Shown here: positions 1 to 64,000 of the stretch, piece after piece
Layout of the letters: every line of letters begins with the position of its first letter
Position numbering within the stretch: position 1 is the first letter of the stretch
Assembly (NCBI GenBank): GCA_910583745.1
Contig: CAJTZC010000004.1
Span: 21,548-85,547 of the forward strand
Reading direction: 5' to 3'
From: an uncultured Bacilli bacterium
GTDB taxonomy: Bacteria; Bacillota_I; Bacilli_A; RF39; UBA660
DNA length: 64,000 nucleotides
Translations under genes and position numbers: made by a program
Notes under the pieces: model-generated
Databases searched by the model: none
What the model saw: the letters and a program-made list of their open reading frames with translations, nothing else
Told to the model about the DNA's origin: nothing

Positions 1-50
1 AATGCGTATATTTGTGTAGGGATATCTTTCGATAAAGAACTGTTCGAAGC

Positions 51-84
51 CATAGAAAAGCCCTCCTTTGTAGAGGGTATTTTA
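51..84. terminator. Hairpin CCCTC-N7-GAGGG (61-77) with T-runs on both sides; probable terminator downstream of asnB
   Basis: Inverted repeat and flanking T/A runs read directly in the sequence. Confidence 0.4.
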
Positions 85-141
85 TCATGTTTTTTGATAA
101 ATTGAAATAAATTTGTTGAAAAGTTGCAAATTATCCACAGC

Positions 142-1977
142 TTATGCTTCGTTTTCTAAGAAGAACACTTCGTACCATTTCAAAAATGCGTATAGTGCCC
201 ACACTTTTTTGCAATTCACTGCTTTTCCGTCTCTTGCAGATTGTAAAAGCTTGATAGCATATTTTTGGTCGAAAAACTCGCGGGCATAGTCTTTCTCGAA
301 GGTATCTTCTATCTCTTTATAGAATTTGTCCTCTTTGAGCCAAATTTTTAATGGGACGGGGAAACCGAGTTTTTTCTTTTTGTAAGCTTCGTTTGGAATG
401 ACCGACTTTGCGGCGTCTCGTAATGCCACTTTGGTGTTCGTCTTGGTCACTTTTTTATCGACTGTGAGTTTTCTTGCGAGGTCGAAAACTTCTTTGTCGA
501 TGAAGGGAACGCGAACTTCCAATGAATTCGCCATGGACATTCTGTCTGCTTTGTGGAGAATGTCTTTTGCAAGCCAGAACTCTATATCGATGGATTGCAT
601 TTTAATTAGGTCGTTTTTCTCTTTCGTCCTGTCGAAGTTTGCTCTCGTGATTGCCTTATTGTCGTATTTGCTTTTGAATGACATCACTTTTTTGCACTCG
701 CGGTCACTGAAAATGCGGTCGACACCGACGAAAGAATCTTCTAGACGGTATCCTCTTCTCACTAGGAAGTTTCTACCACGGAATTCTGGAGTAAATTCGA
801 GAATTTTGGCGACCATATGTCTCAGTGCATAAGGAATTTTATTGTAAAAGCTTACGTCGACTATCTCTCTATAAGTATTGTAACCACCGAAGAATTCGTC
901 TGCTCCTTCTCCCGAGAGAGCGACTTTTACGTCTTTGCTCGCCAAGTTCGCCACGAAGTACAATGAGATGGCAGAGGGGTCACTTATGGGCTCGTCCATG
1001 TAATACATTATCTTCGGTACGATTTCCAAATACTCTTCCATGGATATTTTTTTACTGGTGTTGTTTATTCCCAATTTATCTGTAAGGTTTTTGGCATAGT
1101 CGATTTCACTGTATTGGTCTGTATCGTATCCAACAGTGTATGTTTTATCGGGGTTTGCAAGTGTAGCAATGTAAGAGGAGTCTATTCCACTCGAAAGGAA
1201 AGAACCCACTTCGACATCGCTTGTGAGGTGTCTCTCCACGGAATCCTGCATCACTTTTTCTATTTTTTCTACGGCTTCATTGTAGGACATCTCTTGTTCG
1301 TCAAATTCAGGAACAAAATACTTATCTATTTCGATGATTCCATCTTTATATTCTAAGTAGGAACCGGCATCTAGACGATAGACTCCTTCAAAAAAGGTCT
1401 CTCGAGTTGGTGTAAAACTGAACGTCAGGAATGGTGCGAGCAAATCTCTATTTATCTTTTTTTCAAATTTAGAATGCTCTAAAAAGGATTTAATCTCGGA
1501 AGAAAATAGAAAGACATCATCTTTTTGATAATAATAGAACGGTTTAATGCCGAAGAAATCGCGGGCACAGAAAAGTTTTTTTTCTTTTATGTCCCAAATG
1601 GCGAAGGAAAACATGCCTCTCAAATGGGTCGGCAAGTCTTTTCCCCATGCTTCGTATCCGTGTATCAACACTTCTGTATCACAGTTCGTTTTGAATGTGT
1701 GGCCGGCTTCTTCTAGCTCCTTTTGCAGGTCTTTGTAGTTATATATTTCTCCATTGAAGACGATTACTAAGTTCTTGTCTTCGTTGTACATCGGTTGCGT
1801 ACCGGATTCTAAATCTATGATTGAGAGTCTTCGATGTCCAAGAGCAATCTCTTTGTCGACATAATAGTTTTCTGCATCGGGTCCGCGATGAGCAATTCTA
1901 TCTGCCATTTTCTTTATCGTCTTTTTTTTATCTTTTTCTTTAGAGATGAGACCAACTATTCCACACATTAAAATCAT
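142..1977 (-). CDS. asnB: Asparagine synthetase (glutamine-hydrolysing)
   Basis: 611 aa. N-terminal MCGIVG matches the class II glutamine amidotransferase Cys2. The C-terminal domain shows the asparagine synthase SGGxDSS motif. Confidence 0.9.
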   Translation of the reverse strand: MILMCGIVGLISKEKDKKKTIKKMADRIAHRGPDAENYYVDKEIALGHRRLSIIDLESGTQPMYNEDKNLVIVFNGEIYNYKDLQKELEEAGHTFKTNCDTEVLIHGYEAWGKDLPTHLRGMFSFAIWDIKEKKLFCARDFFGIKPFYYYQKDDVFLFSSEIKSFLEHSKFEKKINRDLLAPFLTFSFTPTRETFFEGVYRLDAGSYLEYKDGIIEIDKYFVPEFDEQEMSYNEAVEKIEKVMQDSVERHLTSDVEVGSFLSSGIDSSYIATLANPDKTYTVGYDTDQYSEIDYAKNLTDKLGINNTSKKISMEEYLEIVPKIMYYMDEPISDPSAISLYFVANLASKDVKVALSGEGADEFFGGYNTYREIVDVSFYNKIPYALRHMVAKILEFTPEFRGRNFLVRRGYRLEDSFVGVDRIFSDRECKKVMSFKSKYDNKAITRANFDRTKEKNDLIKMQSIDIEFWLAKDILHKADRMSMANSLEVRVPFIDKEVFDLARKLTVDKKVTKTNTKVALRDAAKSVIPNEAYKKKKLGFPVPLKIWLKEDKFYKEIEDTFEKDYAREFFDQKYAIKLLQSARDGKAVNCKKVWALYAFLKWYEVFFLENEA

Positions 1978-2062
1978 TCCTTACTTCTATTTTTCGCTTT
2001 TTGCAAAAAACTATTCCATCTTTAGGCATTTCTTCATCTTTATTTCATCAAAAAAATCCAGC

Positions 2063-2097
2063 TTTATTTATCCGGACTATGTTTATTTATCCGGACT
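2063..2097. repeat. Two direct copies of TTTATTTATCCGGACT (2063-2078 and 2082-2097) upstream of asnB
   Basis: Exact 16-bp direct repeat containing the palindrome TCCGGA, 85-120 bp upstream of the asnB start. Confidence 0.5.
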
Positions 2098-2296
2098 TTT
2101 TAATTATAAAATTTTGCCTCAAAGCAGTCTTGTTGTCAAGCTTTTTCTTCCCTATTTGACAGTGCATTCTTGCTTTAAATTCTATTATAAATCATTTCTA
2201 AAGCGAGGTCTATTTTTTTTGTTTTTTTCGGTGTCAAATACTGTCAATGTGAGTGTTCCATCCAAAAAAAGCCGTTTCAATTCGGCTTATCGTTTG

Positions 2297-2923
2297 TTAT
2301 TTTGTTTTTTTGAATTTTATGAATACATATGCTCCTATGCTCACAATTACTAGCGGTATCAGCAATATTAAGAGTATGTTCTTCTTTTTCTCTTCAGGTT
2401 GTTTGCCCTTTTCTATTTCTTCGAAGACATCGTATCTTTCCTCTGGCGTTTGTGAATATACATCGTCTATGGCTAGTTTCATCTTTTCATCTGTGTCGTT
2501 TCTTTGAAATCCGTAGAAAGTACTCTCACCGATGACAATCAAAGGTACACCTGTCTTCGTAATTTCAAACCAGCTGGCCACTTTTTTATGGATGGTCGCA
2601 TTGTAAGTGTTGTTTGAAACCTCGTAGGACCTCAACTTGATTTTGTCTTTGTATTCGGGCAATATTTCATTAAGAAATTCTAAAGCATCGTGGCAATGTT
2701 CACAATAATCGGCCCAAAACATATAGATGACTACTTGTTCTTTGTTTTCCTTATAGTCGTCGACACTCGGTTCAATCGAAGCAACTTCAAATGTCTCCAG
2801 TAAATCTCGCGCTTGAGAAGCGGCGTAGGTCATACATGGAGTAAACAGAATACACGCTATTAGCATTGCGATTATTTTTTTCATTATCTCATTCCTCAAC
2901 TTTTCTCGTCTATCATAGCACAA
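2297..2923 (-). CDS. Thioredoxin-like thiol-disulfide oxidoreductase, membrane/secreted
   Basis: Signal-peptide-like N-terminus, WADYCEHCH (CxxC) motif, C-terminal hydrophobic anchor. Confidence 0.6.
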   Translation of the reverse strand: MCYDRREKLRNEIMKKIIAMLIACILFTPCMTYAASQARDLLETFEVASIEPSVDDYKENKEQVVIYMFWADYCEHCHDALEFLNEILPEYKDKIKLRSYEVSNNTYNATIHKKVASWFEITKTGVPLIVIGESTFYGFQRNDTDEKMKLAIDDVYSQTPEERYDVFEEIEKGKQPEEKKKNILLILLIPLVIVSIGAYVFIKFKKTK

Positions 2924-2968
2924 TACGAAGCAAAAGAAAATACTTTGCGAAGCGATTTCACTATTTTT

Positions 2969-3772
2969 TCACTTTATAGCTTTTTCTGCTGCGGGTCGCT
3001 CTTCGAATCTCGGTGAAGTTTCTATGTGAAATTTATCATTATAGTATGCGATACAATCCCGCATTATGTGGATCTCGAGCTCCCATATAGCATCGAAATT
3101 GGATAGCAATTCGAAGAAGTCTACTTCTGATTCTAACAGAAACCGTACGAGGAGATAAGACAAGTCGTATCCTGAGTAACTGTTCTTTTCACCGTCTACG
3201 TATTCTCCAAATTTATTTCCGTGTCTTTTCAAAAAGGAGATGTCTGGGATGCATTTCGATGGCGCGACGATGGCTTCTTTGTACCACTCTTCGAATCTAG
3301 AATCTTCTTTCTCTAAAAGACTTCGTTCTCTACTGAGGTTCTGGGCTAAACCTTCGTCGAGCCAAATTACCCTTTCGTAGAGGTCTTTCCTCCATTCCCT
3401 ATAAACGATGTGAACGAATTCATGAATTATAGAACTTCTAAGATAATAAATATTGCAATTTTGCACATCTTGTTCATAAGAAAAATTTATCGTTTTATCT
3501 ATGAAGTTTCCCCTAGAGTAAGGGGCAGGATTGTAAAACTGTTTCGTATAGTTTATCAAGTCTTTTTGTTTATCGAAAAGATTTACATCGATTTTTTCAG
3601 AAAAATTCATTCTAAAGAATTCTAAAATTCTTCTTTTTTCATCACGAAGCAACATGAGCAAGGTTTCTGCATAAGGAAGCATGGAGTCGTTTCCATAGAT
3701 AGCAAAGTCTTCGTTTTCTCTTATCGGCTGGGAGGGCAAGTATCTTTTCGGTATTTCCATTTTGTACCTCAA
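2969..3772 (-). CDS. Putative zinc metallopeptidase-like protein (HExxH...E)
   Basis: HEFVH followed 19 aa later by DEGLA, a gluzincin-like arrangement. No family was identified. Confidence 0.45.
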   Translation of the reverse strand: MRYKMEIPKRYLPSQPIRENEDFAIYGNDSMLPYAETLLMLLRDEKRRILEFFRMNFSEKIDVNLFDKQKDLINYTKQFYNPAPYSRGNFIDKTINFSYEQDVQNCNIYYLRSSIIHEFVHIVYREWRKDLYERVIWLDEGLAQNLSRERSLLEKEDSRFEEWYKEAIVAPSKCIPDISFLKRHGNKFGEYVDGEKNSYSGYDLSYLLVRFLLESEVDFFELLSNFDAIWELEIHIMRDCIAYYNDKFHIETSPRFEERPAAEKAIK

Positions 3773-4035
3773 ATTTCTATGAAATCGACTATTTTTTCCG
3801 TTTCTACTTCTACAATTTCAATTCTCGTCAAGTTTTTCTCCTGTTTTTTGAAAATGTCTTTGGCAATCATTAAAACTTTTTCTGTCGAATCCATCGTTTT
3901 ATCGTTCAATTTATCGAATTCGTCCCAATCCATAAGGCCATCGAAATCGTTGTAGAGCGCTTCTGGCTTGGTCGCTTTTCCTGCACTTTTTCTCGTCGTT
4001 CCATTCGAATAGTAAAACTTAAATGAGTAGAACAC
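3769..4035 (-). CDS. Hypothetical protein (88 aa)
   Basis: ORF with an ATGA start-stop overlap to the upstream gene. Confidence 0.4.
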   Translation of the reverse strand: MFYSFKFYYSNGTTRKSAGKATKPEALYNDFDGLMDWDEFDKLNDKTMDSTEKVLMIAKDIFKKQEKNLTRIEIVEVETEKIVDFIEI

Positions 4036-4049
4036 TTGGCTTTCTCCTT

Positions 4050-5309
4050 TTATTCTTCTACGAGGTAGATATTGCTAGGATTTACCGCAAAGTCCCTTGT
4101 ATAGATTATCCAATCTGTCACGTCTTTGAGTTCAAACCATCTCTCATCTCCTGTATGTATGTCGTCGATGTCGTATGGTTCTTGTGTCAATTTGGCTCTA
4201 AACTTGTCGCCTTTGATTTCCATCAGCTCGAACCAAATGTGCTCAAAGCCATCGCTGTCTTTGAATGGAAGACCTATCTTGATTAAAATTTCGTTTTCTT
4301 TTTCTTTGAATAGTTTTTTGACTGTGTCGAATCTTTCCATCGCGAGCGCTTTCATTCTTTCTGTCTCTTCATCACTGAAGAAGAATAGAGGATTGTCGCC
4401 CCAGAGATCGTCGTATATCGATATCTTGTTTAAAGTACCCGACTTTTCCTCTTCTTCACTCGTGTACAAGAAGACTACGCTCGTTTGAGAGTTGTGGCCA
4501 TCTTGGCGGTCATCTAGATTTCCTAGAGATAATTTTTCGTATTCGAGAATTCCTTCCGTCCAAGACCTGCATGTCGCGACTATCGGATATCCCGTTACTA
4601 ATCTGCCTATGTAAGCACTCTCTGTTCTCGGGTCAAAGGGCTCTGTTTTGTCTAAAAGGAACATCGCATACGTCGACAACAGATTGTAATGATTTTGACT
4701 GTTTTCCTTGGTCGAATCCAGTATCTCTAGTTCTGTCGTATGGCATCGACAAAGCCCATGAGTATGTAACCATACTTTTCCATCTTTTCCTTCGATAGCT
4801 TGTACGACGAACATATCTCGAGAACTCGGCAATACTTTCGATTGCGCTTGCAAAATGACCCATTTAGCTGGTAAAACTCTCTCCGCGCTTTCATCTAAAA
4901 CGGCAAGCAAATCTGGTACCAATGCGACGGCGATTTTTAATTGCAAATGGTATGCTTTTTTCACATCCTTTTTAAATTCCATGAAGATGGTCACAGAGCT
5001 TTTGGCTGACAATATCGCATCGATTTCTTCTTCTTTGAAAAGAAAATTTTTATTCAAGTAGTAGCCTGGAACAGAAACAGGTCCTGGAAATATTCCCACT
5101 TCGTAGTCTTCATCTTCGTATTCTAATTTAACTGTGAGGAATCCTTCTGTACTAAAGTTCGTATCTTTCACTTTTACGTTTTCTATCTTCGATATTCTTT
5201 CGATATCCTGCTTCGTCAATTTATATTCTTCATTTTTAGGTATGGCGAGCATATACGATTTTTCTTCCCAATATCCTAAAGGAGCCTCTATCAGTTTTCT
5301 TTTTTTCAT
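4050..5309 (-). CDS. Hypothetical protein (419 aa)
   Basis: Long ORF with RBS AAGAGG. A candidate promoter TTTAAA-17-TATAAT lies upstream on the minus strand. Confidence 0.55.
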   Translation of the reverse strand: MKKRKLIEAPLGYWEEKSYMLAIPKNEEYKLTKQDIERISKIENVKVKDTNFSTEGFLTVKLEYEDEDYEVGIFPGPVSVPGYYLNKNFLFKEEEIDAILSAKSSVTIFMEFKKDVKKAYHLQLKIAVALVPDLLAVLDESAERVLPAKWVILQAQSKVLPSSRDMFVVQAIEGKDGKVWLHTHGLCRCHTTELEILDSTKENSQNHYNLLSTYAMFLLDKTEPFDPRTESAYIGRLVTGYPIVATCRSWTEGILEYEKLSLGNLDDRQDGHNSQTSVVFLYTSEEEEKSGTLNKISIYDDLWGDNPLFFFSDEETERMKALAMERFDTVKKLFKEKENEILIKIGLPFKDSDGFEHIWFELMEIKGDKFRAKLTQEPYDIDDIHTGDERWFELKDVTDWIIYTRDFAVNPSNIYLVEE

Positions 5310-5327
5310 AATACACCTCTTAGTTAC

Positions 5328-5356
5328 ATTATAACTAAAAATTGGCTATTTTTAAA
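5328..5356 (-). promoter_or_regulatory. Candidate sigma-A promoter (TTTAAA-17-TATAAT) for the 4050..5309 gene
   Basis: Read on the minus strand: -10 at 5328-5333, -35 at 5351-5356, then RBS AAGAGG. Confidence 0.35.
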
Positions 5357-5705
5357 GATTAAAGTTTGTAAAATTTTATGAGGTCATAAGAAAAAAGTAA
5401 ATCTTGTGATTCACTTTTTTGCATTATCTGAGTTCTGGATATCCTTTTGTACTCATTGTTTCGAGGTTCCAAATGGTTTCGTCAAAGTGCAATGTATCTC
5501 GATAGACATCTATCTCACGTGTCTCACTCTCTGTGGCCACTTTTAATTTTGCAGATGTCTCATCTGTTACACTGCTGAACCCTGTCGAAACGACATATTC
5601 GTAGCGGTTTTCAATTGTCGAAAGGATTATCGATGCGTTTGCTCCGACAGCTTTGTAAGGTATCTTTTCAACACCATCGACCGTCGATAGAGATTTAAAA
5701 GTCTC

Positions 5706-8700
5706 TTAATTATTTTTCTTTTTTATAATGAAGTAACCTGCTCCACCAGCAATTACTATTGCGGCTGCACCAATTGCATATATTATGACATTTGAATTTT
5801 TCTCTTCTGTTGAGGATGTATCGATGTCACTCTTGTCTGTATTGTCTTGGTTTGGCGTTGTCGATTTGTATGCAACGATGAATTTTCCTAATCCTTGGTT
5901 CGTAAATATTACTTCGTTGCCGACGACTCTAGAATTTAATTTGACCACACTACCATCGTCTCTGACGACATAGATGGCTTCAAATGTTTTGTTAGGGTCC
6001 AATTTTATGGTTTGCTCGATGAACTCTGCTGATAGGTCTATCTTTTGGTTATCTTTCGTTTGTAATGAAAGTTCAAATATTTCACTATCCTTACCATAAC
6101 GATTTATCTGCGCTTCGCTTAATTCGAGTTTCTTATAATCTAAGGTTGCGTCCTCATATTTTTCCAATATTTCATTCGGTATTTTGATATTTACGTTTCC
6201 ATTTGTCATATCGCTGTGAGACTCTTCTGGTTCACTCGGAGTTGTCGGTTTGTCTGTATTAGGCTTGCTAGGATTTGTCGGTTTGCTTGGCTTTTCCTCT
6301 GGTTTCTCTTCCGGTTTTGTTTCGTTTTCATTATCGCCAGGCTCAGTTTCACCTTCGTTGTCTCCCGGTTTTTCTACAGGTTTTTGTTCTATCCAGGTTA
6401 CAACTGCAGTCGCATATCCTTTGTTTCCGGCTCTATCCACGAATTCGAATGTATATTCGGCATTTTCTTTGAATGTATATGTAGATTCGCCATTTCCCAA
6501 TATCGTGACCTCTTCGCTCGGTTTTAATGTGGCTGTGACAGGTCCTTCTGTTGGATTTTGTGTGCTATATTCGATTGTGGCTGTTGGAGCTTCTTTGTCG
6601 ATCCAGTCGACTGTGACGGTACTGCTTCCCGTGTTGCCTACTCTATCGACAAATTCGAATGTGAACTCTCCATTTTCAGTAAAAGCATATGTCGTCTTGC
6701 CGTCGTTGTTAGTAACGGTTACTTCTTCACTCGGTTTCAAAGTTGCAACGACATCTTTGTTCGTCCAATCTTGCGTATTGAATTCGAACTCTGCTGTAGG
6801 TGCTTCTTTGTCAATCCAATCGACTGTGACAGGAATGATGCCGTCGTATCCATTTTCATCTTTGTATTGGAAATTGAAGGTTTCATTCTGTGTAAATGTG
6901 TATTCGTTGCTCGCATTGTTATTGAAGATTCTGTATCCCTCTTCTAGTTTTAGAGTTACTTTTACGTCTTGGTTTGTCAAATTTGTCGTAGAAAAATTGA
7001 GTTCATACGTAGGGACTTTTGAAATCCAATTTACTGTTACTGTTGCTGATCCAGGATTTCCTGCTTTGTCGACGAATTCAAATGTAAATTCTCCGTTCTT
7101 TGTGAAAGTGTACGTGTTTTTTCCACCATTGTTGGTAATCGTGACTTCTTCACTAGGAACTAAAGTGGCAACGACTTCTCCGTCAGTCAAATGAACCGTA
7201 TTGAATTCAAATTCTGCAGTTGGAGCTTCCGTATCTATCCAATCGACTGTTATCGTCGTCGAACCTACATTGCCTAATGCATCTTGGAATTCTAGTACTG
7301 TCGTTCCGTTTTCTAGGAACGTGAGCGTTTTGCTACCATCTGTCGGATTTGTAGCCAATTGAACGTCTGTCGATAAGATGGTGATGTCGTTTTTATCGAA
7401 CGTAATCGTTGCGACGACGTTTTCGTTTGTAATTTCCGTTGTACTGAATTGTACTGTCGCAGTCGGCGCGGTTTTATCAATCCAGTCGACTTTTGCCGTA
7501 GCGCTTCCCTTGTGTCCGTTTTTGTCGACGAATTCGAACGTGAATTCTCCGTTTTCTGTGAAGGTATATGTCTTTTTGCCGTCGTTGTTTGTCACTGTGA
7601 TTGGTCTATTTTCATCGACTAATTCTGCTATAACGTCTTTATTTGTCGTTTTAATTATGTTGTAGTTGATTTCGGCAGTAGGATTTTCGCTCGCAGAAGG
7701 GTCTTCGTAAAGGTTTATCAACGCGATGGAGAAGAAATGTTGTAGACCTGACTCGTAGACAGATGGGCAATTAATTCTTACATATTTGGCTAGAACTGGA
7801 CTGTCAAATGTGATTTTTTTCAAATTACCGTTATTGCCTAGATTGCTTTTTGTAGCAGCAAGTTCCCAATTTGTTCCGTCCATACTAATATAGATATCCA
7901 ATCGACTCGCTTTACCTGATGGGTAGTTTCCGAGTGCAGTGGTTGCTCTTGCATCTGGGACGTAATCGAGTTCAGAAACATATCTAGGCTTATCGAGTTC
8001 TATAGTTGCATAGGCAGGGATATATTTTTGTCCTAAACCTTGCTTATTGTAGTGACTATGCCATGCAGTATTCGTATTCCCATCGAGTATATTGTCTTTG
8101 TCTCCTCCACTTGTACCCGATACTGCAATGACATTTAGTTTGTCTCTCGTTATGTAACGATGAGATTCGGAAGATGTGTTCGTAGTAAATGTGAAATATA
8201 CTGGATCACTCGTCGTATAGACGTCTGTTGCAAGCATTCTTACATAAACTTTGACATCTCCTTTAAAGATTGGATTTGTGTCTGCAAAAGAGTTCCATTC
8301 GTCATTTGGGTCTAGTGTCCATTGCATATTGTCGGTTGTTCCCATGAGTCGGTTTTCCAAATCATCTTTCGACACTGTATTACTAGGGAAGACACCTTTC
8401 TTTATATCAATTGTGTAAATATTCTCTTCTGTCATAGGTAATCCAGTAATGTGGATTTTAATGTCATTATCTGGTGAAATGCTATCTAATTGCTCTTTGG
8501 TCAGTTGTGCGGCATGTTCGTAGCAAGGAATCCATGTGTTGCCACCGTCTAGACTGTAAGTCCAGCTGACTTGAGCACTCTGTAATTGCTTAGATAGTAC
8601 GATTTGTCCAGCGTTAGCTCCATCGAATGAGAATGTTGCTACTCTAGAATCTACTATTCCTAAAATTGCATTTGCAATAACAGGGACTTCCTTATAGTAT

Positions 8701-10736
8701 AGTGTGTCTTTTGCGGTCGCTTTGGTCGCTTTTCTCAAAGTCTCATCTTGTAACATCATCAGTCTACTGCGATATCCCAGAGAAGTGATTTTCGAACCAA
8801 TTCTTCTCGTCAAATCATACATCGGTAAAGGATAATATGTGTAATGTTCAGCGATTTCTTCTGCTAATTTAATCAAATCTTCTTCTGTTTTTGCACTGTC
8901 TGTTATGTATAGATTTACAAGTCCAATCCACGCATCAAGATTTATTATTTCTTCTTTTAAAGCGTCTCTGTAGATTTGCTCTAATTTCTTTTTATCATTT
9001 TTGTAGACATCTTCGAGAAGCATTATCATCTGGGCTTTTTCATATTTTTCATATTCGTTTTGGGCATCTTGTGAAAGCAAAAGGTATGAACCAGGTTGTA
9101 TAGCACCATTGTTGGTTGCATATCTCGTTCCCCAGCCGTTGATACCAGCGCCACTGGTGTTTGCCCATCCAGTTGTCACAACACTGTTGGCCAATTGCCA
9201 AGCAAATTTTCCGCCTCCAGCATTATAGAGATATACATAAGCTGCGTGTCTTGGTTGTCCTACTACTCGAGCAGGATATCCCCAAACGCCGTAAAGATTG
9301 GCTGCGGTTTTTGATAATCCACCACAGACTGCACCTTCTTCGAATACTATCCAAAGTTTTGGTTTACCCGCTTGGTAGGTAATGTTATATTTTGAAAGAT
9401 TGTATTTTTGGTCCCATTTTGCGTAGTTTGCTTGGCTATAGTATTGAGGCCTATAATAACTATACGAAGTGGTGTATGTTATATATTTGTATGGATTAAA
9501 ACGCTCGTTCACAGCATATTTTTTCGAATAATCGTGTAACCACAGTATTTCTTCGTCATCGATGTTAGTAGCCATCACACCGCGCATCTCATCGATTGTA
9601 TAGCTTTCAAACATCGCATTATTTAATTCTCCATTTAAGTGCATGTCTTTGTATATTTGGTATCGGATAGTGGCATTTGAAAACTGACTATTATTTATCC
9701 ATAACGGTATGTTTGTAGAATGTGTCAATGAGAGAGACAGCATCATTTTTAGGTATAAATCTTTGTATTTTGTTCCTAATGCTGTTTCAGTCTCGTTCGA
9801 TAAATCTTCTCTATATGTATGGTATAAGTCGCTTAATACTTGTAGAGCCCTCTCATACGTTCCATTTGGTTTTCCACCAATCGTCCATAGTCGGAGTGCT
9901 TCTTCGTTGTTGATGAACCAATCAAACGTTTCCACATTTTTAGGGTTCGCTTCTAAGAAAGAGCGAAGTTGGTATTGTCCCATTCTTTTTATGAAGGTTC
10001 TCTGGAGTAAAACGAGTTTTAAATCTCCTTCGACTGTGCCAGAACGGTAGTTCTCTTTAATGATTTTGTCAAATTCTTCTACTGTCGTCATGACATTGTC
10101 GTTGTAACCCTCTTTTACCAGTTTGGCATCTCCCCATACTGCATGGTCGTTTCCATTGCTACCATTATCATTTACATAGAGTCTAATGTAGTTGGCATCT
10201 CTAATATCGATTTTAACTTTAACAGCACTATTGACACCTTTTAATGGAGTTGGATTTTCTTCTGTACGAAGGGTCCATTCTTTTCCGTCTTGTGACGTAT
10301 AAATATAGAATTTTGCTCCATTTCCGTTGTTGCCAGCACTTGTGTTAAGACCATAATATGTAGTGAAGTAATCGTAGTCTTTATAGTTGCTGATGTCATA
10401 TTCTACAGTAGAAGTAGCATGTGCAAATATTCCTTTTTTGACAATCGTCGCTGCTCCATCAATGTATAAAGCGAGGGATGCATTCGCATTTGTCTTATCC
10501 AATCCTAAAGTACCCCAGCCTACTTGCGCTTTGCTATACGGTATGTCAGAGAGATAAACTACATCTTCTGAAGCTTTAATATTGTAAGAGAACACCGGAC
10601 CTCTATCTATTTTTATCGTCTTCTCTGTTCCTACATATTGGCAGAAAGCGAAACTTCCATAAATAGCAGCTGTAAAAGATAAAATCAGTAAGCTATTTGC
10701 CAATGTCTTTTTAACTTTTAATTTTTTCTTTTTCAT
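5706..10736 (-). CDS. Large cell-surface protein with carbohydrate-binding (NPCBM-like and F5/8-type-C-like) domains, seven Ig-like tandem repeats, a Pro/Glu/Lys-rich stalk and a C-terminal TM anchor
   Basis: 1676 aa with an N-terminal signal peptide. The SDIPYSKAQVGWGTLGLDK motif is NPCBM-like. There are seven roughly 85-aa VDWIDKEAPTAEFEF-type repeats, a PEEKPEEKPSKP linker, and a terminal TM helix plus KKKNN. Confidence 0.75.
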   Translation of the reverse strand: MKKKKLKVKKTLANSLLILSFTAAIYGSFAFCQYVGTEKTIKIDRGPVFSYNIKASEDVVYLSDIPYSKAQVGWGTLGLDKTNANASLALYIDGAATIVKKGIFAHATSTVEYDISNYKDYDYFTTYYGLNTSAGNNGNGAKFYIYTSQDGKEWTLRTEENPTPLKGVNSAVKVKIDIRDANYIRLYVNDNGSNGNDHAVWGDAKLVKEGYNDNVMTTVEEFDKIIKENYRSGTVEGDLKLVLLQRTFIKRMGQYQLRSFLEANPKNVETFDWFINNEEALRLWTIGGKPNGTYERALQVLSDLYHTYREDLSNETETALGTKYKDLYLKMMLSLSLTHSTNIPLWINNSQFSNATIRYQIYKDMHLNGELNNAMFESYTIDEMRGVMATNIDDEEILWLHDYSKKYAVNERFNPYKYITYTTSYSYYRPQYYSQANYAKWDQKYNLSKYNITYQAGKPKLWIVFEEGAVCGGLSKTAANLYGVWGYPARVVGQPRHAAYVYLYNAGGGKFAWQLANSVVTTGWANTSGAGINGWGTRYATNNGAIQPGSYLLLSQDAQNEYEKYEKAQMIMLLEDVYKNDKKKLEQIYRDALKEEIINLDAWIGLVNLYITDSAKTEEDLIKLAEEIAEHYTYYPLPMYDLTRRIGSKITSLGYRSRLMMLQDETLRKATKATAKDTLYYKEVPVIANAILGIVDSRVATFSFDGANAGQIVLSKQLQSAQVSWTYSLDGGNTWIPCYEHAAQLTKEQLDSISPDNDIKIHITGLPMTEENIYTIDIKKGVFPSNTVSKDDLENRLMGTTDNMQWTLDPNDEWNSFADTNPIFKGDVKVYVRMLATDVYTTSDPVYFTFTTNTSSESHRYITRDKLNVIAVSGTSGGDKDNILDGNTNTAWHSHYNKQGLGQKYIPAYATIELDKPRYVSELDYVPDARATTALGNYPSGKASRLDIYISMDGTNWELAATKSNLGNNGNLKKITFDSPVLAKYVRINCPSVYESGLQHFFSIALINLYEDPSASENPTAEINYNIIKTTNKDVIAELVDENRPITVTNNDGKKTYTFTENGEFTFEFVDKNGHKGSATAKVDWIDKTAPTATVQFSTTEITNENVVATITFDKNDITILSTDVQLATNPTDGSKTLTFLENGTTVLEFQDALGNVGSTTITVDWIDTEAPTAEFEFNTVHLTDGEVVATLVPSEEVTITNNGGKNTYTFTKNGEFTFEFVDKAGNPGSATVTVNWISKVPTYELNFSTTNLTNQDVKVTLKLEEGYRIFNNNASNEYTFTQNETFNFQYKDENGYDGIIPVTVDWIDKEAPTAEFEFNTQDWTNKDVVATLKPSEEVTVTNNDGKTTYAFTENGEFTFEFVDRVGNTGSSTVTVDWIDKEAPTATIEYSTQNPTEGPVTATLKPSEEVTILGNGESTYTFKENAEYTFEFVDRAGNKGYATAVVTWIEQKPVEKPGDNEGETEPGDNENETKPEEKPEEKPSKPTNPSKPNTDKPTTPSEPEESHSDMTNGNVNIKIPNEILEKYEDATLDYKKLELSEAQINRYGKDSEIFELSLQTKDNQKIDLSAEFIEQTIKLDPNKTFEAIYVVRDDGSVVKLNSRVVGNEVIFTNQGLGKFIVAYKSTTPNQDNTDKSDIDTSSTEEKNSNVIIYAIGAAAIVIAGGAGYFIIKKKNN
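6400..7700 (-). repeat. Intragenic tandem repeat array (about 7 x 255 bp) encoding Ig-like repeats
   Basis: The repeated protein motif VDWIDK(E/T)APTA.. is visible seven times. It also creates a long antisense ORF artefact at 6250..7194. Confidence 0.6.
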
Positions 10737-11295
10737 ATCTATAAACTCCTTTTCAATTTAAAATAGTGGTTTTATCTTCTATTTGAAAGCATATTTTCTT
10801 TCATAAAAATATCCGATAAATGTAACCGGGGTATATATTAACACAATTTTAGTTAGTTTACAATATATTTTACGTTTTTGATGATAAAAATGTGCTTCTT
10901 TTTTAAGTGGAATATTATAACTTCACTAAAATTTCAAATGTCTATTTATCACTTTTGGAATCATTTTTCTTTGCTTTTAAACGTGCTTTCAACATTTCTG
11001 GTTTTATTTTAGCACAGTTCTTTTTACTTTACAATATCATTTACTTTTTTATTTACATTTTGCGGTGTTTTGTTGTGTCTAATTTTGTAAATTTATGAGG
11101 GAAGTGTATGCGAAAACTAAATGCTATTATTAAAATATGGGGTTTTACTTGTTTCAAAAAATCATTTTTTCCGATTTATAGTAATATTTTTTAAGCTTTT
11201 TTAGAAAAATTAAGCAATTTTATAGAATTTTCTACGATTTCCGATGGGTGTGAGTTCATAGATGGCTGAAAGTTGGAGTAATTTTGGAAGTAAAA

Positions 11296-11322
11296 AAAAA
11301 CCTTAAACTAAGGCTTTAAATT
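11296..11322 (-). terminator. Weak hairpin plus T9 (minus strand); likely the original host terminator of tRNA-Ala, displaced by the prophage
   Basis: CCTTA-AAC-TAAGG stem followed by nine T on the minus strand, just outside the left att core. Confidence 0.3.
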
Positions 11323-11346
11323 CATTCTGGTGGAGGATGTGGGATT
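11323..11346. repeat. attL core copy (displaced 3' fragment of tRNA-Ala)
   Basis: Identical to 51017-51040. Confidence 0.8.
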
Positions 11347-11447
11347 ATATTTTTTAAATCTTTGTAATCTTATATAACTTAATATGTCCCTATTTAAAAG
11401 AAATTTTATACTAAAATTCACGTTGTTATAATATAATATTTATTTTT

Positions 11448-11469
11448 TGTTACGTAAAATGTTACGTAA
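11448..11469 (+). promoter_or_regulatory. Tandem TGTTACGTAA x2 (11448-11457 and 11460-11469); candidate integrase arm-type or regulatory sites
   Basis: The same 10-mer tandem pair recurs at 50951-50971 near the other prophage end. Confidence 0.45.
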
Positions 11470-11481
11470 ATCATGTAACAT

Positions 11482-11967
11482 ATGAAATGCAAAAACTTAA
11501 AAATTGAATCAAAAAAAGGCACTAAAAAAGGATACTGTAAACTGCATGATAAAGAGGTATCTTTATTCTGCAATGAATGCCCTTTTGAAGTTAAATATGA
11601 TATAGAAAAAATAAAAAGAAAGACTAAACAATATAAACCTATCAAAAAACGGTCTAACAAGCTCGCCAAAGCTGAAAAAGAACGTTTTAGTATAATCTAT
11701 CAAGATTTAACTAAATGTTGCGTAGAGAACTGTTTAACACCGTATTTTGGGGTACAAAAAAACGAAGTCTTTGAAGGTTCTTATAGACAAGCTTCGATTG
11801 AGTATGGTTTAGTATGCCCATTTTGCGTTAATTGTCACAAGAGATTCCACAAAGACCGAGAATTTGCTCTATATTATAAGAGACTATTTCAGGATAGATT
11901 CATAGAGTTATATTCTAGAGATTTATTTATGAGCATATTTAAAATGGATTATCATTATCGAAATTAA
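11482..11967 (+). CDS. Cys-rich putative zinc-binding protein (161 aa), function unknown
   Basis: Multiple CxxC-like pairs (CNEC, CPFC..C..H). First gene inside attL and the only plus-strand gene at this end. Confidence 0.5.
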   Translation: MKCKNLKIESKKGTKKGYCKLHDKEVSLFCNECPFEVKYDIEKIKRKTKQYKPIKKRSNKLAKAEKERFSIIYQDLTKCCVENCLTPYFGVQKNEVFEGSYRQASIEYGLVCPFCVNCHKRFHKDREFALYYKRLFQDRFIELYSRDLFMSIFKMDYHYRN

Positions 11968-11976
11968 TCTACTGTT

Positions 11977-12015
11977 AAAAACAAAAAATTCTCACAACTG
12001 GACTATGTGTGAGAA
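11977..12015 (-). terminator. Rho-independent terminator for the 12051-13146 module
   Basis: On the minus strand, the hairpin TTCTCACA-N10-TGTGAGAA is followed by TTTTTTGTTTTT. Confidence 0.5.
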
Positions 12016-12050
12016 CTGAATACAATTTGTCATATGAACTAAATTTCCAA

Positions 12051-12602
12051 TTAAATGCTTTTTAAGTTGTTCAAATTCCAACTATTATTTTTTTCTTTTT
12101 CGTAGATTATTTCTTTTTTCATTCTTATAATTTTTCCATCGATATTTAAGTCAGCCACAATTCCTAAATGAAAAAAGTCTATTAAAATAATTTTTAGTTT
12201 ACTGTTATTATTATAAATATAAAATTGGAATCTTTTTTTATCCCTGTGTTTTACTTTAAAAATATTTTGTAAATCCTTTTTTGTATATTTATGACGATAG
12301 CCTATATTAATAATATCCAATAACCTTTTAGCGGCAGGTTCTGTATAAGTGATTTCGTCCATAGGCTCAAAGTCGTCATCAAAAAAATCATAATTATCAG
12401 CGCTTGCATCTTTGACATATTCTTCTAATTTTTTATATAATTCGTTTTCACTAGTTTTAACAAAGTTCGTAAAAAATAGATTAGGGTCATTAAATGAGTT
12501 CAAAGAATTGCCGAAATCAAAACTATCATATTCTTCTTTTGAAAATTTTGTTTTATTAGAATTAAATCTATTTTGGCGACGACTTTTACGAATTTTTGGC
12601 AT
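12051..12602 (-). CDS. Unknown 183-aa protein translationally coupled to the Panacea-domain gene; candidate toxin/effector
   Basis: Overlaps the upstream gene by 17 nt. Basic N-terminus, acidic middle, no recognisable family. Confidence 0.5.
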   Translation of the reverse strand: MPKIRKSRRQNRFNSNKTKFSKEEYDSFDFGNSLNSFNDPNLFFTNFVKTSENELYKKLEEYVKDASADNYDFFDDDFEPMDEITYTEPAAKRLLDIINIGYRHKYTKKDLQNIFKVKHRDKKRFQFYIYNNNSKLKIILIDFFHLGIVADLNIDGKIIRMKKEIIYEKEKNNSWNLNNLKSI

Positions 12603-13146
12603 ATTCTCTTATTATTTCTTCTTTTGGAATTTCTGCATTATGAAAAATATTATTTTTGTTAAAATGTTTTTTCCAACATTTATCCTCATGAGAAATCTCT
12701 ACAAGTTTAAAATCATTTACAGGCAAAACATCATCTAAAATTCCGTTAATAAATTCCTGAACATAATCCATTCCATTAAAGAGATTACTATTTTTATAAT
12801 TTGATAATTCTTTTGCTTTATCAACGTTATATACATCTGGTATAACGGGGCCATATACCCATGCTTCAATAGTATTATCAAAAAGATATTCACTATAATT
12901 TAAATCTATTTCTTTTTTTGAATGCCCTTTTGATTTCCTGATAAAGCCGCCCCAATAACCAAAACAAAAATACAAAGCTTTTTGCAATTTTAACGGAGAT
13001 ATGGGTTTATTAAATTTTTCTTCATAATATTCAGAAATATATACCCCTAATTCTTTCGCATCTACTAAGCCTTTCATACCATTACTCCCTCCACCAGTTA
13101 TAGAATACCATAAATTTTTAAGATTTTCCATAAATTTTTGTGTCAA
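12586..13146 (-). CDS. Panacea-domain (DUF4065, PanA/SocA-like) protein; putative antitoxin
   Basis: Motifs LKLQKALYFCFGYW and AWVYGPVIPDVY match the Panacea domain consensus. TTG start with RBS AAGGGAG. Confidence 0.6.
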   Translation of the reverse strand: MTQKFMENLKNLWYSITGGGSNGMKGLVDAKELGVYISEYYEEKFNKPISPLKLQKALYFCFGYWGGFIRKSKGHSKKEIDLNYSEYLFDNTIEAWVYGPVIPDVYNVDKAKELSNYKNSNLFNGMDYVQEFINGILDDVLPVNDFKLVEISHEDKCWKKHFNKNNIFHNAEIPKEEIIREYAKNS

Positions 13147-13175
13147 GTGACAACACTCCCTTTTCGTTTTATTTT

Positions 13176-13203
13176 ACATTATATGTGTGTCGAATTATGT
13201 CAA
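13176..13203 (-). promoter_or_regulatory. Candidate promoter (TTGACA ... TATAAT/TAATGT) for the Panacea module
   Basis: Minus-strand -35 TTGACA at 13198-13203 and -10 at 13176-13183, immediately after the lysis-operon terminator. Confidence 0.35.
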
Positions 13204-13217
13204 ACTGTGTCGAAGCA

Positions 13218-13244
13218 CAAAAAAAGACTCGGATTTCTCCGAGT
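13218..13244 (-). terminator. Rho-independent terminator ending the late/lysis operon
   Basis: The perfect 8-bp hairpin ACTCGGAG-AA-ATCCGAGT is followed by T7 on the minus strand. Confidence 0.6.
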
Positions 13245-13266
13245 TTTATTGATTTTTTATTGATTT

Positions 13267-14022
13267 TTATTGGTTTGAATATAGTTTGATGTTATCAGTA
13301 TTCATCGCAGCCCAAACTTGACCACGAGCACTAAGAACTGCACGATTATCGACAAGTTCAGTAATCGTGTAATACTCATCATATTGAATTAACTTTGTTC
13401 CATAAAAATCAACTTTTTTTATCGCGACCACTTTATCGCCTACTCTAAAAGTCGTTTTTTGAGGTTCTACGGGCTCTTTTGCATCTTCACTAGTATTTAC
13501 ACTATAATCATATTTTGGACGCCCATAGCCCACGATAGACGTTGAATTCAATGCATATTTTTTCTCTTTGACGCCGTTCACGGGGCTTCCTGTATTACCT
13601 TCAACAACATAGACATAGTTAGGATCTACTCTTACGATCAACCCTGTATGTGCGTATTTAGAAAAAAATACTTGGTCTCCAGGTTGAGGATTCGCAGTAT
13701 AGAACTGACCTTTCTGTTTATAGTATTGAGCCGAATATCCTACGCCTGCGCCACATGATTTAAGAGGTTGGCATAATAGTTCTAACGCTCTTGCGACGCC
13801 AAATGCTTGCACAAAGCACCAATCTACAAAAATGTCACACCACGAGTAACCGTTTTTCTTTCCATTGTAAAACCCCGAAATTTTATCGAGGTCTCTTGCA
13901 TACTTAGAATAATTACCGTTACCAGCGTTTGCGTTTTTGTCGTCTAGCTGGCTATTAGATTTTTTTTCGAGATAGCCGACTTCTTTTTTAGCTATTTCTA
14001 TTACTCTTTCGATTTCATTCAT
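13267..14022 (-). CDS. Endolysin with a CHAP peptidase domain and a C-terminal SH3-like cell-wall-binding region
   Basis: The Cys (SWCDIF) and His (YAHTGLIV..VVEGN) catalytic pair matches a CHAP domain. Last gene of the lysis cassette; its start overlaps the holin stop. Confidence 0.7.
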   Translation of the reverse strand: MNEIERVIEIAKKEVGYLEKKSNSQLDDKNANAGNGNYSKYARDLDKISGFYNGKKNGYSWCDIFVDWCFVQAFGVARALELLCQPLKSCGAGVGYSAQYYKQKGQFYTANPQPGDQVFFSKYAHTGLIVRVDPNYVYVVEGNTGSPVNGVKEKKYALNSTSIVGYGRPKYDYSVNTSEDAKEPVEPQKTTFRVGDKVVAIKKVDFYGTKLIQYDEYYTITELVDNRAVLSARGQVWAAMNTDNIKLYSNQ

Positions 14023-14207
14023 TATTCTTCACTCTCCTTATTTTTATCTTTTTTGTTAAAAAAGTATGTCATAACTGCTCCGTACGATGTACTAAATAAC
14101 ATTAAAACCTCTTTATTGATGTCGTATGGTATGAACAGTAATGCGACCATGGCAATAGTCATTATTACTGTTACGAATGATTTTAAATCATTCCACGCTT
14201 TTATCAT
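14022..14207 (-). CDS. Holin (61 aa, two TM segments)
   Basis: Two hydrophobic helices and a charged C-terminus, immediately upstream of the endolysin with an ATGA overlap. Confidence 0.6.
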   Translation of the reverse strand: MIKAWNDLKSFVTVIMTIAMVALLFIPYDINKEVLMLFSTSYGAVMTYFFNKKDKNKESEE

Positions 14208-14222
14208 ATTATTACCTTCTTT

Positions 14223-14519
14223 CTATTTTAAACCTAATTTTAACAGGACATATCCTATTAAACCGCCAATCAAAGCAGATAGAATATAACCTATAATTTG
14301 GTCCATTCTTTTAGATGGCTTATCTTTTATTTCTTTCATATCGTTTTTAATCTCTTTAACATCGTTATCAATATTGTCAACTTTATCATTAACTTTAGTT
14401 AAAGCAATATAGACATCAGATAATTCTTCGAGTTTTTTATCATGTTCGTCCAATCTATGAGTATTAGATTTACTACGACTTTCGACTTCTTTTAAAAGTT
14501 CTATATCTTTTCTATCCAT
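14223..14519 (-). CDS. XhlA-like membrane protein of the lysis cassette
   Basis: N-terminal coiled-coil plus one C-terminal TM, about 98 aa, and position upstream of the holin. This resembles the haemolysin XhlA family. Confidence 0.5.
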   Translation of the reverse strand: MDRKDIELLKEVESRSKSNTHRLDEHDKKLEELSDVYIALTKVNDKVDNIDNDVKEIKNDMKEIKDKPSKRMDQIIGYILSALIGGLIGYVLLKLGLK

Positions 14520-14534
14520 TTTGTTCCTTCCTTT

Positions 14535-16496
14535 CTAATTTATAACCTTTACATATAAACTGCATGCAGGTCTAGTAGTTGTTCCATACAACATCAAAGG
14601 ACCATCAACCCCTTGAAGTGCACCAAGTGAGATTTTATCGCCCTTTTCTACGCTTAACGGAAAAGAGCCTATGCTAAATGTTTGTGTAGCGTTACCACTC
14701 GCTCTATTAACATAACTGCTTATCCCTGCTTCTATGCTATTTTTTAGAACATGTATTTCTACCGCTTTTCCGGCAGGCCCATCTTCATACCACAATGTAA
14801 ACTCTGCACTAACTTCGACTGCGTGTACTTCGTCACTTGTAATCTCTATATATTCATTTGTTTTCTTCAAATAAGTTAAACCATTATCATAAAAAACAGC
14901 GTTTAGTGGTACGTTTTGAAGCTGCCAAGGCGTCATTGTTATAGATGTCGAATCGTTCAAATAAAGACTCATTCCTGCCGTGTATTTCTTTAAAGTATTC
15001 GCTATGATTGTATTTATATCTACACCGTCAATTTCAAGACCGTTCATACAATTGATAGTTAGCTCGCTATCGATGTATTTTTCGTTAGAACTACGATTAC
15101 TTATAGTTCCAAATGCCATCGAATGACCTGAAGCATTAAAGTTTATAAGCTTAAAGTCTGCGCCGAGTTCGCGGTCGATATAGACTTCGTTAAAGGCGTC
15201 GGTTACTCGGAATCGTATATCATAAACATAGTTTGCATTTAAAGTTGCACCCGTTAAGACGCCTGAAGCATTTAACTCATAAGATGATGTCGATATTGAC
15301 TTATATGTATAAGTTGAACTTCCTGTCGTCTTATAACCTATTTCGTACTTCTTTGTATTTTTATCGTTTAAAGATGTGATAGAGGCTTGAAAGACATATT
15401 TGAGATACGTTCCACTTTCAGATTCGCTTCCAGAGCTTGTGCTTCGAACTGCTGAAACGGAAGTGATTTTTGGCGACTCGTAAGCTAATGCGCTAGATGT
15501 TGCCACTTTTTCAATAGTAGCTGCATGTCTTTTGTCGTATACGGTTGCAATAACTGTGAATTGACCTGAAATACTAATTGTATCTGTTGTTATTTCGACA
15601 TCAGTGGCATTTCCTTCTACCTCTTGAACTTTGTTCCACACTGTTTTTCCTGTACTATCTTTTAATAAAATATACACACTATGCAAAGGGCTGTTTTGAC
15701 ATTTGACGATGTTGTTAAATGAAATCTTTATTTTGGATTGATTCTGTACATAAGCACCAATTCCTAAGCTCGAAACTATATTATTAGCTTCAGCTATGCT
15801 TAAGTCAAAATTTGGCGCATCGACGTTGGGTCTAAGATTCAACGAAAATGAAGCATATGATGTTCCGACATAGTTAGAACTATCTTCAAGACCATTATAT
15901 GTATCGCATCTTATAGTGAATGTTCCACTTGGAGAGTCCGTAAAATACTGCAACAAATTTTGCGGCAAAGTCCAATCGTAAAAATCGCTTATATTTTTAG
16001 CTAGAAAATAGTACGTGTCACTGTTTGGCGGTTTATAAGAAAGCGAACCAGTAAATACATCCGCACTCTTATTCAAAGTAATTCGCAATGTATCCCCGAC
16101 AATCGGATTCGCATTACTTAAAGTAAGTGAAATGGCACGTGGTATTTTTGTCAGCCATTTATTTCCGCTTGCACGAATCGTACCTGCTGAGGTTCCTGTT
16201 ACGATGCTAGCACTATATTCTAAATATTTAGAGCCGTCTGCTTCATGTGGCACAGTGACATCGACATAACAAGATGAACTTGACTGAGAGCCTTTTAAAG
16301 CCAAACTAGAAGTATATGTTTGACCGTTTACTATAAAAGTAACTGTTTTTAGGTCGCTCCAAAAGGTCGTACCACTCGTTCTTTTAACTGTAAATGTAAT
16401 ACGCTCTACTGTCGTGTTGTTAGCTATATCATAATCGCCGATTTGTGCACATGAAATGGAACCAGATGCGGCAAATAGTTGAATATTTAATTTCAT
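14535..16496 (-). CDS. Tail fiber / receptor-binding protein (653 aa)
   Basis: Last large tail gene before the lysis cassette. Ser/Thr-rich and beta-rich composition. Confidence 0.5.
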   Translation of the reverse strand: MKLNIQLFAASGSISCAQIGDYDIANNTTVERITFTVKRTSGTTFWSDLKTVTFIVNGQTYTSSLALKGSQSSSSCYVDVTVPHEADGSKYLEYSASIVTGTSAGTIRASGNKWLTKIPRAISLTLSNANPIVGDTLRITLNKSADVFTGSLSYKPPNSDTYYFLAKNISDFYDWTLPQNLLQYFTDSPSGTFTIRCDTYNGLEDSSNYVGTSYASFSLNLRPNVDAPNFDLSIAEANNIVSSLGIGAYVQNQSKIKISFNNIVKCQNSPLHSVYILLKDSTGKTVWNKVQEVEGNATDVEITTDTISISGQFTVIATVYDKRHAATIEKVATSSALAYESPKITSVSAVRSTSSGSESESGTYLKYVFQASITSLNDKNTKKYEIGYKTTGSSTYTYKSISTSSYELNASGVLTGATLNANYVYDIRFRVTDAFNEVYIDRELGADFKLINFNASGHSMAFGTISNRSSNEKYIDSELTINCMNGLEIDGVDINTIIANTLKKYTAGMSLYLNDSTSITMTPWQLQNVPLNAVFYDNGLTYLKKTNEYIEITSDEVHAVEVSAEFTLWYEDGPAGKAVEIHVLKNSIEAGISSYVNRASGNATQTFSIGSFPLSVEKGDKISLGALQGVDGPLMLYGTTTRPACSLYVKVIN

Positions 16497-18563
16497 CTAG
16501 TTCACTACCTTTCCAAAATCGAGAGAGCCGTTGTCTCGAGGCGTAAAAGCGAAGTTACCTAACATAAGACGTGTAACCTTGAATGTGTCTCCGTTCCAAA
16601 AAGAAATCGGTACATTGTTGTACCGAATTTCGATTCCGTCGTCTTTTGAAACTAAAGTATAAGGGCTAGTGCTTTTTCCGATGACAAGTCCAACTCCCGC
16701 TTCAAATTTCATATACTCTGATTGTTCAATAACTTTCTCTTCTAATTCTCCAGTTTTATCCTTAATAGTTTTGAGTGTTTCGTTTATTTCCCAAGCGAAA
16801 GAATTGTTGTTTTGAGTGTATTTAGTCTCAAACTCTGTAATAACTCTGTTTACTTCATTTTCGAGATTGTGAAGTTTATCTTGTATCGAAGCGTCTAAAT
16901 CATTTATAGATGAGTTTATACTATCTATTTCATGACTAAAATCATTCACTACTTCCCATGTTTCGCCGTTATAGCGTTTTAACTGATTCATGGTTGTATC
17001 TAACCACATAAGAGTTTTATCTTCTGATTCAACATCACTTTGAATTGCACTGTCTTTACCGTCTTGTCCTTGTAAAACAAGAGATAACATTATAGTTTTA
17101 TACAATTCATAAGTGTTATTATTTGAATCAGTGTAACTGAATTTGAACGTATATTTGTTATCGAGAGCAAAAATAGAGATATCTTTGTCAACTGCGAAAC
17201 GAACGTAATTTTCATCTATCGTTAAAACGATTCCTGTCTTTTCATCTTCAGTTATAGGTTTGCAGTCTATCTTTTTACCCATAAAAAATACATCATAGTT
17301 GATGTCATAATTTGTGGTCTCATGAGGTTTGTTAGAATTATCAACCGAAACGACTATATTGTTTGACTCTAGATTTACTCGGAATTTTTCGACAGTAGAA
17401 TTTACTATTTCTTCGGTCTTGCTTACAGAAGCCGAAATATTATCAAGGTCTAACTCAATCGTAGACAAACGACCATCTAAGTTATCTTGCTCTTGTGAAA
17501 TAACTTTAAATTTTCCTTCGTGTTCGTCTAAAGTACTTTGAAGCTTTTTAATTTTTGTTTTTGTGGATATTTTTTGCGTACTATCTTTTGAAGATATACC
17601 AGATAAATCTGAAAGATAGCTTCCATAAAAACCATTACCAAATCTCCATTTTTTTTGCGCAAAAGTTTGCATGTTTCCAATCTTAATTAAATCTCCTGTA
17701 TCAATTGAAGGGTCTCCCCACATTTGAAGATTCGAAGATTGAAATTGCAAACCATTTAAAGCGTTGAATATCGCATCTATCTCTTCTTGTGTACACGTAA
17801 AAATGCTATTGGAATCCAGATAAACTATATATCCATTTTCATTACCAGCTTCAAAAAGTTGCGAACCATTTGCATAGACAACTTTAGTTACGATTTTGAC
17901 TTCATCTTGGGTATATTCGCTAACGGTGGTTTGTGGAATTTCGATAGGAGTTAAGTCTTCAAAAGAAACAATTTTAAGCTTATCTCTTATTAATTTTGCG
18001 TACCCACAAGCGCGTTCACTGATATAGCTTAGATAATTCCTAGCAGTAAGATTACTATCATAAACTTCTACATTTTTACTTCCGTTTATTATATATGAAT
18101 TTTCTAGCGGGACTCCTATATCTTCGCAAATATGTTTTAAAAGTTGATACCGTGTACAAGGTATATATTGACTCGCGTCATATGGGACATCAAATAAGAA
18201 CATTTTATCATTTAATATATACTCTGTCTCAAAATCATTTTTATTTTCAACTTTTGTCACGATGAAGGTGCCCAAAGGGATTTTTTCAGTAGTTTCATCA
18301 TCAAACAGTAATTTGTAAGTTATATTCAATCTTGAAGACATTTTAAGAGGCAAATCTATATCATTATCTAAAGTCAATTTAATCTTACATATTGTCGCAC
18401 TTCCTAGTGAAAAACACTTATTAACAAATACATCATCATCGAGAGAAAAGTCTCTAATAAAATCATTATCAATAATAATGTCTCCGAATTTTATTTCTAA
18501 GGAATGTTCTGCATTTTCACTATAAATATTATCTTTATATCTTTGAGTTGTATAATAAGCCAT
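16497..18563 (-). CDS. Tail-tip/baseplate structural protein (688 aa) with coiled-coil segments
   Basis: Position between the tape measure and the fiber gene. Confidence 0.5.
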   Translation of the reverse strand: MAYYTTQRYKDNIYSENAEHSLEIKFGDIIIDNDFIRDFSLDDDVFVNKCFSLGSATICKIKLTLDNDIDLPLKMSSRLNITYKLLFDDETTEKIPLGTFIVTKVENKNDFETEYILNDKMFLFDVPYDASQYIPCTRYQLLKHICEDIGVPLENSYIINGSKNVEVYDSNLTARNYLSYISERACGYAKLIRDKLKIVSFEDLTPIEIPQTTVSEYTQDEVKIVTKVVYANGSQLFEAGNENGYIVYLDSNSIFTCTQEEIDAIFNALNGLQFQSSNLQMWGDPSIDTGDLIKIGNMQTFAQKKWRFGNGFYGSYLSDLSGISSKDSTQKISTKTKIKKLQSTLDEHEGKFKVISQEQDNLDGRLSTIELDLDNISASVSKTEEIVNSTVEKFRVNLESNNIVVSVDNSNKPHETTNYDINYDVFFMGKKIDCKPITEDEKTGIVLTIDENYVRFAVDKDISIFALDNKYTFKFSYTDSNNNTYELYKTIMLSLVLQGQDGKDSAIQSDVESEDKTLMWLDTTMNQLKRYNGETWEVVNDFSHEIDSINSSINDLDASIQDKLHNLENEVNRVITEFETKYTQNNNSFAWEINETLKTIKDKTGELEEKVIEQSEYMKFEAGVGLVIGKSTSPYTLVSKDDGIEIRYNNVPISFWNGDTFKVTRLMLGNFAFTPRDNGSLDFGKVVN

Positions 18564-18566
18564 ATT

Positions 18567-18953
18567 TTATTGTCCTCTCACTTTTTTCTTTTGAGAGCAG
18601 CTAAAAGATACTTTCCATTTTGTCTTATCACTGTTTTCATCTTCTGTGGTCGAAATCAGTGATATAGACCTTTTTGCGCATCTAAAATCTGCAGTTAAAA
18701 TTTTTCCGCCTAAAATAGGACATTTAATCTCTAAAGGCATAGGATTTTGCCAAGTTAAAGCCATTAATTTTTCAGCTTCCTCTTCGCTTACATAATCAAA
18801 AGAAAAAGAGCATTTTACCATACCCTTTGCTAAAGTTTTATCAATTAAACTAGCGCTAACTGGTGACCTTTTTGAATCTAAATCTATGTCATCTACATTT
18901 AGCGAAAAAGAAGAGGGAGATTTTTGAGTCTCCCCATTACATTTCCAAACCAT
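18567..18953 (-). CDS. Small tail structural protein (128 aa; possible distal tail protein)
   Basis: Immediately downstream of the tape measure gene. Confidence 0.4.
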   Translation of the reverse strand: MVWKCNGETQKSPSSFSLNVDDIDLDSKRSPVSASLIDKTLAKGMVKCSFSFDYVSEEEAEKLMALTWQNPMPLEIKCPILGGKILTADFRCAKRSISLISTTEDENSDKTKWKVSFSCSQKKKVRGQ

Positions 18954-18955
18954 AT

Positions 18956-21544
18956 TTACACCTCCGCAATTACGCTTACACCTTTGCGCGCACTTTCACT
19001 ATTTATATAATCGATTGCTCCATCATAGAAATTATCGTCCATAACATTGATGACTAACTTTTCTACTCTAGTGCCACTTTCCTCTTTTTCGTTCAAAACG
19101 CTTCTAAAGGCATCTTCCATCATGCTTCTTGGAGAAATGATTTCTGGGTCTTGTCTTGCATTCGCATATTCTCCAACAACAACCGCAGTTTCTTCATATG
19201 CTACATCTCCGCCTGCTAGCCTAGGTAAATTAATAGTGCTTATTTTTGGGATTTTAACATTAACTCCAACCAAATCCAGTATTGCATTCCCCATATCGCG
19301 AAGTGGTTTTAATATTGCATTTAACCCCTTAATGACAGAGTTTATGAAACTTTCAAAGCCTGTTAACATAGTATTTATGATGCCTTTTAAAGCTCCCCAA
19401 ATGCTATCCCATATGCCTTTAAAAATAAGTGATACACCTTCCCAAGCCTTCTTCCAATCACCTGTAAAAGCTCCACTTATAAATTTTGCGACCCCACGAA
19501 TCACATCAATAATTCCACCGATAGCATCACAAAGTCCCTTAATTAAAGGTTCAAATATATTTTTACTGCATTGTACTACCAAATCTACCAAAGGTTTCAA
19601 TGCGACATTCCAGACATCGCTTAGAGCTGAAATGATATCGCCAATTGCTGGCAATAATTTATCATCGATTACTGGCTTAACATATTTTTCATACATTTCT
19701 AGTAACCAATTTGCAATGTCTTTTGCTATTCCAAAAATATCATCGACACAAGTGAATACCCTATTTAAAGCATCTTGGAATGACTCGCTCATTACCCACT
19801 GTTTAATGCTATCTCCTATGAGCAAAACAAATTTTTGAATATCTTTGAAAATATCAGCTATTTTTTGAATAATTGATGTCCCAGTTCCGGCATTCTGCCA
19901 CGCGTTAGAAATTGCTCCTGACACTGCTCCAACGATATCAAAGAATTGTTGCCATTGTAAAATGACGTTTCCAATTAATTCTTGACCCGTCCCATTTGTC
20001 CAAACTTCTAATAAACTATTACCAACTACACTGCCTAGTTCGCCAATATTTGCGACCATTGTCATGATACTGTCAAAAACACCTGTACCAACATTCTCCC
20101 AAGCGAGTTGAAAAGGTTCAAAAATTTTACTAAATAGTTCACTGACTTGTGCAAAGAATGAATTAAATGGTGACATATCTATTTCTTCTATTGTAAGTGA
20201 CTGTGTATCACTTCCACCGCCTGATTCACTGTTTAACACGCTTATATCATCGATTGAACTTAAAGAACCGCCTGCTTTACCCGCAGATTTAGCTTGTTTG
20301 TCCAAAGCTTTGGCGTTAGCTCTTGCTACCAAATCAACACCCGTGAGCGCTTTTACAAAAGTGGCAACTACACTTACTAATTTTGAAAATAAACCGACAA
20401 TATATTCTAAGATAGGAGCTAATAAGCTTCCTAATACATTCCAACAATTTTGAACAGAAGAAGCTAATTGAGTATCAAAGCTTAAATAAGCATTCGCAGC
20501 CTTACTCACTGCACTGAATACAGTTCTAATACTTAATAAAGAAAGAGTAAATCTTTTAATTGATTTTATCCCGTTAGAAAACGACTTCGATAAACCACTA
20601 ACAAAACCATTATTGCTTTTTTTGGAACTTTCATTCTTTGCTTCTTTTAATTTGTTTATAAATTCTTTTATTTTACTAATAGGTTTAGTATATTGCTGCG
20701 CATGTTCTTTGATATAAACAGATGCTTGAACAAAAGCATTTTGTGCTATCTTTCCGATGTTTGAAAACACAGATTTTAAAGGAAGTACTTTTGCTTTTAC
20801 TGTTTCAAATGTATTTGTGAAGGAACTTGATATCTTAGTTTTAAGATTTAAAAAATGTTTTGCTATACTACCTGTAACTTCTTCACTTACATTTTTTAAC
20901 GGTTGAAGTTTTGAAACTAGTAAGCCTAACAATGAGCCTGTATCGTTTATTCTATTTTTAAACTCATCTACTGCACCATTTATTATTGGAAAAGTTTGCT
21001 GAACTTGCATTCCGACCGTTTTAATTTGTTCTCTAAGCGTTAACATGTCAAAATCGTTTAATCTTTCCTGAAGTGAGTAAACGTCATTACTTATCCCGTT
21101 TAATGTTTGCTTAGAAATGTTATCGTCTAGATTTATTTTAGATGAAACATTTTGAGTTATTGAAGTCTCTTTGTTAATTTTTCCGGTATCTAAAGATTCA
21201 TAATTCAAAGATTCAAGAACATTCTTCGCTTCTCTTATTTTAAAAACAAGGGCATCTAATTTTTTGCTATCGTTTTCGTCAAACAAACTATTATTAAGTC
21301 GAAATTTGTCACTTAATTCTTTTTTCAATTTGGACATTTCCTCTATTTTAGCTTTAAGTTCGTCAGAATTTAAATTAGAAAATATTCCGTCAAATGATTT
21401 TGCATCTATGTTTTTTATGCTTTTAGATATGTTCTTGGTAGCTTCAGATGTCTCTTTTGCTATTTTTTTTATGTCTTTTCGAGCATTTTCTACTTTCGCT
21501 CTTACAATAATATCTATTTCTTCTAATATTTGCTTATTGTCCAC
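18956..21544 (-). CDS. Tail tape measure protein
   Basis: 862 aa with an N-terminal coiled-coil and a Gly/Ala/Ser-rich central part. It follows the G/GT chaperone pair. Confidence 0.7.
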   Translation of the reverse strand: MDNKQILEEIDIIVRAKVENARKDIKKIAKETSEATKNISKSIKNIDAKSFDGIFSNLNSDELKAKIEEMSKLKKELSDKFRLNNSLFDENDSKKLDALVFKIREAKNVLESLNYESLDTGKINKETSITQNVSSKINLDDNISKQTLNGISNDVYSLQERLNDFDMLTLREQIKTVGMQVQQTFPIINGAVDEFKNRINDTGSLLGLLVSKLQPLKNVSEEVTGSIAKHFLNLKTKISSSFTNTFETVKAKVLPLKSVFSNIGKIAQNAFVQASVYIKEHAQQYTKPISKIKEFINKLKEAKNESSKKSNNGFVSGLSKSFSNGIKSIKRFTLSLLSIRTVFSAVSKAANAYLSFDTQLASSVQNCWNVLGSLLAPILEYIVGLFSKLVSVVATFVKALTGVDLVARANAKALDKQAKSAGKAGGSLSSIDDISVLNSESGGGSDTQSLTIEEIDMSPFNSFFAQVSELFSKIFEPFQLAWENVGTGVFDSIMTMVANIGELGSVVGNSLLEVWTNGTGQELIGNVILQWQQFFDIVGAVSGAISNAWQNAGTGTSIIQKIADIFKDIQKFVLLIGDSIKQWVMSESFQDALNRVFTCVDDIFGIAKDIANWLLEMYEKYVKPVIDDKLLPAIGDIISALSDVWNVALKPLVDLVVQCSKNIFEPLIKGLCDAIGGIIDVIRGVAKFISGAFTGDWKKAWEGVSLIFKGIWDSIWGALKGIINTMLTGFESFINSVIKGLNAILKPLRDMGNAILDLVGVNVKIPKISTINLPRLAGGDVAYEETAVVVGEYANARQDPEIISPRSMMEDAFRSVLNEKEESGTRVEKLVINVMDDNFYDGAIDYINSESARKGVSVIAEV

Positions 21545-21580
21545 AATTTTTGCCTCCTCTCTTTGGTAATAAACAGAAGA

Positions 21581-21853
21581 TTATTTCATGCTTCTTAAAA
21601 TTTTTATTTGTTCTTCTATTGTCTGTTGATGAGATGAAGGTTCTAATTCTTCTTTAAACAAACTTTTAAAAGTATGTCTTACCAAACTTATGTTTCTTGG
21701 CCTTTCTCTGCCTATTACATCATTGATTTTGTTACCTAGCGCGTCAAATAGTACTATCTGTTTTTTATAATCTTCTTCTCTTTGCAAAGAGTTGGACTTT
21801 ACAAATGTATAAGCTTCCCTATATGTGCAATTCCAAAATTCACTAGGTTTCAT
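21581..21853 (-). CDS. Tail assembly chaperone T-segment (expressed as a G-T fusion via -1 frameshift)
   Basis: This ORF is in the -1 frame relative to 21916..22395. That frame stays open from the A6 slippery run at 21964-21969 down to this ORF. Confidence 0.5.
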   Translation of the reverse strand: MKPSEFWNCTYREAYTFVKSNSLQREEDYKKQIVLFDALGNKINDVIGRERPRNISLVRHTFKSLFKEELEPSSHQQTIEEQIKILRSMK

Positions 21854-21915
21854 TCCATATCTGTAACAATGTGGTTCAATTTCATAGATTAAGTCTTTAA
21901 AATCTTTTTTATTTT

Positions 21916-22395
21916 TTAACCCTTGAAGCCACGAAATTCTTCGGTTGCAATTGTTTCGACTGCTTTTTTCGCAGAATTCGTTATTATTTCGTTCATGTCT
22001 ATTCCTATAACAGGATTTTTGATATTCTGTTCCAGTTCCTTCACTGCCATTTTGGCTTTCAAAAAACCCATTTCATTAGTAATTTTCAAAACCTCTTCAT
22101 ATAAACTCGAATAAGAGCATTCGTTTTCTGAGATATAATTGTCAATAAAATCATAAACATTGTCTATTGAATAAAATGCCTCAGTTCCGTCTTGCTTTTC
22201 TGCAAAAGCTTTAATCGTTTCGGCAAGGATTGAAACATTTCCTTCGTTTAGCCCTTTAAACAATAAATCGCTTAAACTTTTAGTCTTTAATTTTTCAGTC
22301 AAACGAACTACTTTTCTAGTTCTAGGAATTAACGAAATCTCCTGTTCTACAATATTACCAGCTTTATCTTTCATTTTTACATTAAATGTTGTCAT
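21916..22395 (-). CDS. Tail assembly chaperone (gpG-like)
   Basis: 159 aa between the major tail protein and the tape measure. Its 3' end carries GCG AAA AAA GCA. Confidence 0.55.
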   Translation of the reverse strand: MTTFNVKMKDKAGNIVEQEISLIPRTRKVVRLTEKLKTKSLSDLLFKGLNEGNVSILAETIKAFAEKQDGTEAFYSIDNVYDFIDNYISENECSYSSLYEEVLKITNEMGFLKAKMAVKELEQNIKNPVIGIDMNEIITNSAKKAVETIATEEFRGFKG

Positions 22396-22442
22396 TATTA
22401 CTTTTCTCCGTTTCTATCTAAAATAAATAAAAAAAGGAAACC

Positions 22443-22958
22443 CTATTCGCCATTGGCTACTGGGAATCCTTTCGTCTCTTCTACTTTACTACTTCTATAA
22501 ATAGTTAAGTTTTCTTTTAGCAAATCATCTATTGCTATGGTATCTAACCCCATGTCACATGCACCAGTAAAATTAAATACTAAAGGTTTACCTGGCATGG
22601 TTGCTGTTGAGTCCGGTAATTTGATAAACCAATTGTATTCTTTATCGCTTTCTGCTAGCGCATTTAATTCGTCGTGTTGCTCTTCAGTGAATAAGAGAGG
22701 AATAGTTAAAGTTTCAGCTTTTCTACTTCCTTTCGCCTGTTGTTCTTCGTCTAAATCTAGTGCATTATAAGTAATTGCTTCTTTAGCACTCTTCAGAGGT
22801 GGAATTTCTTGAACATAAGCAACTTGTTTTTTTTCACCCGTTTTTGTTTCACTGTACCATAAAGTACTTAAAGTACTCGTTTTTGGAGTATTTCCATTCA
22901 TAAAAATCGTTCCTTTCCATAATAAAAGCACATATTTTTTAGTGCTTGATTCTTTCAA
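22443..22958 (-). CDS. Major tail protein (171 aa)
   Basis: Position immediately upstream of the G/GT chaperones. Confidence 0.5.
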   Translation of the reverse strand: MKESSTKKYVLLLWKGTIFMNGNTPKTSTLSTLWYSETKTGEKKQVAYVQEIPPLKSAKEAITYNALDLDEEQQAKGSRKAETLTIPLLFTEEQHDELNALAESDKEYNWFIKLPDSTATMPGKPLVFNFTGACDMGLDTIAIDDLLKENLTIYRSSKVEETKGFPVANGE

Positions 22959-23334
22959 ATGAATTTGTTAGACCATTGTAATTAACTTCATATCTTCCGC
23001 CATATCGATATTTTCTAGTTACTGTATCAAATGTATCAATAGGAGCTCCCACCGGAGTAAAATTAAAAGTTCTTAACCAGCGTGTCACTTCATGAAACAT
23101 TCTCATAGCTTCATATTTTGAATTAGACCAGTTCTCTATGTTAATTGAAAATCTAGTAAAAATAGGGAAATTATCTTCCGTTCGTCGAATCGACTGCATA
23201 GCATTATTTACCACGCTCAAAGGGAATGTTTCTTCTTTGTCAGGGTTGTCTAAAACAACATTACCTATATTCTCGATTTGTCTTACAACAAATTTTGTGA
23301 AATCTTCTATGCTAAGTTCGTACATATTAGTCAC
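22939..23334 (-). CDS. Head-tail joining / tail completion protein (131 aa)
   Basis: Position in the conserved head-tail connector block. Confidence 0.35.
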   Translation of the reverse strand: MTNMYELSIEDFTKFVVRQIENIGNVVLDNPDKEETFPLSVVNNAMQSIRRTEDNFPIFTRFSINIENWSNSKYEAMRMFHEVTRWLRTFNFTPVGAPIDTFDTVTRKYRYGGRYEVNYNGLTNSFERIKH

Positions 23335-23858
23335 TTCCTTAAATTTTTTCTTAATTCTCTGACAAACAAATCAATTCCTTCGTTTTCTAAAATAAAAGCT
23401 GTTGGTCTCATATAAGGCCTTGGCTTTTGTTCAAAAACTATTACATAAGGTTCTCCATTGATTTCGGTCATCATAGGATAAAAAATCCCATTAACGACCA
23501 TAAAATCCGTTGGTAAATAATCTTTTTCGACCGATTTTGCTGGTGCATACCAAAATTTAAAACCGCTTTCTATAAATACTTTAGAAGTACCTATATTTGG
23601 CATTTCTGCATATGTTCCTGTTCCATATTCTAAAAACAAAGCCCAATCAAAATTAGTATATAATCTTCCTTCTGATTCAGAATTTTTATAGTTTATCTCA
23701 TAAAGTATCATATTTTTATTTTTTGAGCCTTTTTTATAAGAGAGAGCTTTGTCTTGCGCATATTTCATAAGCGTTTCCAGAGCTTTAGAAGTTCCATCTT
23801 CAAGTTTTCGTTGAAACTTTTTTGTATGAGATTTAGTCTTTATTGTAACGCTTATCAT
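23331..23858 (-). CDS. Head-tail joining protein (175 aa)
   Basis: Position; translationally coupled overlaps. Confidence 0.35.
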   Translation of the reverse strand: MISVTIKTKSHTKKFQRKLEDGTSKALETLMKYAQDKALSYKKGSKNKNMILYEINYKNSESEGRLYTNFDWALFLEYGTGTYAEMPNIGTSKVFIESGFKFWYAPAKSVEKDYLPTDFMVVNGIFYPMMTEINGEPYVIVFEQKPRPYMRPTAFILENEGIDLFVRELRKNLRK

Positions 23859-24196
23859 CGGTTTTGATTGACCTCACATATACACGTTATACATCTCCCC
23901 ACTCTTATTTTTGATGTTACTATATATTTAGGAACTTCTATCGAAAAATTATTCTTAATTTTCATTTCATATAGAGAGATTCCGTCATTTTTTTCAATTG
24001 GTATTTCTTTATCGAATCTAAGTTTGAGTTTTTCATATTCTATAATTCCAGCTATTGAACGGTCAAGTTCATTGATATCTTGTTGTATATTGACTCTTAA
24101 ATGAGTCTTATATTCCCATGTTTTTGAAATTTCACCATCAATTTTTCTTATTACAGGTGTATAGAGATAACAGTCTTTTAAATTTATTATTCTCAT
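23855..24196 (-). CDS. Head-tail connector/adaptor protein (113 aa)
   Basis: Position. Confidence 0.35.
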   Translation of the reverse strand: MRIINLKDCYLYTPVIRKIDGEISKTWEYKTHLRVNIQQDINELDRSIAGIIEYEKLKLRFDKEIPIEKNDGISLYEMKIKNNFSIEVPKYIVTSKIRVGRCITCICEVNQNR

Positions 24197-24522
24197 GGCA
24201 ACAGCCTTATGCTACTAACGTCTTTTTTTAGCTTATTTTCAATGTCGATAAATGAATCCGACATGCCACCCTCGGTGTTACTATTGCTTGCCTCTTTGCC
24301 TAGTTTTAGATAAGACATTTTGACAGCAGTTTTAACATAAGGAATAAGCTTTTCATCAGTCATTTTGCGGTTAGAATATTGAGAAGCAATCATCAAATAA
24401 TGGTCTATAAAATCTTCAATAATCATTCTATCTTTTTTTGAATAATTATCTTTTAATTGTTTAATAATATTATCAATTAGAGTGTCCTTGACTTCCTCTG
24501 TCATTTTTATCACCTTCAACAA
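24193..24522 (-). CDS. Head-tail connector protein (109 aa; true start possibly the internal M at 24504)
   Basis: Position. Confidence 0.35.
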   Translation of the reverse strand: MLKVIKMTEEVKDTLIDNIIKQLKDNYSKKDRMIIEDFIDHYLMIASQYSNRKMTDEKLIPYVKTAVKMSYLKLGKEASNSNTEGGMSDSFIDIENKLKKDVSSIRLLP

Positions 24523-24651
24523 TATCTGTTTTTTCTTTTTTGTTTTTTGTTTTTTCTACTAAGGTGTATTCTTTTGTTGATAACATGGCATCTTTGACTG
24601 ATGGAGAAACCACATTGTAAATGTTTCCATTTTTATCTTTCAACTTAAACA
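24472..24651 (-). CDS. Small hypothetical protein (59 aa), not in the ORF track
   Basis: ATG at 24651 with RBS AAGGAG, one nucleotide after the stop of the upstream gene. Translates as MFKLKDKNGNIYNVVSPSVK... Confidence 0.3.
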
Positions 24652-24654
24652 TAA

Positions 24655-25062
24655 TTATTTCTCCTTTTCAGATTCATTATTTTGTATTAATTTCAAAAGC
24701 TCATCGTCTGTCATACTATCTTCAAAAGGAATTTCTAAGACATTTAATGATTCTATTAGTTCTTCTCTAGAATAATTATTCACAACGATGTCATCCGCAT
24801 TAATGTTATCGCCACTAGTATTAATAGTCTTGACGCTATTGTCAGTAGTACCATCTATGGAAGTCTTCTTTTTATTTTTTGTTTTAGTACTTTTTTGACT
24901 AGTATCATCATTCTTTATAGAAGCTTCTTCTTTATAAGGTTCGTAATTAGAATTATGAGTGAAGGCGAATAATTCAGAAAAATTATTCGCTTCAACTACC
25001 TCGTCTGTAATTTTATTAATAAATTTTTTCATATTAAGCCTCACTAGAAATGATTCTAACAA
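24655..25062 (-). CDS. Hypothetical head protein (135 aa, acidic/Thr-rich)
   Basis: Directly downstream of the capsid gene. Confidence 0.4.
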   Translation of the reverse strand: MLESFLVRLNMKKFINKITDEVVEANNFSELFAFTHNSNYEPYKEEASIKNDDTSQKSTKTKNKKKTSIDGTTDNSVKTINTSGDNINADDIVVNNYSREELIESLNVLEIPFEDSMTDDELLKLIQNNESEKEK

Positions 25063-26095
25063 TAGGGATTAATTGATGTGGATAAAATTCAGGACTATCC
25101 AAATTGCTACTTTTAGCAAGACCCCAGTTAGCTCCATCTGCGAATTCTTCGTCAGTTGGCGAATCTGTAACTACATTTTTCTTTAAAAAGCTAAAGCCTT
25201 TTGGGTGTAAAACTCTACGCTCACGATTAATTAAATCAACCTTTCCGCCTTTTTCATATGGGTTTCTGTATCTTTCAAATGGTACTTCAACTGGTAAATC
25301 TTCATTTTTAATAAATGCTCCACCACCAATTCCATAAGTCATATATTTAGTTGTTTCCCCAACTTTAATTGTAGTTATTGAATCATCAACTAATACCAGT
25401 TTGTCACCCCATTGAGCAAGATTAGAGTTTCTTTCCATGCCATTCTCATCAGTATATTTCATGTACTCTAAAAGTTTTTTATTCCTTAAATTGTTTGCAA
25501 TTTTTGAATTCATTATTGAAAGAATTAACCCGTTACCATTAAAATCTTTATCTCCAAGCGCTTTTTGTGACGCGTCATTTAAAGAGGTTTCTTCTATGCT
25601 TGCTACTTCGAGTGTATGTTCACGAGCAAAAACATCAGCTCCATCTGCGGTAGAGGAGTACATTCCATTGATGATACTAATTAAAGTATCTTCTCTAATG
25701 TCAACCCATTTTTCTCCCATTCTTTTAGCGAGATGTTCTCTAAAGTCAACCTTTTTGCCAGCTATTTCATTGGCGTAGTCATGTTCTCCGCCCACTAAGG
25801 CTCTACCATAACTTGTTATACCATAAAAATATGTATCTACACCTTTTCCTTTTTCTAAATCTGTAACGCCGTCATAATTTTGCGCTTTTCCTTTAAAATT
25901 GCCCAAAATTGGCAAAACAGCATATATATTCCCTGTTGAATTCGCGAACGTATCATTTACACTCTTGTCAGCAGTATAAATATCTGCATTAATAAGTTTA
26001 TTTTCTCTAGTTTTGGCAATTTCTGAAATGTAAGCACCAAATGCTTGAGCATTCACAGTTTTACCATCATAAAACTTTATAGTTTCTGTATTCAT
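25034..26095 (-). CDS. Major capsid protein (353 aa)
   Basis: Position after the scaffold gene; size. Confidence 0.55.
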   Translation of the reverse strand: MNTETIKFYDGKTVNAQAFGAYISEIAKTRENKLINADIYTADKSVNDTFANSTGNIYAVLPILGNFKGKAQNYDGVTDLEKGKGVDTYFYGITSYGRALVGGEHDYANEIAGKKVDFREHLAKRMGEKWVDIREDTLISIINGMYSSTADGADVFAREHTLEVASIEETSLNDASQKALGDKDFNGNGLILSIMNSKIANNLRNKKLLEYMKYTDENGMERNSNLAQWGDKLVLVDDSITTIKVGETTKYMTYGIGGGAFIKNEDLPVEVPFERYRNPYEKGGKVDLINRERRVLHPKGFSFLKKNVVTDSPTDEEFADGANWGLAKSSNLDSPEFYPHQLIPIVRIISSEA

Positions 26096-26112
26096 TAATA
26101 CATCTTCCTTTC

Positions 26113-26694
26113 TTATTTGTTATATTTTTCTTCAAATTTTTCGTATCCAGTCTTACCTGAATCACTAGGTAATTTGTCACCCGTTTGTGGAGTAGGTTCT
26201 TTTGAATATTCTTCAATTGCATGTTCATGAATTTTTTTTGATGCTTTATCGAATATTTCGATTTTAGTTTTAATGCTCTCTGCTGTTTCTTTTGTGTAGT
26301 CGAGAGTTTCCATTAACTCTAAATCTACTCCTTTTTCTCTTGCTTGCTTTAATGCTTCATCTTTAAGTTTGTAAGAATTAAGTTCGGATACTGCAGAATC
26401 TCTTTCCTTTGTTATCTTGTCAACTTCATAAGACTTCTTTTGTTCTTCGTCCATCTTCGCAAGTTTGTCAGCTTCAGCCTGTTTAGTCTTTTGCTCTTCG
26501 TCCCATTTTAGACGTGCATTTTTCACAGCAGTGTCTGTTGCTTTTGTAATTTTCTTATCAAAAGCACTTCGATACTGTTCATCTTCTAAGATTTCTTCAA
26601 AAGTTAAAACAGGTGCTTCCTCTTCTCCATTTTGAAAAGCATTATCTTCTCCTTCCGCAAACATTTGAATGTTTAATTTTAATTTGTCCTCCAT
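26113..26694 (-). CDS. Scaffold protein (193 aa, acidic coiled-coil)
   Basis: Highly charged, alpha-helical composition immediately upstream of the capsid gene. Confidence 0.5.
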   Translation of the reverse strand: MEDKLKLNIQMFAEGEDNAFQNGEEEAPVLTFEEILEDEQYRSAFDKKITKATDTAVKNARLKWDEEQKTKQAEADKLAKMDEEQKKSYEVDKITKERDSAVSELNSYKLKDEALKQAREKGVDLELMETLDYTKETAESIKTKIEIFDKASKKIHEHAIEEYSKEPTPQTGDKLPSDSGKTGYEKFEEKYNK

Positions 26695-27063
26695 ATTTTC
26701 ATCTCTCCTTTGCCACCTTGATGTTTACGAAATAAAATTACGTCACCATCAAGTTTGCCTTTTTTTTCAGACAAATAAGGGTTTTATCCCATACTAAAAC
26801 TCGACTTTTAGGTCGAGTTAGTGCTATTTATAAGCACTATAAAAGGAACTATTTCTAGTTCCCTATGGTAGTAATTATAAATTATTTGCTTTTGTAAATT
26901 TTTCTAATTCTTCTTCAATACGTTGTATGTATTTTTCATCTCTATATCCGAAAAAATACTTATACATAATTATTTTATCCTATTGTTTTTTTACGAGTCA
27001 CGAACTCACGAGGTTTAAGACAATTAAATTATACCATAAAATAAAAAAGTGCAAAATATTCAC

Positions 27064-27687
27064 TTATTCATATTTGAACATTATTTCATATTTTCCATTA
27101 ATATATTTTGCTAAAAAGACTTTTTGTGTATATTCATCTGTGTCTTTTAATTTACAATGGACTTGACCTTTACTTTCAAAATTCCAATGGTCTGAAACAC
27201 GATAACTGTTTTCAGGTTTTGAACCCCAATCAACAACACCACCTTTTGGGATAGCATATGTTGAAAGACTAAAAGGTGAAGTGTCTATTTCAAATTTTTC
27301 CTGACCCGCTATTGTATCTAAGTCTAAAAGCGCCATTTTGTATGTTAAGTCTCCATGACCTTTTTCTTTTATTATATATTCCAATTCTTCAGAATAAAAT
27401 TTATGTTTTTCTACTTCTTTATCAAAAGCGTCAAACATCTTTTTTCTAATGGCATCCATTTTTTTAGGGTCTCTTTTTTCCCAGTCGGGCTCTTGTTTTA
27501 CATACTCTTCAAGTTCTTCTTTAGCTTGTTTAATTATATCTTTCATATTTCCATATACGGATACTTGTTCTTTTTGATTATTGCCAAACTTTCCGCTCTC
27601 TTTCATAGCTTCTGTAAGACTTTGACCTTCCTTTATAAAGACTCTGCGACCTTTTATAGTTGCCCATCTGCCTTTTAAATCGTCCAT
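27064..27687 (-). CDS. Hypothetical protein (207 aa), isolated by non-coding gaps inside the head module
   Basis: ORF flanked by 283-bp and 369-bp non-coding stretches. Confidence 0.45.
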   Translation of the reverse strand: MDDLKGRWATIKGRRVFIKEGQSLTEAMKESGKFGNNQKEQVSVYGNMKDIIKQAKEELEEYVKQEPDWEKRDPKKMDAIRKKMFDAFDKEVEKHKFYSEELEYIIKEKGHGDLTYKMALLDLDTIAGQEKFEIDTSPFSLSTYAIPKGGVVDWGSKPENSYRVSDHWNFESKGQVHCKLKDTDEYTQKVFLAKYINGKYEIMFKYE

Positions 27688-27970
27688 TATAACACCTCTT
27701 TAGATACTAAAAATGTATTTCCTTTATTTAAGCTAACTAGGATAAAACGCATATAAAAACCCGATATTTAATCGAGTTATTACCCTCAGGTCTTAACTTA
27801 ATATAAGATAAACTATAATTGGAACAAAAAATAGCAACGATAAAATTGTTAGAAGAACTCCGTTGTCCTTTTTGCCGTTTTCATAAGTCGAGGTGACTAA
27901 ACTTAATATTAAAAATATTACTGAATACCATTTAAAAATTTGCATGTTATCTCTCTCATCATAAAAACAC

Positions 27971-28243
27971 TCATTTTTTTTGAGTGTTGTATTTTTCTTT
28001 CAATTCTTTTTTTAATTTTTCTACTACGGCGTGTAATTCTTGACGTGTCATTTTTTTACCAAGGATTATTTCCATTCTTTCATTAAATTCCTTGACTAAT
28101 TCGGGATTATCATTTTTTCCGCCCGGAAAAGCGTACTTTTTTTCTTGTGTATCCATAATCTTTTTCTTGTGCCTTTCTAATATTGATATTATGTTGATAG
28201 TCTTCTTCTGTGATTTTATCAATTGAAATTGCTTGAATATCAT
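27971..28243 (-). CDS. Doubtful small ORF (90 aa) overlapping the 3' end of the 485-aa gene
   Basis: 134-nt overlap with 28110..29567 in another frame; weak support. Confidence 0.2.
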   Translation of the reverse strand: MIFKQFQLIKSQKKTINIISILERHKKKIMDTQEKKYAFPGGKNDNPELVKEFNERMEIILGKKMTRQELHAVVEKLKKELKEKYNTQKK

Positions 28244-29567
28244 CTGTTATATTGTCTTTTCGACTGAATTGATATAGATATTTTTCATCAGTTCCTCTTA
28301 AAATATTCAATTCTTTATGCGAATCCCAAAATCTCCTATCGTCACTTTCAAAAGAATAATTAGACTCTTCTATTGGATGATTATGAGTTATAATTGCGTT
28401 TGTCAAATCTATATCGTTAAATGAAACGCTATCAGTATCGCCTATGAAACGATATACCATTCCGTTCGGTTGAATTATAATCATATTTTCAATTTTTGAG
28501 TTTCGTATTGCTTTTTCATATTCTCTTAACTTTTTATCAACCTGATTAATATTTATTTTTTCAAAGAATGCTTCTTTGTTAGTTATATTATATATTTCCT
28601 CATAAGTTTTATCAACTAAATAAGTTAAAGTGCTATGGCACCAATGAAAATGATTAGTGATGGGCGGTTGGTTGATTCCCTCTGTTAAACCCATGATGTC
28701 TATTTCTTGAATAGTTAAATCCTTTGAGTTTGTTCCAACTGGCCTTTTGAATTTGTTCCTATCTTTGGTGTTAAATATCATTCCGTCCATGTATTCGCAC
28801 ATTTTTGTAACGTGTTCACACCTATCCGAAATAAACTTCATTTTTTGATTGTTATCTCCCCCGGCTTCAACTAGAGCGAGATTACCTAATGCTGTAAGAT
28901 ATTTATCTAAACCACCACTATATTTGTCATCATTTATAGAAATAAGTCTGTTTCTTTGTTTCTCAAATATTGTTTGCATGATATCACCATATACATCAGA
29001 ATTAATATCTGATTGTAGATTTATTAAATGTTGTCGTTTAATCTCTTGCATATTAGTAAGTATTAAAGCATCAATATAGTTTTTCCAAGTACAGCCGTCT
29101 ATTAACAGAGATGAAAACGAGGTAAATATGACAAAAGGTATTATGCTTTTAGGTTTCTTTCCTAACTCTTCTCTTCCTTGGTTGTAACAGTCTTTTGCAA
29201 CTTCGTCGAATATTAAGTTAATATTAGTTTCGATTGCTTCTTGTTCCTCGATAAATACTCCATACAAAAGAATTTCTAGTAAATCGATGTATGTTATACC
29301 TTTTTTGATTAATTCCTCAACATGGTATTGAAAATAGCCTTTATATAATCCTGCGTTCTTCCATAAACTTATTTTTCTTAAGAGCCTGTTTTCGTCGTTT
29401 TTAGAAATATGTTTATAGAGTGATTCGTAATTGATATTATATGAATCAAAGATTTCTTGTATCTTATCCTGTGTAACTTTGCTATATGAACTAAACCACT
29501 TTTTAAAGTCTCTTAGGTCTTCTCGAAGTAATTTCCATCTTCTATTTATAATTTCTAAATCCGACAT
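28110..29567 (-). CDS. Minor head/head-morphogenesis protein (485 aa)
   Basis: Position directly downstream of the portal, as in SPP1-like phages. Confidence 0.45.
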   Translation of the reverse strand: MSDLEIINRRWKLLREDLRDFKKWFSSYSKVTQDKIQEIFDSYNINYESLYKHISKNDENRLLRKISLWKNAGLYKGYFQYHVEELIKKGITYIDLLEILLYGVFIEEQEAIETNINLIFDEVAKDCYNQGREELGKKPKSIIPFVIFTSFSSLLIDGCTWKNYIDALILTNMQEIKRQHLINLQSDINSDVYGDIMQTIFEKQRNRLISINDDKYSGGLDKYLTALGNLALVEAGGDNNQKMKFISDRCEHVTKMCEYMDGMIFNTKDRNKFKRPVGTNSKDLTIQEIDIMGLTEGINQPPITNHFHWCHSTLTYLVDKTYEEIYNITNKEAFFEKININQVDKKLREYEKAIRNSKIENMIIIQPNGMVYRFIGDTDSVSFNDIDLTNAIITHNHPIEESNYSFESDDRRFWDSHKELNILRGTDEKYLYQFSRKDNITDDIQAISIDKITEEDYQHNINIRKAQEKDYGYTRKKVRFSGRKK

Positions 29568-29576
29568 TATCTACAC

Positions 29577-31169
29577 CTACTTTTTTAGTTTGTCAAAGTC
29601 TTGAATAACACTAGGTTTATCTTCTTGTTTTTCTTCTTCAGAGCCTTTCGCAAGTTCTCCCGGAGTTACACCGAGTTTGTTATCTGTGTTTGATGAGTTT
29701 TGACTAAACTTCTGCATGAGTTTTTGATTATCTTCAAGATTAGTCTCTGCTTCCGCTTTCTTCTTCGCTATCTCGTTTTTAGCATCTAAATCGTCTGGTA
29801 ACATGTTTATAATGCTTTCATTCGATAAAACTTCTCTCAAACTTAACGCCCTAGAAGTTTCTCCTGCTTTGTCAGTAGGTAAATTCGCATACAATATTAC
29901 ATCTACATCTCTAAAGTCATATTTCTTTCGTTTATCTTTGTTAATCTTATTAAGCAAGACTTCCCAACGTCTAATATATGCTTTTTTAAACTCTCCCTCG
30001 AATGTGGCTATTAATTGTTGTAAATTAAAAAACTTCTTCTCTAGAGCACTACTATTATCAGACTGAGTAAAGCCTAAATCTGTCATATTAGGCACAAAAG
30101 AACAAAGACAAATTAAATCCATTAATGTTTTACGATGATTTTCGACTGCAGAATCATTTATATTCTTAGTTATCCACTCAATTTTACCATCTTGGTCGAG
30201 GTAACGCACTTTAGACCTCAAAACATATTCATCTTCTAACACTCTTTTTGGATTAACTATTTCTCTACCTTCAGTGTCTAATATAATCATTTCGTTTTGA
30301 GGTGAATAACCGGTAATGGCTAGTATTGCATCGTCATTATATTCATGAATGTTACGATTATTTTGTACTATCCTTTCGAGACCTCGAATCAGGCTTATTA
30401 CTAATTCAAAGATGTTTAAGTTGTCTTCCTGTTCTATTGCTGTAAAAGGTACATCGTCACCCCACTTTGGCTTTTGAGTTAATTTCTTGTCTTTTTTAAA
30501 AGTGATTTTTTCTTCGTCGCGATTTGAGAATAACTTTTTCTTTTCTTCGGTTTCCAAATAATAAAACTTACCCGTTTTTGTGGTAAGTTCAACCATTACC
30601 TGAGTAGAACCATCAGCTAAAATAGTGTCAATTACTCTATATAAACCGATTAGATTTTTTGGCATAGAGTAATCATATATCGCTACTGTTTCAAGTGCAT
30701 CGCTTCTTGTATATACATATTCGCCATATTGGTTCTTATAATATAACTCGTAACAAGCTCTTTTAGTGAAAAAGTCCCATACCATAGACAAATGATGTGC
30801 TTTATCATCATTATAATCGGTGATATGTGCTATTATTTGTTCGATTTCTTTAAGTGCTTTCTCATCATTAAGATTAGATTCAAATAAATCTTTATTCAAT
30901 TTGCTACTATCCTCGTCAAATGCTTTGACCTTATATTTTGGTTCTTTTCCCCCAAAATAACCCGTAGCAACCACTGATATATATCTTTCAAGCGGAATCT
31001 TTATCTCTTCGTCTGTTAAACTAGCAATGTCACTGTCATTTATTTTTCGGCGAACCATATTATATAATTCTTTTCTGTTATCTAGTTCTCTACGAACTGT
31101 TGGATATAAAGCACTTATTGCTGATTCCGTATTTAATTTTTCTTCGCTATATCTTAACATTGTACTCAC
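29577..31169 (-). CDS. Portal protein
   Basis: 530 aa immediately downstream of the large terminase subunit. Confidence 0.6.
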   Translation of the reverse strand: MSTMLRYSEEKLNTESAISALYPTVRRELDNRKELYNMVRRKINDSDIASLTDEEIKIPLERYISVVATGYFGGKEPKYKVKAFDEDSSKLNKDLFESNLNDEKALKEIEQIIAHITDYNDDKAHHLSMVWDFFTKRACYELYYKNQYGEYVYTRSDALETVAIYDYSMPKNLIGLYRVIDTILADGSTQVMVELTTKTGKFYYLETEEKKKLFSNRDEEKITFKKDKKLTQKPKWGDDVPFTAIEQEDNLNIFELVISLIRGLERIVQNNRNIHEYNDDAILAITGYSPQNEMIILDTEGREIVNPKRVLEDEYVLRSKVRYLDQDGKIEWITKNINDSAVENHRKTLMDLICLCSFVPNMTDLGFTQSDNSSALEKKFFNLQQLIATFEGEFKKAYIRRWEVLLNKINKDKRKKYDFRDVDVILYANLPTDKAGETSRALSLREVLSNESIINMLPDDLDAKNEIAKKKAEAETNLEDNQKLMQKFSQNSSNTDNKLGVTPGELAKGSEEEKQEDKPSVIQDFDKLKK

Positions 31170-31174
31170 TCTCC

Positions 31175-32758
31175 TTAAATCTTTATGAATGGTTTATCAG
31201 ACATTATCATTTTTGCATTTACCTGTTCCATAATGCGATAAGCAATTGCTAATGCCATTATTAAGTCATCATGTTTACCCTGTTGAGCTTCAGGACGACC
31301 TTTTTCGTTTCTAATAAATGTTAATGCTTCTTCTAATGTTGGTATATCATTGATATTGTCTATTTCTTCTCTTAAGATTCTTACTAACTCAGCAATAATT
31401 ACTGGTCTTGTAACTAGCGTTGTTTTGAATCCATATGATTTTTCTTTTCTTCCCGTTATTTTGTCTTCTTTTTCCCTAACATATTGTTTAGGATATCTGT
31501 ATTTCTGAAGCTCTTTAATTGGATAAGAACTAAAATTTGCTTCAATGCCTAGCAGTGCTATGTTGTAGTATCTTCCTAGACAGTACATTTGCTTTGCGTA
31601 TAAATCCTCGTCTATTTTTCCCCACAGAACAGCAACTTGTTTACCTGTAAAGTTTTCTATGACTTGTCCCGCGAATTTGTCGCTACCTTCTCCTGCCGTA
31701 TCACCGCCGATTCCATATTGGATATTTGGTCGTGGTTTTTGATATATTTTAATGATTCCTTTTGGGTCATCAATCCATCTAATATTAGAGATAACATTAT
31801 TGTGAAAATCATAAACAAAAGAACCTTGTTTAATAGGTTCTTTACGTTTTCTTAATTCTTCTATTCGCTTAATTATTAGTTTCTTATCAAATATGCACTC
31901 GCCAGTACTTAAAAATGCCTCTTCTGGACATATGGGATACTCTTGATTGAAGTATTCAATGTTCCCATCACAGTTGTTCTTTATACACCATCTACGCCAA
32001 GCAAGTTGCTCATCAGTTAGATTATATAAGAGTTTTAGCTCTTGCTCTTCAGTGGTAAACTCAAATCCGTTATAAGGCATACTGTATTCATCCAATTCGT
32101 TCCAGCCTATAAACAAAGGTACAAAATCATTTTCTTTATTGACTGCTTTGTCCCACATGTCTTTAAAATCATCAAAGCCATTTGCTGTCGATTCGATGAT
32201 TATCATTGTATTTGGTAGATTTGGTACTGACTGAAGTAGACCAATGAGTTGTTCTTTTTTATTTTTACCCCAAAAGGCATATTCAGAGATGTGAAGATTA
32301 TTAAATGTATCGGAACGTCCAATTCCGTCTCCTCCAGCGGTCATAACTTTAATTTTACTTTTTAAACCTGTACCATCTTCTTTATCAAAAACTAACTCTT
32401 TAGCATTTGATGCTTTTTTATTAGGTTTTAGCTCTTGTGGCAGACATTCATACATCAGTTTACTCATGTTGAACAAGTTGTTAGTTGAATCATCTTTGTG
32501 TGCCACTATACCACTGTTCACATTAAAATGAGTTACCGTATCTTTAAAGATAATGGATTCTGTTAATGTACTGAATCCCATTTGTCGCGCTTTAAGAATG
32601 ATTATTCTTACTGGTTTATTAAGTTGCTTTTGACGTTTAATTTCGTCGTATAATCTTTGCTGTGGTTTATTTAGCTTTAATGGGACTATCTCACTTTGCT
32701 TATTTCTTATCTTAATGAACTGCTCAATATATTTTTTTGTATTAATATTCATTTTCAC
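31175..32758 (-). CDS. Terminase large subunit
   Basis: 527 aa. Walker-A-like region near the N-terminus and a nuclease-domain-like C-terminus. Its start overlaps terS. Confidence 0.7.
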   Translation of the reverse strand: MKMNINTKKYIEQFIKIRNKQSEIVPLKLNKPQQRLYDEIKRQKQLNKPVRIIILKARQMGFSTLTESIIFKDTVTHFNVNSGIVAHKDDSTNNLFNMSKLMYECLPQELKPNKKASNAKELVFDKEDGTGLKSKIKVMTAGGDGIGRSDTFNNLHISEYAFWGKNKKEQLIGLLQSVPNLPNTMIIIESTANGFDDFKDMWDKAVNKENDFVPLFIGWNELDEYSMPYNGFEFTTEEQELKLLYNLTDEQLAWRRWCIKNNCDGNIEYFNQEYPICPEEAFLSTGECIFDKKLIIKRIEELRKRKEPIKQGSFVYDFHNNVISNIRWIDDPKGIIKIYQKPRPNIQYGIGGDTAGEGSDKFAGQVIENFTGKQVAVLWGKIDEDLYAKQMYCLGRYYNIALLGIEANFSSYPIKELQKYRYPKQYVREKEDKITGRKEKSYGFKTTLVTRPVIIAELVRILREEIDNINDIPTLEEALTFIRNEKGRPEAQQGKHDDLIMALAIAYRIMEQVNAKMIMSDKPFIKI

Positions 32759-33212
32759 TCATTGCTTGTTTGAGTGTTTCTTCATAGCCTATATTTAAAT
32801 TACCGTTTATATTTGTAACATATTGACCGTCCATTTTATTTAATGTGTCTAAGGCAGTTATCTTTGTTTTTAACGTAGAAGGAAATTCTTGTTCTATTAA
32901 TTTACTATTTCCTTCAGCGTCTGTTTTTACTACTGCTGTTTTTTCTTTTATTTCTCCAGAGATAACTTGAGATAACCATTCTTTTCGTTCAATAGCACTC
33001 ATTATTGCTCTTTCTTCTGATTTATCTCTTGCTTTTTTTAAGAGTTCATCATACCTAGACTTTATATCTACCTTATTAAATAATCTAGAGGCAACTCTGT
33101 CTATTGATTCATCTTTCATCTTAGAAGCGTTATAAGATTTTTTATATGCTTCTCTTTGGGACATGCCTTTGATTAGATTTTGAACAAATTTTTCTTGTTT
33201 TATTGTTAGCAT
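32742..33212 (-). CDS. Terminase small subunit
   Basis: 156 aa. The N-terminal HTH-like region (QEKFVQNLIKGMSQREAYKKSY) is typical of P27-family TerS. It overlaps the terL start. Confidence 0.55.
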   Translation of the reverse strand: MLTIKQEKFVQNLIKGMSQREAYKKSYNASKMKDESIDRVASRLFNKVDIKSRYDELLKKARDKSEERAIMSAIERKEWLSQVISGEIKEKTAVVKTDAEGNSKLIEQEFPSTLKTKITALDTLNKMDGQYVTNINGNLNIGYEETLKQAMSENEY

Positions 33213-33559
33213 TATTTGTCACTTCCTATCGAACTAATAGCGCCAGTTTTTATGAACACGCTTAACATCTTTTCAAACTGTAATGCTATCCAGTCAATTA
33301 ATTCTTCGTTTTTGGCATAATAACTTTCGTTATCTAAACCGCTTTCAAAGAAAAATGCGTGAATAATCTCATGCCTTAATGTTTCTTTTTGACAATACTC
33401 TAAATTTTCCAAACTATCATCGACTTTTTCAAATTTTCTTATCACTATTTCTTTAATACTAAAATCTATATAACCGTTTAAGTCTTTGAGTTTTGGATAG
33501 TCTTTTTCTTCAGCGTCCATTACTATGTTGTACTCTGTCCCTAGTATGTTTGTTTTCAT
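33212..33559 (-). CDS. Hypothetical protein (115 aa) with an HEIIH motif
   Basis: ORF upstream of terS with an ATGA overlap. Confidence 0.4.
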   Translation of the reverse strand: MKTNILGTEYNIVMDAEEKDYPKLKDLNGYIDFSIKEIVIRKFEKVDDSLENLEYCQKETLRHEIIHAFFFESGLDNESYYAKNEELIDWIALQFEKMLSVFIKTGAISSIGSDK

Positions 33560-33659
33560 ATTATCAGCTCTTTCTATGCTTCTTATTAGTTTTATCTGCT
33601 ATTTTAATATATTGTGTTACCATTACACCATCCCGCTAATGTATTTATCTTTATTTTCT

Positions 33660-34715
33660 TTAATCGATAAATTCCGAATAAGAATTTCCGCATTCACATC
33701 TATAAACCATTATATCTCCATCGGGATAACTCGTATACGAGTGTGGATTTGTTTCAGTATAAGTTCTAGCATTACATGTGCTTTTGACATTTGTACAAGT
33801 ATAGGTTGTAGTGTGTGTTCCATCATTGTTGTCCGTACTTCCATCATTTCTATAAGTGTGTTCTCCGTGAAGAACAGCTTCTAGATTTTCTTTGGTCAAA
33901 TCGCACTTTTTCACATAGTCTTTTTCTAATTTGGCAATTATGTGTAATAAACCCTCTTTATTCACTAATTTACTCACTGTTGAACTAGGAACATATTTAT
34001 GTTCATGCGGATTCGCAAATATTTCGTCTATTTCATCATTTGTCAAAAATTCTAGTTCGGGAGTATCGCCTTCGGGACCTCTTAAAGATTCCAGCTGTTC
34101 AGGAGTAAAATCTTCGTAAGTAAAAGAGTCTCCCTTTTCGCCCTGAATACCTTGTTTTCCCTGTGGTCCTTGAATACCTTGTTCGCCAGGTTCTCCCTTT
34201 GGGCCTTGAGGACCAATTTCGCCTTGTGGACCTGTCTCTCCAGTATCCCCTTTTTCACCTTTTTCGCCTCTTGGCAGTACTAAACTAAGCACATTATCTT
34301 CTATGCTAGCTGCAGCTTCTTCGCCAGTTTCCACTGTTCCTATTTCTAAAGAATATCTAGATGGTCTGTCTAAGGTTGTGCCTTCAGGTAACAAAGTAAA
34401 ATAAGCCGGTGTTTCGTCTGTAAAGCCTACTAAAGTCTTTTCGTCATTTAAAGATATTTCATACCAATAATCTTTTTTTCTGTTTAACATATTCCCTATT
34501 TTCATAGTTTCAAAATCAATTTCGATTGTATAAGAATCGCAATCTTTGTCTATTGTAAATTTTTCAAATACAATTGGTTTTTCATTTAGTTTTCTTGCAC
34601 TATAAATGGCAAATGAGATTACATCATATTTTTTAAAGTCATATTCTATTGGATATACAAGCTTATCGCCTCTTTGATGATAGACTTGCTTTGTATCTTT
34701 ATCTATTTCTGTCAT
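33660..34715 (-). CDS. Collagen-like triple-helix repeat protein with a Cys-rich C-terminal domain
   Basis: Sixteen consecutive Gly-X-Y triplets (GEKGEKGDTGETGPQGEIGPQG...) and a C-terminal CxC/CxxC cluster. Confidence 0.7.
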   Translation of the reverse strand: MTEIDKDTKQVYHQRGDKLVYPIEYDFKKYDVISFAIYSARKLNEKPIVFEKFTIDKDCDSYTIEIDFETMKIGNMLNRKKDYWYEISLNDEKTLVGFTDETPAYFTLLPEGTTLDRPSRYSLEIGTVETGEEAAASIEDNVLSLVLPRGEKGEKGDTGETGPQGEIGPQGPKGEPGEQGIQGPQGKQGIQGEKGDSFTYEDFTPEQLESLRGPEGDTPELEFLTNDEIDEIFANPHEHKYVPSSTVSKLVNKEGLLHIIAKLEKDYVKKCDLTKENLEAVLHGEHTYRNDGSTDNNDGTHTTTYTCTNVKSTCNARTYTETNPHSYTSYPDGDIMVYRCECGNSYSEFID

Positions 34716-34878
34716 ATGTATCGTCCTTTCTTTGATTTTTATTTTTGACTACAACGCAGCTAGTAAGTAACATCGAAGTTACGTGAAAGGAGTTTTACCA
34801 ACCTTTGTAATCACAAATAAAAATAGAACTACGAATAGTTCTATCGTTGTGCGTGCGAAGCACATACAATATATTGCA

Positions 34879-34954
34879 TTTGGCAGTCAATGTCAGACTC
34901 GAACTGACAACCTTCAGGTATTCGCCTGCTACTCTATCCGATTGAGCTAATTGA
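34879..34954 (-). tRNA. tRNA-like gene with a non-canonical anticodon arm (possible pseudo-tRNA or unusual tRNA)
   Basis: Perfect 7-bp acceptor stem (AGTCAAT/ATTGACT), a D arm, a T arm (GTCAG-TTCGAGT-CTGAC) and encoded CCA. The anticodon region GCAGGCGAATACCTGAA cannot form a 5-bp stem with a 7-nt loop. The best pairing is CAGG/CCTG with a 6-nt loop CGAAUA. Confidence 0.45.
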
Positions 34955-35009
34955 CTATAAGGCGTCCCTATCGGAATTGAACCGAAAATCTAGAATGACC
35001 ACAGGGACA

Positions 35010-35084
35010 TGTGGTTGCCCCTCGTGGATTCGAACCACGGAATATCAGAGTCAAAGTCTGATGCCTTACCACTTGGCTAAGGAG
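35010..35084 (-). tRNA. tRNA-Gln (anticodon UUG), phage-encoded
   Basis: Manual fold: acceptor TGCTCCT/AGGGGCA with U1:A72, anticodon stem TCAGA/TCTGA, loop CUUUGAC, T arm CGTGG-TTCGAAT-CCACG, encoded CCA. Confidence 0.8.
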
Positions 35085-35480
35085 CAATAAATGTATCTTA
35101 ATAGATAGTATACTAAAGCATGTACATTGACTGCATTACTTGTTATTCTATTTGCGCTAAAACATCACTGAATAACAATACGGTAGGAAGGTGACTTACT
35201 TCCTCGCAGTATTTACCATTTTCAACATGCATTTAGTACACTCCCTATTAAGTAGTGCTCATTTCATAAAGCTGGTATGAAATGAAAAAAAATAAAAAGG
35301 GGTTGGAATATTACTTGTGTGTAATGTTCCACCAAAAATGGAACCACTAGTGTATAGCGATTCCATTATAGAAATTATAGCACAAAAAAGTGGACATTTC
35401 AATCATTTTTTTTAAATAATTCAATTTCAAAAGTAAATTGAGAAAAACGAACAATATGTACAATTTAGTCTGACATTATT

Positions 35481-35524
35481 GTTGTCAAGGGCGAACGAAG
35501 AGAGCCAGGCTCGACCCTTGACAA
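35481..35524. other. Perfect 11-bp inverted repeat GTTGTCAAGGG ... CCCTTGACAAC with a 22-nt loop in the early/late intergenic region
   Basis: Read directly; no T-run on either side. Confidence 0.5.
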
Positions 35525-35861
35525 CACAAAAAGAACATAATGGATTAAGGTTAAGCACAGATTTGTGCTTAACCTTAGTTATTGTTATAATATGTCTTGA
35601 TATTTTGCTTGTAAGAAAAAAAGGAGGTACTTTCAATGAGTACAAGTAACATATATCAAAAACATAAAATTAAATAAATAAGCAAAATATCACATCTCTA
35701 AAAGTCAATTTAATTTTGCACGTTTTTCGGCAAAACCTCTTTTGCATGAAATAATTTATTTAATTTCTTCCTTATACTACCACTTTTTTATCTTTTTTAC
35801 AAATTAAAAGTGTTGGTTTCATCAATTAAAACTTACACTTTTTTCATTTAAGGCAAATTCT

Positions 35862-36641
35862 CTATTTACTTTTGAAATTCACCTTTTTTTTAAATATGTC
35901 TATAGAGTTTATAACGTTCTTATTTTGATTTTTCGCTATTTTTCTAGCCAGTTCAATTGCACGTGTATGTTTTCTTTCGGCCTCTAGTTTTTCTTGTTTA
36001 GCGTTTTCAATTTTTCTATCTTCTTCCAACATCTCTAGGTATTCCTTTTCTACTTTTCCTTTAAATTTTTCGATTTGACGTTTTTTATATAATTCTGGAT
36101 AAAACAGTCTCTCCATATCTTCTATTGTCATCGCAGGTGGGTCAATACCAAAAGTTATGTTAAAACCATACAAATCGTCAACCTCTTTTCTGTAATACAT
36201 ATAAAACCAGTGTTCGGATATACCAGTTTTTTCAGATGCTTCTTTAACGGTATCAAATGATAATATTTTATCGCTTTGATAAGAAGATATAATTACAGAG
36301 GAATTTTTAAGTCTGTTAGAGATATATCCTTTCTTACGCATTTCCGGTGTGATTATTATCTGGCCACCTTCGTGAACATTATAACCATCATTTATGCTGT
36401 CATATTTAAATATATATTCTTGTTCTTTTTTCCATGCTTCTTCTTGAGATAAACCTTTTAATAATATAATGTGTTTGAAATTGTCCCAACCGTATTTTTT
36501 TATCGCTGAGTAAAACTTTTGTTGTCCTTTATATCCTTCTCCTTTTCTCCATCTTTTTTCAGGATTTTTAGATATTCCAACATAACATTTATTAGAATCG
36601 GATTTATTAATATGGACATACACACAATAATTTTCATTCAT
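35862..36641 (-). CDS. GIY-YIG homing endonuclease
   Basis: N-terminal YCVYVHINKSDSNKCYVGIS...W is a GIY-YIG motif. 259 aa, freestanding between the early and late regions. Confidence 0.6.
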   Translation of the reverse strand: MNENYCVYVHINKSDSNKCYVGISKNPEKRWRKGEGYKGQQKFYSAIKKYGWDNFKHIILLKGLSQEEAWKKEQEYIFKYDSINDGYNVHEGGQIIITPEMRKKGYISNRLKNSSVIISSYQSDKILSFDTVKEASEKTGISEHWFYMYYRKEVDDLYGFNITFGIDPPAMTIEDMERLFYPELYKKRQIEKFKGKVEKEYLEMLEEDRKIENAKQEKLEAERKHTRAIELARKIAKNQNKNVINSIDIFKKKVNFKSK

Positions 36642-37056
36642 TCGCTATTCTCCTTATATGTCGTATGCTATATTTTACATCTGCATCTAAGAAAAGTCTA
36701 TGAATCTGTTTCCATGAGTAGCCTTTATTTCGAAAATATAATATTGTCTGCTTATAATCGTTTCGTTCTTTATTTTGAATTTCAGTTAATAATAGTTTTT
36801 GATATTCTTCAAGAGATTTTATCTTTTCTTTAACTGTTTCATCAATTTCTTTGCTAGCGATTGTATATTTCAAAAATTTGTCAAAATGTACAATTGTACT
36901 ATTAACCACAATTTCTTTTACTTTTAAACTGGTTGGTTGTGTTTTGCCAAATTTTACTTTCTTCTTTGATAATTCTTTATCTATCTCGTTAAAAAGCATT
37001 TCGATGTTTTTCGTTATATCGTCAATAGTAAGATGTTTACCTTTAGCTTCTATCAT
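36634..37056 (-). CDS. Hypothetical protein with a C-terminal HTH-like segment; candidate late-gene activator
   Basis: The C-terminal GYSWKQIHRLFLDADVKYSIRHIRRI resembles sigma region-4-like HTH. It is the last early gene before the late region. Confidence 0.3.
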   Translation of the reverse strand: MIEAKGKHLTIDDITKNIEMLFNEIDKELSKKKVKFGKTQPTSLKVKEIVVNSTIVHFDKFLKYTIASKEIDETVKEKIKSLEEYQKLLLTEIQNKERNDYKQTILYFRNKGYSWKQIHRLFLDADVKYSIRHIRRIANE

Positions 37057-37262
37057 AAATCCTCCGCAGGAAACTCATTAGTAAACTCTTCCCATACATC
37101 ATAATCTGTTTTATAAAGCCAACTTGATATTTTGCTTCTTAAATCGAATCTTCCTTGCCAAACAGCATACCTTTTATCTTCTCTTACTAAATTATAAATA
37201 ACATATATTAAACCCGCTATATATAATCCTATACATATTCCTACTATAATTCCTATTACCAT
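37053..37262 (-). CDS. Small membrane protein (69 aa, one TM)
   Basis: N-terminal hydrophobic helix. Confidence 0.4.
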   Translation of the reverse strand: MVIGIIVGICIGLYIAGLIYVIYNLVREDKRYAVWQGRFDLRSKISSWLYKTDYDVWEEFTNEFPAEDL

Positions 37263-37268
37263 CTAGTA

Positions 37269-37508
37269 TCACTCTCCCTTTAGCATAAAATGATATCTCT
37301 TATATCGCATACCGTCTAATTCTGTTGGTTTTTGTTCTAAGTTTTCTATCGACATTAGTATCTCATTAGGACACATATATTTATGTTTTCTTTTATATTT
37401 GAGTAATTCCGCATAATTATCAAATATCAACAATATATTATCGCTTTCATAACTGGGAACTATTCTAATCTGTAATAAGTTAATAATATTTTTTAGATTA
37501 TCATTCAT
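37269..37508 (-). CDS. Hypothetical protein (79 aa)
   Basis: ORF in the early gene string. Confidence 0.35.
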   Translation of the reverse strand: MNDNLKNIINLLQIRIVPSYESDNILLIFDNYAELLKYKRKHKYMCPNEILMSIENLEQKPTELDGMRYKRYHFMLKGE

Positions 37509-37670
37509 CTAGTATCACTCCTTGTCTAATAAATCATCAATCTCATCTTCTGTATAGCCTCTATAACCATAAGTACGGCTATTTTGTATTTTTTCTGTTT
37601 TACCTAAATCACTAAGTAAGAATTGTCTGTTTTCTTTGCTTGTTAGTTTACTTCTTTGCTCTTTAAACAC

Positions 37671-37901
37671 TCACATAAGTTCTATATCGTTCTTTATCTT
37701 ACGACGTGTATTTCTTGTGGTGTGTAACTCTTTTATAACTCTATAGCATTGTTTAGTACTTAATTTATTGAATTCTATTATGTGAAGTAAGTCTAATATT
37801 TTATTTTCTTCGTGAGTAAGTGACGAGTAGAGAGTTTCATCATACTCATCTAACTCATCTAGTAACTTACTTATCTCTATTACTTTATCTTTGATGTTCA
37901 T
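37671..37901 (-). CDS. Hypothetical protein (76 aa)
   Basis: ATGA overlap with the SPFH gene stop. Confidence 0.4.
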   Translation of the reverse strand: MNIKDKVIEISKLLDELDEYDETLYSSLTHEENKILDLLHIIEFNKLSTKQCYRVIKELHTTRNTRRKIKNDIELM

Positions 37902-38740
37902 TTTATGAATCCTGAAATATCTAATATATTTCCGTCTCCTGTTGCTTTAGGAAGTTCTCCGTTCCATTTTTCAATAAATTTTTCTTTAATTATGTTATCG
38001 GTTAAACTTTGTTGTTTCATTTCGTTAGCTTTTTTCTCGGCTTCTGCTTTAACAATCTTTTTTTCAGCCTCTATTTTCTCCTTCTCAAGCTCTTGTGCTG
38101 CAGCTAAAGCATTTTGCTCTGCCACTGCTTTTCGCTCAATAGAAGCGTTGTACTCTGCGCTAAAATCAAAGTTATTTATCGTTAATGATGAAATGCTAAT
38201 TCCATAATCTTTCATCTTTTCATTTAAAGTGTCAACCATCACTATTGCTATTTCTGACCTCATTGAAACTAGTTCGCTTGCATTATATTGACTGATAGTT
38301 GATTTTATTGTTTCTTGAATTGCAGGTTCTAAAACTGTTTCGTTATACTTTATGCCAACAGTTCTATATAGTTTTGGTGCCTCTTGTGAAGACAATTGAT
38401 AATTTACAGAAGCAGATATATTTGTTACTACCTGCATATCTTTTGTCGATGTTTCAAGACTATTTGCGTTTTCATATTTTTGTACTCTAACATCCATATT
38501 AACTATTTTTTCCCACGGCGCTTTTATATTAACACCCTTGCTCAAATTGTCGTCTAAGACTTTACCAAAACTTGTTTTAATCCCCACATTACCAGTTGGT
38601 ACGCTTCCTATAAAACCTGGTATTATTATCAATAAGCTAAGTAATCCTAATAAACATTTTAAATTTATTTCTTCTTCTACTACTATTATTCCTATTACTG
38701 CCACTACTGTGACTACAATTCCTATTATTAACCAAATCAT
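37898..38740 (-). CDS. SPFH/band-7 (prohibitin/HflK/C-like) membrane protein
   Basis: N-terminal TM helix. SPFH-like core (TGNVGIKTSFGKV...VNMDVRVQ). C-terminal Ala/Glu/Lys-rich coiled-coil (AAAQELEKEKIEAEKKIVKAEAEKKA) typical of band-7 proteins. Confidence 0.65.
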   Translation of the reverse strand: MIWLIIGIVVTVVAVIGIIVVEEEINLKCLLGLLSLLIIIPGFIGSVPTGNVGIKTSFGKVLDDNLSKGVNIKAPWEKIVNMDVRVQKYENANSLETSTKDMQVVTNISASVNYQLSSQEAPKLYRTVGIKYNETVLEPAIQETIKSTISQYNASELVSMRSEIAIVMVDTLNEKMKDYGISISSLTINNFDFSAEYNASIERKAVAEQNALAAAQELEKEKIEAEKKIVKAEAEKKANEMKQQSLTDNIIKEKFIEKWNGELPKATGDGNILDISGFIK

Positions 38741-38742
38741 CT

Positions 38743-38841
38743 CTATCTAACTCCTCCTAAAATTGAAATAACCCCCAAAATAATTATTGCTTTAATAACT
38801 ATTACTGCTAATAGTTCTATTAATGTAAATCCTTTTTTCAT
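38743..38841 (-). CDS. 32-aa peptide with a type IV prepilin-like N-terminus (MKKGFTLIELLAVIVIKAIIILGVISILGGVR)
   Basis: Below the ORF-track size cutoff. ATG at 38841 with an upstream GAGGAAGAG. KKGFTLIELL matches the prepilin peptidase cleavage/methylation motif. Its stop lies inside the RBS of the SPFH gene. Confidence 0.4.
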   Translation of the reverse strand: MKKGFTLIELLAVIVIKAIIILGVISILGGVR

Positions 38842-38942
38842 TTCTCTTCCTCTACTTTCTATTCCAAATTTTTATTATGTCGTTATTACACTTAACAACA
38901 AAATGTCTTCTATCGATTTCATTTGGATTCAACCTTTTAAGT

Positions 38943-39386
38943 TCATCGATTCATCATTTTTACTAGACTACTTTGACGACTAGAACTTTTGACTTTTGAA
39001 ACTTGCTTTGACTTCGTACGGTCCGGTGGTAGTATTTGGTATTTAGATAATGCTTTAACTTCTTCTTTAAGTTTCTTGTTCTCAGTTGACAATTTAGTAT
39101 TGCTGCTTTTAAAAGACCTATTAGAATTTATCAGAGATTCTATTTGTTTTATGGCTTCGTCTACTTTGTTTTCTAAAATAGATATTTGCCTTCTTAAATT
39201 TGATGTCTCATCTAAATTCAATTTTTTGAGTTCTTTTATTTTATCCTCTAGAGAATATTTTTCGTCCGTTAAAGTGCCGACATAAGCAATGTGATTCTTC
39301 TCTAGTCTTTCTATTTTTTCTTTTTGTTTCTTTTTTTCATCTTCATAGTCAGTCTGTTTAATTATTACTAAGTTAAATATTTTCAT
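38943..39386 (-). CDS. Coiled-coil protein (147 aa, Lys/Glu-rich)
   Basis: Heptad-like charged repeats. Confidence 0.45.
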   Translation of the reverse strand: MKIFNLVIIKQTDYEDEKKKQKEKIERLEKNHIAYVGTLTDEKYSLEDKIKELKKLNLDETSNLRRQISILENKVDEAIKQIESLINSNRSFKSSNTKLSTENKKLKEEVKALSKYQILPPDRTKSKQVSKVKSSSRQSSLVKMMNR

Positions 39387-39526
39387 TTCTTTTTTCCTCT
39401 TTTCTTCTTATTTTTCATAAACTTCTCGCAGTCTTTTTTACTACCCCTGAATACTTCGCTCATCGAAGAACCTTCGACAAGCCATACTACATAACATTTG
39501 TAGTAATCATCATATTCTATTTTCAT
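39383..39526 (-). CDS. Tiny ORF (47 aa), translationally coupled
   Basis: ATGA overlaps on both ends; MKIEYDDYYKCYVVWLVEG... Confidence 0.3.
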   Translation of the reverse strand: MKIEYDDYYKCYVVWLVEGSSMSEVFRGSKKDCEKFMKNKKKRGKKK

Positions 39527-39660
39527 GAATGCTCCTTTAAAATTCTTTTACATTTTTCTATTTCAAACGCAATGGATACTTTATGAAGTGGTCTTTTTTC
39601 TGCTTTATATTTAGATTCTAGCCAACATAAATATATTTGAGTTTTTAGTAATTCTTCCAT
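39523..39660 (-). CDS. Tiny ORF (45 aa), translationally coupled
   Basis: MEELLKTQIYLCWLESKYKAEKRPLHK...; overlaps its neighbours. Confidence 0.3.
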   Translation of the reverse strand: MEELLKTQIYLCWLESKYKAEKRPLHKVSIAFEIEKCKRILKEHS

Positions 39661-40151
39661 TTTCTAAATTCCTTGTCATATTCTTTCATCATCTGTTCAA
39701 ATTCTATGTCGCTTAAAGTTTTGATTCCAACATCTCGACATTCTTGCTCAACACCTTTTATAAGTTGATAGAACTCTTTTGAATTTAATTCGTGAGTCCT
39801 TTTATAAAATAGATAATATTCATTGTTTCCAACTATTCGCGATAGTCTGGTATATGGATAAATGTAACTTATGTCTTCTCCTCGAGGAATCACAACTTCA
39901 AATAATTCGCCGTTATCTTTAGTGGCTAAAGTTCCGTATGATACATTCATCATAATTTTCATATCGTCGTCTGAAATAGCATATCCGTTATTTCTGTTAT
40001 ATCTAGCAAGTTCATTTACGAGCTTGTGAAAGTATCTATTTGCTTGAGTGCCTCTCAAAGCTTTATACTCACGTAGCTCGTAAATTTTATCTTGTTTTAG
40101 ATTAATAAGTTGAAATGACAGTTCTTTAGGTGTACCAGTTATAGATTCCAT
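39645..40151 (-). CDS. Hypothetical protein (168 aa)
   Basis: ORF in the early region. Confidence 0.45.
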   Translation of the reverse strand: MESITGTPKELSFQLINLKQDKIYELREYKALRGTQANRYFHKLVNELARYNRNNGYAISDDDMKIMMNVSYGTLATKDNGELFEVVIPRGEDISYIYPYTRLSRIVGNNEYYLFYKRTHELNSKEFYQLIKGVEQECRDVGIKTLSDIEFEQMMKEYDKEFRKWKNY

Positions 40152-40346
40152 CTAATCATCCTCAATCTTGATAACGATATATCCGCTATCATTAGTTCTT
40201 TTGCGATATGCGTTAGACATATAAAACGAAATAGTATTTATACTTACGTTTAATAGATTTGCTAAATACTGCTTAGTGCCTAAATCTATAAATGTATCTC
40301 CACGATATAGTGCATAGATATTAGACTTCATTGTATTAATTCCCAC
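40152..40346 (-). CDS. Small HTH-like protein (64 aa)
   Basis: LANLLNVSINTISFYMS looks helix-turn-helix-like. Confidence 0.35.
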   Translation of the reverse strand: MGINTMKSNIYALYRGDTFIDLGTKQYLANLLNVSINTISFYMSNAYRKRTNDSGYIVIKIEDD

Positions 40347-40876
40347 TTATATCTATCATTTTCATAAGCATTATTTTTTATCTTGTTCGATAAATACTTT
40401 TCATTTTGATTTATCAGTTTACTTCCTTGAACTAAACTTGACGGATATATAACTGTGCCAGTTATTTTATCTTCGATTTTAACTTTTATTTGCGATGAAG
40501 CTAATCCGGTTCTGAATGCATGTTGTATGTTTTCTTTTATTGATACTAATTCTAAATTGCTTAATTTATTATTAAATCTGTTACCGTCAATATGATTAAC
40601 AGTTAAATTATGATTATTGATATCTTGACCATAGAATGTAAATGCTACTAGCCTAGCAACTAACAAGGTATGAGGTTTTCCGTCTTTCCACAAATCCACT
40701 CTGTATCCTGTTTTAGCAGATTTGCTTTTGTATTTTAAAATTCTATCTTTCCACCGTCTAATTTTATAAAGAGAAGAACTGGATATTTTGTTATGAGTTC
40801 TAACTTGACCTAGATTACTAACCTGATATCCTTCAAAATTTGGAATATCTAACCATACTTCATTCAAACTAATCAT
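40328..40876 (-). CDS. HNH homing endonuclease (NUMOD4/HNH_3-like)
   Basis: VWLDIPNFEGYQVSNLGQVRT is an NUMOD4-like N-terminus. HIDGNRFNNKLSNLE is an HNH motif. Confidence 0.6.
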   Translation of the reverse strand: MISLNEVWLDIPNFEGYQVSNLGQVRTHNKISSSSLYKIRRWKDRILKYKSKSAKTGYRVDLWKDGKPHTLLVARLVAFTFYGQDINNHNLTVNHIDGNRFNNKLSNLELVSIKENIQHAFRTGLASSQIKVKIEDKITGTVIYPSSLVQGSKLINQNEKYLSNKIKNNAYENDRYKWELIQ

Positions 40877-40879
40877 CTC

Positions 40880-41335
40880 CTAACTGAAAGGTAGCATATC
40901 ATCAGTAATCGTTATTTCGCTCGCGAAAGCTTCGTAGGGGTCTTCTTTAACTATGGCTTGCACTTGTTCAACTGGCTGTGTTGATTGTAATTGAGGTTGC
41001 GTTTGAATTTGTGTCTCTGTTCGTGGTCTATTATCGTGAAAGTCAATATTGCTGACATATACCACTGTTTTACTTACGTTTGTACCATCTTGTTTTTGAT
41101 ATTTGCTAGTTCTTATAGAACCAATGATTCCAATTTTGTGACCTTTCTTGCAATACTTTGATACTGCTTCAGCCTTAGAATTCCAAAAAATACATTCAAT
41201 AAAATCGGCGGTTCTTGTTCCATCTTGATTTTTGGGACGGTCTACTGCTATTGATACACTGACATATTTTTTGCCGTTTGCCTCTTTCAATTCAGGCTCT
41301 GAACATAAACGACCTGATAATACTGTAAAATTCAT
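40880..41335 (-). CDS. ssb: Single-stranded DNA-binding protein
   Basis: OB-fold N-terminus, Gln/Pro-rich linker, and an acidic C-terminal tail ending DDMLPFS. Confidence 0.75.
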   Translation of the reverse strand: MNFTVLSGRLCSEPELKEANGKKYVSVSIAVDRPKNQDGTRTADFIECIFWNSKAEAVSKYCKKGHKIGIIGSIRTSKYQKQDGTNVSKTVVYVSNIDFHDNRPRTETQIQTQPQLQSTQPVEQVQAIVKEDPYEAFASEITITDDMLPFS

Positions 41336-41406
41336 ACTTTTTCTCCTCTCAAATAATTTAGTTAGAAAGACGAAGAGTCGTCTTTCTGTTCACTTTATTT
41401 TATTGT

Positions 41407-42027
41407 TTACTTTTCTGTCAGTGAGCTGCGTTTTAGTTTGATAACTGGAGCGACCGCACCGCTGCTATCGACAAGGTAGTAGTCCAAATTGCCGCTACTA
41501 TTGACACTGAACACACTAGCATAGCCGACAGAATTCAAGTTATGAGGCGAGAACGACCAGAAAAGGTATTTGCATTTATTTTCTTTTAAAGATTTTGGAA
41601 GCCTAAATAATTCTTCAACCGATAATAATCTTACATAGTCTTTAGTTGTACTTGATTCTCCATCTAGCCAAACTGTACTAGTCATAGGCACTAGACTATC
41701 TTTGTCTAGCATCTTTAAGAATCTATCATTAAGCCTTTTTCGTATGATACTATTCTTCCATCTCCAGTCACTTGAATCTGAATTGAATTTAACATCATAG
41801 TCTGAATCGTATTCATCGCTATTAAATACTTTTTTTATGATATCCGGACTTAAGCATTTTTTCATTAATAGTGTTAAGCTCTCACTATCCTCTGCTATAA
41901 CATTCCAGTCAAACCCACAAAATTTGACTTCTCTAAATAGTCCTACACCTGTATTTTTAGTAGCTAAGTCTTCTCTAACATAGACTGTATCTACTCCGTT
42001 ATTCGTTAATGTAATTTTTTCATTCAT
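41407..42027 (-). CDS. Hypothetical protein (206 aa)
   Basis: ORF. Confidence 0.45.
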   Translation of the reverse strand: MNEKITLTNNGVDTVYVREDLATKNTGVGLFREVKFCGFDWNVIAEDSESLTLLMKKCLSPDIIKKVFNSDEYDSDYDVKFNSDSSDWRWKNSIIRKRLNDRFLKMLDKDSLVPMTSTVWLDGESSTTKDYVRLLSVEELFRLPKSLKENKCKYLFWSFSPHNLNSVGYASVFSVNSSGNLDYYLVDSSGAVAPVIKLKRSSLTEK

Positions 42028-42028
42028 A

Positions 42029-42262
42029 TTAATTAATCTCCTTTATTTCTAAAATATCTTCTATTTTTACATCAAACATTTCCATATCGCTTTCTTCTCC
42101 ATTTTCAACAAGTTCTCTAGCTTGTTCTTCGGATTCAGCATATACTGTTAATTTAGCTTTAAAAGACATGTCAGCTGTAAATTCATAACATTTTTCTTTA
42201 TCTTCAGGAGCCTCAGGATATGAACCTGCTCCTGCTTCTACTGTATCAATTGTGTTTGTCAT
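42029..42262 (-). CDS. Highly acidic small protein (77 aa); possible DNA-mimic or anti-defence protein
   Basis: About 30 percent Asp+Glu, with no basic patches. Confidence 0.4.
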   Translation of the reverse strand: MTNTIDTVEAGAGSYPEAPEDKEKCYEFTADMSFKAKLTVYAESEEQARELVENGEESDMEMFDVKIEDILEIKEIN

Positions 42263-42768
42263 TACTTCACAACCTTTACTTCATATCCTAAAACTTTGCT
42301 TATTTCTTCGACTGTCATTTCTCTTACATCTTGACGTTCAAAGATTATTTGACCTTCACGTTCAACTTTCATAATATCGTATTCAGCAAAAGAACTATCT
42401 CTAGTTAAATTTTCTCTAAAATCTGCTTTTACTGTGTCTGCATCGCAATGATAATGATAGCCTTCGCCATAAATGTGATTATCTGTATATACATATCTTT
42501 CGCCATTTCTTAAAGTTAAAATGTCTGCGAATTGTAAATCACTGATTGTCAAAACAACATTTTCAAGCATATCGTCTGTCCAATACCATTCTGGAAAGCC
42601 ATCAGTCCTTTTAGCTTCCTTTAAAATATAGCAATCGTCTTCAATAGCTTTTATTGTCATTATTTGGCCTTTATAGCTTGTCATCTTGTTGCTAACATAT
42701 ATTTTGTATTCTCGACCTTCTTTTAAATCTTTTCTAACGCGAATCTTGTCGCCTATTTTATATTTCAT
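42262..42768 (-). CDS. Hypothetical protein (168 aa)
   Basis: ORF with an ATGA overlap. Confidence 0.45.
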   Translation of the reverse strand: MKYKIGDKIRVRKDLKEGREYKIYVSNKMTSYKGQIMTIKAIEDDCYILKEAKRTDGFPEWYWTDDMLENVVLTISDLQFADILTLRNGERYVYTDNHIYGEGYHYHCDADTVKADFRENLTRDSSFAEYDIMKVEREGQIIFERQDVREMTVEEISKVLGYEVKVVK

Positions 42769-43384
42769 TTATATTTCCTTCTTTCTTAAGTTTATTTAGT
42801 ATTTCCAATATCTCCCCTGTACTCTTTCTTTTGATTTCAACTAGCTCACCATAACCACGTTTAGGTAGCCATATTGCATACAACTTATCAAACTGTTTTG
42901 TGTGATACATGCACATGTAAGCAAATTCATATAAACTCAATTGCCATGATAGATACTCTTTATCTAGTTGTGCAGTCGTTTTAATGTCGCATAAACTTAA
43001 TTTACCTTTAACTCTTGCTATCATATCGAATCGCCCTGCATAATCGTCGTTATAGTTAATCATTTGTTCTTGAGTAATAACATTTATCTGTTTAAAATCT
43101 TTAAGCCTTATGTATTGCCTTAAACTAAAGATTTGGTTTTCATCTAACTCTAATTTGTGAACCGTGTCGAGATAAGCTTTTTCTAACCCTTTTTGAACTC
43201 TTATATTTTCATAATGTTCAATCGACTCATGTACTTTAGAACCATATTCAGCTTTTTTATTTAACGTGGCAAGGTCTACCCCCTCGTATTTCTTTGGGAA
43301 TATAAAGTGTAAGATTTCACTCACACTAGGTATTATCATCCCGTCGTATAAATAAGTGTGTGTTTCTTCTATGAACTCAATCAT
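42758..43384 (-). CDS. PD-(D/E)XK family nuclease (phage exonuclease-like)
   Basis: GRFDMI ... LCDIKT matches the D...(D/E)xK catalytic pattern. Adjacent to the ssb and recombination genes. Confidence 0.5.
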   Translation of the reverse strand: MIEFIEETHTYLYDGMIIPSVSEILHFIFPKKYEGVDLATLNKKAEYGSKVHESIEHYENIRVQKGLEKAYLDTVHKLELDENQIFSLRQYIRLKDFKQINVITQEQMINYNDDYAGRFDMIARVKGKLSLCDIKTTAQLDKEYLSWQLSLYEFAYMCMYHTKQFDKLYAIWLPKRGYGELVEIKRKSTGEILEILNKLKKEGNINEI

Positions 43385-43701
43385 TAATCCAAAATTTTAA
43401 CCGTTACCGAACTTGCTACTGGACTAGTTTTTGAATATTCCTCGTAAATGTCAGGACATTCTTCTTTAAGACGTTTAGTGTCTACTGAAGTTCGTGATGT
43501 TCCTTTCTTGTAAGTAAATACGATTCCATGGGATTCGAGATTGGTTTTGCCTAGCTCTTCCATTAAATCTTTAACTCTTTGATTTACTTCTTTAGTACCT
43601 AACTCGAGTTTTTTTTGAAGACGTAGTAACTCTTTGTAGTCTTCTGCGTATTGTTCATCAAGTACTAAGCTTCCGTTTTCAACTTTTACTAACTCATTCA
43701 T
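43384..43701 (-). CDS. Hypothetical protein (105 aa)
   Basis: ORF. Confidence 0.4.
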   Translation of the reverse strand: MNELVKVENGSLVLDEQYAEDYKELLRLQKKLELGTKEVNQRVKDLMEELGKTNLESHGIVFTYKKGTSRTSVDTKRLKEECPDIYEEYSKTSPVASSVTVKILD

Positions 43702-44321
43702 TATGCTACTGTCTCTACTTTCTTTTTCTTTGAAATTAGACTACTTGCTTCCTGAACTGTTAAGTCCTCAATTTTTTCTTTTTTAACTAATTCTAACGCT
43801 TTAGTAATTTCTTCTGAAGTAAATATACTCTTTATCACTTCTATTTGTTTGTCAGTTGCTTTGACTATTTTTTGCTGAACGGTTTTCTGTTGAACTGGCT
43901 TTTGCGTTGGTTGCAGAGCTTTAGATTTATCTCCGGTAGTTGGGTCAAACATATCATTTTCTGTAATATCGAATGCTGACATATACAAGTATCTTCTTGA
44001 GTATGTTTCTACACCACCTAGAGCTTGTATTTGATTGCAGCCTTTTAATTCTAAGTCTCTCATAGGACTTGTATATTCTTCAAATTGTTCTTGTTTGTCA
44101 CTATTTACGATTCTTAGAGTTGCCACTTCGTTTGTAAAAGTTACTTTAGTAAACAGCCCTACCTCATTGCAAAGCCTTATAACTGTAGGAATAAAATCTC
44201 CTAATTCGTAATATTTAAATCCTGCGAATTTATTTTCTCCGGTTTGAGTTAAATTGCTCTCTAATAATTTTTGTTTAACTAGTTGAATCTTTTTCCAAAG
44301 ACTCATATTTGCGTAATCCAT
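43701..44321 (-). CDS. Possible single-strand annealing / recombination protein (206 aa)
   Basis: Context only: it sits between the DnaB-like helicase and the PD-(D/E)XK nuclease. No family motif recognised. Confidence 0.25.
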   Translation of the reverse strand: MDYANMSLWKKIQLVKQKLLESNLTQTGENKFAGFKYYELGDFIPTVIRLCNEVGLFTKVTFTNEVATLRIVNSDKQEQFEEYTSPMRDLELKGCNQIQALGGVETYSRRYLYMSAFDITENDMFDPTTGDKSKALQPTQKPVQQKTVQQKIVKATDKQIEVIKSIFTSEEITKALELVKKEKIEDLTVQEASSLISKKKKVETVA

Positions 44322-44330
44322 ATTTTTCTC

Positions 44331-44603
44331 CTATTCTACGAAAGTACACATTCTAGATGATAACTGCCATTTAGCACCTTTATCATCAGTAATTAAGTAC
44401 TCTTCGTCTTCTATTTTTTTAATTTCGTTTATTTTTATTTCTAGCGATTCGCCATTCATTGAGCAAATTGCCTTTGTGTATTTTGGTGTATTTATGTAAT
44501 CGTAAAAGTGCTTTGTTCCTAGAATTAAACCTAAGAATCCAGCTAGCGCTAACACACATATTGTGATTCGCATTATTGAATCTTTTATATCTTCGTATGT
44601 CAT
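44331..44603 (-). CDS. Small membrane protein (90 aa)
   Basis: One TM helix. Confidence 0.4.
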   Translation of the reverse strand: MTYEDIKDSIMRITICVLALAGFLGLILGTKHFYDYINTPKYTKAICSMNGESLEIKINEIKKIEDEEYLITDDKGAKWQLSSRMCTFVE

Positions 44604-44763
44604 TTTAAAATCCTTTCAATGACTCTTATACTCTCTTTAACTTGTTGTTTTTCTAATTCGTATTCAATTTTATTTGTTTCGTCCTTTGCATCTAATGCTT
44701 TAGTTTTTAAATAAATAAAGTATCCAAACAATTGATTTCGAATAGTCTTTAACTCTGTTCTTG

Positions 44764-45972
44764 TCAATTTAAATCCTCCATTCTTTGACTTTTTTTAAAA
44801 TAATCTGCTCTAATAAATATGTTTCTTTTTGACCCTCGACATTTTGGTATTAATAGTTGGATTTCTTTTGTATCGCTATTGTCATCTTTGTGTGGGTCGT
44901 GTATCAATATGATTGTGTCAGCGCTCTGTTCTAGTTCTCCGGAATCTTTTAAGTCTTCCATAGTCGGCGTATCTGCACCGTTTCGATTTATTTGAGCTAT
45001 TATGAAGACAGTACAGTTATAGTCTTTTGTAAGGTTATTAAGCTCTCGAGTAATCTCTCCTATTCTATCTCTGTCGTTCATTCCATAGCGTGAAGTCACA
45101 TAGCCGATATAATCAACAAAGACTATAAGATGCGAATCTCTTTGTTCTCTAATGATTTTGCTTTTAATCGAACGTACACTTTTGCTCCCGTTCACAACTT
45201 CATAATTGTAGTTGTATATCTTATCTGTCATGTTATTTATTAATTCATTTTGATAAGGACTAATTGGAACCTTAACCTCTTCCGTAGGTATTCCTGTTTC
45301 GATTCCGAGCATTCTTTCATATACCTCTGCCTCGGTCATCTCCATGTTGAAATATAAGCATTTATAGGTCTTACTTAAGTCACACATAAGATTTAATGCG
45401 AGCGCTGACTTTCCTTCGCTTGGTCGAGCTGCAATGATATTTACAGTGTTTTGTTTTATCATAATTTTTGTGTTGAAACTTTTAAATCTATTGAATTGAA
45501 TTTTTCTTTCTTCGCTTCGAATGATTTTTAACATTTCTTCTGGTGTTTTTTTGTTTGAATGTTTAAGATATAAGTTTTCTGAATTAATATTCTGAATTTT
45601 TTCGACTAAATCTTCCCGATTCAACTTGTGTTGTTCGTATTCTTTAATCGCTGTATCTAATTGATAATCTCTGTATGCTTCTTGTAAAGTATTTTGATAT
45701 TCATAGAATTGTGATATTAAGTAATCACCAGTAAGTGCATTTGTAATATAGTCTATGAACTTGTTTTGCTGTTCTTCTGTCGGAAACTTCATCGAAAATT
45801 GAGTAATATCAAATTCCTTCGTTTCTTGTGACATTTTTTTAAAAAAGTTTATCATCTTTCGGTTTTGAGCATTTAAGAAACATTTTTCATCAACATACAA
45901 TTCTTTTATTAATTCGAATCTATCAATTATACAGCCGATTATTTTTGTTTCTAAAATATCATACTGCTTCAT
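44764..45972 (-). CDS. DnaB-like replicative helicase
   Basis: Walker A (ARPSEGKSALALNL), and the IIAQINRNG motif resembles the DnaB SQLNR box. Confidence 0.7.
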   Translation of the reverse strand: MKQYDILETKIIGCIIDRFELIKELYVDEKCFLNAQNRKMINFFKKMSQETKEFDITQFSMKFPTEEQQNKFIDYITNALTGDYLISQFYEYQNTLQEAYRDYQLDTAIKEYEQHKLNREDLVEKIQNINSENLYLKHSNKKTPEEMLKIIRSEERKIQFNRFKSFNTKIMIKQNTVNIIAARPSEGKSALALNLMCDLSKTYKCLYFNMEMTEAEVYERMLGIETGIPTEEVKVPISPYQNELINNMTDKIYNYNYEVVNGSKSVRSIKSKIIREQRDSHLIVFVDYIGYVTSRYGMNDRDRIGEITRELNNLTKDYNCTVFIIAQINRNGADTPTMEDLKDSGELEQSADTIILIHDPHKDDNSDTKEIQLLIPKCRGSKRNIFIRADYFKKSQRMEDLN

Positions 45973-46726
45973 AACGAACCTCAGTTTTGGTATTGCCTAC
46001 TTTTCGTTCTTGAAACATTTTATCGAACTCTTCAGCTTCGGACGTGCTTCTAATGCCGTTTCGTTCGTAATTACGTAGTATGGTAACTATGTAACTTATT
46101 TTTGTAGCTCTATTTAACTCTGCTATGCGTATCGCATGTCTAGTTAAATCGTTGTCTGTCCAACTGTTTATCTCTTCGAACTCGACAGGCGATAACGGTC
46201 TACCAAAGGCCTGTTCTACTAGTTCAAAGATATTTTTTTCATCATCATTCATTTTTGGCGTGGTAGCCTCAGACATGGTAGTCTCTACTATAGGTTCTAT
46301 AGTATTTGTAGATGATGATGTATTATTCTCTTCTATACTAATCTCTTCTAATCTATTCTTATCTATACTATGTACACAACTTGTATACAAACTGTATACA
46401 CCGTTTTTATCAAGCGATAATTGCTTCCTTTCTTCCTGATAAATAGTAGGTTTAGTTCTATCATTTTGAAGATAATTATTAAGTCTCCAGTGTCGTATTA
46501 CTATGACACCTTTTTCAAATGGTATTATGAATTTTTTAGATATTAGAACTTTGATGTCGTCTTCTTTCCCTCCGACGGTACGAAGTATACTTTTCCAGTT
46601 ATCGACGAATCCATCATCGTCCGCTCGCATATTTAAGTGAAAATATACGGCTTGTGTCGTGAGAGGCATTTCCAAAAAGGAGTCGTTGTCTATCACACGC
46701 TTATCAAACATTCTTTTGTTTGCCAT
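45959..46726 (-). CDS. Replication initiation/membrane-attachment protein (phage replisome organiser N-terminal domain plus DnaD-like C-terminal domain)
   Basis: C-terminal RHAIRIAELNRATKISYIVTILRNYERNGI is DnaD-domain-like. It overlaps the helicase start. Confidence 0.55.
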   Translation of the reverse strand: MANKRMFDKRVIDNDSFLEMPLTTQAVYFHLNMRADDDGFVDNWKSILRTVGGKEDDIKVLISKKFIIPFEKGVIVIRHWRLNNYLQNDRTKPTIYQEERKQLSLDKNGVYSLYTSCVHSIDKNRLEEISIEENNTSSSTNTIEPIVETTMSEATTPKMNDDEKNIFELVEQAFGRPLSPVEFEEINSWTDNDLTRHAIRIAELNRATKISYIVTILRNYERNGIRSTSEAEEFDKMFQERKVGNTKTEVRYEAV

Positions 46727-46761
46727 ATTGTTTCCCTTTCTGTATTTTTAACCCCCAGGTT

Positions 46762-46995
46762 TTATACAAGTCCCTTCTTTTTTAATTCTTCATAGTCTTT
46801 TTCGGGCTCAGCATCCTTCAAACACTCTAATGCCTCTTTTTTTGAATTTACAAACCAAATAGGATATTCTCCCTCGTATGCATAGCCATCTGCAAAATAT
46901 AATACATACTTGCAGTCTTCATACGTTCCATCGTTTACCTCTAAACTACCAAAAAATTTTTGATATTTATTTGGCACTTTTAACTTTGTTTTCAC
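46762..46995 (-). CDS. Hypothetical protein (77 aa)
   Basis: ORF. Confidence 0.4.
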   Translation of the reverse strand: MKTKLKVPNKYQKFFGSLEVNDGTYEDCKYVLYFADGYAYEGEYPIWFVNSKKEALECLKDAEPEKDYEELKKKGLV

Positions 46996-47090
46996 AATAA
47001 TATTTCTCCTTTTTTGACATTTACGATTAAAAGTGTTATACTCTAATCGTAAATTTTATTTTTTAATTTACTGACTTACATTCCTCAAGA

Positions 47091-47300
47091 TTAAAGATGT
47101 AAGTCTTTTTTTATGTCTAAAATATAACAAGCAAGTATATAACTAACAGTACATATTCCTAAGGTTAATAAACCTTGAAATAAAGTTGCTTTATATGCAA
47201 GCCCATCAACGATAAATTTTATAAGCATTATGTATGATGTTAAAGCAAGTGACGATAACATTGAATAAATACTTATTTTCTCAAATATGTTTTTCTTCAT
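47091..47300 (-). CDS. Small membrane protein (69 aa, 2 TM)
   Basis: Hydrophobic. Confidence 0.35.
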   Translation of the reverse strand: MKKNIFEKISIYSMLSSLALTSYIMLIKFIVDGLAYKATLFQGLLTLGICTVSYILACYILDIKKDLHL

Positions 47301-47643
47301 AAGTTTCCCTTTCTATTCTCATAGCCTTTCGCATTTTATTTGCCTCACGCCTGACAAAATCTAAATCGACATGGGCTTCTTCAAGAACTCTTTTTATTGG
47401 TAATTTGTGAGGTCTTGTATCATCGTAAAAGAAACATTTAGCTAATAGCTTGTTTCTGATGTCAGCATTTTGTTCTTGCAAAGCCTCTAATTTTTCTTGC
47501 TTAAGTTTTTCTTCTAACCTCAACCTAAAATTGTCGGCTTTGCTTTTCGAACACTTTCCTAAAATTACTTGTATTTCATTTGTAGTTACCCATAAAATGT
47601 TACAAGCCTCTTCTATTTCGATATAATTACTGTTTTTTCTCAA
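47281..47643 (-). CDS. Hypothetical early protein (120 aa)
   Basis: ORF. Confidence 0.4.
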   Translation of the reverse strand: MRKNSNYIEIEEACNILWVTTNEIQVILGKCSKSKADNFRLRLEEKLKQEKLEALQEQNADIRNKLLAKCFFYDDTRPHKLPIKRVLEEAHVDLDFVRREANKMRKAMRIERETYEEKHI

Positions 47644-47697
47644 TGTAATTCACCCTCCTTTTGACCGAGAAATGATTTGTTTATTTTCTTTTACCTT

Positions 47698-47706
47698 GCT
47701 ATAATT
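47698..47706 (+). promoter_or_regulatory. Extended -10 element TGCTATAAT upstream of the small plus-strand gene
   Basis: TGnTATAAT 16 nt before the start at 47723. Confidence 0.35.
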
Positions 47707-47722
47707 ACAGTATAGAAAGGAG

Positions 47723-47959
47723 ATGATTGAATTGAAAAATTGTCCAATATGTGGTAGTGAACGATTTTATCTTTATAGTGACGATAAAACCAAATATATG
47801 CTATCCAAAGTAGATATACAGAAAAATACGGTGTCTCCAGATGTTGGCATCATTCTTGAAGTATCTTTTTGCCATAATTGCGGTTTTATTTCTCTTTGTA
47901 TTCCGAAAGAACAACTCGAGAAGATAAATCGAGACCTTGATAGCGAGAACAAGCAGTAG
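47723..47959 (+). CDS. Small zinc-ribbon protein (78 aa; CPICG ... CHNCGF)
   Basis: Two CxxC pairs, RBS AAGGAG, opposite orientation to the surrounding early genes. Confidence 0.45.
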   Translation: MIELKNCPICGSERFYLYSDDKTKYMLSKVDIQKNTVSPDVGIILEVSFCHNCGFISLCIPKEQLEKINRDLDSENKQ

Positions 47960-48155
47960 CAATAGTAAGCTCGCTTTTCTCAATGTTTCTCTCCAAAGTG
48001 TCTTCTTTCGCTAACAAATGACCTTTAAAGTCCCAGTATTGATAAATGGTTCTTACTGGGTCTTCTTTTGTTCCAGCACCAGTTATAGATACAGTTTGAA
48101 TCACTTGTATTACTTTCGCTTTATCCGTTCCTCTTGGTATTGCATAACTTTTCAT
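47886..48155 (-). CDS. Hypothetical early protein (89 aa)
   Basis: First gene downstream of cro. Its 3' end overlaps the convergent zinc-ribbon gene. Confidence 0.4.
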   Translation of the reverse strand: MKSYAIPRGTDKAKVIQVIQTVSITGAGTKEDPVRTIYQYWDFKGHLLAKEDTLERNIEKSELTIATACSRYQGLDLSSRVVLSEYKEK

Positions 48156-48197
48156 AATCTCTACTCTCCTTTTTAGGTTTGTGTTTTTGTTTGGCGC

Positions 48198-48212
48198 TTA
48201 ACAATTTGTTAA
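48198..48212. promoter_or_regulatory. Operator-like palindrome TTAACAATTTGTTAA
   Basis: Third copy of the TTAACA-N3-TGTTAA motif, at the 3' end of cro. Confidence 0.45.
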
Positions 48213-48437
48213 CTATTTTTGTACAAAAAAGCAATCAACAGTACAACCAAACATTTTAGCAAGTTTAATTAATGTACCAACTTTTATTTTTTCCGCATCT
48301 TTTTCATAATCTACGTATGTTGGTCGAGTTATCCGTAGTTCTGCTTCGACTGCTTCCATTGTTACATTCGCTCTATTTCTTTCTGCTCGAATATTATCTG
48401 CAATTTTTTTGCCGTCGATTTCGTTTTTCACTATCAT
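48213..48437 (-). CDS. Cro-like HTH (XRE family) regulator
   Basis: 74-aa HTH protein transcribed divergently from the repressor. Confidence 0.65.
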   Translation of the reverse strand: MIVKNEIDGKKIADNIRAERNRANVTMEAVEAELRITRPTYVDYEKDAEKIKVGTLIKLAKMFGCTVDCFFVQK

Positions 48438-48463
48438 CCCTCCTAACTGTATTCATTGTATCA

Positions 48464-48505
48464 TTAACAAAATGTTAAGTCAAGCGTGATTTAACAAATT
48501 GTTAA
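48464..48505. promoter_or_regulatory. Two operator palindromes, TTAACAAAATGTTAA (48464-48478) and TTAACAAATTGTTAA (48491-48505), in the cI/cro divergent region
   Basis: Perfect 6-bp half-sites with a 3-bp spacer, repeated. Confidence 0.55.
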
Positions 48506-48512
48506 AAAAATA

Positions 48513-48540
48513 TTGAATTTGTCGCTGAACCGTGTTAATA
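48513..48540 (+). promoter_or_regulatory. Candidate repressor promoter TTGAAT-16-TAATAT
   Basis: -35 at 48513-48518 and -10 at 48535-48540, followed by RBS AAAGGGG and the ATG at 48564. Confidence 0.4.
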
Positions 48541-48563
48541 TAGTTATAGAAAGGGGAAAATTT

Positions 48564-49238
48564 ATGGAAAATGAAAAAGAAAAAACTCACATAGCAACTA
48601 ATTTAAAATATTTACGTGCTATAAATGGCAAGTCTTTAAACGATGTTGCTAATATTTGTGGTAAATCCGATGTCGCTGTTCATTATTGGGAAAATGGAAC
48701 TAGAGAGCCTAATGCAGTAGATATAGCAAAATTATCAAATTACTTCGATATTACTGTTGATGACTTATTGATAAAAGATTTACGTTTTGATAACGCTGAA
48801 TTTGTAGATATAAATACCGACACAGTGTCTATACCAGTGCTTGGTATCATTCGAGCCGGTATGCCTATTGAGGCACAAGAAAATATAATCGACTATGTCG
48901 ATATACCACGTGAATGGACGAAGGGCGGAAAACAGTTTTTTGGTTTAAAGATTAAAGGTAACAGCATGTCGCCAAAATACGCTTCAGGAGACACAGTAGT
49001 CTTTGAAAGTACTGAAGATTTTGAATATGCGAATAATAAAGATTCGTGCATTATGGTAAATGGCTTTGATGCTACTTTTAAGAAATTTAATATAAATCAA
49101 AGTGGTGTTACATTGACACCCTTGAATTTAGAAAATGAAGACGGGTACACTACTACATTTTATGATGTAGAACAAGTTAAAGAACTACCCGTTAAAGTAA
49201 TTGGAATCGCTAGAAGAAAGATTTCTGATATTGAATGA
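48564..49238 (+). CDS. CI-like repressor (XRE HTH plus S24 LexA-like peptidase domain)
   Basis: N-terminal HTH; C-terminal GNSMSP ... K is an S24 Ser/Lys autocleavage module. The start was chosen at the internal ATG with an RBS; the track ORF starts at 48513. Confidence 0.75.
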   Translation: MENEKEKTHIATNLKYLRAINGKSLNDVANICGKSDVAVHYWENGTREPNAVDIAKLSNYFDITVDDLLIKDLRFDNAEFVDINTDTVSIPVLGIIRAGMPIEAQENIIDYVDIPREWTKGGKQFFGLKIKGNSMSPKYASGDTVVFESTEDFEYANNKDSCIMVNGFDATFKKFNINQSGVTLTPLNLENEDGYTTTFYDVEQVKELPVKVIGIARRKISDIE

Positions 49239-49289
49239 GATTAAATCACAGGAATGTGTTTTAATAAATATTGAGAAAGGAAGTAAAAT

Positions 49290-49535
49290 ATGATTTGTCC
49301 AAAATGTAAGAATGAAAATGTAACTATACAGGCGGTAAATGAGCAAAAATTAGTTACTAAGCATCATGGTATTTTTTGGTGGATATGTATAGGCTGGTGG
49401 TGGGTATTTGTAAAATGGATTATTTTATTTATACCTGCGATATTTTCTGCAATTTTTATAGGTAAAAGGAAGAAAATTAAAAATATAACAAAAAAGAAAC
49501 ATGTATGTCAAAACTGTGGTTATATTTGGGAATAA
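49290..49535 (+). CDS. Small membrane protein with a split zinc ribbon (81 aa)
   Basis: CPKC ... two Trp-rich TM helices ... CQNC. Co-oriented with cI and int. Confidence 0.45.
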   Translation: MICPKCKNENVTIQAVNEQKLVTKHHGIFWWICIGWWWVFVKWIILFIPAIFSAIFIGKRKKIKNITKKKHVCQNCGYIWE

Positions 49536-49654
49536 AAAAATCCCCTACTGCTGTAACAGTAGAGGTAAAGTACACAAATTAAAAAATCTCGGTCAAAAGA
49601 TAATTTCTTTTTGTGTACTCTAATTCTATCAAAAATAGATAAAAAAGTAAAGAA

Positions 49655-50941
49655 TTGGAGGTAAAAATTATGGCGGTTTTTCCAGTGAAAAAATATAAAA
49701 CTGTAAAAGATGAAAACAGCAATAAAATACAAGTTCAAAAAACTAAAGAAGAATGGAATAAAGAGACTAAAAATGGAACGGCAACGTGGTATTTTGTTAA
49801 TAGGTACAAAGTTCATGATAAAGTAAAACAATATAAATCTGCTCTGTTTTCCCTCAAACGCGATGCAGAGACTGATGATGCACTTTTTAGATTAGACCCT
49901 ATAAAATACATAAGTGAACATAGCAAGCGAGCTAAAGTTGATGTTTGTAAAATCAATAACTATTCTAGTAAAAATTTAAATGACTATTTTGAGGATTTCT
50001 TTAGTTACAAGTTGAACTTCAATAGAGAAAGTACTGCTTACGACTATAAGAAATCATGGGACAATCATATATCGGATTTTTTTGTCGATAAGGAAATAAC
50101 ATTAGTAACAGTTCAAGAATGGTTTGAATATATGAACATTAAACAAAAGGTAGATGGTACATTTTATTCTACTCGAACAAAAAATAAGGTTCTTACTGCT
50201 CTAAGAGAATTTTGTGCTTATCTTGTTAAAAAAGGAAGGCTGGAAATGAACTTTGCTGAAGTAGTTGGAAATTTTGAAAATCCGAATGAAAACAAAAATG
50301 AAGAAAAAGAGATTAAATTTCAAACTGAAGAACAGTTTAATGAATTTATGGAAGTTGTTGATGACGAATTTTGGTATTCACTATTTAACTTTGCTTTTTG
50401 GCATGGTCCACGAATTGGAGAACAAAGAGCTCTTAAAATTAAAAATATTAATTTAGATAAAGATATTATAAAGTTTAGTCAAACGTTTTCTAAAAGCAAA
50501 AGTGGCGGTGAAAAGATTGGACCAATAAAAAATGGTTTAGTTCGTGAAATCGCTTTAGCACCACAGAGTAAACCTTATATTGAAAAATTAATTGCTATAT
50601 ATAAAAGAATGGATGGTTATTCCGACGAATGGTTTTTGTTTGGTGGACCGATTAATACAAATAAGAATAGGATAGAAAGAAAGTTGAATGTATACTACTC
50701 TAAACTTAAAACGATTCATTCAGATAAGAATATTAATCAGCTATCGCATCATGAATTTGGGCGGCATTCACATGCATCACATCTTCTTAATAAGGGTATA
50801 GAAAATGGTATGTATCTAGAGGAAGTTTTGTCTATGATTGCTACACGTCTTGGTGATACAATAGAAGTAATTAGAAGGACCTATGCACACCAATATGAAC
50901 ACAAAAACAACGATAAAATAAAAGACTTATTAAAATTATAG
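49655..50941 (+). CDS. int: Tyrosine integrase
   Basis: The C-terminal catalytic region (HEFGRHSHASHLL ... RRTYAH) fits the R..H..R..Y signature. Adjacent to attR and the tRNA. Confidence 0.85.
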   Translation: MEVKIMAVFPVKKYKTVKDENSNKIQVQKTKEEWNKETKNGTATWYFVNRYKVHDKVKQYKSALFSLKRDAETDDALFRLDPIKYISEHSKRAKVDVCKINNYSSKNLNDYFEDFFSYKLNFNRESTAYDYKKSWDNHISDFFVDKEITLVTVQEWFEYMNIKQKVDGTFYSTRTKNKVLTALREFCAYLVKKGRLEMNFAEVVGNFENPNENKNEEKEIKFQTEEQFNEFMEVVDDEFWYSLFNFAFWHGPRIGEQRALKIKNINLDKDIIKFSQTFSKSKSGGEKIGPIKNGLVREIALAPQSKPYIEKLIAIYKRMDGYSDEWFLFGGPINTNKNRIERKLNVYYSKLKTIHSDKNINQLSHHEFGRHSHASHLLNKGIENGMYLEEVLSMIATRLGDTIEVIRRTYAHQYEHKNNDKIKDLLKL

Positions 50942-50950
50942 AAAGGAAAA

Positions 50951-50971
50951 TGTTACGTAATTGTTACGTAA
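50951..50971 (+). promoter_or_regulatory. Tandem TGTTACGTAA x2 (50951-50960 and 50962-50971) between the int stop and the att core
   Basis: Same 10-mer pair as at 11448-11469. Confidence 0.45.
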
Positions 50972-50985
50972 ACGAAAAATAAATA

Positions 50986-51010
50986 AATTAAAAACCCGTA
51001 AATACGGGTA
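50986..51010 (-). terminator. Phage-encoded rho-independent terminator for the reconstituted tRNA-Ala
   Basis: On the minus strand, ACCCGTA-TT-TACGGGT is followed by TTTTT, just inside the att core. Confidence 0.5.
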
Positions 51011-51016
51011 AATAAC

Positions 51017-51040
51017 CATTCTGGTGGAGGATGTGGGATT
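51017..51040. repeat. attR core copy, forming the 3' end of tRNA-Ala
   Basis: Identical to 11323-11346. Confidence 0.8.
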
Positions 51041-51098
51041 CGAACCCGCGACCCCCTGCGTGCAGGGCAGGTGCTCTAGCCAGCTGAGCTAATCCCCC
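51022..51098 (-). tRNA. tRNA-Ala (anticodon UGC)
   Basis: Manual fold: acceptor GGGGGAU/AUCCUCC with a G3:U70 pair, anticodon stem CCUGC/GCAGG with loop CCUGCAC, T loop UUCGAAU, encoded CCA. Position 33 is C rather than U. There is one C-A mismatch in the T stem. Confidence 0.8.
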
Positions 51099-51158
51099 AG
51101 GAACAAGATTATTCTATCATAAGGTTTAGAGATAATCAAGTTTTTTTTATAAATTGTT

Positions 51159-51377
51159 TTATTTTTCTTCAACAGCGTTGTTATTCGTCACGTTGATTAG
51201 TCCTTTTTCGAGCTCTTCCATCGCACGACCGATGTTTTTTGAACTTTTGTATTCTCTTTCATCTACCTGAAAGTTTTTGTACTCATGCATCTGTTTGCTG
51301 CGTTTTGAGATTACATGTACCAGTTCATATTTAGAGCTTACGATATTCAACAGTTTATCGATTGAAGGATATATCAT
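51159..51377 (-). CDS. rpoZ: DNA-directed RNA polymerase omega subunit
   Basis: MIYPSIDKLLNIVSSKYELVHVISKRSKQM matches the RpoZ N-terminal pattern (PSID.LL...KY.LV...KRA). Confidence 0.6.
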   Translation of the reverse strand: MIYPSIDKLLNIVSSKYELVHVISKRSKQMHEYKNFQVDEREYKSSKNIGRAMEELEKGLINVTNNNAVEEK

Positions 51378-51470
51378 ATATTAATCACTCTCCAGTATCT
51401 TAATCATACAAAATAATCGGTTTTAATTCAATAAATCGGACATTTTTTTACATAAATTTTACAATGTGGC

Positions 51471-52481
51471 TTATTTATTTTTAAAAAGGTCCTTTGCTTT
51501 CTCTCTATTTTCATCCGAATATCCCTGTATTGCGTTTGCAACTTTTTGTTTTAAAATATCGTATATTTTGTCACAAACGGCAATATTCTTTTTGTTTGCA
51601 CTCAATACTGCTATGACGTGTACTTTTGTATCTTTGGTCACAACGCATATCGATTTTTGTGTGATATATCCATTTTGTCTCGATTCATGAGGATAAACCC
51701 AAATGACTTCTTTGTAATCGATGATTTCAAGTCCTTTCGCGAGATTGATAATATAGTTTTCTGTTAGATAGATTCTCGCCTTTTTTTCATATAGAGAATT
51801 CAGTGAAATTGCTTCATTTTTGATTACTTCTAAATCGTGAGAATATTGACTGAGGGTTTGTTTTATGTTTTTTGCATTTTTAACATAGTAATATATTAGA
51901 AGAATGCCAAGGCAGAAGAATATTCCTATTAGAACGGACTGCCATAGAAAATCGTCGTCCACTTTGCTCGCCGTATCGATGTAATAGTTTGTAACGTATT
52001 TTTCGAAATTCTCGTACGTTAGAAAATCAGTATTAAATATTTCGTTGTAGCTATCTATTGCCAAGTCTTTCAGCTTGATATCTATGTATTTCGTCGTACC
52101 GCATATTTTCACTGGCTCGGGTTCAGTCGTGCGCTCTGTGTCGTACGAATATTCGAGGATTTTTTCGAGTTTTTTCAACTCTTTTTCTCTCAAATTTGCC
52201 GTATAGAGGTACTCAGAATCGAAGAGAAAATATATTTTTTTCTCCCCCTCTTTGCCATCTGTAGACGACGCAAAGAAGTCTGTCATGCTTTCGACAACGA
52301 CACAGACATACTCGCCCTCTTCTGTTACTTCGCTCATCAATGTGGGATTGTCTTTTATGCCTTGGAGATGCTTATATGCCCAATATTCTAATGATATACA
52401 TGCTAGCATTACGAGTAATCCCCACAGCAGAAGGTTTTTTTGCGGTTTTGTATTTTTAATAAATTCTCTTTCCCTGTCCAT
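51471..52481 (-). CDS. Membrane protein (336 aa), function unknown
   Basis: Two TM helices, one near the N-terminus and one mid-protein. Confidence 0.5.
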   Translation of the reverse strand: MDREREFIKNTKPQKNLLLWGLLVMLACISLEYWAYKHLQGIKDNPTLMSEVTEEGEYVCVVVESMTDFFASSTDGKEGEKKIYFLFDSEYLYTANLREKELKKLEKILEYSYDTERTTEPEPVKICGTTKYIDIKLKDLAIDSYNEIFNTDFLTYENFEKYVTNYYIDTASKVDDDFLWQSVLIGIFFCLGILLIYYYVKNAKNIKQTLSQYSHDLEVIKNEAISLNSLYEKKARIYLTENYIINLAKGLEIIDYKEVIWVYPHESRQNGYITQKSICVVTKDTKVHVIAVLSANKKNIAVCDKIYDILKQKVANAIQGYSDENREKAKDLFKNK

Positions 52482-52575
52482 AAATTATCTCTTTCTTTAT
52501 ATAAATTATACTAATTTTTATCGAAAATTTCACTATTTATTAAATTGTATGCTAAAATAGTCCCGTGATGAATTT

Positions 52576-53478
52576 ATGAATGAGAAGAGATATTACAGTC
52601 TAGATAAATTTTATAGAACAAGATACGGGAGTAAGGTTTTTAAAGTCAGTCTCGATGCAGGATTAACGTGTCCCAATAAAGACGGTTTGAAGGGAAAAAA
52701 CGGTTGTATTTTCTGCAGTGGAGCGACTGGCATCGGTTCAGCGAAGGATACTTTGAGAGAACAGTTCGATATCGTTCGAGCCAACTTATATAAAAAGTGG
52801 CCCCATGCCAAATGTATTCCCTTTTTAGAGGCGAATACGAATACCTATGCCCCTTTGAATAGATTGAAGTCGATTTATGAGGAACTTTTGGGATATGAGA
52901 ATGTCGTCGGTTTGAACATTGCGACAAGGTGTGATGCGATTACGGATGAAGTATACGACTATTTAGAGGAATTGAACCGAAAAACTGATTTGACTATTGA
53001 ACTTGGATTGCAATCTTCTTTTGATGAGACTTTAAAATATTTAAATCGAGGTCATACCAAAGAGGAGTTCACTAGGTGTGTGAATGAACTCAAAAAACGG
53101 GGAATTCCCGTCGTTGTACACATCATAAATGGGTTGCCAAATGAGACGGAAGAAATGATGATGGAGACGGTGCATTATGTCAATTCGTTGAAGCCTTCAG
53201 GAATAAAGTTTCACATGCTCTATATAGAGGAAGGTACTGCATTGTGCGAGATGTTCGTGCAAAATCCTTTCCCTCTTCTATCTAAAGATGAATACATTCG
53301 CATCGTTTGTAATCAGATTGCTATCCTCGATAAAGATATAGTAATTCACCGCTTGGTAAGTGACCCGAATGCTAAAAAACTGGTCGAGCCGAAGTGGTTG
53401 ACGAGAAAGTTTGAAATTTTAAATGCTATCGATACTCTCTTAGAAGGCGAAAAAATTGTTCAAGGCATGAAAAAATAG
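52576..53478 (+). CDS. Radical SAM protein (TIGR01212/YtqA-like family)
   Basis: Cys cluster CPNKDGLKGKNGCIFCS near the N-terminus; about 300 aa. Confidence 0.7.
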   Translation: MNEKRYYSLDKFYRTRYGSKVFKVSLDAGLTCPNKDGLKGKNGCIFCSGATGIGSAKDTLREQFDIVRANLYKKWPHAKCIPFLEANTNTYAPLNRLKSIYEELLGYENVVGLNIATRCDAITDEVYDYLEELNRKTDLTIELGLQSSFDETLKYLNRGHTKEEFTRCVNELKKRGIPVVVHIINGLPNETEEMMMETVHYVNSLKPSGIKFHMLYIEEGTALCEMFVQNPFPLLSKDEYIRIVCNQIAILDKDIVIHRLVSDPNAKKLVEPKWLTRKFEILNAIDTLLEGEKIVQGMKK

Positions 53479-53487
53479 ACTTATCGT

Positions 53488-53784
53488 CTACATCATTTTG
53501 TTTCGCATCACTATTTCAGCCGCTTTTTCTCTCAACATGTCTTCCATTGCAAAGTGAAGAAAATCTATCATGACGGTAGGTACTTCTTCTTCTTTTTTTT
53601 GCTCACCATTCACAAGTTCGTTTATTTGCTGAGGAGTAAGACCACTTATACTTGCCAAGTCGAAGATTGCTGTGGGATTGGGTTTTATGAACTTTTTAAT
53701 CTCATCTAATTTGTCTAGTGTTAATTCTGTTTTATCGCTTTTTTCTTTCATAAAATTAGTCCTTTCTCTTCTTAGTATGCTCAA
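53488..53784 (-). CDS. Hypothetical protein (98 aa), paralogous to the N-terminal part of the next gene
   Basis: Shares FIKPN..IFDL..SG..P..I..L with 53828..54289. Confidence 0.45.
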   Translation of the reverse strand: MSILRRERTNFMKEKSDKTELTLDKLDEIKKFIKPNPTAIFDLASISGLTPQQINELVNGEQKKEEEVPTVMIDFLHFAMEDMLREKAAEIVMRNKMM

Positions 53785-53827
53785 TAAAAATTAAAACTTT
53801 CACTGTTGTGAGTGAAAGTTATCGATT

Positions 53828-54289
53828 TTATTTCTGTTTCCCAGACATCTGTTGCGTCTTTGCAGCATTTATTTCCTGTATAGCTCTGTATAAACATGTC
53901 ACACTTTGCTTAGAACCTTTTTGGTTTTTGAAAATGTCTACGATTTCTCCTGGAGCTATGCCACTTACTTCTGATAAATCGAAGATGAATGAAGTGTTTG
54001 GCTTAATAAAATCTATTATTTCCTGAAGCTGTTCAGGACTTGGACTTTGTTCTTTTCGTTTTTTGACAATTTGCATTGCATTATGCATTCCCAATACTTT
54101 TGTCACCGCAACATTCTCCATGTTTAAAAGTATTTGAAAATATTCAGGACTTTCAGCACATTCTTGGGCGATAGCTTCTAAATCCCCTGGATTTTGCTGT
54201 AAGTATTGTTTAATTTCTGCAATTTGTTGTGTTCTTAAGTCGGCAGCATCTCTTCCTGATTGACCTAGATGGCTTCCATATCCACTCAT
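53828..54289 (-). CDS. Hypothetical protein (153 aa), paralogue-containing
   Basis: Repeat of the same domain; downstream of typA. Confidence 0.45.
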   Translation of the reverse strand: MSGYGSHLGQSGRDAADLRTQQIAEIKQYLQQNPGDLEAIAQECAESPEYFQILLNMENVAVTKVLGMHNAMQIVKKRKEQSPSPEQLQEIIDFIKPNTSFIFDLSEVSGIAPGEIVDIFKNQKGSKQSVTCLYRAIQEINAAKTQQMSGKQK

Positions 54290-54359
54290 AATTATGTTTC
54301 CTTTCTATGTTTACATCATTATTATAGCACGAAAAAAGGAAATTGTGTAATTATATTTC

Positions 54360-56162
54360 CTATTTTGTCAACCTGTATCTATCCTTTGGATCTAGAATAG
54401 ACTTTCTGATTCTTATTGCGTCAGGTGTAACTTCGACGTATTCGTCGTCCTCGATGAACTCGAGAGCTTCTTCGAGAGTAAATGTTCTTGGCGTGACGAG
54501 GTTTATCGCTTCGTCAGCAGATTTGCTTCGCGTATTCGACATCTCTTTGTTTTTGCAAGGATTTACGTTTAAATCGTTGTCGCGATTATGGATTCCGACG
54601 ACCATTCCGACATAGACATCTGTCTGTGGACCCACGATTAATGTTCCGCGTTCTTGCAAGTTGAACAGAGAATAGCCTAAAGTTTTTCCCGTCTCCATAC
54701 TTACTAAAACTCCGTTTTTACGGGTAGTCAGTGCTCCAGCATATGGTTTGTACTCGTCGAAGCTTCTTATCATCGTTCCTTCTCCCTTGGTATTCGTGAT
54801 GAAAGCACTTCTGTAACCGATTAAGCCACGAGTTGGAGCTGAGAATTCCATGTGTGTAAAATTCTCTGAATCGCTGTTCATCAAGAGTAGGAGACCTTTT
54901 CTTTCCTGTAAATCGCTTATAATCGTACTGGCGTAGTCGTTCGGACAATTGACGATGACCGTTTCAAACGGTTCACTTTTTTGTCCGTCTTTCTCTTCGA
55001 AGAGAACTTGAGGTTTGCTGACACACAATTCGTAGCCTTCTCTTCTCATGTTTTCAAGTAATATCGATAGATGGAGCTCTCCACGGCCACTTACTTTGAA
55101 ACCGTCAGCGCCGGTCATCTCTTCGACTTCTAGTCCAACATTCGTCTCTAGTTCACGTGTGAGACGTTCTCTTATGTGTCTAGTGGTCAAAAACTTTCCA
55201 CTTTGTCCTGCGAAAGGACCTGAGTTTACAAGGAAATTCATAGAAAGCGTAGGTCTCTCTATTTCGATTGGTGGAAGTGGGTCTACTGTTCCGTTCGAGC
55301 ACACCGTATCTCCTATTGAGATGTGTGAGCATCCTGCGATGGTTACGATGTCGCCAAAGTAAGCTTCTGATTTTTCTACTCTTCGAATTCCTTCTTCTAC
55401 AAACAGTTTGGACACTCTGAAAGTGGTCACTTCTCCATCATTTTTGACGAGGGTTACGGTCTCTCCATTTTTGATTTTACCTTTTGTTATTCTACCTACT
55501 CCTAAACGACCGATGTAATCGTCGTAGTCGAGGTTCGAAATTTGTAGCTGCAATGGGTCACTTTCGTTTCCCTTGTATGCTTCGCACTGTTTTAGAACTG
55601 TCTCTAAAAGTGGCGCAATCGAATTCGAATCTTCTTCAAGAGAAAGTTTTGCAATTCCGTCGCGAGCCGTTCCATATACTATTGGAAATTCTAGTTGTTC
55701 GTCGGTTGCATTCAATTCGCAGAACAAATCGAAGACCATGTCGACGACTGCTTCTGGTCGTGCATCTTTTTTATCTATTTTGTTTATGAATAATATCGGT
55801 CTCAAATTTTGTTCTAGAGCCTTTTTCAAGACAAATCGAGTCTGAGGCATAGGGCCTTCGGCAGCATCTACAATTAAAACGACAGTATCGACAGTTCTAA
55901 TTACGCGTTCTACTTCACTCGAAAAATCGGCGTGTCCTGGTGTATCCACGATGTTAATTTTGTAATCTTTGTACTTTATCGAACAGTTTTTAGAGTAAAT
56001 TGTAATACCTCTTTCTCTTTCAATATCGTTCGAGTCCATCACACAGTCGACGACGGCTTCGTTATCTCTGAAAACGCCATTTTGGTTTAACAAGGCGTCT
56101 ACGAGCGTACTTTTTCCAGCGTCGACGTGGGCGACAACTGCAATGTTAATAATTTTATCCAT
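54360..56162 (-). CDS. typA: Translational GTPase TypA/BipA
   Basis: G1 [10 protein letters not shown]3 DTPGHADF, 600 aa with EF-G-like domains. Confidence 0.9.
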
Positions 56163-56331
56163 AGTTATCCAACTTCCTTCGTACTTAATAGATAATAATA
56201 TAAATAAGGTAAAATATCAAGTTTTTTCGGTCTGTAAATGCAAAAAGGATGCTTCGGTTTGACAAATTATGATTCTTTTGAAATGAGCATCTTTCGATTA
56301 GTAAAAAAATCTCATTTTCACATAATGCATT

Positions 56332-56360
56332 AAAAAAGAAGCGACTTATTCATCGACTTC
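56332..56360 (-). terminator. Probable terminator overlapping the cysS stop
   Basis: On the minus strand, the imperfect hairpin GAAGTCGATGAATAAGTCGCTTC is followed by TTTTTT. Confidence 0.4.
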
Positions 56361-57761
56361 TTTCAGCTTATAGATTGTTCCTTCTCTCGTATCGACGATT
56401 TCTATACCACGAGAAGCCAGTTCGTCTCTTATTCCATCGGCTTCGGTAAATTTGTGCTCTTTTTTGAACTCAGCGCGTTTTTCTATCAAGGCCATAATCT
56501 CGTCGTGTTGAGGATGGAGTTCGCCAGCAAATTCGCTGATTAGGTCGAGGCCTAGAACTTTATCGAAACTCCTTATCAGTTTAAGCTTAGTGTATCCGTT
56601 TATAGCTTCGTCTTTCAGTAAATCGTAGAGAACCGTCAAAGCGTTGGCCGTATTTAAATCGTCCTTTAAAGCGGTCATAAATCTATCGTTATAATCGTTG
56701 AAAGCGGAATCTTGGAAATCGCCCTCTTCTTTTATCATCGAGATGCGATTTAACAGTTTTAAGTACGCCGTCTCGCTCGATTTTAGAGAATCGAATGTGA
56801 ACTCAAGTATCTTTCTATAATGACTGTTTAAGCACATATAACGGTAGGATAGCGGTTTGAATCCCTCTTCTTTTAAGGTAGAAACTGTGATGATGTTCCC
56901 TTGGCTCTTGCTCATCTTAGCATCTTTGACATTCAAGTGTTGCGCATGGAACCAGTAGTTGCACCACTTGTGACCGAGATAACTCTCTGACTGTGCAATT
57001 TCGTTTGTGTGGTGAGGGAAGATGTTATCGATTCCTCCACAGTGGATATCGAGGTATTCCCCTAGGTTTTTGATACAAATACCTGTACATTCGATGTGCC
57101 AGCCTGGGTAACCGACGCCAAAAGGGCTGTTCCACTTGAGCTCTTGGTCTTCAAATTTGCTCTTTGTAAACCACAGCACAAAGTCGCCTTGGTTTCTCTT
57201 ACCCGTATCTTCTTCGACCCCGTCGCGAACTCCGACGACCATTTCGTCTGCTTTGTGATTCGTCAGTTTGTAATAGTCCTCTAACCTGGTGATATCGAAG
57301 TAAATGTTTCCATTGGATTCGTAAGCATAGCCTTTTTCTAAGAGAGTTTGGATTATCTCTATATAGAAATCGATGTTGCTCGTCGCTTTGGAGATGACAT
57401 CCGGTTTTCTTATGTTTAAATCTTCGCAGTCTTTAAAGAAGGCTTCGGTGTAAAAATCGGCTATCTCTAAGACGGTCTTGTGTTCTTTTTGTGCACTGTC
57501 GACCATTTTATCCGTTCCCGAGTCTGAATCACTTGTGAGGTGGCCTACATCTGTTATATTCATCGCCCTTTGTACATAGTAGCCTGTGTATTTGAGTGCT
57601 TTCTCTAAGACGTCTTCTGAAATATAAGTTCTCAAGTTTCCTATGTGAGCATAGTGGTAGACTGTCGGTCCACAGGTATACATTTTGACGACCTCTGGCG
57701 TATGAGGGATAAATTCCTCTATTTTATGAGTCAATGTGTTGTATAACTCCATAATAGTCAC
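56346..57761 (-). CDS. cysS: Cysteine--tRNA ligase
   Basis: HIGN and KMSKS class I signatures; CGPTVY...HIGN is typical of CysRS. Confidence 0.9.
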   Translation of the reverse strand: MTIMELYNTLTHKIEEFIPHTPEVVKMYTCGPTVYHYAHIGNLRTYISEDVLEKALKYTGYYVQRAMNITDVGHLTSDSDSGTDKMVDSAQKEHKTVLEIADFYTEAFFKDCEDLNIRKPDVISKATSNIDFYIEIIQTLLEKGYAYESNGNIYFDITRLEDYYKLTNHKADEMVVGVRDGVEEDTGKRNQGDFVLWFTKSKFEDQELKWNSPFGVGYPGWHIECTGICIKNLGEYLDIHCGGIDNIFPHHTNEIAQSESYLGHKWCNYWFHAQHLNVKDAKMSKSQGNIITVSTLKEEGFKPLSYRYMCLNSHYRKILEFTFDSLKSSETAYLKLLNRISMIKEEGDFQDSAFNDYNDRFMTALKDDLNTANALTVLYDLLKDEAINGYTKLKLIRSFDKVLGLDLISEFAGELHPQHDEIMALIEKRAEFKKEHKFTEADGIRDELASRGIEIVDTREGTIYKLKEVDE

Positions 57762-57804
57762 TTCCTTTTATACTTAAAGTTTACCATAAAACGGTTCTCT
57801 TTTA

Positions 57805-59931
57805 CTACACTTTTGTTAAAAGTTTATTTATTTTGTATTTATTTAATTCCTTTTGAACCCCGCGTAGTCCCTCTGTATCGATTTTGGCATTCTCTATAAT
57901 TTGGTCGACTTCGGTTTTGGTCAATTTTAGATTTGTCGATTCTCTTTTTATGTATTTTCTCGCGGCGTCAGAACCGATTTTTTCCAATTTGACGGTCTTT
58001 TCAATTCTATCTTGCAACTCTCTCATCAGGATGTTTTCCTCTATTTTCGAGTCATTAGAGAATCCAATCGAGGTACTTATTTCGGCATTGGAAGTCATGA
58101 TAATTGTAGAATTCTCGAAATGTAAAGTTTCTCCTTTGCTATTTCGAATATTTCCATTTTCTAAAATTTCTGCGAAGAGCTTTTGTATTTTTTTGGAAGC
58201 TTTTTCTACTTCGTCGAGTAAGATGATTGAATAAGGATAGTCTTTAATTTTGGATAGAAGTGCCTCGTCGTCGTATCCGACATATCCTTGTGCGGTTCCT
58301 AAAAGTTTGTTTAGTGCGCCATCTCCTGAGAGTTCGCTCATGTCGAGTCGTAGGAATTGTTTGGTTCCGAAGAGATGCGTCGCGATTTCTTTGGCTAGGA
58401 TTGTCTTTCCACAGCCTTTTGGACCACATAATAAGATGGAAAGTGGCATTGAGTTGTCCACCAAATATTTTTCTTTCAGGGAATCACATATTTCTTTAAT
58501 TGCTTCATCTTGCCCATAGATGTGTTTTTTTAGGACACTCGGAAGTTTGATGATGTTTTCGTTGAATGTATCTAAGACTGGCATGTTTGCGCGGTATTCG
58601 ACGATTTTGAGGATGTCTTTCGACGTAATCTGTATCCGTTTGGAATTTTCCTCTAGGTCTTTAATCTTCAATTCGGTCTCGAGTGCTTCTTTGTACTTTT
58701 TGTTCGAGAGGAATTTTTCTTTCTTTTTGTTCAATTCTGAAAGGCAATTCGTCTTGCTAGGTCTCGTCATCTGGACGTGTGCACATACAGAATCGAGAAT
58801 GTCTATCGATTTGTCAGGATTGTAACGGTTGAAAATATACTTGTCGGCGTATTTGATTATGTCTTTGATGTTTTCGTCGGATACGATGACATTGTGATGT
58901 TTCTCATAGTTCGTACGAATATTTTTTAGTATGAATTCTGTGTCTTTGAGTGAGGGTTCTTCGACGTTTATAATTTGAAATCTTCTGTCTAGGGCTTTGT
59001 CTTTATAAATCGTCGATTTGTATTCTTTTAGAGTCGTCGCTCCGATGACTTTGAGTTCTCCTCTTGCTAGGTATGGTTTGAGGATGTTTGCAGCGTCGAC
59101 TGCCCCTTCGGCCCCTCCACAGTTGACGAGAGTGTGGATTTCATCGATGAAGAGTATCGTCTTTTTGTCTGTGATGGCTTCTTTTATTATTTTGTTTAAG
59201 CGGTCTTCAAATTCTCCTCTGTAACGGGTACCCGAGATGAGGCTTCCTGTATCCATCTCTATGATTTTGTAACCTAAGAGCGCGTCTGGGACTTGTTCGG
59301 TCTCTATCATTCTTGCAAATTCTTCTACGATGGCTGTCTTTCCTACTCCTGCTTCACCGAGAAGTAAGGGATTGTTTTTATTTTTTCTCAGCAATATCTC
59401 TATCAAGTTGTTGAGTTCTTCTTCTCTTTTGTAGATGTGCTCGTCCACTTTGGCCGTGATAGGTTTTCCAATCTCGTAGAGCAGTGAATTTTTTTTCTTT
59501 TTGACTTGGTTACCACTTTTGACTATGTCACTGTAAATGCCCTCTAAGTTGATATCCATATTTAGTAGAATCCTGATGCCGACGCCTTCTCCTTCTTCCA
59601 ACATGCTTATCAAGAGATGTTCAGGGCGAACTGTCTTTTCTTCTGATTCGTTCGCCTCTTCGATTGCATCGGAAATGATTCTCTTTAAGAGTGGCGTGTA
59701 GAGTGCGAGTTCGCTCTTTTTTCGTGAAGTTCCGACGACATTGATCAGTTCTTGTCTGAAGATGTCGTAGGTCAAATCATATGTCTTTAATAGCTCTTTT
59801 AAGTTTTCACTTATCTTCAAAATACCTAAGAGCATGTGTTCACTTCCGACATAGGGATGGTGAAGTTCGAACATCTCATTCTCTGCTTCTTTGAGTATTT
59901 TTTTGACTTCTAAATTGAAATTGTTTTTCAT
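57805..59931 (-). CDS. ATP-dependent Clp protease ATP-binding subunit (ClpC-like, two AAA+ modules)
   Basis: Clp_N-like N-terminus, Walker A GEAGVGKTAIVE and a second Walker A GPKGCGKT. Confidence 0.8.
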   Translation of the reverse strand: MKNNFNLEVKKILKEAENEMFELHHPYVGSEHMLLGILKISENLKELLKTYDLTYDIFRQELINVVGTSRKKSELALYTPLLKRIISDAIEEANESEEKTVRPEHLLISMLEEGEGVGIRILLNMDINLEGIYSDIVKSGNQVKKKKNSLLYEIGKPITAKVDEHIYKREEELNNLIEILLRKNKNNPLLLGEAGVGKTAIVEEFARMIETEQVPDALLGYKIIEMDTGSLISGTRYRGEFEDRLNKIIKEAITDKKTILFIDEIHTLVNCGGAEGAVDAANILKPYLARGELKVIGATTLKEYKSTIYKDKALDRRFQIINVEEPSLKDTEFILKNIRTNYEKHHNVIVSDENIKDIIKYADKYIFNRYNPDKSIDILDSVCAHVQMTRPSKTNCLSELNKKKEKFLSNKKYKEALETELKIKDLEENSKRIQITSKDILKIVEYRANMPVLDTFNENIIKLPSVLKKHIYGQDEAIKEICDSLKEKYLVDNSMPLSILLCGPKGCGKTILAKEIATHLFGTKQFLRLDMSELSGDGALNKLLGTAQGYVGYDDEALLSKIKDYPYSIILLDEVEKASKKIQKLFAEILENGNIRNSKGETLHFENSTIIMTSNAEISTSIGFSNDSKIEENILMRELQDRIEKTVKLEKIGSDAARKYIKRESTNLKLTKTEVDQIIENAKIDTEGLRGVQKELNKYKINKLLTKV

Positions 59932-60020
59932 AGCTTTTCTCCTTTACTGTACTATTTTATTAAATGTTCTATGAAAAATTAGTCTTATTTTGTAAGTAAA
60001 GTGAATATTATTTAAAAGAG

Positions 60021-60410
60021 GTGAAAGAAATGAATGGTACATATTATAAAAACCCCACATTTCCGGGGGCTGAAGGGAATATTCCCGAGATGAACAACTA
60101 TACGTCAACCATCGAACAACCGAATGTGTCAATGCCAGAAAATTTGCCAAATTTGCCAATGGAACAGAGTTATATAGAAAATATTTTGCGTTTGAATAAG
60201 GGGCGTCGTGCGAAGACGTATATCTCTTTTCCGGATTCGGTCAACTGGAAGGATAAGATTTTTGATGGCATCATCGAACAGGCTGGTCGCGACCATTTGG
60301 TGATGAGTTTGGACGATGGAAAATGGATTTTGGTTCCTATGATTTATTTGGATTATGTAGAATTTAACGAAAAGATTGTCTATAGACCAAGCGAACTTAA
60401 GAATAATTAG
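60021..60410 (+). CDS. Small protein resembling spore coat protein GerQ (tentative)
   Basis: YIENILRLNKG ... AGRDH ... LVPMIYLDY is recalled as GerQ-like. This is not verified. Confidence 0.3.
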   Translation: MKEMNGTYYKNPTFPGAEGNIPEMNNYTSTIEQPNVSMPENLPNLPMEQSYIENILRLNKGRRAKTYISFPDSVNWKDKIFDGIIEQAGRDHLVMSLDDGKWILVPMIYLDYVEFNEKIVYRPSELKNN

Positions 60411-60448
60411 TAAGAAAATGAAAAATAAGATTTCGAATAATGGAAATC

Positions 60449-62032
60449 TTATTTTATTTTTATAGTATACATTTTGTTTCGCACGGTCATTATTAGTTCG
60501 ACACTTTTTGCTTTGGCGACATGTTCATCGACGGATAGGACATAGCTATCTGTCATCGACGCGGGCGTCATATCCGTGACAGGCGCTATCTTATTGTCGA
60601 ATTTTATCTGTGCGAAGGCATCGAAGAATGACATCGACGTCTTAGAATTTTTCGAAAATGGGGATGTTTTGTCGATTTTTAAATTGCCATAGAGGACTAG
60701 CAAGGTCTTCGCTTTTGCTACTTCTGCAGTGACGACATCGGTCTTATCTGTACAGTTCGTCCTTATGCAAGCCTCGTATTTGTATGTCACTTTGTTCCTA
60801 AATTCGAACGAGTCTATCGTCAATGCGCTGTTATTTAGTATGGAATCGTACATTTCGACGGTGTCTTGTAATTTGAATTGACCAGCGTCTTCAATTTCGC
60901 TGTATTTTGTCGGTTTGAGTGAAATGTTTTTGTGTTTTGAATTCATCGTACCGGCTTTGTACTCTATGCTATCTATTATTCTCAAGGTGTATTTTTTCTC
61001 TACATCTTTCTTATCGAGTTCATATACTAAGATGTAGGTTGCCGTTTTGCCATTTAAGATTTTCTCTTTTGAATATCCTGGACCGAAATCTATGAAGTGG
61101 ATACTTCTCGATGGTGTTGGATATACTTTTCCGGATTTCGTCAAAAGTTCGTAGTTCTTTAATTCTAGTACGGTCGATTTCCCTGATTCGTTTTTAAAGG
61201 TAATATTGACGATTAGGAAGTATTTTCCCTCGGCAATTTCGTTGCCGTTATAGTCCATATTCGTGATGTAGGAATTGTTGACTTGTAAGGTTAAGTCGTT
61301 GGCGTTTACTCTTTGATTTTTACCGTATACTCTGTTATAAACTGTGAAATTTAAAATGGTCAATATGAGGAAAACTCCGCAGGCTAAACTCGTCAACACG
61401 GTAAACATGAATTTGTTCTCTAAGATGTAGTATTTAAATTCTCGTACTCTTCTTCGCAGGAAACGGAAGTATTTGTAGGAATCGACTCCGAGGACGAATT
61501 CGAATTCTTCGTTATCTTCTTCGTGGATATCCAGTTCTTTTAGGTCCTTGGAAAAGTTAAACTTCTTAATGTCGAAGCCGAAGCCTCGTATTGCACTGAA
61601 AACGAGGAGCGCAATCTGTGGCAGTACGATGAGGAGCGTCAAGTCTCTTATGACCATCGCATTTCTTATCGTCAGCTGTTGGGTTTCCATCGATTTGAAC
61701 AATACAAAGTATAAAATCATTCCTATAAAATATAGAATGTAATAGGTGCTCAAGCCGATATAAAGATTTTTGGGCTTATCTTTCTTCTTCATCAGCATGA
61801 ACATCGCTAAGGAGAAGGCTATGATGATGATGGCTATCAGGAACATGAACACGGTTATGTAATTGCTCGGTATTGCGTCACTTAAGGTTGCATATACATT
61901 ATCGACGTATCTATTGAAGAAACTGTACAGGTTGTAGGTCCTAAATATTAAATAACCGATTAGTACCGTGAGTACCAAGTGAATAATTCTAAAGTTTTTG
62001 ATTAGAAATGCATAGGGTTTTTTTAATATCAC
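60449..62032 (-). CDS. Polytopic membrane protein (527 aa) with a C-terminal extracytoplasmic domain
   Basis: About six N-terminal TM helices. Confidence 0.5.
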   Translation of the reverse strand: MILKKPYAFLIKNFRIIHLVLTVLIGYLIFRTYNLYSFFNRYVDNVYATLSDAIPSNYITVFMFLIAIIIIAFSLAMFMLMKKKDKPKNLYIGLSTYYILYFIGMILYFVLFKSMETQQLTIRNAMVIRDLTLLIVLPQIALLVFSAIRGFGFDIKKFNFSKDLKELDIHEEDNEEFEFVLGVDSYKYFRFLRRRVREFKYYILENKFMFTVLTSLACGVFLILTILNFTVYNRVYGKNQRVNANDLTLQVNNSYITNMDYNGNEIAEGKYFLIVNITFKNESGKSTVLELKNYELLTKSGKVYPTPSRSIHFIDFGPGYSKEKILNGKTATYILVYELDKKDVEKKYTLRIIDSIEYKAGTMNSKHKNISLKPTKYSEIEDAGQFKLQDTVEMYDSILNNSALTIDSFEFRNKVTYKYEACIRTNCTDKTDVVTAEVAKAKTLLVLYGNLKIDKTSPFSKNSKTSMSFFDAFAQIKFDNKIAPVTDMTPASMTDSYVLSVDEHVAKAKSVELIMTVRNKMYTIKIK

Positions 62033-62160
62033 ACTTATTCACTCCATTTCATAGTATCATTATATATTATAAGCGTTCAAAAGTAAATATGGGATAGAAA
62101 TTAATGGCCGATTTTCTTAAAAAAATATACCAGAGTGGCTACTGGTAATATTTAAAGTTT

Positions 62161-63204
62161 TTATTTGTCGTTTTGGATTTCGACTACTGAAGCCGTACTC
62201 AGCGATTCTGCAATAGTCATCATCTCTTCTTGTGTCAAATAGGAACTCGTTATGTAGTAGGAAACATCTCCGGATTGCCATTCTAGCGAGTTGGAACCGA
62301 GTACTGCGACACCCATACTTAGAAATAGTGGGTCTCCGTATACGCTTGTGACTTCCATCTCTTTGTTTGCTTTGGCTGTCTCTTCGATAATCATGAACGG
62401 CTTGGCTCCGGCATATGTGATTATCGCTCTATCTCCATTGTCTGTTTCGACCATGTCTTTTGTGGATAGGTGTGTGTCCTCTGGAAGGTAAAGTGGATAG
62501 ATGATGTCTTTAATCGAACTCGTCTCTTTCGAATCGTCTGTGTCTTTGCATTTTGGGTCTGTCGAGTTCTCTTCACAAGATGTCGTGATTAAGGAATCGA
62601 GACTAAAGTTGGTGTCATCGAATTTGACGGAGTATTTTATAGAGTTGAATTTCATTCTTATAATTGCGTTTCCATCTTTGTTTAGAACTTGTACTTCTCT
62701 TAAATTGCCATCTTTATCAAAGTAGATTTTTTCTGTTTTGAGTTTTCCATTATTGGGATAATTGACGTTTGCATTGACTATATAGTAGTCATCGTTTTCA
62801 TCTACGACTGGGTTTTCTGTCGATTTTATGTCGTTTAGTAGGGATTTTAGTAGGTAACTTTGGCTACTGTTGTCTGGCCATTCGCTTTGGAATTTGAAAC
62901 TCTTATTTAACGCGGGAGTGACTACATATACGGAATTACCATCTTTTAAGATGACTTGTTCGTGGTTATTGGTCTTGTTTAAAAGTTTGACTTTATAGAA
63001 GTTGTCATATTTGTAGTCGACGTTGACATCATAGCTAAAGGTCTCCTCATTGCTTACGATTTCCATGACTCCTATCGCTTGATAACTTTTGGTGCTGTTG
63101 ATTTTTTGCTCGAATTTTTCGATAATATTTGTCGATTTTGCTTTTCCACATCCACACATTACTACCAGTGTCAGCATAATTAGTAAAATCTTTAACTTTT
63201 TCAT
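62161..63204 (-). CDS. Lipoprotein (347 aa)
   Basis: Signal peptide with the lipobox LVVMCGC. Confidence 0.55.
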   Translation of the reverse strand: MKKLKILLIMLTLVVMCGCGKAKSTNIIEKFEQKINSTKSYQAIGVMEIVSNEETFSYDVNVDYKYDNFYKVKLLNKTNNHEQVILKDGNSVYVVTPALNKSFKFQSEWPDNSSQSYLLKSLLNDIKSTENPVVDENDDYYIVNANVNYPNNGKLKTEKIYFDKDGNLREVQVLNKDGNAIIRMKFNSIKYSVKFDDTNFSLDSLITTSCEENSTDPKCKDTDDSKETSSIKDIIYPLYLPEDTHLSTKDMVETDNGDRAIITYAGAKPFMIIEETAKANKEMEVTSVYGDPLFLSMGVAVLGSNSLEWQSGDVSYYITSSYLTQEEMMTIAESLSTASVVEIQNDK

Positions 63205-63261
63205 AAAAACTTCCTTTCTAAATAATTATATTTTTGTCGAGAAGTTTTAGTATAAAAAAGT

Positions 63262-63999
63262 TCATTTTGTTGAATATTGTCTTTTGAAAAGGTCGCGTTT
63301 GGAGTAAATGTAGGTTGTGAGGAAGATGATTAGGCCTATTACTATATATATTAGGGCTTGTGCGTGGATGCCACTTAGGAATTTTTTATCTAGGATGGAA
63401 TGTAGAACTGCGTAGGTAGGAGCGGCGAGCCATTTTTTTATGTTACTCGCGAGGATGATGCTTCCGATGAGCGACAGGAGCGTTCCGATTATTGTGGAGA
63501 GGCCTAGAATGAGCAGGGATTTTTTGAGATTACGCAGGAGGATGAGTGTAATTAGAAATATGATGAATAGACCTATGTTTATCATGAGGAATATCGCGCC
63601 ATTTGAGATGAAGTTATTTATCGAACGGATTTTTACTATCGTGTCGTATTCGATGTCGATTTTTTTATTTAATGTTTGGACTAATGTCTTCGCATAGGAG
63701 ATTTCTCCTTCGGGAAGGCTGTTGTAATCGACTGTCTGTATACTCGGGTAGCTTCGTTTATAGAAGACATAGTCTATGTAGTTATCGACGTATTCCAAGA
63801 GTACGGCTCGCGTCTCTTTGCTGACTGTTTTTTCCTCTAAAGCGGAGTCTAAAATGGCTTCCCGGTCGATGTAATCGGGAACTCTTTGGGGACTTTTGTG
63901 GAAGCATGTGAATGAAAATTGGACGATGATTCCAAAAGTCATACATAAAAATAAAAGAGAAGTCAATATACTTCTCAAAATTTTAAATAAAGTTTTCAT
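63262..63999 (-). CDS. Membrane protein (245 aa)
   Basis: Multiple TM helices. Confidence 0.5.
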   Translation of the reverse strand: MKTLFKILRSILTSLLFLCMTFGIIVQFSFTCFHKSPQRVPDYIDREAILDSALEEKTVSKETRAVLLEYVDNYIDYVFYKRSYPSIQTVDYNSLPEGEISYAKTLVQTLNKKIDIEYDTIVKIRSINNFISNGAIFLMINIGLFIIFLITLILLRNLKKSLLILGLSTIIGTLLSLIGSIILASNIKKWLAAPTYAVLHSILDKKFLSGIHAQALIYIVIGLIIFLTTYIYSKRDLFKRQYSTK

Positions 64000-64000
64000 A

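Follow-up and report, generated by a model that had tools for sequence, protein, structure and literature searches.

The ends of the element and the tRNA-Ala gene

The window, meaning the whole stretch of 64,000 nucleotides that was analysed, comes from an uncultured Bacilli bacterium. It contains two exact plus-strand copies of the 24-mer CATTCTGGTGGAGGATGTGGGATT, at 11323-11346 and 51017-51040. The interval 11323-51040 measures 39,718 bp with both copies; with a single one, the phage genome is 39,694 bp. G+C content is 30-34% within this element and 37-40% in the flanks. The following features lie at its two ends.

11288..11316, minus strand: original host terminator of tRNA-Ala, now apart from the tRNA (read directly; same sequence right after the tRNA in the empty site)
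11323..11346, minus strand: attL core, displaced host copy of the tRNA-Ala 3′ end (exact 24-mer; joined to the tRNA in the empty site)
11448..11469, plus strand: tandem TGTTACGTAA pair of the P′ arm, candidate arm-type integrase-binding sites (exact decamer copies)
49670..50941, plus strand: tyrosine integrase (phrog_1, 1e-33; PF00589, 38.8 bits)
50951..50971, plus strand: tandem TGTTACGTAA pair of the P arm, starting 10 nt past the int stop codon
50994..51009, minus strand: phage-supplied intrinsic terminator for the regenerated tRNA-Ala (ACCCGTATTTACGGGT, then TTTTT)
51017..51040, minus strand: attR core, 3′ end of the intact tRNA (exact 24-mer)
51022..51098, minus strand: tRNA-Ala(UGC), host integration target (ARAGORN and Rfam)
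51159-51377: rpoZ, directly upstream of tRNA-Ala

Scanning the whole window with up to three mismatches allowed gave no third CATTCTGGTGGAGGATGTGGGATT site, and 100 shuffles gave none. Identity between the two copies stops at 24 nt on both sides. ARAGORN called a tRNA-Ala(tgc) on the minus strand at 51022..51098, where the Rfam tRNA model scored 59.8 bits. Read directly, its acceptor stem is GGGGGAU/AUCCUCC with a G3:U70 pair, followed by discriminator A and an encoded CCA. Of the 24 nt of the core, 19 belong to the 3′ end of the tRNA, running from the final 3 nt of the T-loop through the 3′ strands of the T-stem and the acceptor stem to ACCA, and the other 5 (GAATG) lie downstream. The element is thus bounded by direct repeats, the right one completing an intact tRNA at its 3′ end, as in a tRNA-integrated prophage.

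One empty site was found, on a short metagenome contig of the same species (L007, 1.5 kb). This contig carries rpoZ, tRNA-Ala, a single 24-mer, the terminator and the left flank, and is free of the prophage. Its bases 1-1369 correspond to window positions 52385..51017 and its bases 1346-1510 to 11346..11181, so that these matches have exactly the 24-nt core in common. L007 is an unoccupied attB and confirms the boundaries of the element to the base. The terminator at 11288..11316 is a CCTTA-GTT-TAAGG hairpin followed by a run of nine T; the terminator scanner made no call there, the hairpin having too few G-C pairs. Because this hairpin and T-run match those that follow the intact tRNA in the empty site, the left copy is a displaced host 3′ fragment that has kept the host terminator.

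Other contigs complete the picture of the locus. The attL junction is present in assemblies of two sequencing runs (L136 and L137), and the attR junction in L001 (GCA_948740255.1). All five contigs carrying the left-end gene are in the integrated state. In other strains, the same tRNA holds a different recombinase-bearing element (L008, L010), and five contigs of the same species end inside the tRNA (L002, L003, L005, L006, L009). An exact 53-mer of the rpoZ-tRNA spacer had no match in the GTDB species representatives, from which the species is apparently absent. The nearest BipA locus (L046) shows 97% protein identity but only about 77% DNA identity, and synteny is lost before the tRNA. In JGI metagenomes the 24-mer turned up only where other organisms have their tRNA-Ala, every such locus having a terminator of its own, which is uninformative for this phage. 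An apparent similarity to L050 reaching the phage-side terminator was rejected, as it corresponds to that organism's own tRNA terminator.

The integrase ORF spans 49655-50941 and ends 75 nt short of the core; translation probably starts at ATG 49670, giving 423 aa. Residues R248, K287, H361, R365 and Y405 are invariant across 15 members of the integrase family. On these catalytic residues the protein was counted as a tyrosine recombinase, the second conserved His/Trp position being occupied here by Asp (LGD). No relative of the integrase was found in IMG/VR, and no match among PDB sequences. The decamer TGTTACGTAA has four exact copies in the window against 0.09 expected, and these lie only at the two prophage ends, one tandem pair per arm. 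We regard the four copies as candidate arm-type Int sites; analogous tandem decamers directly follow int in the relatives L133 and L135. Integrase relatives with 55-57% identity lie at tRNA 3′ ends: tRNA-Ala with rpoZ in L133, tRNA-Thr in L131 and tRNA-Leu in L132. In L135, int, a non-coding stretch and a Panacea gene pair are contiguous, an arrangement that is the junction to be expected of a circular attP form.

The sequence-only reading had placed the exact 24-mer at these two positions and nowhere else, assigned its right copy to the 3′ part of a minus-strand tRNA-Ala with a G3:U70 pair, and taken its left copy for a displaced tRNA fragment with a host-like terminator. These points were borne out by the mismatch scan and shuffles, by ARAGORN, Rfam and direct reading, and by comparison with L007, respectively. 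The tyrosine integrase it had set against the repeat at 49655..50941 was likewise recovered (phrog_1, PF00589), with its start corrected to probably 49670. It had also proposed looking for an unoccupied attB in a related genome, and L007, with its single core copy, is one.

Gene content of the element

Between the two cores, the following genes and modules were recognised.

11482..11967, plus strand: Cys-rich 161-aa cargo protein, phrog_7566; always adjoins attL in other assemblies
12051-12602, minus strand: 183-aa partner of the Panacea protein, overlapping its gene by 17 nt
12586-13146, minus strand: SocA/Panacea-domain protein (Pfam PF13274, 33 bits against a cut-off of 25.7)
13267-14022, minus strand: CHAP endolysin of the lysis cassette 13267..14519 (PF05257, endolysin PHROGs)
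14022-14207, minus strand: putative holin of the lysis cassette, from size, transmembrane character and position only
14223-14519, minus strand: XhlA-like protein of the lysis cassette (phrog_937/1193)
14535..22958, minus strand: tail module (PHROGs 158, 183, 1535, 6616, 372; PF05895)
18956-21544, minus strand: tape measure
21581-21853, minus strand: T chaperone
21916-22395, minus strand: G chaperone
22443-22958, minus strand: major tail protein
22939..33212, minus strand: packaging and head module (PHROGs 51, 2, 64, 172, 247, 1161, 5, 78)
28110-29567, minus strand: MuF-like minor head protein, 485 aa, directly after the portal gene
33660..34715, minus strand: collagen-repeat protein (PF01391; tail-fiber PHROGs match via GXY repeats only)
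34881-34956, minus strand: tRNA-like gene with a 6-nt anticodon loop, in the phage tRNA cluster
35012-35086, minus strand: tRNA-Gln(UUG), in the same phage tRNA cluster (34881..35086)
35862..47643, minus strand: early, replication and recombination region, small ORFs included
48213-48437, minus strand: Cro-like HTH protein of the lysogeny switch (PHROGs 4, 8, 3 over 48213..49238)
48513-49238, plus strand: CI-like HTH and S24 peptidase repressor of the lysogeny switch (same PHROGs)

The Cro-like and CI-like genes are divergent, and Peptidase_S24 is found on the same gene in L001. The early region encodes a DnaD-like loader, a DnaB-like helicase, Erf, an exonuclease, SSB and a NinB-like protein, together with an HNH endonuclease, an SPFH protein and a GIY-YIG homing endonuclease. 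The packaging and head module encodes terS, terL, portal, the MuF-like minor head protein, scaffold, major head, adaptor, and tail completion and terminator proteins; the collagen-like protein occupies an unusual position upstream of terS. Besides the proteins listed, the tail module holds a 128-aa protein, a 688-aa tail protein and a 653-aa DUF859 tail protein. No sheath family match was obtained among the tail-module proteins scanned. Overall, the major tail protein, G/GT chaperones, long tape measure, terminase, portal, scaffold and major head protein are those of a siphovirus-type phage. A structured non-coding block is a further side observation.

The modules announced by the sequence-only reading, for lysogeny, replication, packaging, head and tail formation and lysis, were recovered in canonical order through PHROG and Pfam matches. 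Its G/GT chaperones held up too, with a −1 frame overlap of the G/GT type: upstream of T the −1 frame is open, and A AAA AAG stands at 21969-21963. Its 'fibers' call for a minor correction, as they are tail proteins of PHROG 6616 and 372 (DUF859).

In the Panacea (PanA) pair, the PF13274 protein and an unrelated partner form a two-gene operon, and the same pair lies beside int in L135. The 183-aa partner matched nothing in Pfam, PHROG or PADLOC, and PADLOC run on ten cargo or unknown proteins, this pair included, gave nothing meaningful. The pair at 12051..13146 is a candidate toxin-antitoxin or defence moron.

Among the side leads, the C-terminal domain of the minor head protein ranks first. 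The AlphaFold model of the whole protein (pLDDT 88) matches minor capsid and head-morphogenesis proteins of BFVD, with E-values down to 2e-11; Pfam Phage_Mu_F (PF04233) gave no match to it. Homologues share the N-terminal ~320 aa and vary at their C-termini, which carry PF03496, PF15542, PF18451 or no extension, so that variable C-terminal toxin domains of the MuF polymorphic type occur among close homologues. Here, the C-terminal domain comprises 156 residues (window 28113-28580, minus strand) with invariant H-N-H-P, D, Y, H and Y. Its model is confident (pLDDT 91, pTM 0.86), and it matched no Pfam family and no PDB fold. At the 50% identity level, at least 375 protein clusters contain it, and its position is C-terminal in nearly all the best 150 listed. 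Among the nine longer members scanned that had a Pfam match, it is fused to three different kinds of head-internal carrier: MuF, minor capsid protein 2 and portal proteins. Tentatively, and at somewhat less than even odds, it may be an undescribed capsid-delivered effector domain, either a toxin or an anti-defence factor. A 90-aa ORF (27971-28243) overlapping the 3′ end of the minor head gene had no family match.

Integration and the nature of the element

We conclude, with a probability of about 0.93, that window positions 11347-51016 together with one 24-bp core are the genome of a temperate siphovirus-type phage whose own integrase inserted it into the chromosome of its host, an uncultured gut bacterium of the Bacilli, where it lies as a prophage. 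The tyrosine integrase would recombine the 24-bp attP core with an identical attB, formed by the last 19 nt of tRNA-Ala(UGC) and the 5 nt downstream. Since the phage brings its own terminator as well as a duplicate of the tRNA 3′ end, an intact, terminated tRNA-Ala would be regenerated at attR on integration, and the original 3′ fragment would stay at attL with the host terminator. Lysogeny would be held by the CI-like repressor with its S24 autoprotease domain, opposite the Cro-like gene, and induction would proceed via RecA-stimulated self-cleavage of the repressor. The strand-exchange mechanism, SOS inducibility, and a continued ability of this prophage to excise and form particles are what we infer; neither an excisionase nor an excised attP junction was found, and the five left-end-gene contigs are all integrated.

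The sequence-only reading had called the prophage in tRNA-Ala complete. On gene content, it is apparently complete; no excisionase was identified. The element might instead be a cryptic prophage, integrated as proposed and now unable to excise or make particles. Among the small ORFs scanned, no PHROG or Pfam match to an excisionase (recombination directionality factor) was obtained, a weak negative as such proteins are small and diverse and profile searches often miss them. Neither an exact 34-mer of the attP junction nor the 24-mer itself was present in IMG/VR, and no attP junction was found among the left-end-gene contigs. The abnormal 6-nt anticodon loop of one phage tRNA and the Asp at the His/Trp-II position of the integrase also point towards decay. 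However, the expected modules are all there as uninterrupted ORFs, the att cores are still identical, and presence or absence of the element is polymorphic among near-identical strains, which argues for recent mobility. A defective state is unlikely, at perhaps one chance in five.

Two further readings were rejected as highly improbable. As the source is a metagenome assembly and five contigs break inside the tRNA, a phage contig could have been misjoined to the chromosome at a shared tRNA-like sequence. Against such an artefact, both junctions were recovered in separate assemblies, the duplicated stretch has exactly the 24 bp that site-specific integration should leave, the host terminator has stayed with the displaced copy, and the empty site differs solely by absence of the element. 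A tRNA-adjacent tyrosine integrase is also found in many islands, and the different recombinase-bearing element in the same tRNA of two contigs could suggest a phage satellite or an integrative island (PICI-like or ICE) instead of a phage. This is excluded by the structural gene complement: at ~39.7 kb, the element has its own terS, terL, portal, scaffold, major head and tail proteins, tape measure and lysis cassette, and conjugation genes are absent.

The integrated temperate phage retained here gives a clean, base-precise case of a prophage targeted to a tRNA gene, in a lineage of uncultured gut Bacilli for which few phages are known. A phage lineage without a deposited relative is now linked to its host, and attB, attL, attR and candidate arm sites are defined for a poorly sampled integrase clade that switches tRNA targets. 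These data can help to annotate prophages in gut metagenomes and to assign hosts there; the understanding of integration is unchanged. The head-protein cargo domain, the Panacea gene pair, the odd tRNA and the structured non-coding block are possibly worth separate follow-up.

Comparison with known phages and systems

Temperate phages and islands such as P4 and P22 integrate into tRNA 3′ ends via a tyrosine integrase. As in these, the tRNA 3′ end is repeated in the attP core so that the gene is restored, int adjoins att, direct repeats flank the prophage and repeated motifs lie on both arms. Unlike in these, the target is tRNA-Ala(UGC) beside rpoZ in an uncultured Bacilli lineage, and Xis was not recognised.

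The minor head protein recalls the MuF polymorphic toxins of temperate Firmicutes phages (Jamet et al. 2017, PMC5576092). Like them, it is encoded directly after the portal (28110-29567), its fold matches head-morphogenesis and minor capsid proteins, and its homologues swap C-termini, including ADP-ribosyltransferase, Ntox50 and PF18451. It differs from them by the lack of a Phage_Mu_F match and by its own C-terminal domain outside Pfam families and PDB folds, and an immunity gene was not established.

Megablast of both prophage halves against deposited phages (GenBank/INPHARED) gave no match. The best TerL match there has 34% identity, and the integrase is very remote from those of deposited phages, its best match reaching 28% over 66% of its length; a generic Caudoviricetes TerL fold and a generic module order are what is shared. 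The phage is an ordinary temperate tailed phage of known kind, remote from all those deposited. Among uncultured phages, its closest relative found is IMGVR_UViG_3300006217_000303 (IMG/VR). Its early region has almost no nucleotide similarity to that of the window phage, and its tRNAs are Asp, Phe, Met and Trp. However, its TerL is 83% identical, its structural module shows 70-78% nucleotide identity, and a tRNA cluster occupies the corresponding position upstream of its packaging genes.

The tRNA-Ala target in occupied and empty form

The 64-kb window contains two exact copies of the 24-mer CATTCTGGTGGAGGATGTGGGATT, one at 11323-11346 and the other at 51017-51040. Allowing up to three mismatches revealed no further site in the window, and none was obtained in 100 shuffles. 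On both sides, the DNA flanking one copy is unrelated to that flanking the other, and the G+C content is 37-40% outside the repeats as compared to 30-34% between them. At the right copy (attR), ARAGORN located a tRNA-Ala(tgc) on the minus strand (51022-51098), which scored 59.8 bits with the Rfam tRNA model. Direct reading showed a G3:U70 pair in the acceptor stem, a discriminator A and an encoded CCA. The repeat thus corresponds to the 19 nucleotides of the tRNA 3′ end and five nucleotides (GAATG) past the encoded CCA. Both the restriction of the exact 24-mer to these two positions and the minus-strand tRNA-Ala with its G3:U70 pair had been claimed in the sequence-only reading, and both were recovered here.

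The empty site was searched for among contigs encoding an RpoZ protein identical to that of the gene beside tRNA-Ala (51159-51377). This yielded a contig of 1,510 bp from the same species (ENA ERZ13632123, hereafter L007). Its positions 1-1369 match window positions 52385..51017 at 99.6%, and its positions 1346-1510 match 11346..11181 at 98.2%. The overlap of the two matches is exactly the 24-nucleotide core. L007 carries, in order, rpoZ, tRNA-Ala, GAATG, a hairpin (CCTTA-GTT-TAAGG) with a T-run, and the left flank of the window. L007 is thus an unoccupied attB, as the search for an empty site proposed in the sequence-only reading had anticipated. Since tRNA and terminator follow each other in L007, the left copy (attL) is a host 3′ fragment that was displaced and kept the host terminator, as had also been proposed. 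The occupied form was observed elsewhere as well. The attR junction is present in GCA_948740255.1 (100% identity over 20 kb), and the attL junction in two contigs from runs ERR3199540 and ERR3199695. Overall, the insertion is a textbook case of tRNA-3′-end integration by a tyrosine integrase, and the earlier observation and its interpretation were correct apart from minor details.

Three side observations concern this tRNA. The T-stem of the host tRNA-Ala (51022-51098, minus strand) contains a C50-A64 mismatch; the empty-site contig has it too, so the mismatch is native and not a product of integration. An identical 24-mer, including GAATG past the CCA, belongs to the own tRNA-Ala of other organisms in five JGI metagenome contigs (L126-L130), which are therefore potential attB sites for the prophage integrase outside the host species. 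Finally, two ENA contigs from other strains (L008, 816-1461; L010, 784-985) are identical to the window over rpoZ-tRNA-Ala as far as the CCA. Immediately past it they have another terminator, and further on DNA similar to the host left flank and then a gene for an unrelated tyrosine recombinase. This makes the rpoZ-tRNA-Ala locus a hotspot used by at least two kinds of element.

The integrase and its putative sites

The following features belong to the integration apparatus.

49670-50941, plus strand: tyrosine integrase (phrog_1, 1e-33; PF00589)
50951-50971: tandem pair of TGTTACGTAA, at 50951 and 50962, 10 nt past the int stop
11448-11469: tandem pair of TGTTACGTAA, at 11448 and 11460, about 100 nt inside attL
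51009-50994, minus strand: phage-borne terminator, ACCCGTATTTACGGGT then a T-run, after the regenerated tRNA-Ala

In an alignment of 15 integrase family members, R248, K287, H361, R365 and Y405 are invariant; the prophage integrase has an Asp at the second His/Trp position. The decamer TGTTACGTAA has four exact copies in the window for 0.09 expected, all in one orientation, with one pair on each prophage arm. Relatives carry another decamer at the same place and with the same spacing after int, namely TGCTAGGTAA twice in L133 and TTTTACGTAAC twice in L135. Because the tandem decamers lie on both arms and have these counterparts, they are candidate arm-type Int sites.

Integrase homologues of 55-57% identity are encoded directly 3′ of tRNAs in three contigs, next to tRNA-Ala(tgc) plus rpoZ (L133), tRNA-Thr(ggt) (L131) and tRNA-Leu(gag) (L132). 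As judged from these gene orders, this integrase clade targets tRNAs and the target varies between members. L135, a 43-kb JGI contig, encodes an integrase 47% identical to that of the window. After its int gene come about 650 nt of non-coding DNA, then a toxin-like plus Panacea gene pair (L135 4425-5466). Such a junction would be expected if a phage of this kind were in its circular attP form.

No excisionase was recognised by PHROG or Pfam among the small ORFs scanned, and IMG/VR yielded no attP junction of this phage. Contigs carrying the Cys-rich left-end gene were all in the integrated state. We infer that excision and particle formation may occur, because the ORFs are intact, the cores are identical and the prophage is polymorphic in presence or absence among near-identical strains.

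Gene content of the prophage

Genes were assigned by PHROG and Pfam scans and are listed in the order of minus-strand transcription from the right end.

48513-49238, plus strand: CI-like HTH/S24-peptidase repressor, lysogeny switch
48213-48437, minus strand: Cro-like HTH protein, lysogeny switch, divergent from the repressor
Lysogeny region, with repressor and integrase: 81-aa membrane protein
Early region, replication/recombination: DnaD-like loader, DnaB-like helicase, Erf, exonuclease, SSB
Early region, replication/recombination, continued: HNH endonuclease, NinB-like protein, SPFH/Band-7 membrane protein (37898-38740, minus strand; PF01145, 116 bits), GIY-YIG homing endonuclease
Between early region and collagen-repeat gene: non-coding block of about 770 nt, two tRNA genes
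33660-34715, minus strand: collagen-repeat (GXY) protein with Cys-rich C-terminus, upstream of terS, outside the tail module
Packaging and head: terS, terL, portal
28110-29567, minus strand: 485-aa minor head protein, gene after portal
Packaging and head, continued: scaffold, major head protein, adaptor, tail-completion and tail-terminator proteins
Tail: major tail protein, G and T chaperones, 862-aa tape measure, three distal tail proteins
Lysis: XhlA-like protein, putative holin, CHAP endolysin
Left-end cargo: SocA/Panacea protein and overlapping 183-aa partner; Cys-rich 161-aa protein (11482-11967, plus strand)

The modules run from the lysogeny switch through the lysis cassette, in agreement with the complete, ordered phage genome described from the sequence. 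A siphovirus-type tail is suggested since the scanned proteins of the tail module matched no sheath family. Ahead of the T ORF, about 65 codons of the -1 frame are free of stops, and the sequence A AAA AAG is present at 21969-21963, consistent with the conserved G/GT frameshift.

The SocA/Panacea gene and that of its 183-aa partner overlap by 17 nt at the prophage end (12051-13146, minus strand). The partner matched no family and the pair gave no PADLOC match; a Panacea pair is kept next to int in L135. With PanA-type Panacea toxin-antitoxin systems (PMC8832971) as comparison, the pair is a candidate toxin-antitoxin system of this type or a defence moron.

The non-coding block (35090-35860, minus sense) has the GIY-YIG endonuclease gene on one side and the phage tRNAs on the other. 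It contains no convincing ORF, and its folding is much stronger than that of shuffles (z = -6.9 and -7.6). Within it are a promoter close to consensus, two perfect hairpins and an extended hairpin of ~160 nt abutting tRNA-Gln. No Rfam family matched it, and nucleotide conservation is absent in the IMG/VR relative IMGVR_UViG_3300006217_000303 (L011). The second phage tRNA (34881-34956, minus strand) scores 48.5 bits with Rfam. Its anticodon loop, CGAAUA, is 6 nt long, and it looks like a tRNA-Phe(GAA) minus one loop base. L011 has a normal tRNA-Phe(GAA) at the matching position of its tRNA module. The 55-nt spacer to tRNA-Gln (34957-35011, minus strand) looks like the T-arm plus acceptor fragment of another tRNA.

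Host, phage relatives and the minor head protein

The flanks encode AsnB, a 1,676-aa NPCBM/F5_F8 protein, RpoZ, a DUF6709 protein, a radical-SAM protein, BipA, CysS and a Clp ATPase. Among GTDB representatives, the best BipA loci all come from uncultured gut Bacilli MAGs variously labelled Erysipelotrichaceae, Tenericutes or Mycoplasma. Because DNA identity to the nearest of them is only about 77%, the host species is apparently absent from these representatives. Against deposited phages, megablast of the prophage gave no match, and identities were at most 34% for TerL and 28% for Int. L011 is closer, with a TerL 83% identical, a structural module at 70-78% DNA identity and a tRNA cluster of its own, in the position matching that of the prophage. 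Overall, phage and host lineages are poorly sampled; the integration mode itself is already known.

The 485-aa minor head protein had no PHROG or Pfam match. An ORF (27971-28243, minus strand) overlaps its gene. The AlphaFold model of the protein (pLDDT 88) matches BFVD minor capsid and head-morphogenesis proteins, toxin fusions included. Its C-terminal 156 aa (28113-28580, minus strand; model pLDDT 91, pTM 0.86) contain invariant H-N-H-P, D, Y, H and Y, and matched neither Pfam at E<=1 nor, by Foldseek, the PDB. This domain recurs in at least 375 protein clusters (50% identity level), and among the 150 best listed clusters it is nearly always at the C-terminal end. Pfam matched nine of the ten longer members that were scanned, and the partner was head-internal in all nine (Phage_Mu_F, Phage_min_cap2 or portal protein). 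Homologues of the 485-aa protein have the N-terminal ~320 aa in common, past which they end or bear ADP-ribosyltransferase (PF03496), Ntox50 (PF15542) or PF18451 domains. With these swapped C-termini, the family resembles the MuF polymorphic toxins (PMC5576092) in architecture.

Follow-up and report, generated by a model that had tools for sequence, protein, structure and literature searches.

The window, a 64,000-nucleotide stretch of DNA from an uncultured Bacilli bacterium, carries a pair of overlapping minus-strand genes, panA and panT, located between the terminator of a lysis cassette and a prophage attachment site. Both open reading frames were found at the coordinates and on the strand given in the earlier note, including the 17-nt overlap at 12586-12602, and belong to the following set of features:

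12586..13146, minus strand: panA, Panacea-domain predicted antitoxin, 186 aa when read from TTG 13146
12051..12602, minus strand: panT-like partner, predicted toxin, 183 aa, ATG start
12586..12602, minus strand: overlap of the panA 3′ end and the panT 5′ end, 17 nt
13227..13244, minus strand: intrinsic terminator closing the lysis cassette (terminator scan)
13178..13203, minus strand: promoter-like TTGACA-N14-TATAAT upstream of panA (exact pattern search)
11977..12015, no strand assigned: hairpin and U-run, probable bidirectional terminator ending the module (RNA fold)
11482..11967, plus strand: convergent Cys-rich ORF, 161 aa, phrog_7566 (function unknown; PHROG match 9.1e-11)
11323..11346, no strand assigned: left prophage attachment-site repeat (24-bp exact repeat)
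13267..14022: CHAP endolysin gene (Pfam CHAP and PHROG endolysin matches)
49655..50941: integrase, far prophage end
48513..49238: CI-like repressor, far prophage end
51022-51098: tRNA-Ala, its 3′ end overlapped by the second copy of the attachment-site repeat

The proposal that the pair lies at a prophage extremity is borne out by a 24-bp exact repeat, CATTCTGGTGGAGGATGTGGGATT, which occurs at 11323-11346 and again at 51017-51040. About 700 bp separate the end of the module from the left attachment site, with the plus-strand ORF 11482..11967 in between. This arrangement is best explained by a prophage of roughly 39.7 kb that has integrated at tRNA-Ala and carries the cassette as a moron between its lysis cassette and its attachment site. 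The terminator of the lysis operon, also part of the original description, was recovered by the terminator scan at 13244-13227 (minus strand) as a 7-bp stem with four GC pairs followed by CTTTTTTTGT, and it is this predicted element that insulates the module from late-operon transcription. A promoter and a terminator belonging to the module itself had likewise been proposed; the promoter assignment holds only in part, and the terminator is plausible. The promoter hexamers at 13203-13178 (minus strand) are perfect matches to TTGACA and TATAAT, but they are separated by 14 nt instead of the canonical 16-18 nt, so that a scanner restricted to 16-18 nt spacers leaves the promoter-like site unreported. 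A 9-bp direct repeat, TTCGACACA, brackets this element (13206-13214 and 13186-13194) and represents a candidate operator; its identification as a CI operator was rejected because the prophage repressor region contains no further copy of it. The hairpin at 11977-12015, which stands between the convergent panT and Cys-rich ORFs, is a plausible terminator in which UUUUUUGUUUUU comes after a stem of 9-10 bp, but the scanner made no call at this position because the loop exceeds 8 nt, and the fold z-score of the surrounding 91-nt stretch is only -1.0. The Cys-rich ORF itself is a frequent neighbor of the pair, with homologues directly downstream in about 15 other loci; the idea that it constitutes an obligate third component was discarded, as most loci lack it.

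The product of 12586..13146 contains the Panacea motifs LKLQKALYFCFGYW and AWVYGPVIPDVY that had first been noticed by eye, and profile searches substantiate the assignment: PF13274 (SocA_Panacea) is matched with 33.0 bits at a gathering cut-off of 25.7 (E 1.3e-7), and phrog_1281 with an E-value of 5.9e-27 in the PHROG search. Nearly all of 167 PanA homologues carry PF13274. Pfam and NCBIfam searches detected no extra domain, which makes PanA a standalone Panacea protein. Besides TTG 13146, two alternative in-frame starts are available, namely ATG 13131, yielding the 181-aa form that corresponds to the public-database version, and ATG 13077 (163 aa), which is preceded by GGAGGGAG; these alternatives were derived from the sequence itself and from the lengths of homologues. 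A Panacea domain is also present in SocA, a component of the type VI toxin–antitoxin system SocAB from Caulobacter. However, the NCBIfam SocA model NF047745 matches PanA only partially and, with 39.9 bits, scores far below its equivalog cut-off of 190 bits; neither a SocB-type toxin nor a ClpXP-adaptor function is indicated at this locus, and the 183-aa partner is unrelated.

The final bases of the conserved Tyr-Ala codons of PanA supply the ATG of panT, which implies translational coupling of the two genes. The encoded 183-aa protein displays the basic N-terminus, MPKIRKSRRQNRFNSNKTKFSK, and the acidic stretch, DNYDFFDDDFEPMDE, by which it had been described. In an exhaustive profile search, its family comprised 105 representatives at 50% identity, and throughout 189 sequences the partner gene is located directly downstream of a panA gene; no solo partner lacking PanA occurs among these 189 sequences, which include loci fetched from the partner side. 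Seen from the PanA side, a partner-family ORF follows immediately downstream on the same strand in 143 of 168 PanA-subfamily matches, and several of the 16 apparently unpaired exceptions turn out to have divergent or contig-truncated partners. Unique pairs amount to 103, about 90% of which overlap by 14-29 nt in the same relative frame. They derive from viral, metagenome, and genome contigs, including a Bacilli MAG and the Lactococcus phage bIL312, and the family is centered on prophages from gut and rumen metagenomes. A locus scan with alignment A1 yielded one GTDB locus and none in IMG/VR; among GenBank phages, no relative was found by blastn of the region or tblastn of the partner, and bIL312 was reached only by the search with PanA.

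The genomic surroundings of the pair are diverse. It is found after different endolysins (CHAP, M23, M15) and adjoining integrases, and also at one non-phage chromosomal site and in a HipA-containing island. Depending on the locus, the upstream flank is occupied by one of these endolysin types, NAGPA, or a LexA-like HTH protein, and the downstream flank by an integrase, a beta-lactamase-like gene, HipA, or the Cys-rich ORF. Inheritance of the pair as a unit over more than 100 divergent loci can be regarded as demonstrated. The identity matrices of PanA and its partner correlate with r = 0.89, a value reached by 0 of 999 Mantel permutations, although such a correlation is expected for any adjacent co-inherited genes and is thus compatible with a complex without being specific for one or proving an interaction. 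The partner evolves faster than PanA, with a mean identity of 27% vs 49%.

Decay of the module proceeds in one direction only. Three independent deletions have destroyed the partner and left PanA at full length, the partner being wholly lost in L012/14/15, reduced to its last 29 codons in L107, and reduced to its first 21 codons in L133/134/138/151; the reverse was never seen. Such one-sided loss is the pattern to be anticipated for a toxin accompanied by its antitoxin; combined with the lack of solo partners, it points to the partner as the toxic half of the predicted pair. An exchange of roles, with a harmful Panacea protein neutralized by the 183-aa protein, might be considered in view of three PanA proteins that are themselves toxic if overexpressed in E. 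coli (PMC8832971). This seems most improbable, though, since intact PanA is repeatedly encountered without its partner in the loci just named, a situation that would be lethal were PanA the toxin, and since the order of antitoxin followed by toxin is the commoner one among PanATs (943 vs 325; PMC8832971).

With a 17-nt overlap, the two genes lie well within the 100 nt allowed between the members of a PanAT pair; the presumed antitoxin contains the Panacea/DUF4065 domain that defines such systems, and the neighborhoods of the pair give no indication of a conserved operon of more than three genes. A related pair has in fact been catalogued before: Orf25 of bIL312 (NP_076825.1) was listed by Kurata et al. 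2022 as a member of the predicted PanT cluster T16 (PMC8832971). An HMM of the partner family, with the window protein among its members, scores 40.6 bits against Orf25 (E 2.6e-14; HMM positions 15-179), whereas a direct BLASTP comparison of the window partner with Orf25 is marginal (27% over 73 residues, E 0.002), so that membership in T16 applies at the superfamily level. The profile match is nearly full-length, and Orf25 possesses all signature motifs of the family (KS, FTNF, KRL, LIDxxHL, and Y..N). Moreover, Orf24/Orf25 resemble the window pair in featuring a standalone Panacea protein, the antitoxin-then-toxin order, genes that overlap (by 35 nt in bIL312 and by 17 nt in the window), and a prophage location. 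As published, T16 consisted of 12 rows, mostly from Bacilli, all marked 'notest' and with no fold assigned (PMC8832971); the window protein constitutes a distant branch, and the family delineated here has 105 representatives vs the 12 published rows. The later literature yielded no experiments on toxins of this family. Affiliation with T1, the largest cluster of Kurata et al. and one labeled 'mRNase', was rejected after hhalign of the family alignment had returned a probability of 0.1% against a single member, gp16 of Salmonella phage Emek (YP_006560566.1). Regarding the earlier note, its designation of the module as a candidate toxin–antitoxin or abortive-infection cassette survives every genomic test run, i.e., the Panacea threshold, the conservation of 103 pairs, the lack of solo partners, and the partner-only losses. 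The word novel was overstated, however, as profile comparison places the partner in one family with bIL312 Orf25, which had already been listed under the predicted PanT cluster T16. The cassette is real and probably functional as a toxin–antitoxin module, yet not a new kind of system.

The description of the partner as a protein of no recognizable family is accurate for curated libraries: Pfam, PADLOC, and NCBIfam contain no match, and the best PHROG hit is non-significant (E 0.048). None of the proteins carries a name in its source either. Structure comparison, in contrast, points to a distant core resembling that of RelE/ParE-superfamily toxins (RelE, YoeB, YafQ, HigB, BrnT, ParE). An initial AF2 model built from 7 sequences was mediocre (pLDDT 64) and has been superseded by a model based on an alignment of 87 sequences. 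In the latter, residues 1-77 form an N-terminal extension and residues ~80-170 a RelE/ParE-like core of beta-alpha-alpha-beta-beta-beta-alpha topology. The extension is conserved and modeled confidently, and the toxin as modeled would combine an N-terminal module of about 80 residues with a RelE/ParE-like core. At the level of sequence, no link to a solved structure or to a Pfam toxin family was detected: no profile match connects the partner with a RelE, ParE, HigB, YoeB, or YafQ family, a Pfam scan of 87 family members retrieved no recurrent family but only singleton chance matches, and searches of PDB chain sequences with partner profiles A1 and A2 produced nothing but noise. An hhalign comparison of the family with E. 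coli RelE likewise gave no alignment, the template in this low-power comparison being a single sequence. RelE/ParE toxins are also compact single-domain proteins, measuring about 85-110 residues, in contrast to the 183 aa and the extension of the partner. Pairings of Panacea antitoxins with toxins of the RelE fold have been described before, as exemplified by clusters T14 and T28 (HigB/YoeB/ParE-like by HHpred) and by the MqsR-type PanTs (Dataset S1, PMC8832971). Those toxins are of ordinary RelE size and are recognized with high probability by HHpred/CDD, whereas the window family is not recognizable by sequence. A perfect 12/12 antisense promoter site located within the partner gene was dismissed as a family feature because it is not conserved across the partner family.

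The most conserved residues of the partner are S36, F44, N46, R93, K116, D142, H145, and Y167. Among 165 members, D142 and H145 are present in 100%, S36 and N46 in 99%, Y167 in 92%, R93 in 91%, and K116 in 82%. The nearly invariant polar set S36, N46, R93, K116, D142, H145, and Y167 may constitute the active site. These residues also bear on the question of whether the pair is a toxin–antitoxin system at all. The two genes might instead form a co-inherited prophage accessory pair, in which the partner is non-toxic and functions, for instance, in superinfection exclusion or regulation, with PanA serving it as a chaperone or sensor. Such an interpretation could invoke the eight of 25 PanTs chosen for testing by Kurata et al. 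that proved non-toxic in E. coli (PMC8832971), the 'notest' label of all T16 rows, the lack of a PADLOC match, and the very basic N-terminus of the partner, which could simply bind nucleic acid. It is nevertheless considered quite unlikely, as it has to accommodate three independent deletions of the partner beside an intact PanA with no case of the reverse, the absence of solo partners, the conservation of tight translational coupling, and enzyme-like invariant polar residues on what is modeled as a toxin-like fold. Asymmetric decay, lack of solo partners, coupling, and the polar set together fit a toxin with its antidote more specifically than they fit an ordinary operon of two genes. From genomic comparisons, the pair is judged likely to be a true toxin–antitoxin couple in which the partner is the toxin.

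With regard to mechanism, a type II PanAT module carried as a prophage moron, whose toxin would probably be a RelE-like RNase, is the interpretation for which we have a moderate preference. A lysogen would transcribe both genes from the candidate TTGACA-N14-TATAAT element and translate them in a coupled fashion. The partner would be the toxic effector, to which PanA would bind directly, thereby neutralizing it, in analogy to the direct neutralization reported for standalone Panacea antitoxins (PMC10440598). The likeliest activity of the toxin would be that of an mRNA endoribonuclease, possibly a ribosome-dependent one like RelE, resulting in translation arrest. The assignment of the toxin as an RNase, taken by itself, is tentative. 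A genuine PanAT pair could also employ a different toxin, either a ParE-like gyrase poison or a Ser-His-Asp-type hydrolase or transferase that uses S36/N46/D142-x-x-H145 on another substrate, but both options seem rather unlikely. For the type II module with a RelE-like RNase, release or activation of the toxin, possibly triggered by prophage loss, PanA turnover, or an infecting phage, would bring growth to a stop, the outcome of which would be either prophage stabilization or abortive infection. Phage defense as the main biological role appears doubtful and receives no direct support from PADLOC-DB v2, none of whose models matches PanA, its partner, or the adjacent ORF at E <= 1. A more far-reaching proposal holds that the partner family represents a previously unrecognized enzymatic effector and PanA a phage sensor, the two forming an abortive-infection system widespread among prophages of gut Firmicutes. 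Here, a RelE-like scaffold would have acquired an N-terminal module contributing S36 and N46 to a composite active site with D142 and H145, and its activity or target would differ from those of known RelE/ParE toxins; we regard this proposal as unlikely.

Dozens of unrelated toxins are known as partners of Panacea antitoxins, and neither fold nor mechanism has been assigned to most of their clusters. Although the cassette opens no new category of system, the present analysis turns T16, published as 12 rows of hypothetical proteins, into a defined family of more than 100 sequence clusters with a confident structural model and a catalytic hypothesis, in which D142 and H145 would act together with S36, N46, R93, K116, and Y167. 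Prophages from gut and rumen metagenomes frequently carry the cassette, with the lysis genes on one side of it and the integrase on the other. If it does serve phage defense or prophage stabilization, it would influence phage–host dynamics in gut and rumen communities.

The gene pair in the window is well supported, by comparison of homologous loci, as a candidate PanAT module, i.e., one of the Panacea-neutralised toxin–antitoxin systems of Kurata et al. 2022, with PanA as the predicted antitoxin and its downstream partner as the predicted toxin. Both minus-strand ORFs occupy exactly the positions that the earlier note had assigned to them, the 17-nt overlap is reproduced from the coordinates, the quoted Panacea peptides (LKLQKALYFCFGYW and AWVYGPVIPDVY) are found in 12586..13146, and the basic N-terminus and acidic middle ascribed to the partner are both seen.

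Features of the module, its flanks and the surrounding prophage
12586..13146, minus strand: panA ORF, 186 aa from a TTG start
12051..12602, minus strand: partner ORF, 183 aa from an ATG start
13146, minus strand: PanA start 1, TTG, with AAGGGAG upstream
13131, minus strand: PanA start 2, ATG, giving the 181-aa form present in public collections
13077, minus strand: PanA start 3, ATG, with the strong Shine-Dalgarno GGAGGGAG upstream; would give 163 aa
13203-13178, minus strand: promoter-like element (pattern search), TTGACA and TATAAT both perfect, spacer 14 nt
13186-13194 and 13206-13214, minus strand: 9-bp direct repeat TTCGACACA, two copies 20 bp apart
13244-13227, minus strand: intrinsic terminator closing the lysis cassette (terminator scan)
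13267..14022: CHAP endolysin gene, upstream neighbour (Pfam/PHROG)
11482-11967, plus strand: Cys-rich ORF, 161 aa, convergent; phrog_7566, weak HNH-like and zinc-finger hints
48513..49238: CI-like HTH/S24 repressor, just inside the right prophage end
49655..50941: tyrosine integrase, just inside the right prophage end

The Panacea assignment, made earlier from consensus peptides, holds in a profile search: PanA scores 33.0 bits against Pfam SocA_Panacea (PF13274), above the curated threshold of 25.7, and also matches phrog_1281 (PHROG), with no second domain detected. Since its partial match to the SocA equivalog model (39.9 bits) lies far under the cut-off of 190 bits, PanA is, judged by these profiles, a Panacea protein and not SocA. 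No Pfam, PADLOC or NCBIfam model matched the partner, and its best PHROG hit was non-significant (E 0.048). A word-index protein search returned seven relatives only; when 1.84 billion cluster representatives were searched exhaustively with a HMMER profile, 105 matched at E <= 1e-3, mostly full-length (175-200 aa), and no Pfam family recurs among the 87 aligned members. By these searches, the partner represents a real, diverse and uncurated family.

At every locus found via the partner, a Panacea gene lies directly upstream; the settings range from the end of another prophage, behind its CHAP-LysM endolysin, and a non-phage site on the chromosome of a Bacilli MAG to short contigs. Loci found via PanA homologues (53-62% identity) lie after M23 or M15 endolysins, beside integrases and, in one case, in a LexA-HTH/HipA island; their downstream gene of 184-186 aa overlaps panA by 17 nt (fetched loci L016-L019) or 14 nt (L013) and is assigned to the partner family by the family HMM. 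In a larger sample of 61 IMG/VR and 80 metagenome loci, fetched with the PanA alignment, a same-strand partner-family ORF lies directly downstream in 143 of 168 PanA matches; nine of the rest are at a contig edge and 16 are without partner, several of these being cases of divergent or truncated partners. Three partner-side IMG/VR scans with tight sub-alignments served as the reverse test; they recovered the contigs already found and a single further contig, also with PanA upstream, so that no partner without PanA occurs among the 189 sequences examined. Approximately 90% of the 103 unique pairs overlap by 14, 17, 20, 23, 26 or 29 nt (partner ATG relative to the PanA 3′ end). Mean pairwise identity is 27% for the partner and 49% for PanA, the partner thus being the faster-diverging protein, and the identity matrices of the two are correlated (r = 0.89; 0/999 Mantel permutations as high), which shows, at the level of sequence, co-inheritance without partner swapping and is compatible with, but no proof of, contact.

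The decay of the module bears on which gene encodes the toxin. Wherever one gene of a pair is missing, the lost gene is the partner. In L012, L014 and L015, PanA is identical to that of L013, and 15 bp stand in place of the 562-bp partner region. L107 retains only the last 29 partner codons (97% identical to the intact L108 gene), and L133, L134, L138 and L151 only the first 21 (95% identical to L139); all these loci retain a full-length PanA and thus carry orphan PanA genes. Truncated PanA occurs in L073 and L075 only, both also lacking the partner. Such one-sided loss would be expected of a partner that is harmful without PanA. The reverse assignment, in which PanA would be the harmful component and the partner its neutraliser, is argued against by the same loci, since the partner was destroyed in three independent events next to an intact PanA and the converse event was found zero times.

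The partner as toxin also has a published counterpart. In a tblastn search of GenBank phages, the sole match to PanA was orf24 of Lactococcus phage bIL312, directly followed by orf25 (188 aa) with a 35-nt overlap, as opposed to 17 nt in the window pair. Orf25 matches the partner HMM (40.6 bits, E 2.6e-14) with every signature motif present; compared directly, it and the window partner are only 27% identical over 73 residues (E 0.002). Kurata et al. 2022 list the bIL312 pair (NP_076824.1/NP_076825.1) in their Dataset S1 as a predicted PanAT with toxin cluster pT17/T16, order A|T, gap -35 and the entry ‘notest’ (PMC8832971). T16 comprises 12 rows, all marked as not assayed, from Alkalibacterium, Mannheimia, Salinicoccus, Staphylococcus simiae, Vagococcus, Carnobacterium, Halolactibacillus, Streptococcus equi, three Lactobacillus species and bIL312, with ‘50S ribosomal subunit (51.5%)’ as the sole HHpred note (PMC8832971). 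Because Orf25 matches the partner HMM and is listed in T16, the window partner is, by homology, a distant member of this predicted toxin family. All four features of the in-silico PanAT definition (a Panacea domain, a gap of <=100 nt, occurrence in >=2 species and no longer conserved operon; PMC8832971) are found in the window pair. Membership in the large cluster T1 was considered and rejected, the T1 member of Salmonella phage Emek having no similarity. In a literature search, no later experiments on the partner toxin family were found.

AlphaFold modelling of the partner was mediocre with seven sequences (pLDDT 64) and confident with the 87-sequence alignment (pLDDT 96.1, pTM 0.90), the latter having a putative, distant RelE/ParE-like core. 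Residues 1-77 are modelled as three N-terminal strands and two helices, followed by strand 81-83, helices 90-102 and 108-113, strands 114-119, 126-131 and 135-142, a small hairpin, and helices 163-170 and 177-182. The sole viral predicted structure in BFVD to match over the full length, D7RWK8 (208 aa; TM 0.59, E 3.8e-5, 15% identity), is probably a further family member in a cultured phage; no annotated BFVD structure matched. Over 165 members, D142 and H145 are 100% conserved, S36 and N46 99%, F44 98%, Y167 92%, R93 91%, K116 82% and K118 72%. By eye, K116-x-K118 falls on the strand that corresponds to RelE beta2, D142 at the close of beta4 with H145 next, and Y167 in the C-terminal helix; the conserved residues may cluster in space. 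Small RNase toxins typically combine an acid/base pair with basic and aromatic residues, and for this reason an endoribonuclease arresting translation is the favoured, albeit tentative, reading; a ParE-like gyrase poison and another hydrolytic chemistry involving Ser/Asn/Asp/His are possible alternatives. PanA would neutralise the partner through direct binding, as published for standalone Panacea antitoxins (PMC10440598).

Upstream, besides the endolysin gene, lie a small holin-like membrane protein and an XhlA/hemolysin-like protein. Of the promoter proposed in the earlier note, the hexamers are perfect and the spacing is not (14 rather than 16-18 nt); the consensus scanner omits the site for this reason, and it may not drive expression. 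The TTCGACACA copies flank the -35 hexamer and occupy the spacer, making the repeat a possible operator; it was not found again near the prophage repressor. The PanA start is ambiguous within 13075-13146 (minus strand), where all three candidates are in frame, and most PanA homologues are ~163 aa long. A perfect sigma-70 consensus (TTGACA-18-TATAAT, 12/12), one of only two in the 64-kb window, lies antisense within the partner gene (12412-12441, plus strand); its lack of conservation among 84 other partner genes marks it as either specific to the lineage or a chance occurrence in AT-rich coding DNA. Downstream, a hairpin followed by UUUUUUGUUUUU at 11977-12015 (RNA fold) divides the pair from the convergent Cys-rich ORF, homologues of which lie directly 3′ of the pair in ~15 other loci (e.g., L016, L017, L019, L098, L140, L089, L010) and are missing from most.

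The 24-bp exact direct repeat CATTCTGGTGGAGGATGTGGGATT at 11323-11346 and 51017-51040 marks the prophage attachment sites, the right copy overlapping the 3′ end of tRNA-Ala (51022-51098). Together with the integrase, the repressor and a fall in GC from ~38-40% to ~31% between the repeats, this indicates that the prophage therefore spans ~39.7 kb. The module was correctly placed at the prophage extremity: it ends ~700 bp from the left site, with the Cys-rich ORF alone in between. Just beyond that site, a 1676-aa host surface protein (5706-10736, minus strand) carries, besides NPCBM and F5/F8 type C domains, a membrane anchor at its C-terminus. Two tRNA genes lie within the prophage (34881-34956 and 35012-35086, minus strand), one being tRNA-Gln(ttg) and the other given no identity by ARAGORN, with an odd two-base anticodon ‘(aa)’.

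In many unrelated prophages the cassette occupies the moron position, with the lysis genes on one side and the att site or integrase on the other. Since it is also found outside prophages, it behaves as an autonomous mobile two-gene unit. At L013:2278-4823 (also L012, L014, L015), a non-prophage island with the order 78-aa LexA-type HTH, PanA, partner, 80-aa ORF, HipA_C kinase and DUF87 ATPase looks like a cluster of toxin–antitoxin or defence genes. In L017 (5261-6144), a toxin–antitoxin-like DUF433/DUF5615 gene pair lies between the module and the Cys-rich ORF, and its lack from the otherwise similar prophage end of L016 suggests a hotspot of small-cassette insertion here. No PADLOC defence-system model matches PanA or the partner; the cassette may plausibly stabilise the prophage or act by abortive infection. 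The candidate toxin–antitoxin module put forward in the earlier note thus stands on comparative genomics, but the novelty claimed there has to be scaled down, its toxin family having already been predicted as T16. What is new is the true size of the family, its strict linkage to PanA and conserved gene overlap, the asymmetric decay as evidence for which gene is the toxin, and a high-confidence model of the partner structure, with a putative, distant RelE/ParE-like core and a concrete set of candidate catalytic residues.

What the first reader, a model, noticed from the sequence alone, without database searches (positions are those of the whole stretch)
37671..38841. Prophage-encoded SPFH/band-7 membrane protein preceded by a 32-aa type-IV-prepilin-like peptide
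37898..38740 has an N-terminal TM helix, an SPFH core and a flotillin-like AEKK coiled-coil. Directly upstream is an unannotated 32-codon ORF (38743..38841) encoding MKKGFTLIELLAVIVIKAIIILGVISILGGVR. That is a prepilin peptidase cleavage/methylation motif (KKG|FTLIEL) with no globular pilin domain. Its stop lies inside the SPFH gene's RBS. A pilin-N-terminus mimic coupled to a membrane-scaffold protein in a phage early region is unusual. Possible roles are interference with competence/type IV pili (superinfection exclusion or DNA-uptake block), or a membrane-remodelling or abortive function.
Basis: partly seen in the sequence, partly recalled or inferred. Interest (0 to 1): 0.7.

Follow-up and report, generated by a model that had tools for sequence, protein, structure and literature searches.

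The report
Phage-encoded headless prepilin mini-gene
A prophage carries a real, conserved 32-codon gene that encodes only the signal and membrane helix of a type IV pilin, and it sits in front of interchangeable membrane proteins (here a prohibitin-like SPFH protein), which makes it a candidate viral decoy for the host's pilus or DNA-uptake machinery.

Summary
Window 38743-38841(-) encodes MKKGFTLIELLAVIVIKAIIILGVISILGGVR. It scores above the curated cut-offs of Pfam N_methyl and TIGR02532. The next gene, 37898-38740(-), is a prohibitin-type SPFH protein. Both lie in the early operon of a ~39.7-kb tRNA-Ala prophage.

The peptide is not a chance ORF. I found eight distinct 30-34-aa homologues in phage and prophage contigs from low-GC gut bacteria. 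Their flanks are unrelated, all indels are in frame, and purifying selection is strongest on the prepilin motif (pN/pS 0.16).

The "peptide + SPFH pair" is not a fixed unit. Only one other SPFH locus of about 30 has the peptide. Elsewhere the peptide precedes LemA or an unrelated 129-aa anchored protein, and the closest SPFH relative (81% identity) lacks it.

The best reading is a stand-alone "headless prepilin" that heads a variable membrane-protein cassette. It is probably cleaved by the host prepilin peptidase and probably interferes with competence pili or type IV pili. That function is inferred, not shown. I could not test whether the host has a pilus system, and the gene's place in the lytic operon weakens lysogen-protection scenarios.

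The family is unnamed and I found no description of it. I rate it a new variant of a known kind, of moderate to high interest.

The parts
38743..38841 (-). 32-codon 'headless prepilin' gene. It has leader MKKG, a predicted cleavage site G4|F5, Glu at mature position 5, a hydrophobic alpha1N-like helix and a C-terminal GGVR. There is no globular pilin domain.
   Evidence: ORF and translation. PF07963 24.4 bits above GA. TIGR02532 24.7 bits above cut-off. Eight homologues, with pN/pS 0.16 on the motif and only in-frame indels. phmmer against 1.84e9 representatives returns only 32-33-aa homologues.
38844..38853 (-). Shine-Dalgarno-like AGAGGAAGAG upstream of the peptide ATG.
   Evidence: Read from the sequence. 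Every homologue also has a purine-rich SD 5-9 nt upstream of its ATG.
38751..38757 (-). GGAGGAG Shine-Dalgarno of the SPFH gene. It is embedded in peptide codons Gly29-Gly30-Val31, so this stretch is dual-use.
   Evidence: Sequence. The same GGAGG lies inside the last codons of all homologues, usually as the junction GGAGGnnTnAGATAATG.
37898..38740 (-). 280-aa prohibitin-type SPFH/Band 7 membrane protein (phrog_200). It starts 2 nt after the peptide stop.
   Evidence: Band_7 E 1.7e-33. PDB prohibitin-2 E 7e-31. phrog_200 E 1.5e-52. Two N-terminal hydrophobic segments.
37515..37901 (-). Gene X, the conserved gene that follows the cassette in the window, L033 and L011. In the window it is split into 76-aa and 51-aa ORFs by an in-frame TGA at 37671-37673.
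   Evidence: Alignment with the single ORFs L011 10526-10906 and L033 3484-4068. phrog_32601.
11323..51040 (.). Host prophage of about 39.7 kb, bounded by a 24-bp direct repeat at the 3' end of tRNA-Ala. The peptide and SPFH lie in its minus-strand early (replication) operon.
   Evidence: Direct repeat CATTCTGGTGGAGGATGTGGGATT at 11323 and 51017. tRNA-Ala 51022-51098. Integrase, S24 repressor, DnaB and CHAP lysin. ERF, SSB and terminase.

Best explanation
The 32-codon ORF is a real, translated gene. It belongs to a rare, unnamed family of 30-34-aa 'headless prepilins'. Each member has a class III (prepilin-type) signal peptide, a single hydrophobic helix of the alpha1N kind and a short GGxR/Q tail.

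The family is carried by temperate phages whose relatives occur in low-GC gut Firmicutes MAGs (labelled Bacilli, Erysipelotrichaceae and similar). The gene is a ~100-bp unit that heads a small membrane-protein cassette at the end of the early region. The gene behind it is interchangeable: a prohibitin-type SPFH protein here, LemA plus a 2-TM protein elsewhere, or a 129-aa anchored protein elsewhere. It is always N-terminally membrane-anchored, and its SD is embedded in the peptide's last codons.

Mechanism, all inferred:
- The peptide inserts N-in/C-out.
- The host prepilin peptidase (ComC/PilD) cleaves after Gly4 and methylates Phe.
- The 28-residue stem-only product enters the membrane pilin pool.
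- There it disturbs the host type IV filament machinery (competence pseudopilus or T4P), either as a non-productive subunit or as a competitor for the peptidase or platform.
- The outcome would be reduced pilus-dependent phage adsorption or DNA uptake during phage development.

The SPFH protein is a separate, co-transcribed membrane scaffold, not an obligate partner.

What is shown: the gene, the family, the selection pattern, the variable partners and the context. What is inferred: processing, target and phenotype.
For: Motif:
- All eight members exceed the Pfam N_methyl gathering score. The three members scanned against NCBIfam also exceed the TIGR02532 cut-off, and their next-best NCBIfam hits are the N-termini of ComGC, ComGD, ComGE and ComGF.
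- The closest solved chains are the short stem-only pilins annotated Geopilin domain 1 (PilA-N; 9egp, 7tgg).

Coding and selection:
- ORF nucleotide identity between contexts is 65-78%, while the flanks are at about 30%, the random level.
- All length differences are in frame.
- Invariant residues show synonymous variation (I: ATA/ATT/ATC; E: GAA/GAG; L: TTA/TTG).
- pN/pS is 0.16 on the motif, 0.57 on the rest of the helix and 0.42 on the tail.
- The peptide is 79% identical between the window and L033, while their SPFH proteins are only 42% identical.

Independence from the partner:
- There are three unrelated downstream partners.
- SPFH and LemA relatives mostly lack the peptide.
- L010's SPFH has the same N-terminal double anchor without any peptide.

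Precedent and background:
- PfsE of phage Pf4 is a 30-residue, N-in inner-membrane peptide that blocks T4P by binding PilC (PMC8764522).
- comG operons are reported across Erysipelotrichales (PMC12786226).
- MAGs carrying related prophages are labelled Bacilli, Erysipelotrichaceae or similar.
Against: - No pilus, competence or prepilin-peptidase gene was seen in the window or in any fetched locus. Host identity is only approximate, so the existence of a target is assumed.
- The gene lies in the lytic early operon, about 9.5 kb from the repressor, with no promoter or terminator signal above background. Expression in the lysogen, which classic superinfection exclusion or anti-curing needs, is therefore doubtful.
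- One lineage (L088/L089) keeps a 26-aa leaderless derivative, MFSFLINTLAILIIIIIIIMILGGIK, in front of LemA. It has no Gly(-1) and has Asn in place of Glu5. The ORF can therefore persist without the prepilin features.
- The constant presence of an N-terminally anchored protein downstream suggests a link to the partner that the decoy model does not explain.
- The window's copy has a Lys in mid-helix (K17) where the others have L, F, M or I, and it has the lowest motif score in the family. It may be a weakened allele.
Confidence: 0.38

Rival explanations
1. The peptide is a small transmembrane accessory subunit or assembly factor for whichever N-terminally anchored scaffold protein follows it (SPFH, LemA or the 129-aa protein). 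It would pack against the partner's anchor helix and help build a phage-induced membrane structure, for exclusion at the membrane, abortive infection or membrane remodelling. On this view the prepilin-like N-terminus reflects ancestry, or only serves to trim the N-terminus.
For: In all three independent contexts the next gene encodes an N-terminally anchored membrane protein. The stop overlaps the next start (TAATG), with the partner's SD inside the peptide ORF. The leaderless, Glu5-less derivative is still kept in front of LemA. LemA (the MamQ family) and prohibitins are both, from general knowledge, membrane-organising proteins.
Against: The three partners share no detectable similarity (Pfam). 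Each partner family mostly occurs without the peptide, and L010's SPFH has the same anchor with no peptide. Purifying selection is strongest on the peptidase-recognition motif, not on the helix body that would contact a partner. The peptide is far more conserved than its SPFH partner, 79% against 42%.
Confidence: 0.25
2. The ORF is mainly a cis-acting translational device. It would be an upstream ORF whose translation delivers ribosomes, or the mRNA, to the start of the downstream membrane-protein gene. The peptide product itself would be dispensable.
For: The downstream SD (GGAGG) and the stop/start overlap form the most rigidly conserved DNA of the unit, including in the degenerate L088/L089 form. 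The conserved GG residues can be explained by the SD alone.
Against: A pure coupling device would not keep Gly(-1), Phe1, Ile4, Glu5 and Leu7 invariant through synonymous changes, with pN/pS of 0.16. It would also not be retained at 65-78% nucleotide identity in front of three unrelated genes. Partner homologues are expressed from ordinary SDs without it.
Confidence: 0.1
3. The peptide is a membrane-active toxin-like or holin-like peptide, comparable to type I toxins of about 30 aa. It would depolarise the membrane, with the scaffold protein modulating it, as an abortive-infection or lysis-timing module.
For: Its size, extreme hydrophobicity and charged ends resemble small membrane toxins (sequence). 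It is found in phage accessory regions rich in small membrane proteins.
Against: It is far from the lysis genes (CHAP lysin at 13267-14022). There are no PADLOC or PHROG matches. The specific, selected prepilin motif has no role in such toxins. No antitoxin RNA or regulatory element was detected.
Confidence: 0.1
4. The ORF is a non-functional remnant of a captured pilin gene's 5' end, or a chance ORF.
For: It is only 32 codons long. The window allele has a mid-helix Lys and the weakest motif score in the family. One lineage shows decay of the motif.
Against: There are eight homologues in unrelated flanks with intact frames, their own SDs and dN/dS below 1. The motif occurs in 0 of 100 shuffles. 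The P0004 allele recurs with identical sequence in 23 contigs read, listed in 35 index blocks.
Confidence: 0.05

Closest known systems
Type IV pilins and pseudopilins, especially Gram-positive competence pilins ComGC/ComGD/ComGE/ComGF (Pfam PF07963, TIGR02532)
   Same: The short basic leader ends in Gly, followed by Phe+1, Glu+5 and a hydrophobic helix of about 20 residues. Scores are above the curated cut-offs of both N-terminal motif models. The next-best NCBIfam hits are the ComG pilin N-termini.
   Different: The protein stops after about 28 mature residues, so it has no alpha1C and no globular domain. It is encoded in a phage early operon with no assembly ATPase, platform or peptidase gene nearby. 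It reaches none of the full-length ComG model cut-offs.
Geobacter-type split pilin PilA-N ('Geopilin domain 1'; PDB 7tgg, 9egp)
   Same: These are the best solved-structure matches (E 3e-5 to 1e-4). From general knowledge, PilA-N is a truncated, mostly helical pilin encoded immediately upstream of a separate membrane-targeted protein (PilA-C) that supplies the head.
   Different: PilA-N is about 60 residues when mature and retains alpha1C, whereas this peptide is half that length. The downstream SPFH, LemA and 129-aa proteins are unrelated to PilA-C and to each other. No filament machinery is linked.
PfsE of filamentous phage Pf4, and other phage T4P inhibitors such as Tip and Aqs1 (the latter two from general knowledge)
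   Same: PfsE is a 30-residue phage-encoded inner-membrane peptide, oriented N-in, that shuts down T4P and excludes pilus-dependent phages (PMC8764522). It shows that a peptide of this size can do the proposed job.
   Different: PfsE has no prepilin motif. It acts through a YAWGW aromatic cluster that binds PilC, and it comes from a Gram-negative inovirus. There is no sequence similarity. The mode proposed here, substrate or subunit mimicry, would be different.
Flp/Tad pilins
   Same: They are very short pilins that lack a globular head (noted for Erysipelotrichales Tad pilins in PMC12786226).
   Different: From general knowledge, Flp pilins use a G/xxxxEY processing motif and the TadV peptidase, have mature lengths of about 40-60 aa, and sit in tad operons. 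This family has the GFTLIE type IVa/Com-type motif and no tad genes.
Prohibitin / HflK-HflC / QmcA SPFH scaffolds (for the partner gene)
   Same: It has a Band_7 domain, an N-terminal anchor and a C-terminal coiled coil. Prohibitin-2 matches at E 7e-31. Phage homologues are annotated 'prohibitin family protein'.
   Different: No NfeD gene is adjacent and no FtsH link could be tested. It falls below the HflC equivalog cut-off (40.7 against 134.4 bits). Its role in phages is unknown.

Membership tests
Type IV pilin-like proteins (class III signal peptide) | Short positively charged leader ending in Gly(-1) | tested here: met
   The leader is MKKG|F. The Gly is invariant in 8 of 8 members.
Type IV pilin-like proteins (class III signal peptide) | Hydrophobic +1 residue (Phe) and Glu at +5, within an N_methyl/GFxxxE motif above curated thresholds | tested here: met
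   PF07963 scores 22.2-35.2 bits against GA 21.2. TIGR02532 scores 24.7-31.2 bits against 16.3.
Type IV pilin-like proteins (class III signal peptide) | Alpha1C helix plus globular C-terminal domain | tested here: not met
   The ORF ends 28 residues after the predicted cleavage site in all members.
Type IV pilin-like proteins (class III signal peptide) | Cleavage and N-methylation by a prepilin peptidase | not testable with these tools
   This needs biochemistry. The presence of a host peptidase gene could not be checked.
Type IV pilin-like proteins (class III signal peptide) | Genomic linkage to type IV filament assembly genes (ATPase, platform, peptidase) | tested here: not met
   None were found in the 64-kb window or in the flanks of any homologue. 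The neighbours are phage replication genes, homing endonucleases and membrane proteins.
SPFH / Band 7 (prohibitin subfamily) | Band_7 domain above the Pfam gathering score | tested here: met
   116.6 bits against 23.6, covering profile positions 3-176 of 176.
SPFH / Band 7 (prohibitin subfamily) | N-terminal membrane anchor and C-terminal coiled coil | tested here: met
   Hydrophobic segments at residues 2-20 and 29-47. Residues 191-248 align to the prohibitin-2 coiled-coil fragment 6iqe.
SPFH / Band 7 (prohibitin subfamily) | Operon partner NfeD, or functional coupling to an FtsH-type protease | tested here: not met
   No NfeD domain was found in the neighbouring ORFs. FtsH coupling is not testable here.
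   Only 2 of about 30 SPFH loci carry the peptide. The peptide also occurs with LemA and with the 129-aa protein.
PfsE-like T4P inhibitors | Conserved aromatic YxWGW cluster that mediates PilC binding | tested here: not met
   No member has an aromatic cluster. The PfsE motif is taken from PMC8764522.
Flp/Tad pilins | G/xxxxEY processing motif and a tad operon context | tested here: not met
   The motif here is G|FTLIEL, with no Tyr after the Glu, and there are no tad genes.
Known anti-phage defence systems (PADLOC) | Profile match of any cassette protein | tested here: not met
   The peptide, the SPFH proteins and the 280-aa protein gave no hits. LemA and the upstream 147-aa protein gave only weak coiled-coil-type matches (E 5e-4 or weaker, under 17 bits).

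The most novel reading that the evidence does not exclude
Phages of low-GC gut bacteria encode a subunit mimic of the host's type IV filament. It is a stem-only prepilin that the host's own prepilin peptidase matures. It then poisons or caps competence or type IV pili, or acts as an adaptor that brings variable membrane scaffolds (SPFH, LemA) to the pilus assembly site. This would be a first viral anti-pilus or anti-competence factor that works by pilin mimicry rather than by binding the ATPase or platform.
Probability: 0.3. Interest if true: 0.8.

Novelty: new variant of a known kind. Interest (0 to 1): 0.6.

Why it matters
If the peptide is processed by the prepilin peptidase and blocks pili, it would be the smallest known pilin-like gene product. 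It would also be a new way for a virus to interfere with type IV filaments, by mimicking a subunit or substrate.

This bears on superinfection exclusion and on the conflict between prophages and natural transformation in gut Firmicutes. A 28-residue peptide of this kind is easy to synthesise and mutate, so it could also serve as a probe or inhibitor of prepilin peptidases and pilus assembly.

Even if that function is wrong, the data define a conserved, unnamed family of phage micro-proteins. The family also shows that the SPFH gene is one of several interchangeable membrane cargo genes.

Tried and rejected
Searches that found nothing or could not run:
- blastn of the region against INPHARED phages gave no match.
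- Promoter and terminator scans around the cassette in the window and in L078 were at background level, so moron-type independent expression can be neither shown nor excluded.
- PADLOC gave no hit for the peptide and no credible hit for any cassette protein. PHROGs has no family for the peptide.
- Rfam found no RNA family over the ORF.
- The L060 129-aa protein has no relatives in IMG/VR and no similarity to LemA.
- Walking the host contig through asnB found only metabolic genes and no pilus genes.

False positives, rejected after translation:
- The DNA-pattern scans returned several ordinary pilins and one methyltransferase.
- The full-length pilin-like genes in IMG/VR contigs (L034-L049, L068-L076) are 79-334 aa and are not family members.

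Ideas considered and rejected:
- A -1 frameshift fusion of the peptide to the downstream protein. The downstream gene is always in the -1 frame, but there is no slippery heptamer at any junction.
- A holin role. The lysis genes are 25 kb away.
- An NfeD-like partner role. There is no homology, and SPFH relatives lack any conserved upstream small ORF.
Full report
**1. Observation**

Window 38743-38841 on the minus strand is a 32-codon ATG ORF that encodes MKKGFTLIELLAVIVIKAIIILGVISILGGVR. A purine-rich SD (AGAGGAAGAG, 38853-38844) precedes it. A 101-nt gap separates it from the upstream 147-aa coiled-coil gene.

The peptide scores above the curated cut-offs of both N-terminal pilin motif models:
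- Pfam N_methyl PF07963: 24.4 bits against 21.2.
- NCBIfam TIGR02532: 24.7 bits against 16.3.

The back-translated motif occurs once in the 64-kb window and in none of 100 dinucleotide-preserving shuffles. No other pilin-like motif is present in the window.

The next gene, 37898-38740(-), starts 2 nt after the peptide's TAG stop. Its SD, GGAGGAG (38757-38751), lies inside peptide codons 28-30. It is an SPFH protein:
- Band_7 at E 1.7e-33 over residues 47-222.
- phrog_200.
- Two N-terminal hydrophobic segments.
- Closest solved relatives are prohibitin-2 and prohibitin-1 (E 7e-31), with HflC and QmcA only weak.

It is therefore prohibitin-like rather than flotillin-like.

**2. Context**

The element is a ~39.7-kb prophage bounded by a 24-bp direct repeat at 11323 and 51017. 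The second copy overlaps the 3' end of tRNA-Ala. The prophage carries an integrase, an S24/HTH repressor, DnaB, ERF, SSB, a terminase, a DUF859 tail protein and a CHAP lysin.

The peptide and SPFH lie on the same strand as the replication genes, about 9.5 kb downstream of the repressor switch and near the end of the early region. Promoter-like and terminator-like sites are at the level expected from shuffles.

The flanking chromosome encodes TypA, CysRS, a Clp ATPase, AsnB and an NPCBM/F5_F8 surface protein. The AsnB gene also occurs in two NCBI MAGs. GC content is 34%. MAGs that carry related prophages are labelled Bacilli, Erysipelotrichaceae, 'Tenericutes', Bacillales or Clostridia.

**3. 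Is the small ORF a gene?**

The exact peptide and SPFH occur together in the 6 metagenome contigs read, and gene callers had called the ORF there. Searches by degenerate patterns, by partner proteins and by phmmer against 1.84 billion representative proteins recovered seven further distinct homologues of 30-34 aa:

| Source | Sequence |
|---|---|
| L033 | MKNKGFTLIELLATIVILAIIILTIVGGLR |
| L011 / P0004 | MDNKGFSLIEILSVIILFAIMLITIIAILGGIR |
| L053 | MNNKGFTLIELLATIIIMTIVILIAVQSLGGLR |
| L087 | MNNKGFTLIELLSIIIIFMIIILTIISFVLGGIQ |
| P0001 / P0002 | MKNKGFTLIELLAVIIILAIVVMMVLS[M/T]IGGVR |
| P0003 | MKRGFTIIELLATIVIIAILVIIIISILGGIR |

The phmmer search returned only these short proteins at E of 1e-3 or better. 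All members pass the N_methyl threshold. None carries a name in any source, and PHROGs has no family for them.

Comparative signals of coding:
- ORF nucleotide identity between contexts is 65-78%.
- The 120 nt on either side are at about 30% identity, the random level for this composition.
- All length differences are whole codons.
- Invariant residues are encoded by different synonymous codons.
- Pooled Nei-Gojobori pN/pS is 0.16 for the motif columns (KGFTLIELLA), 0.57 for the rest of the helix and 0.42 for the tail.

The pairs are not phylogenetically independent, so these are descriptive ratios, not tests. Even so, the ORF is a translated gene under purifying selection, and that selection is strongest on the prepilin-peptidase recognition motif. 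No Rfam family overlaps it.

**4. Is it a pair with SPFH?**

No. Of 6 viral and about 22 genomic loci with SPFH relatives (49-81% identity), none has the peptide or any conserved small ORF upstream of SPFH.
- L010 (81% identity) has the same double N-terminal anchor directly behind an unrelated gene.
- L012 (72%) follows a uracil-DNA glycosylase.
- L033 does repeat the peptide-SPFH arrangement. However, its SPFH is only 42% identical to the window's, while the peptides are 79% identical.
- In L011-type phages SPFH sits 3 kb upstream without a peptide. There the peptide is the first gene of a cassette made of LemA (PF04011, phrog_1383), a 266-280-aa 2-TM protein (phrog_3886) and a 31-aa TM peptide. 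The 10 distinct places shown, from 23 contigs read, have two different upstream flanks.
- L053 and L087 share the LemA arrangement.
- In a third phage group the order is lipoprotein (189 aa), peptide, then a 125-129-aa N-terminally anchored protein with no family match.

In the window, L033 and L011, the same gene X follows the cassette. The cassette therefore occupies one syntenic slot with exchangeable cargo. LemA relatives at 69% identity or less lack the peptide.

The constant features are three. The peptide comes first. The next gene always encodes an N-terminally anchored membrane protein. The junction is GGAGGnnTnAGATAATG, with the SD inside the peptide's Gly-Gly codons and the stop overlapping the start. 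In the window the junction is TAGAGATG.

**5. A telling variant**

In L088 and L089 (LemA 76% identical to L011's), the position is occupied by a 26-codon ORF, MFSFLINTLAILIIIIIIIMILGGIK. It has its own SD and the same 3' junction. It has no leader and no Gly(-1), it has Asn in place of Glu5, and it gives no motif hit. This is either a decaying copy or a leaderless version that resembles the mature peptide. It shows that the hydrophobic ORF and its SD can persist without the prepilin features. That keeps the partner-linked and uORF explanations alive.

**6. Mechanism**

Shown:
- A conserved, selected micro-gene that encodes only a class III signal peptide and an alpha1N-like helix.
- Variable membrane cargo behind it.
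- A location in the phage early operon.

Inferred:
- N-in/C-out insertion, based on 2-3 N-terminal Lys against one C-terminal Arg.
- Cleavage after Gly4 and methylation of Phe by the host ComC/PilD.
- Interference with the type IV filament machinery, as a stem-only subunit or as a competitor.

Support for the inference comes from three observations:
- Selection is focused on the motif.
- The next-best model hits are competence pilin N-termini, and the best solved matches are the stem-only PilA-N pilins.
- PfsE is a precedent: a 30-residue, N-in phage peptide that blocks T4P through PilC (PMC8764522).

As background, comG operons are reported across Erysipelotrichales (PMC12786226), and the conflict between prophages and transformation is well documented (PMC12378983; PMC4774983 and PMC12637031, listed).

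Against the inference:
- No pilus or peptidase gene could be tied to these hosts with the available tools.
- The lytic-operon position argues against roles that need expression in lysogens.
- The downstream-anchor association and the L088 variant are not explained by the decoy model.
- The window allele carries an unusual mid-helix Lys.

I therefore put the decoy/mimic model at about 0.38. The accessory-subunit model is at 0.25, a pure translational-coupling uORF at 0.1, a membrane toxin at 0.1 and a remnant or chance ORF at 0.05.

**7. Comparison with known systems**

The peptide meets the N-terminal definition of type IV pilin-like proteins. It fails two other defining features: a globular domain, and linkage to assembly genes. 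It should therefore not be filed as a pilin.

It works most like, but is not a member of, the PfsE class of small phage T4P inhibitors, because it has no YAWGW motif. It differs from Flp pilins in motif and context. It is about half the length of the mature Geobacter PilA-N (mature length from general knowledge). Like this peptide, PilA-N is followed by a separately encoded membrane protein.

The SPFH gene is an ordinary member of the phage 'prohibitin family' group. Literature searches found no description of phage-encoded stem-only prepilins.

**8. Verdict**

The interesting object is the peptide family, not the SPFH pair. I rate it a new variant of a known kind, with interest of about 0.6. 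The function is a testable hypothesis, not a result.

Noticed in passing
window 37515-37901 (-), TGA at 37671-37673: The 76-aa and 51-aa ORFs downstream of SPFH are collinear with single ORFs in L011 (10526-10906) and L033 (3484-4068). In the window the gene is interrupted by one in-frame TGA, with the same gene calls in the related contigs L007 and L008. This could be a nonsense mutation, a readthrough site or a recoded codon.
   Followed up: partly
window 34881-34956 (-) and 35012-35086 (-): The prophage carries two tRNA genes between the GIY-YIG gene and the collagen-like gene. One is tRNA-Gln(TTG). The other scores 48.5 bits with the Rfam tRNA model but appears to have a 6-nt anticodon loop (CGAAUA), so ARAGORN cannot name its anticodon. 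It does not look like a UCA suppressor.
   Followed up: partly
L088 1241-1321 and L089 2905-2985: A leaderless 26-aa derivative of the peptide (MFSFLINTLAILIIIIIIIMILGGIK) lies upstream of LemA. It has lost Gly(-1) and Glu5 but keeps its own SD, the hydrophobic body and the GGAGG/TAAATG junction. A 57-aa TM ORF overlaps its start.
   Followed up: partly
L011 9063-10518; L053 107-1474; L077-L086: A conserved phage cassette consists of LemA (phrog_1383, MamQ-like), a 266-280-aa protein with N- and C-terminal TM segments (phrog_3886) and a 31-aa TM peptide. Its function is unknown. It occupies the same slot, upstream of gene X, as SPFH does in the window.
   Followed up: partly
window 38943-39386 (-): The 147-aa coiled-coil protein just upstream of the peptide gives sub-threshold hits to ZapB (24.6 against 31.5 bits) and YabA (22.6 against 30). 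It might target host division or replication initiation.
   Followed up: no
window 11323-11346 and 51017-51040: A 24-bp direct repeat, CATTCTGGTGGAGGATGTGGGATT, marks the prophage ends (attL/attR). The right copy overlaps the 3' end of tRNA-Ala(TGC).
   Followed up: yes
window 40328-40876 (-) and 35862-36641 (-): Two free-standing homing-endonuclease-type genes (NUMOD4/HNH_3 and GIY-YIG) lie in the early region, and a collagen-repeat protein (33660-34715) lies just before the terminase genes.
   Followed up: no
L036, L037, L039, L049 (IMG/VR contigs), about 4001-4560: Several viral contigs encode related full-length pilin-like proteins of 137-186 aa. They start MKKGFTLIELMVVI[VT]IMGILAAVAVPK and continue into a Cys-rich domain. 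Pilin-like genes with heads therefore also occur on putative phage contigs. I did not check whether these are host flanks.
   Followed up: no
L060 4431-5000; L066 19-585; L067 664-1230: A 188-189-aa predicted lipoprotein (signal peptide with a Cys lipobox) with no Pfam or PHROG match lies immediately upstream of the peptide in the third phage group. It is a candidate envelope or exclusion protein.
   Followed up: no
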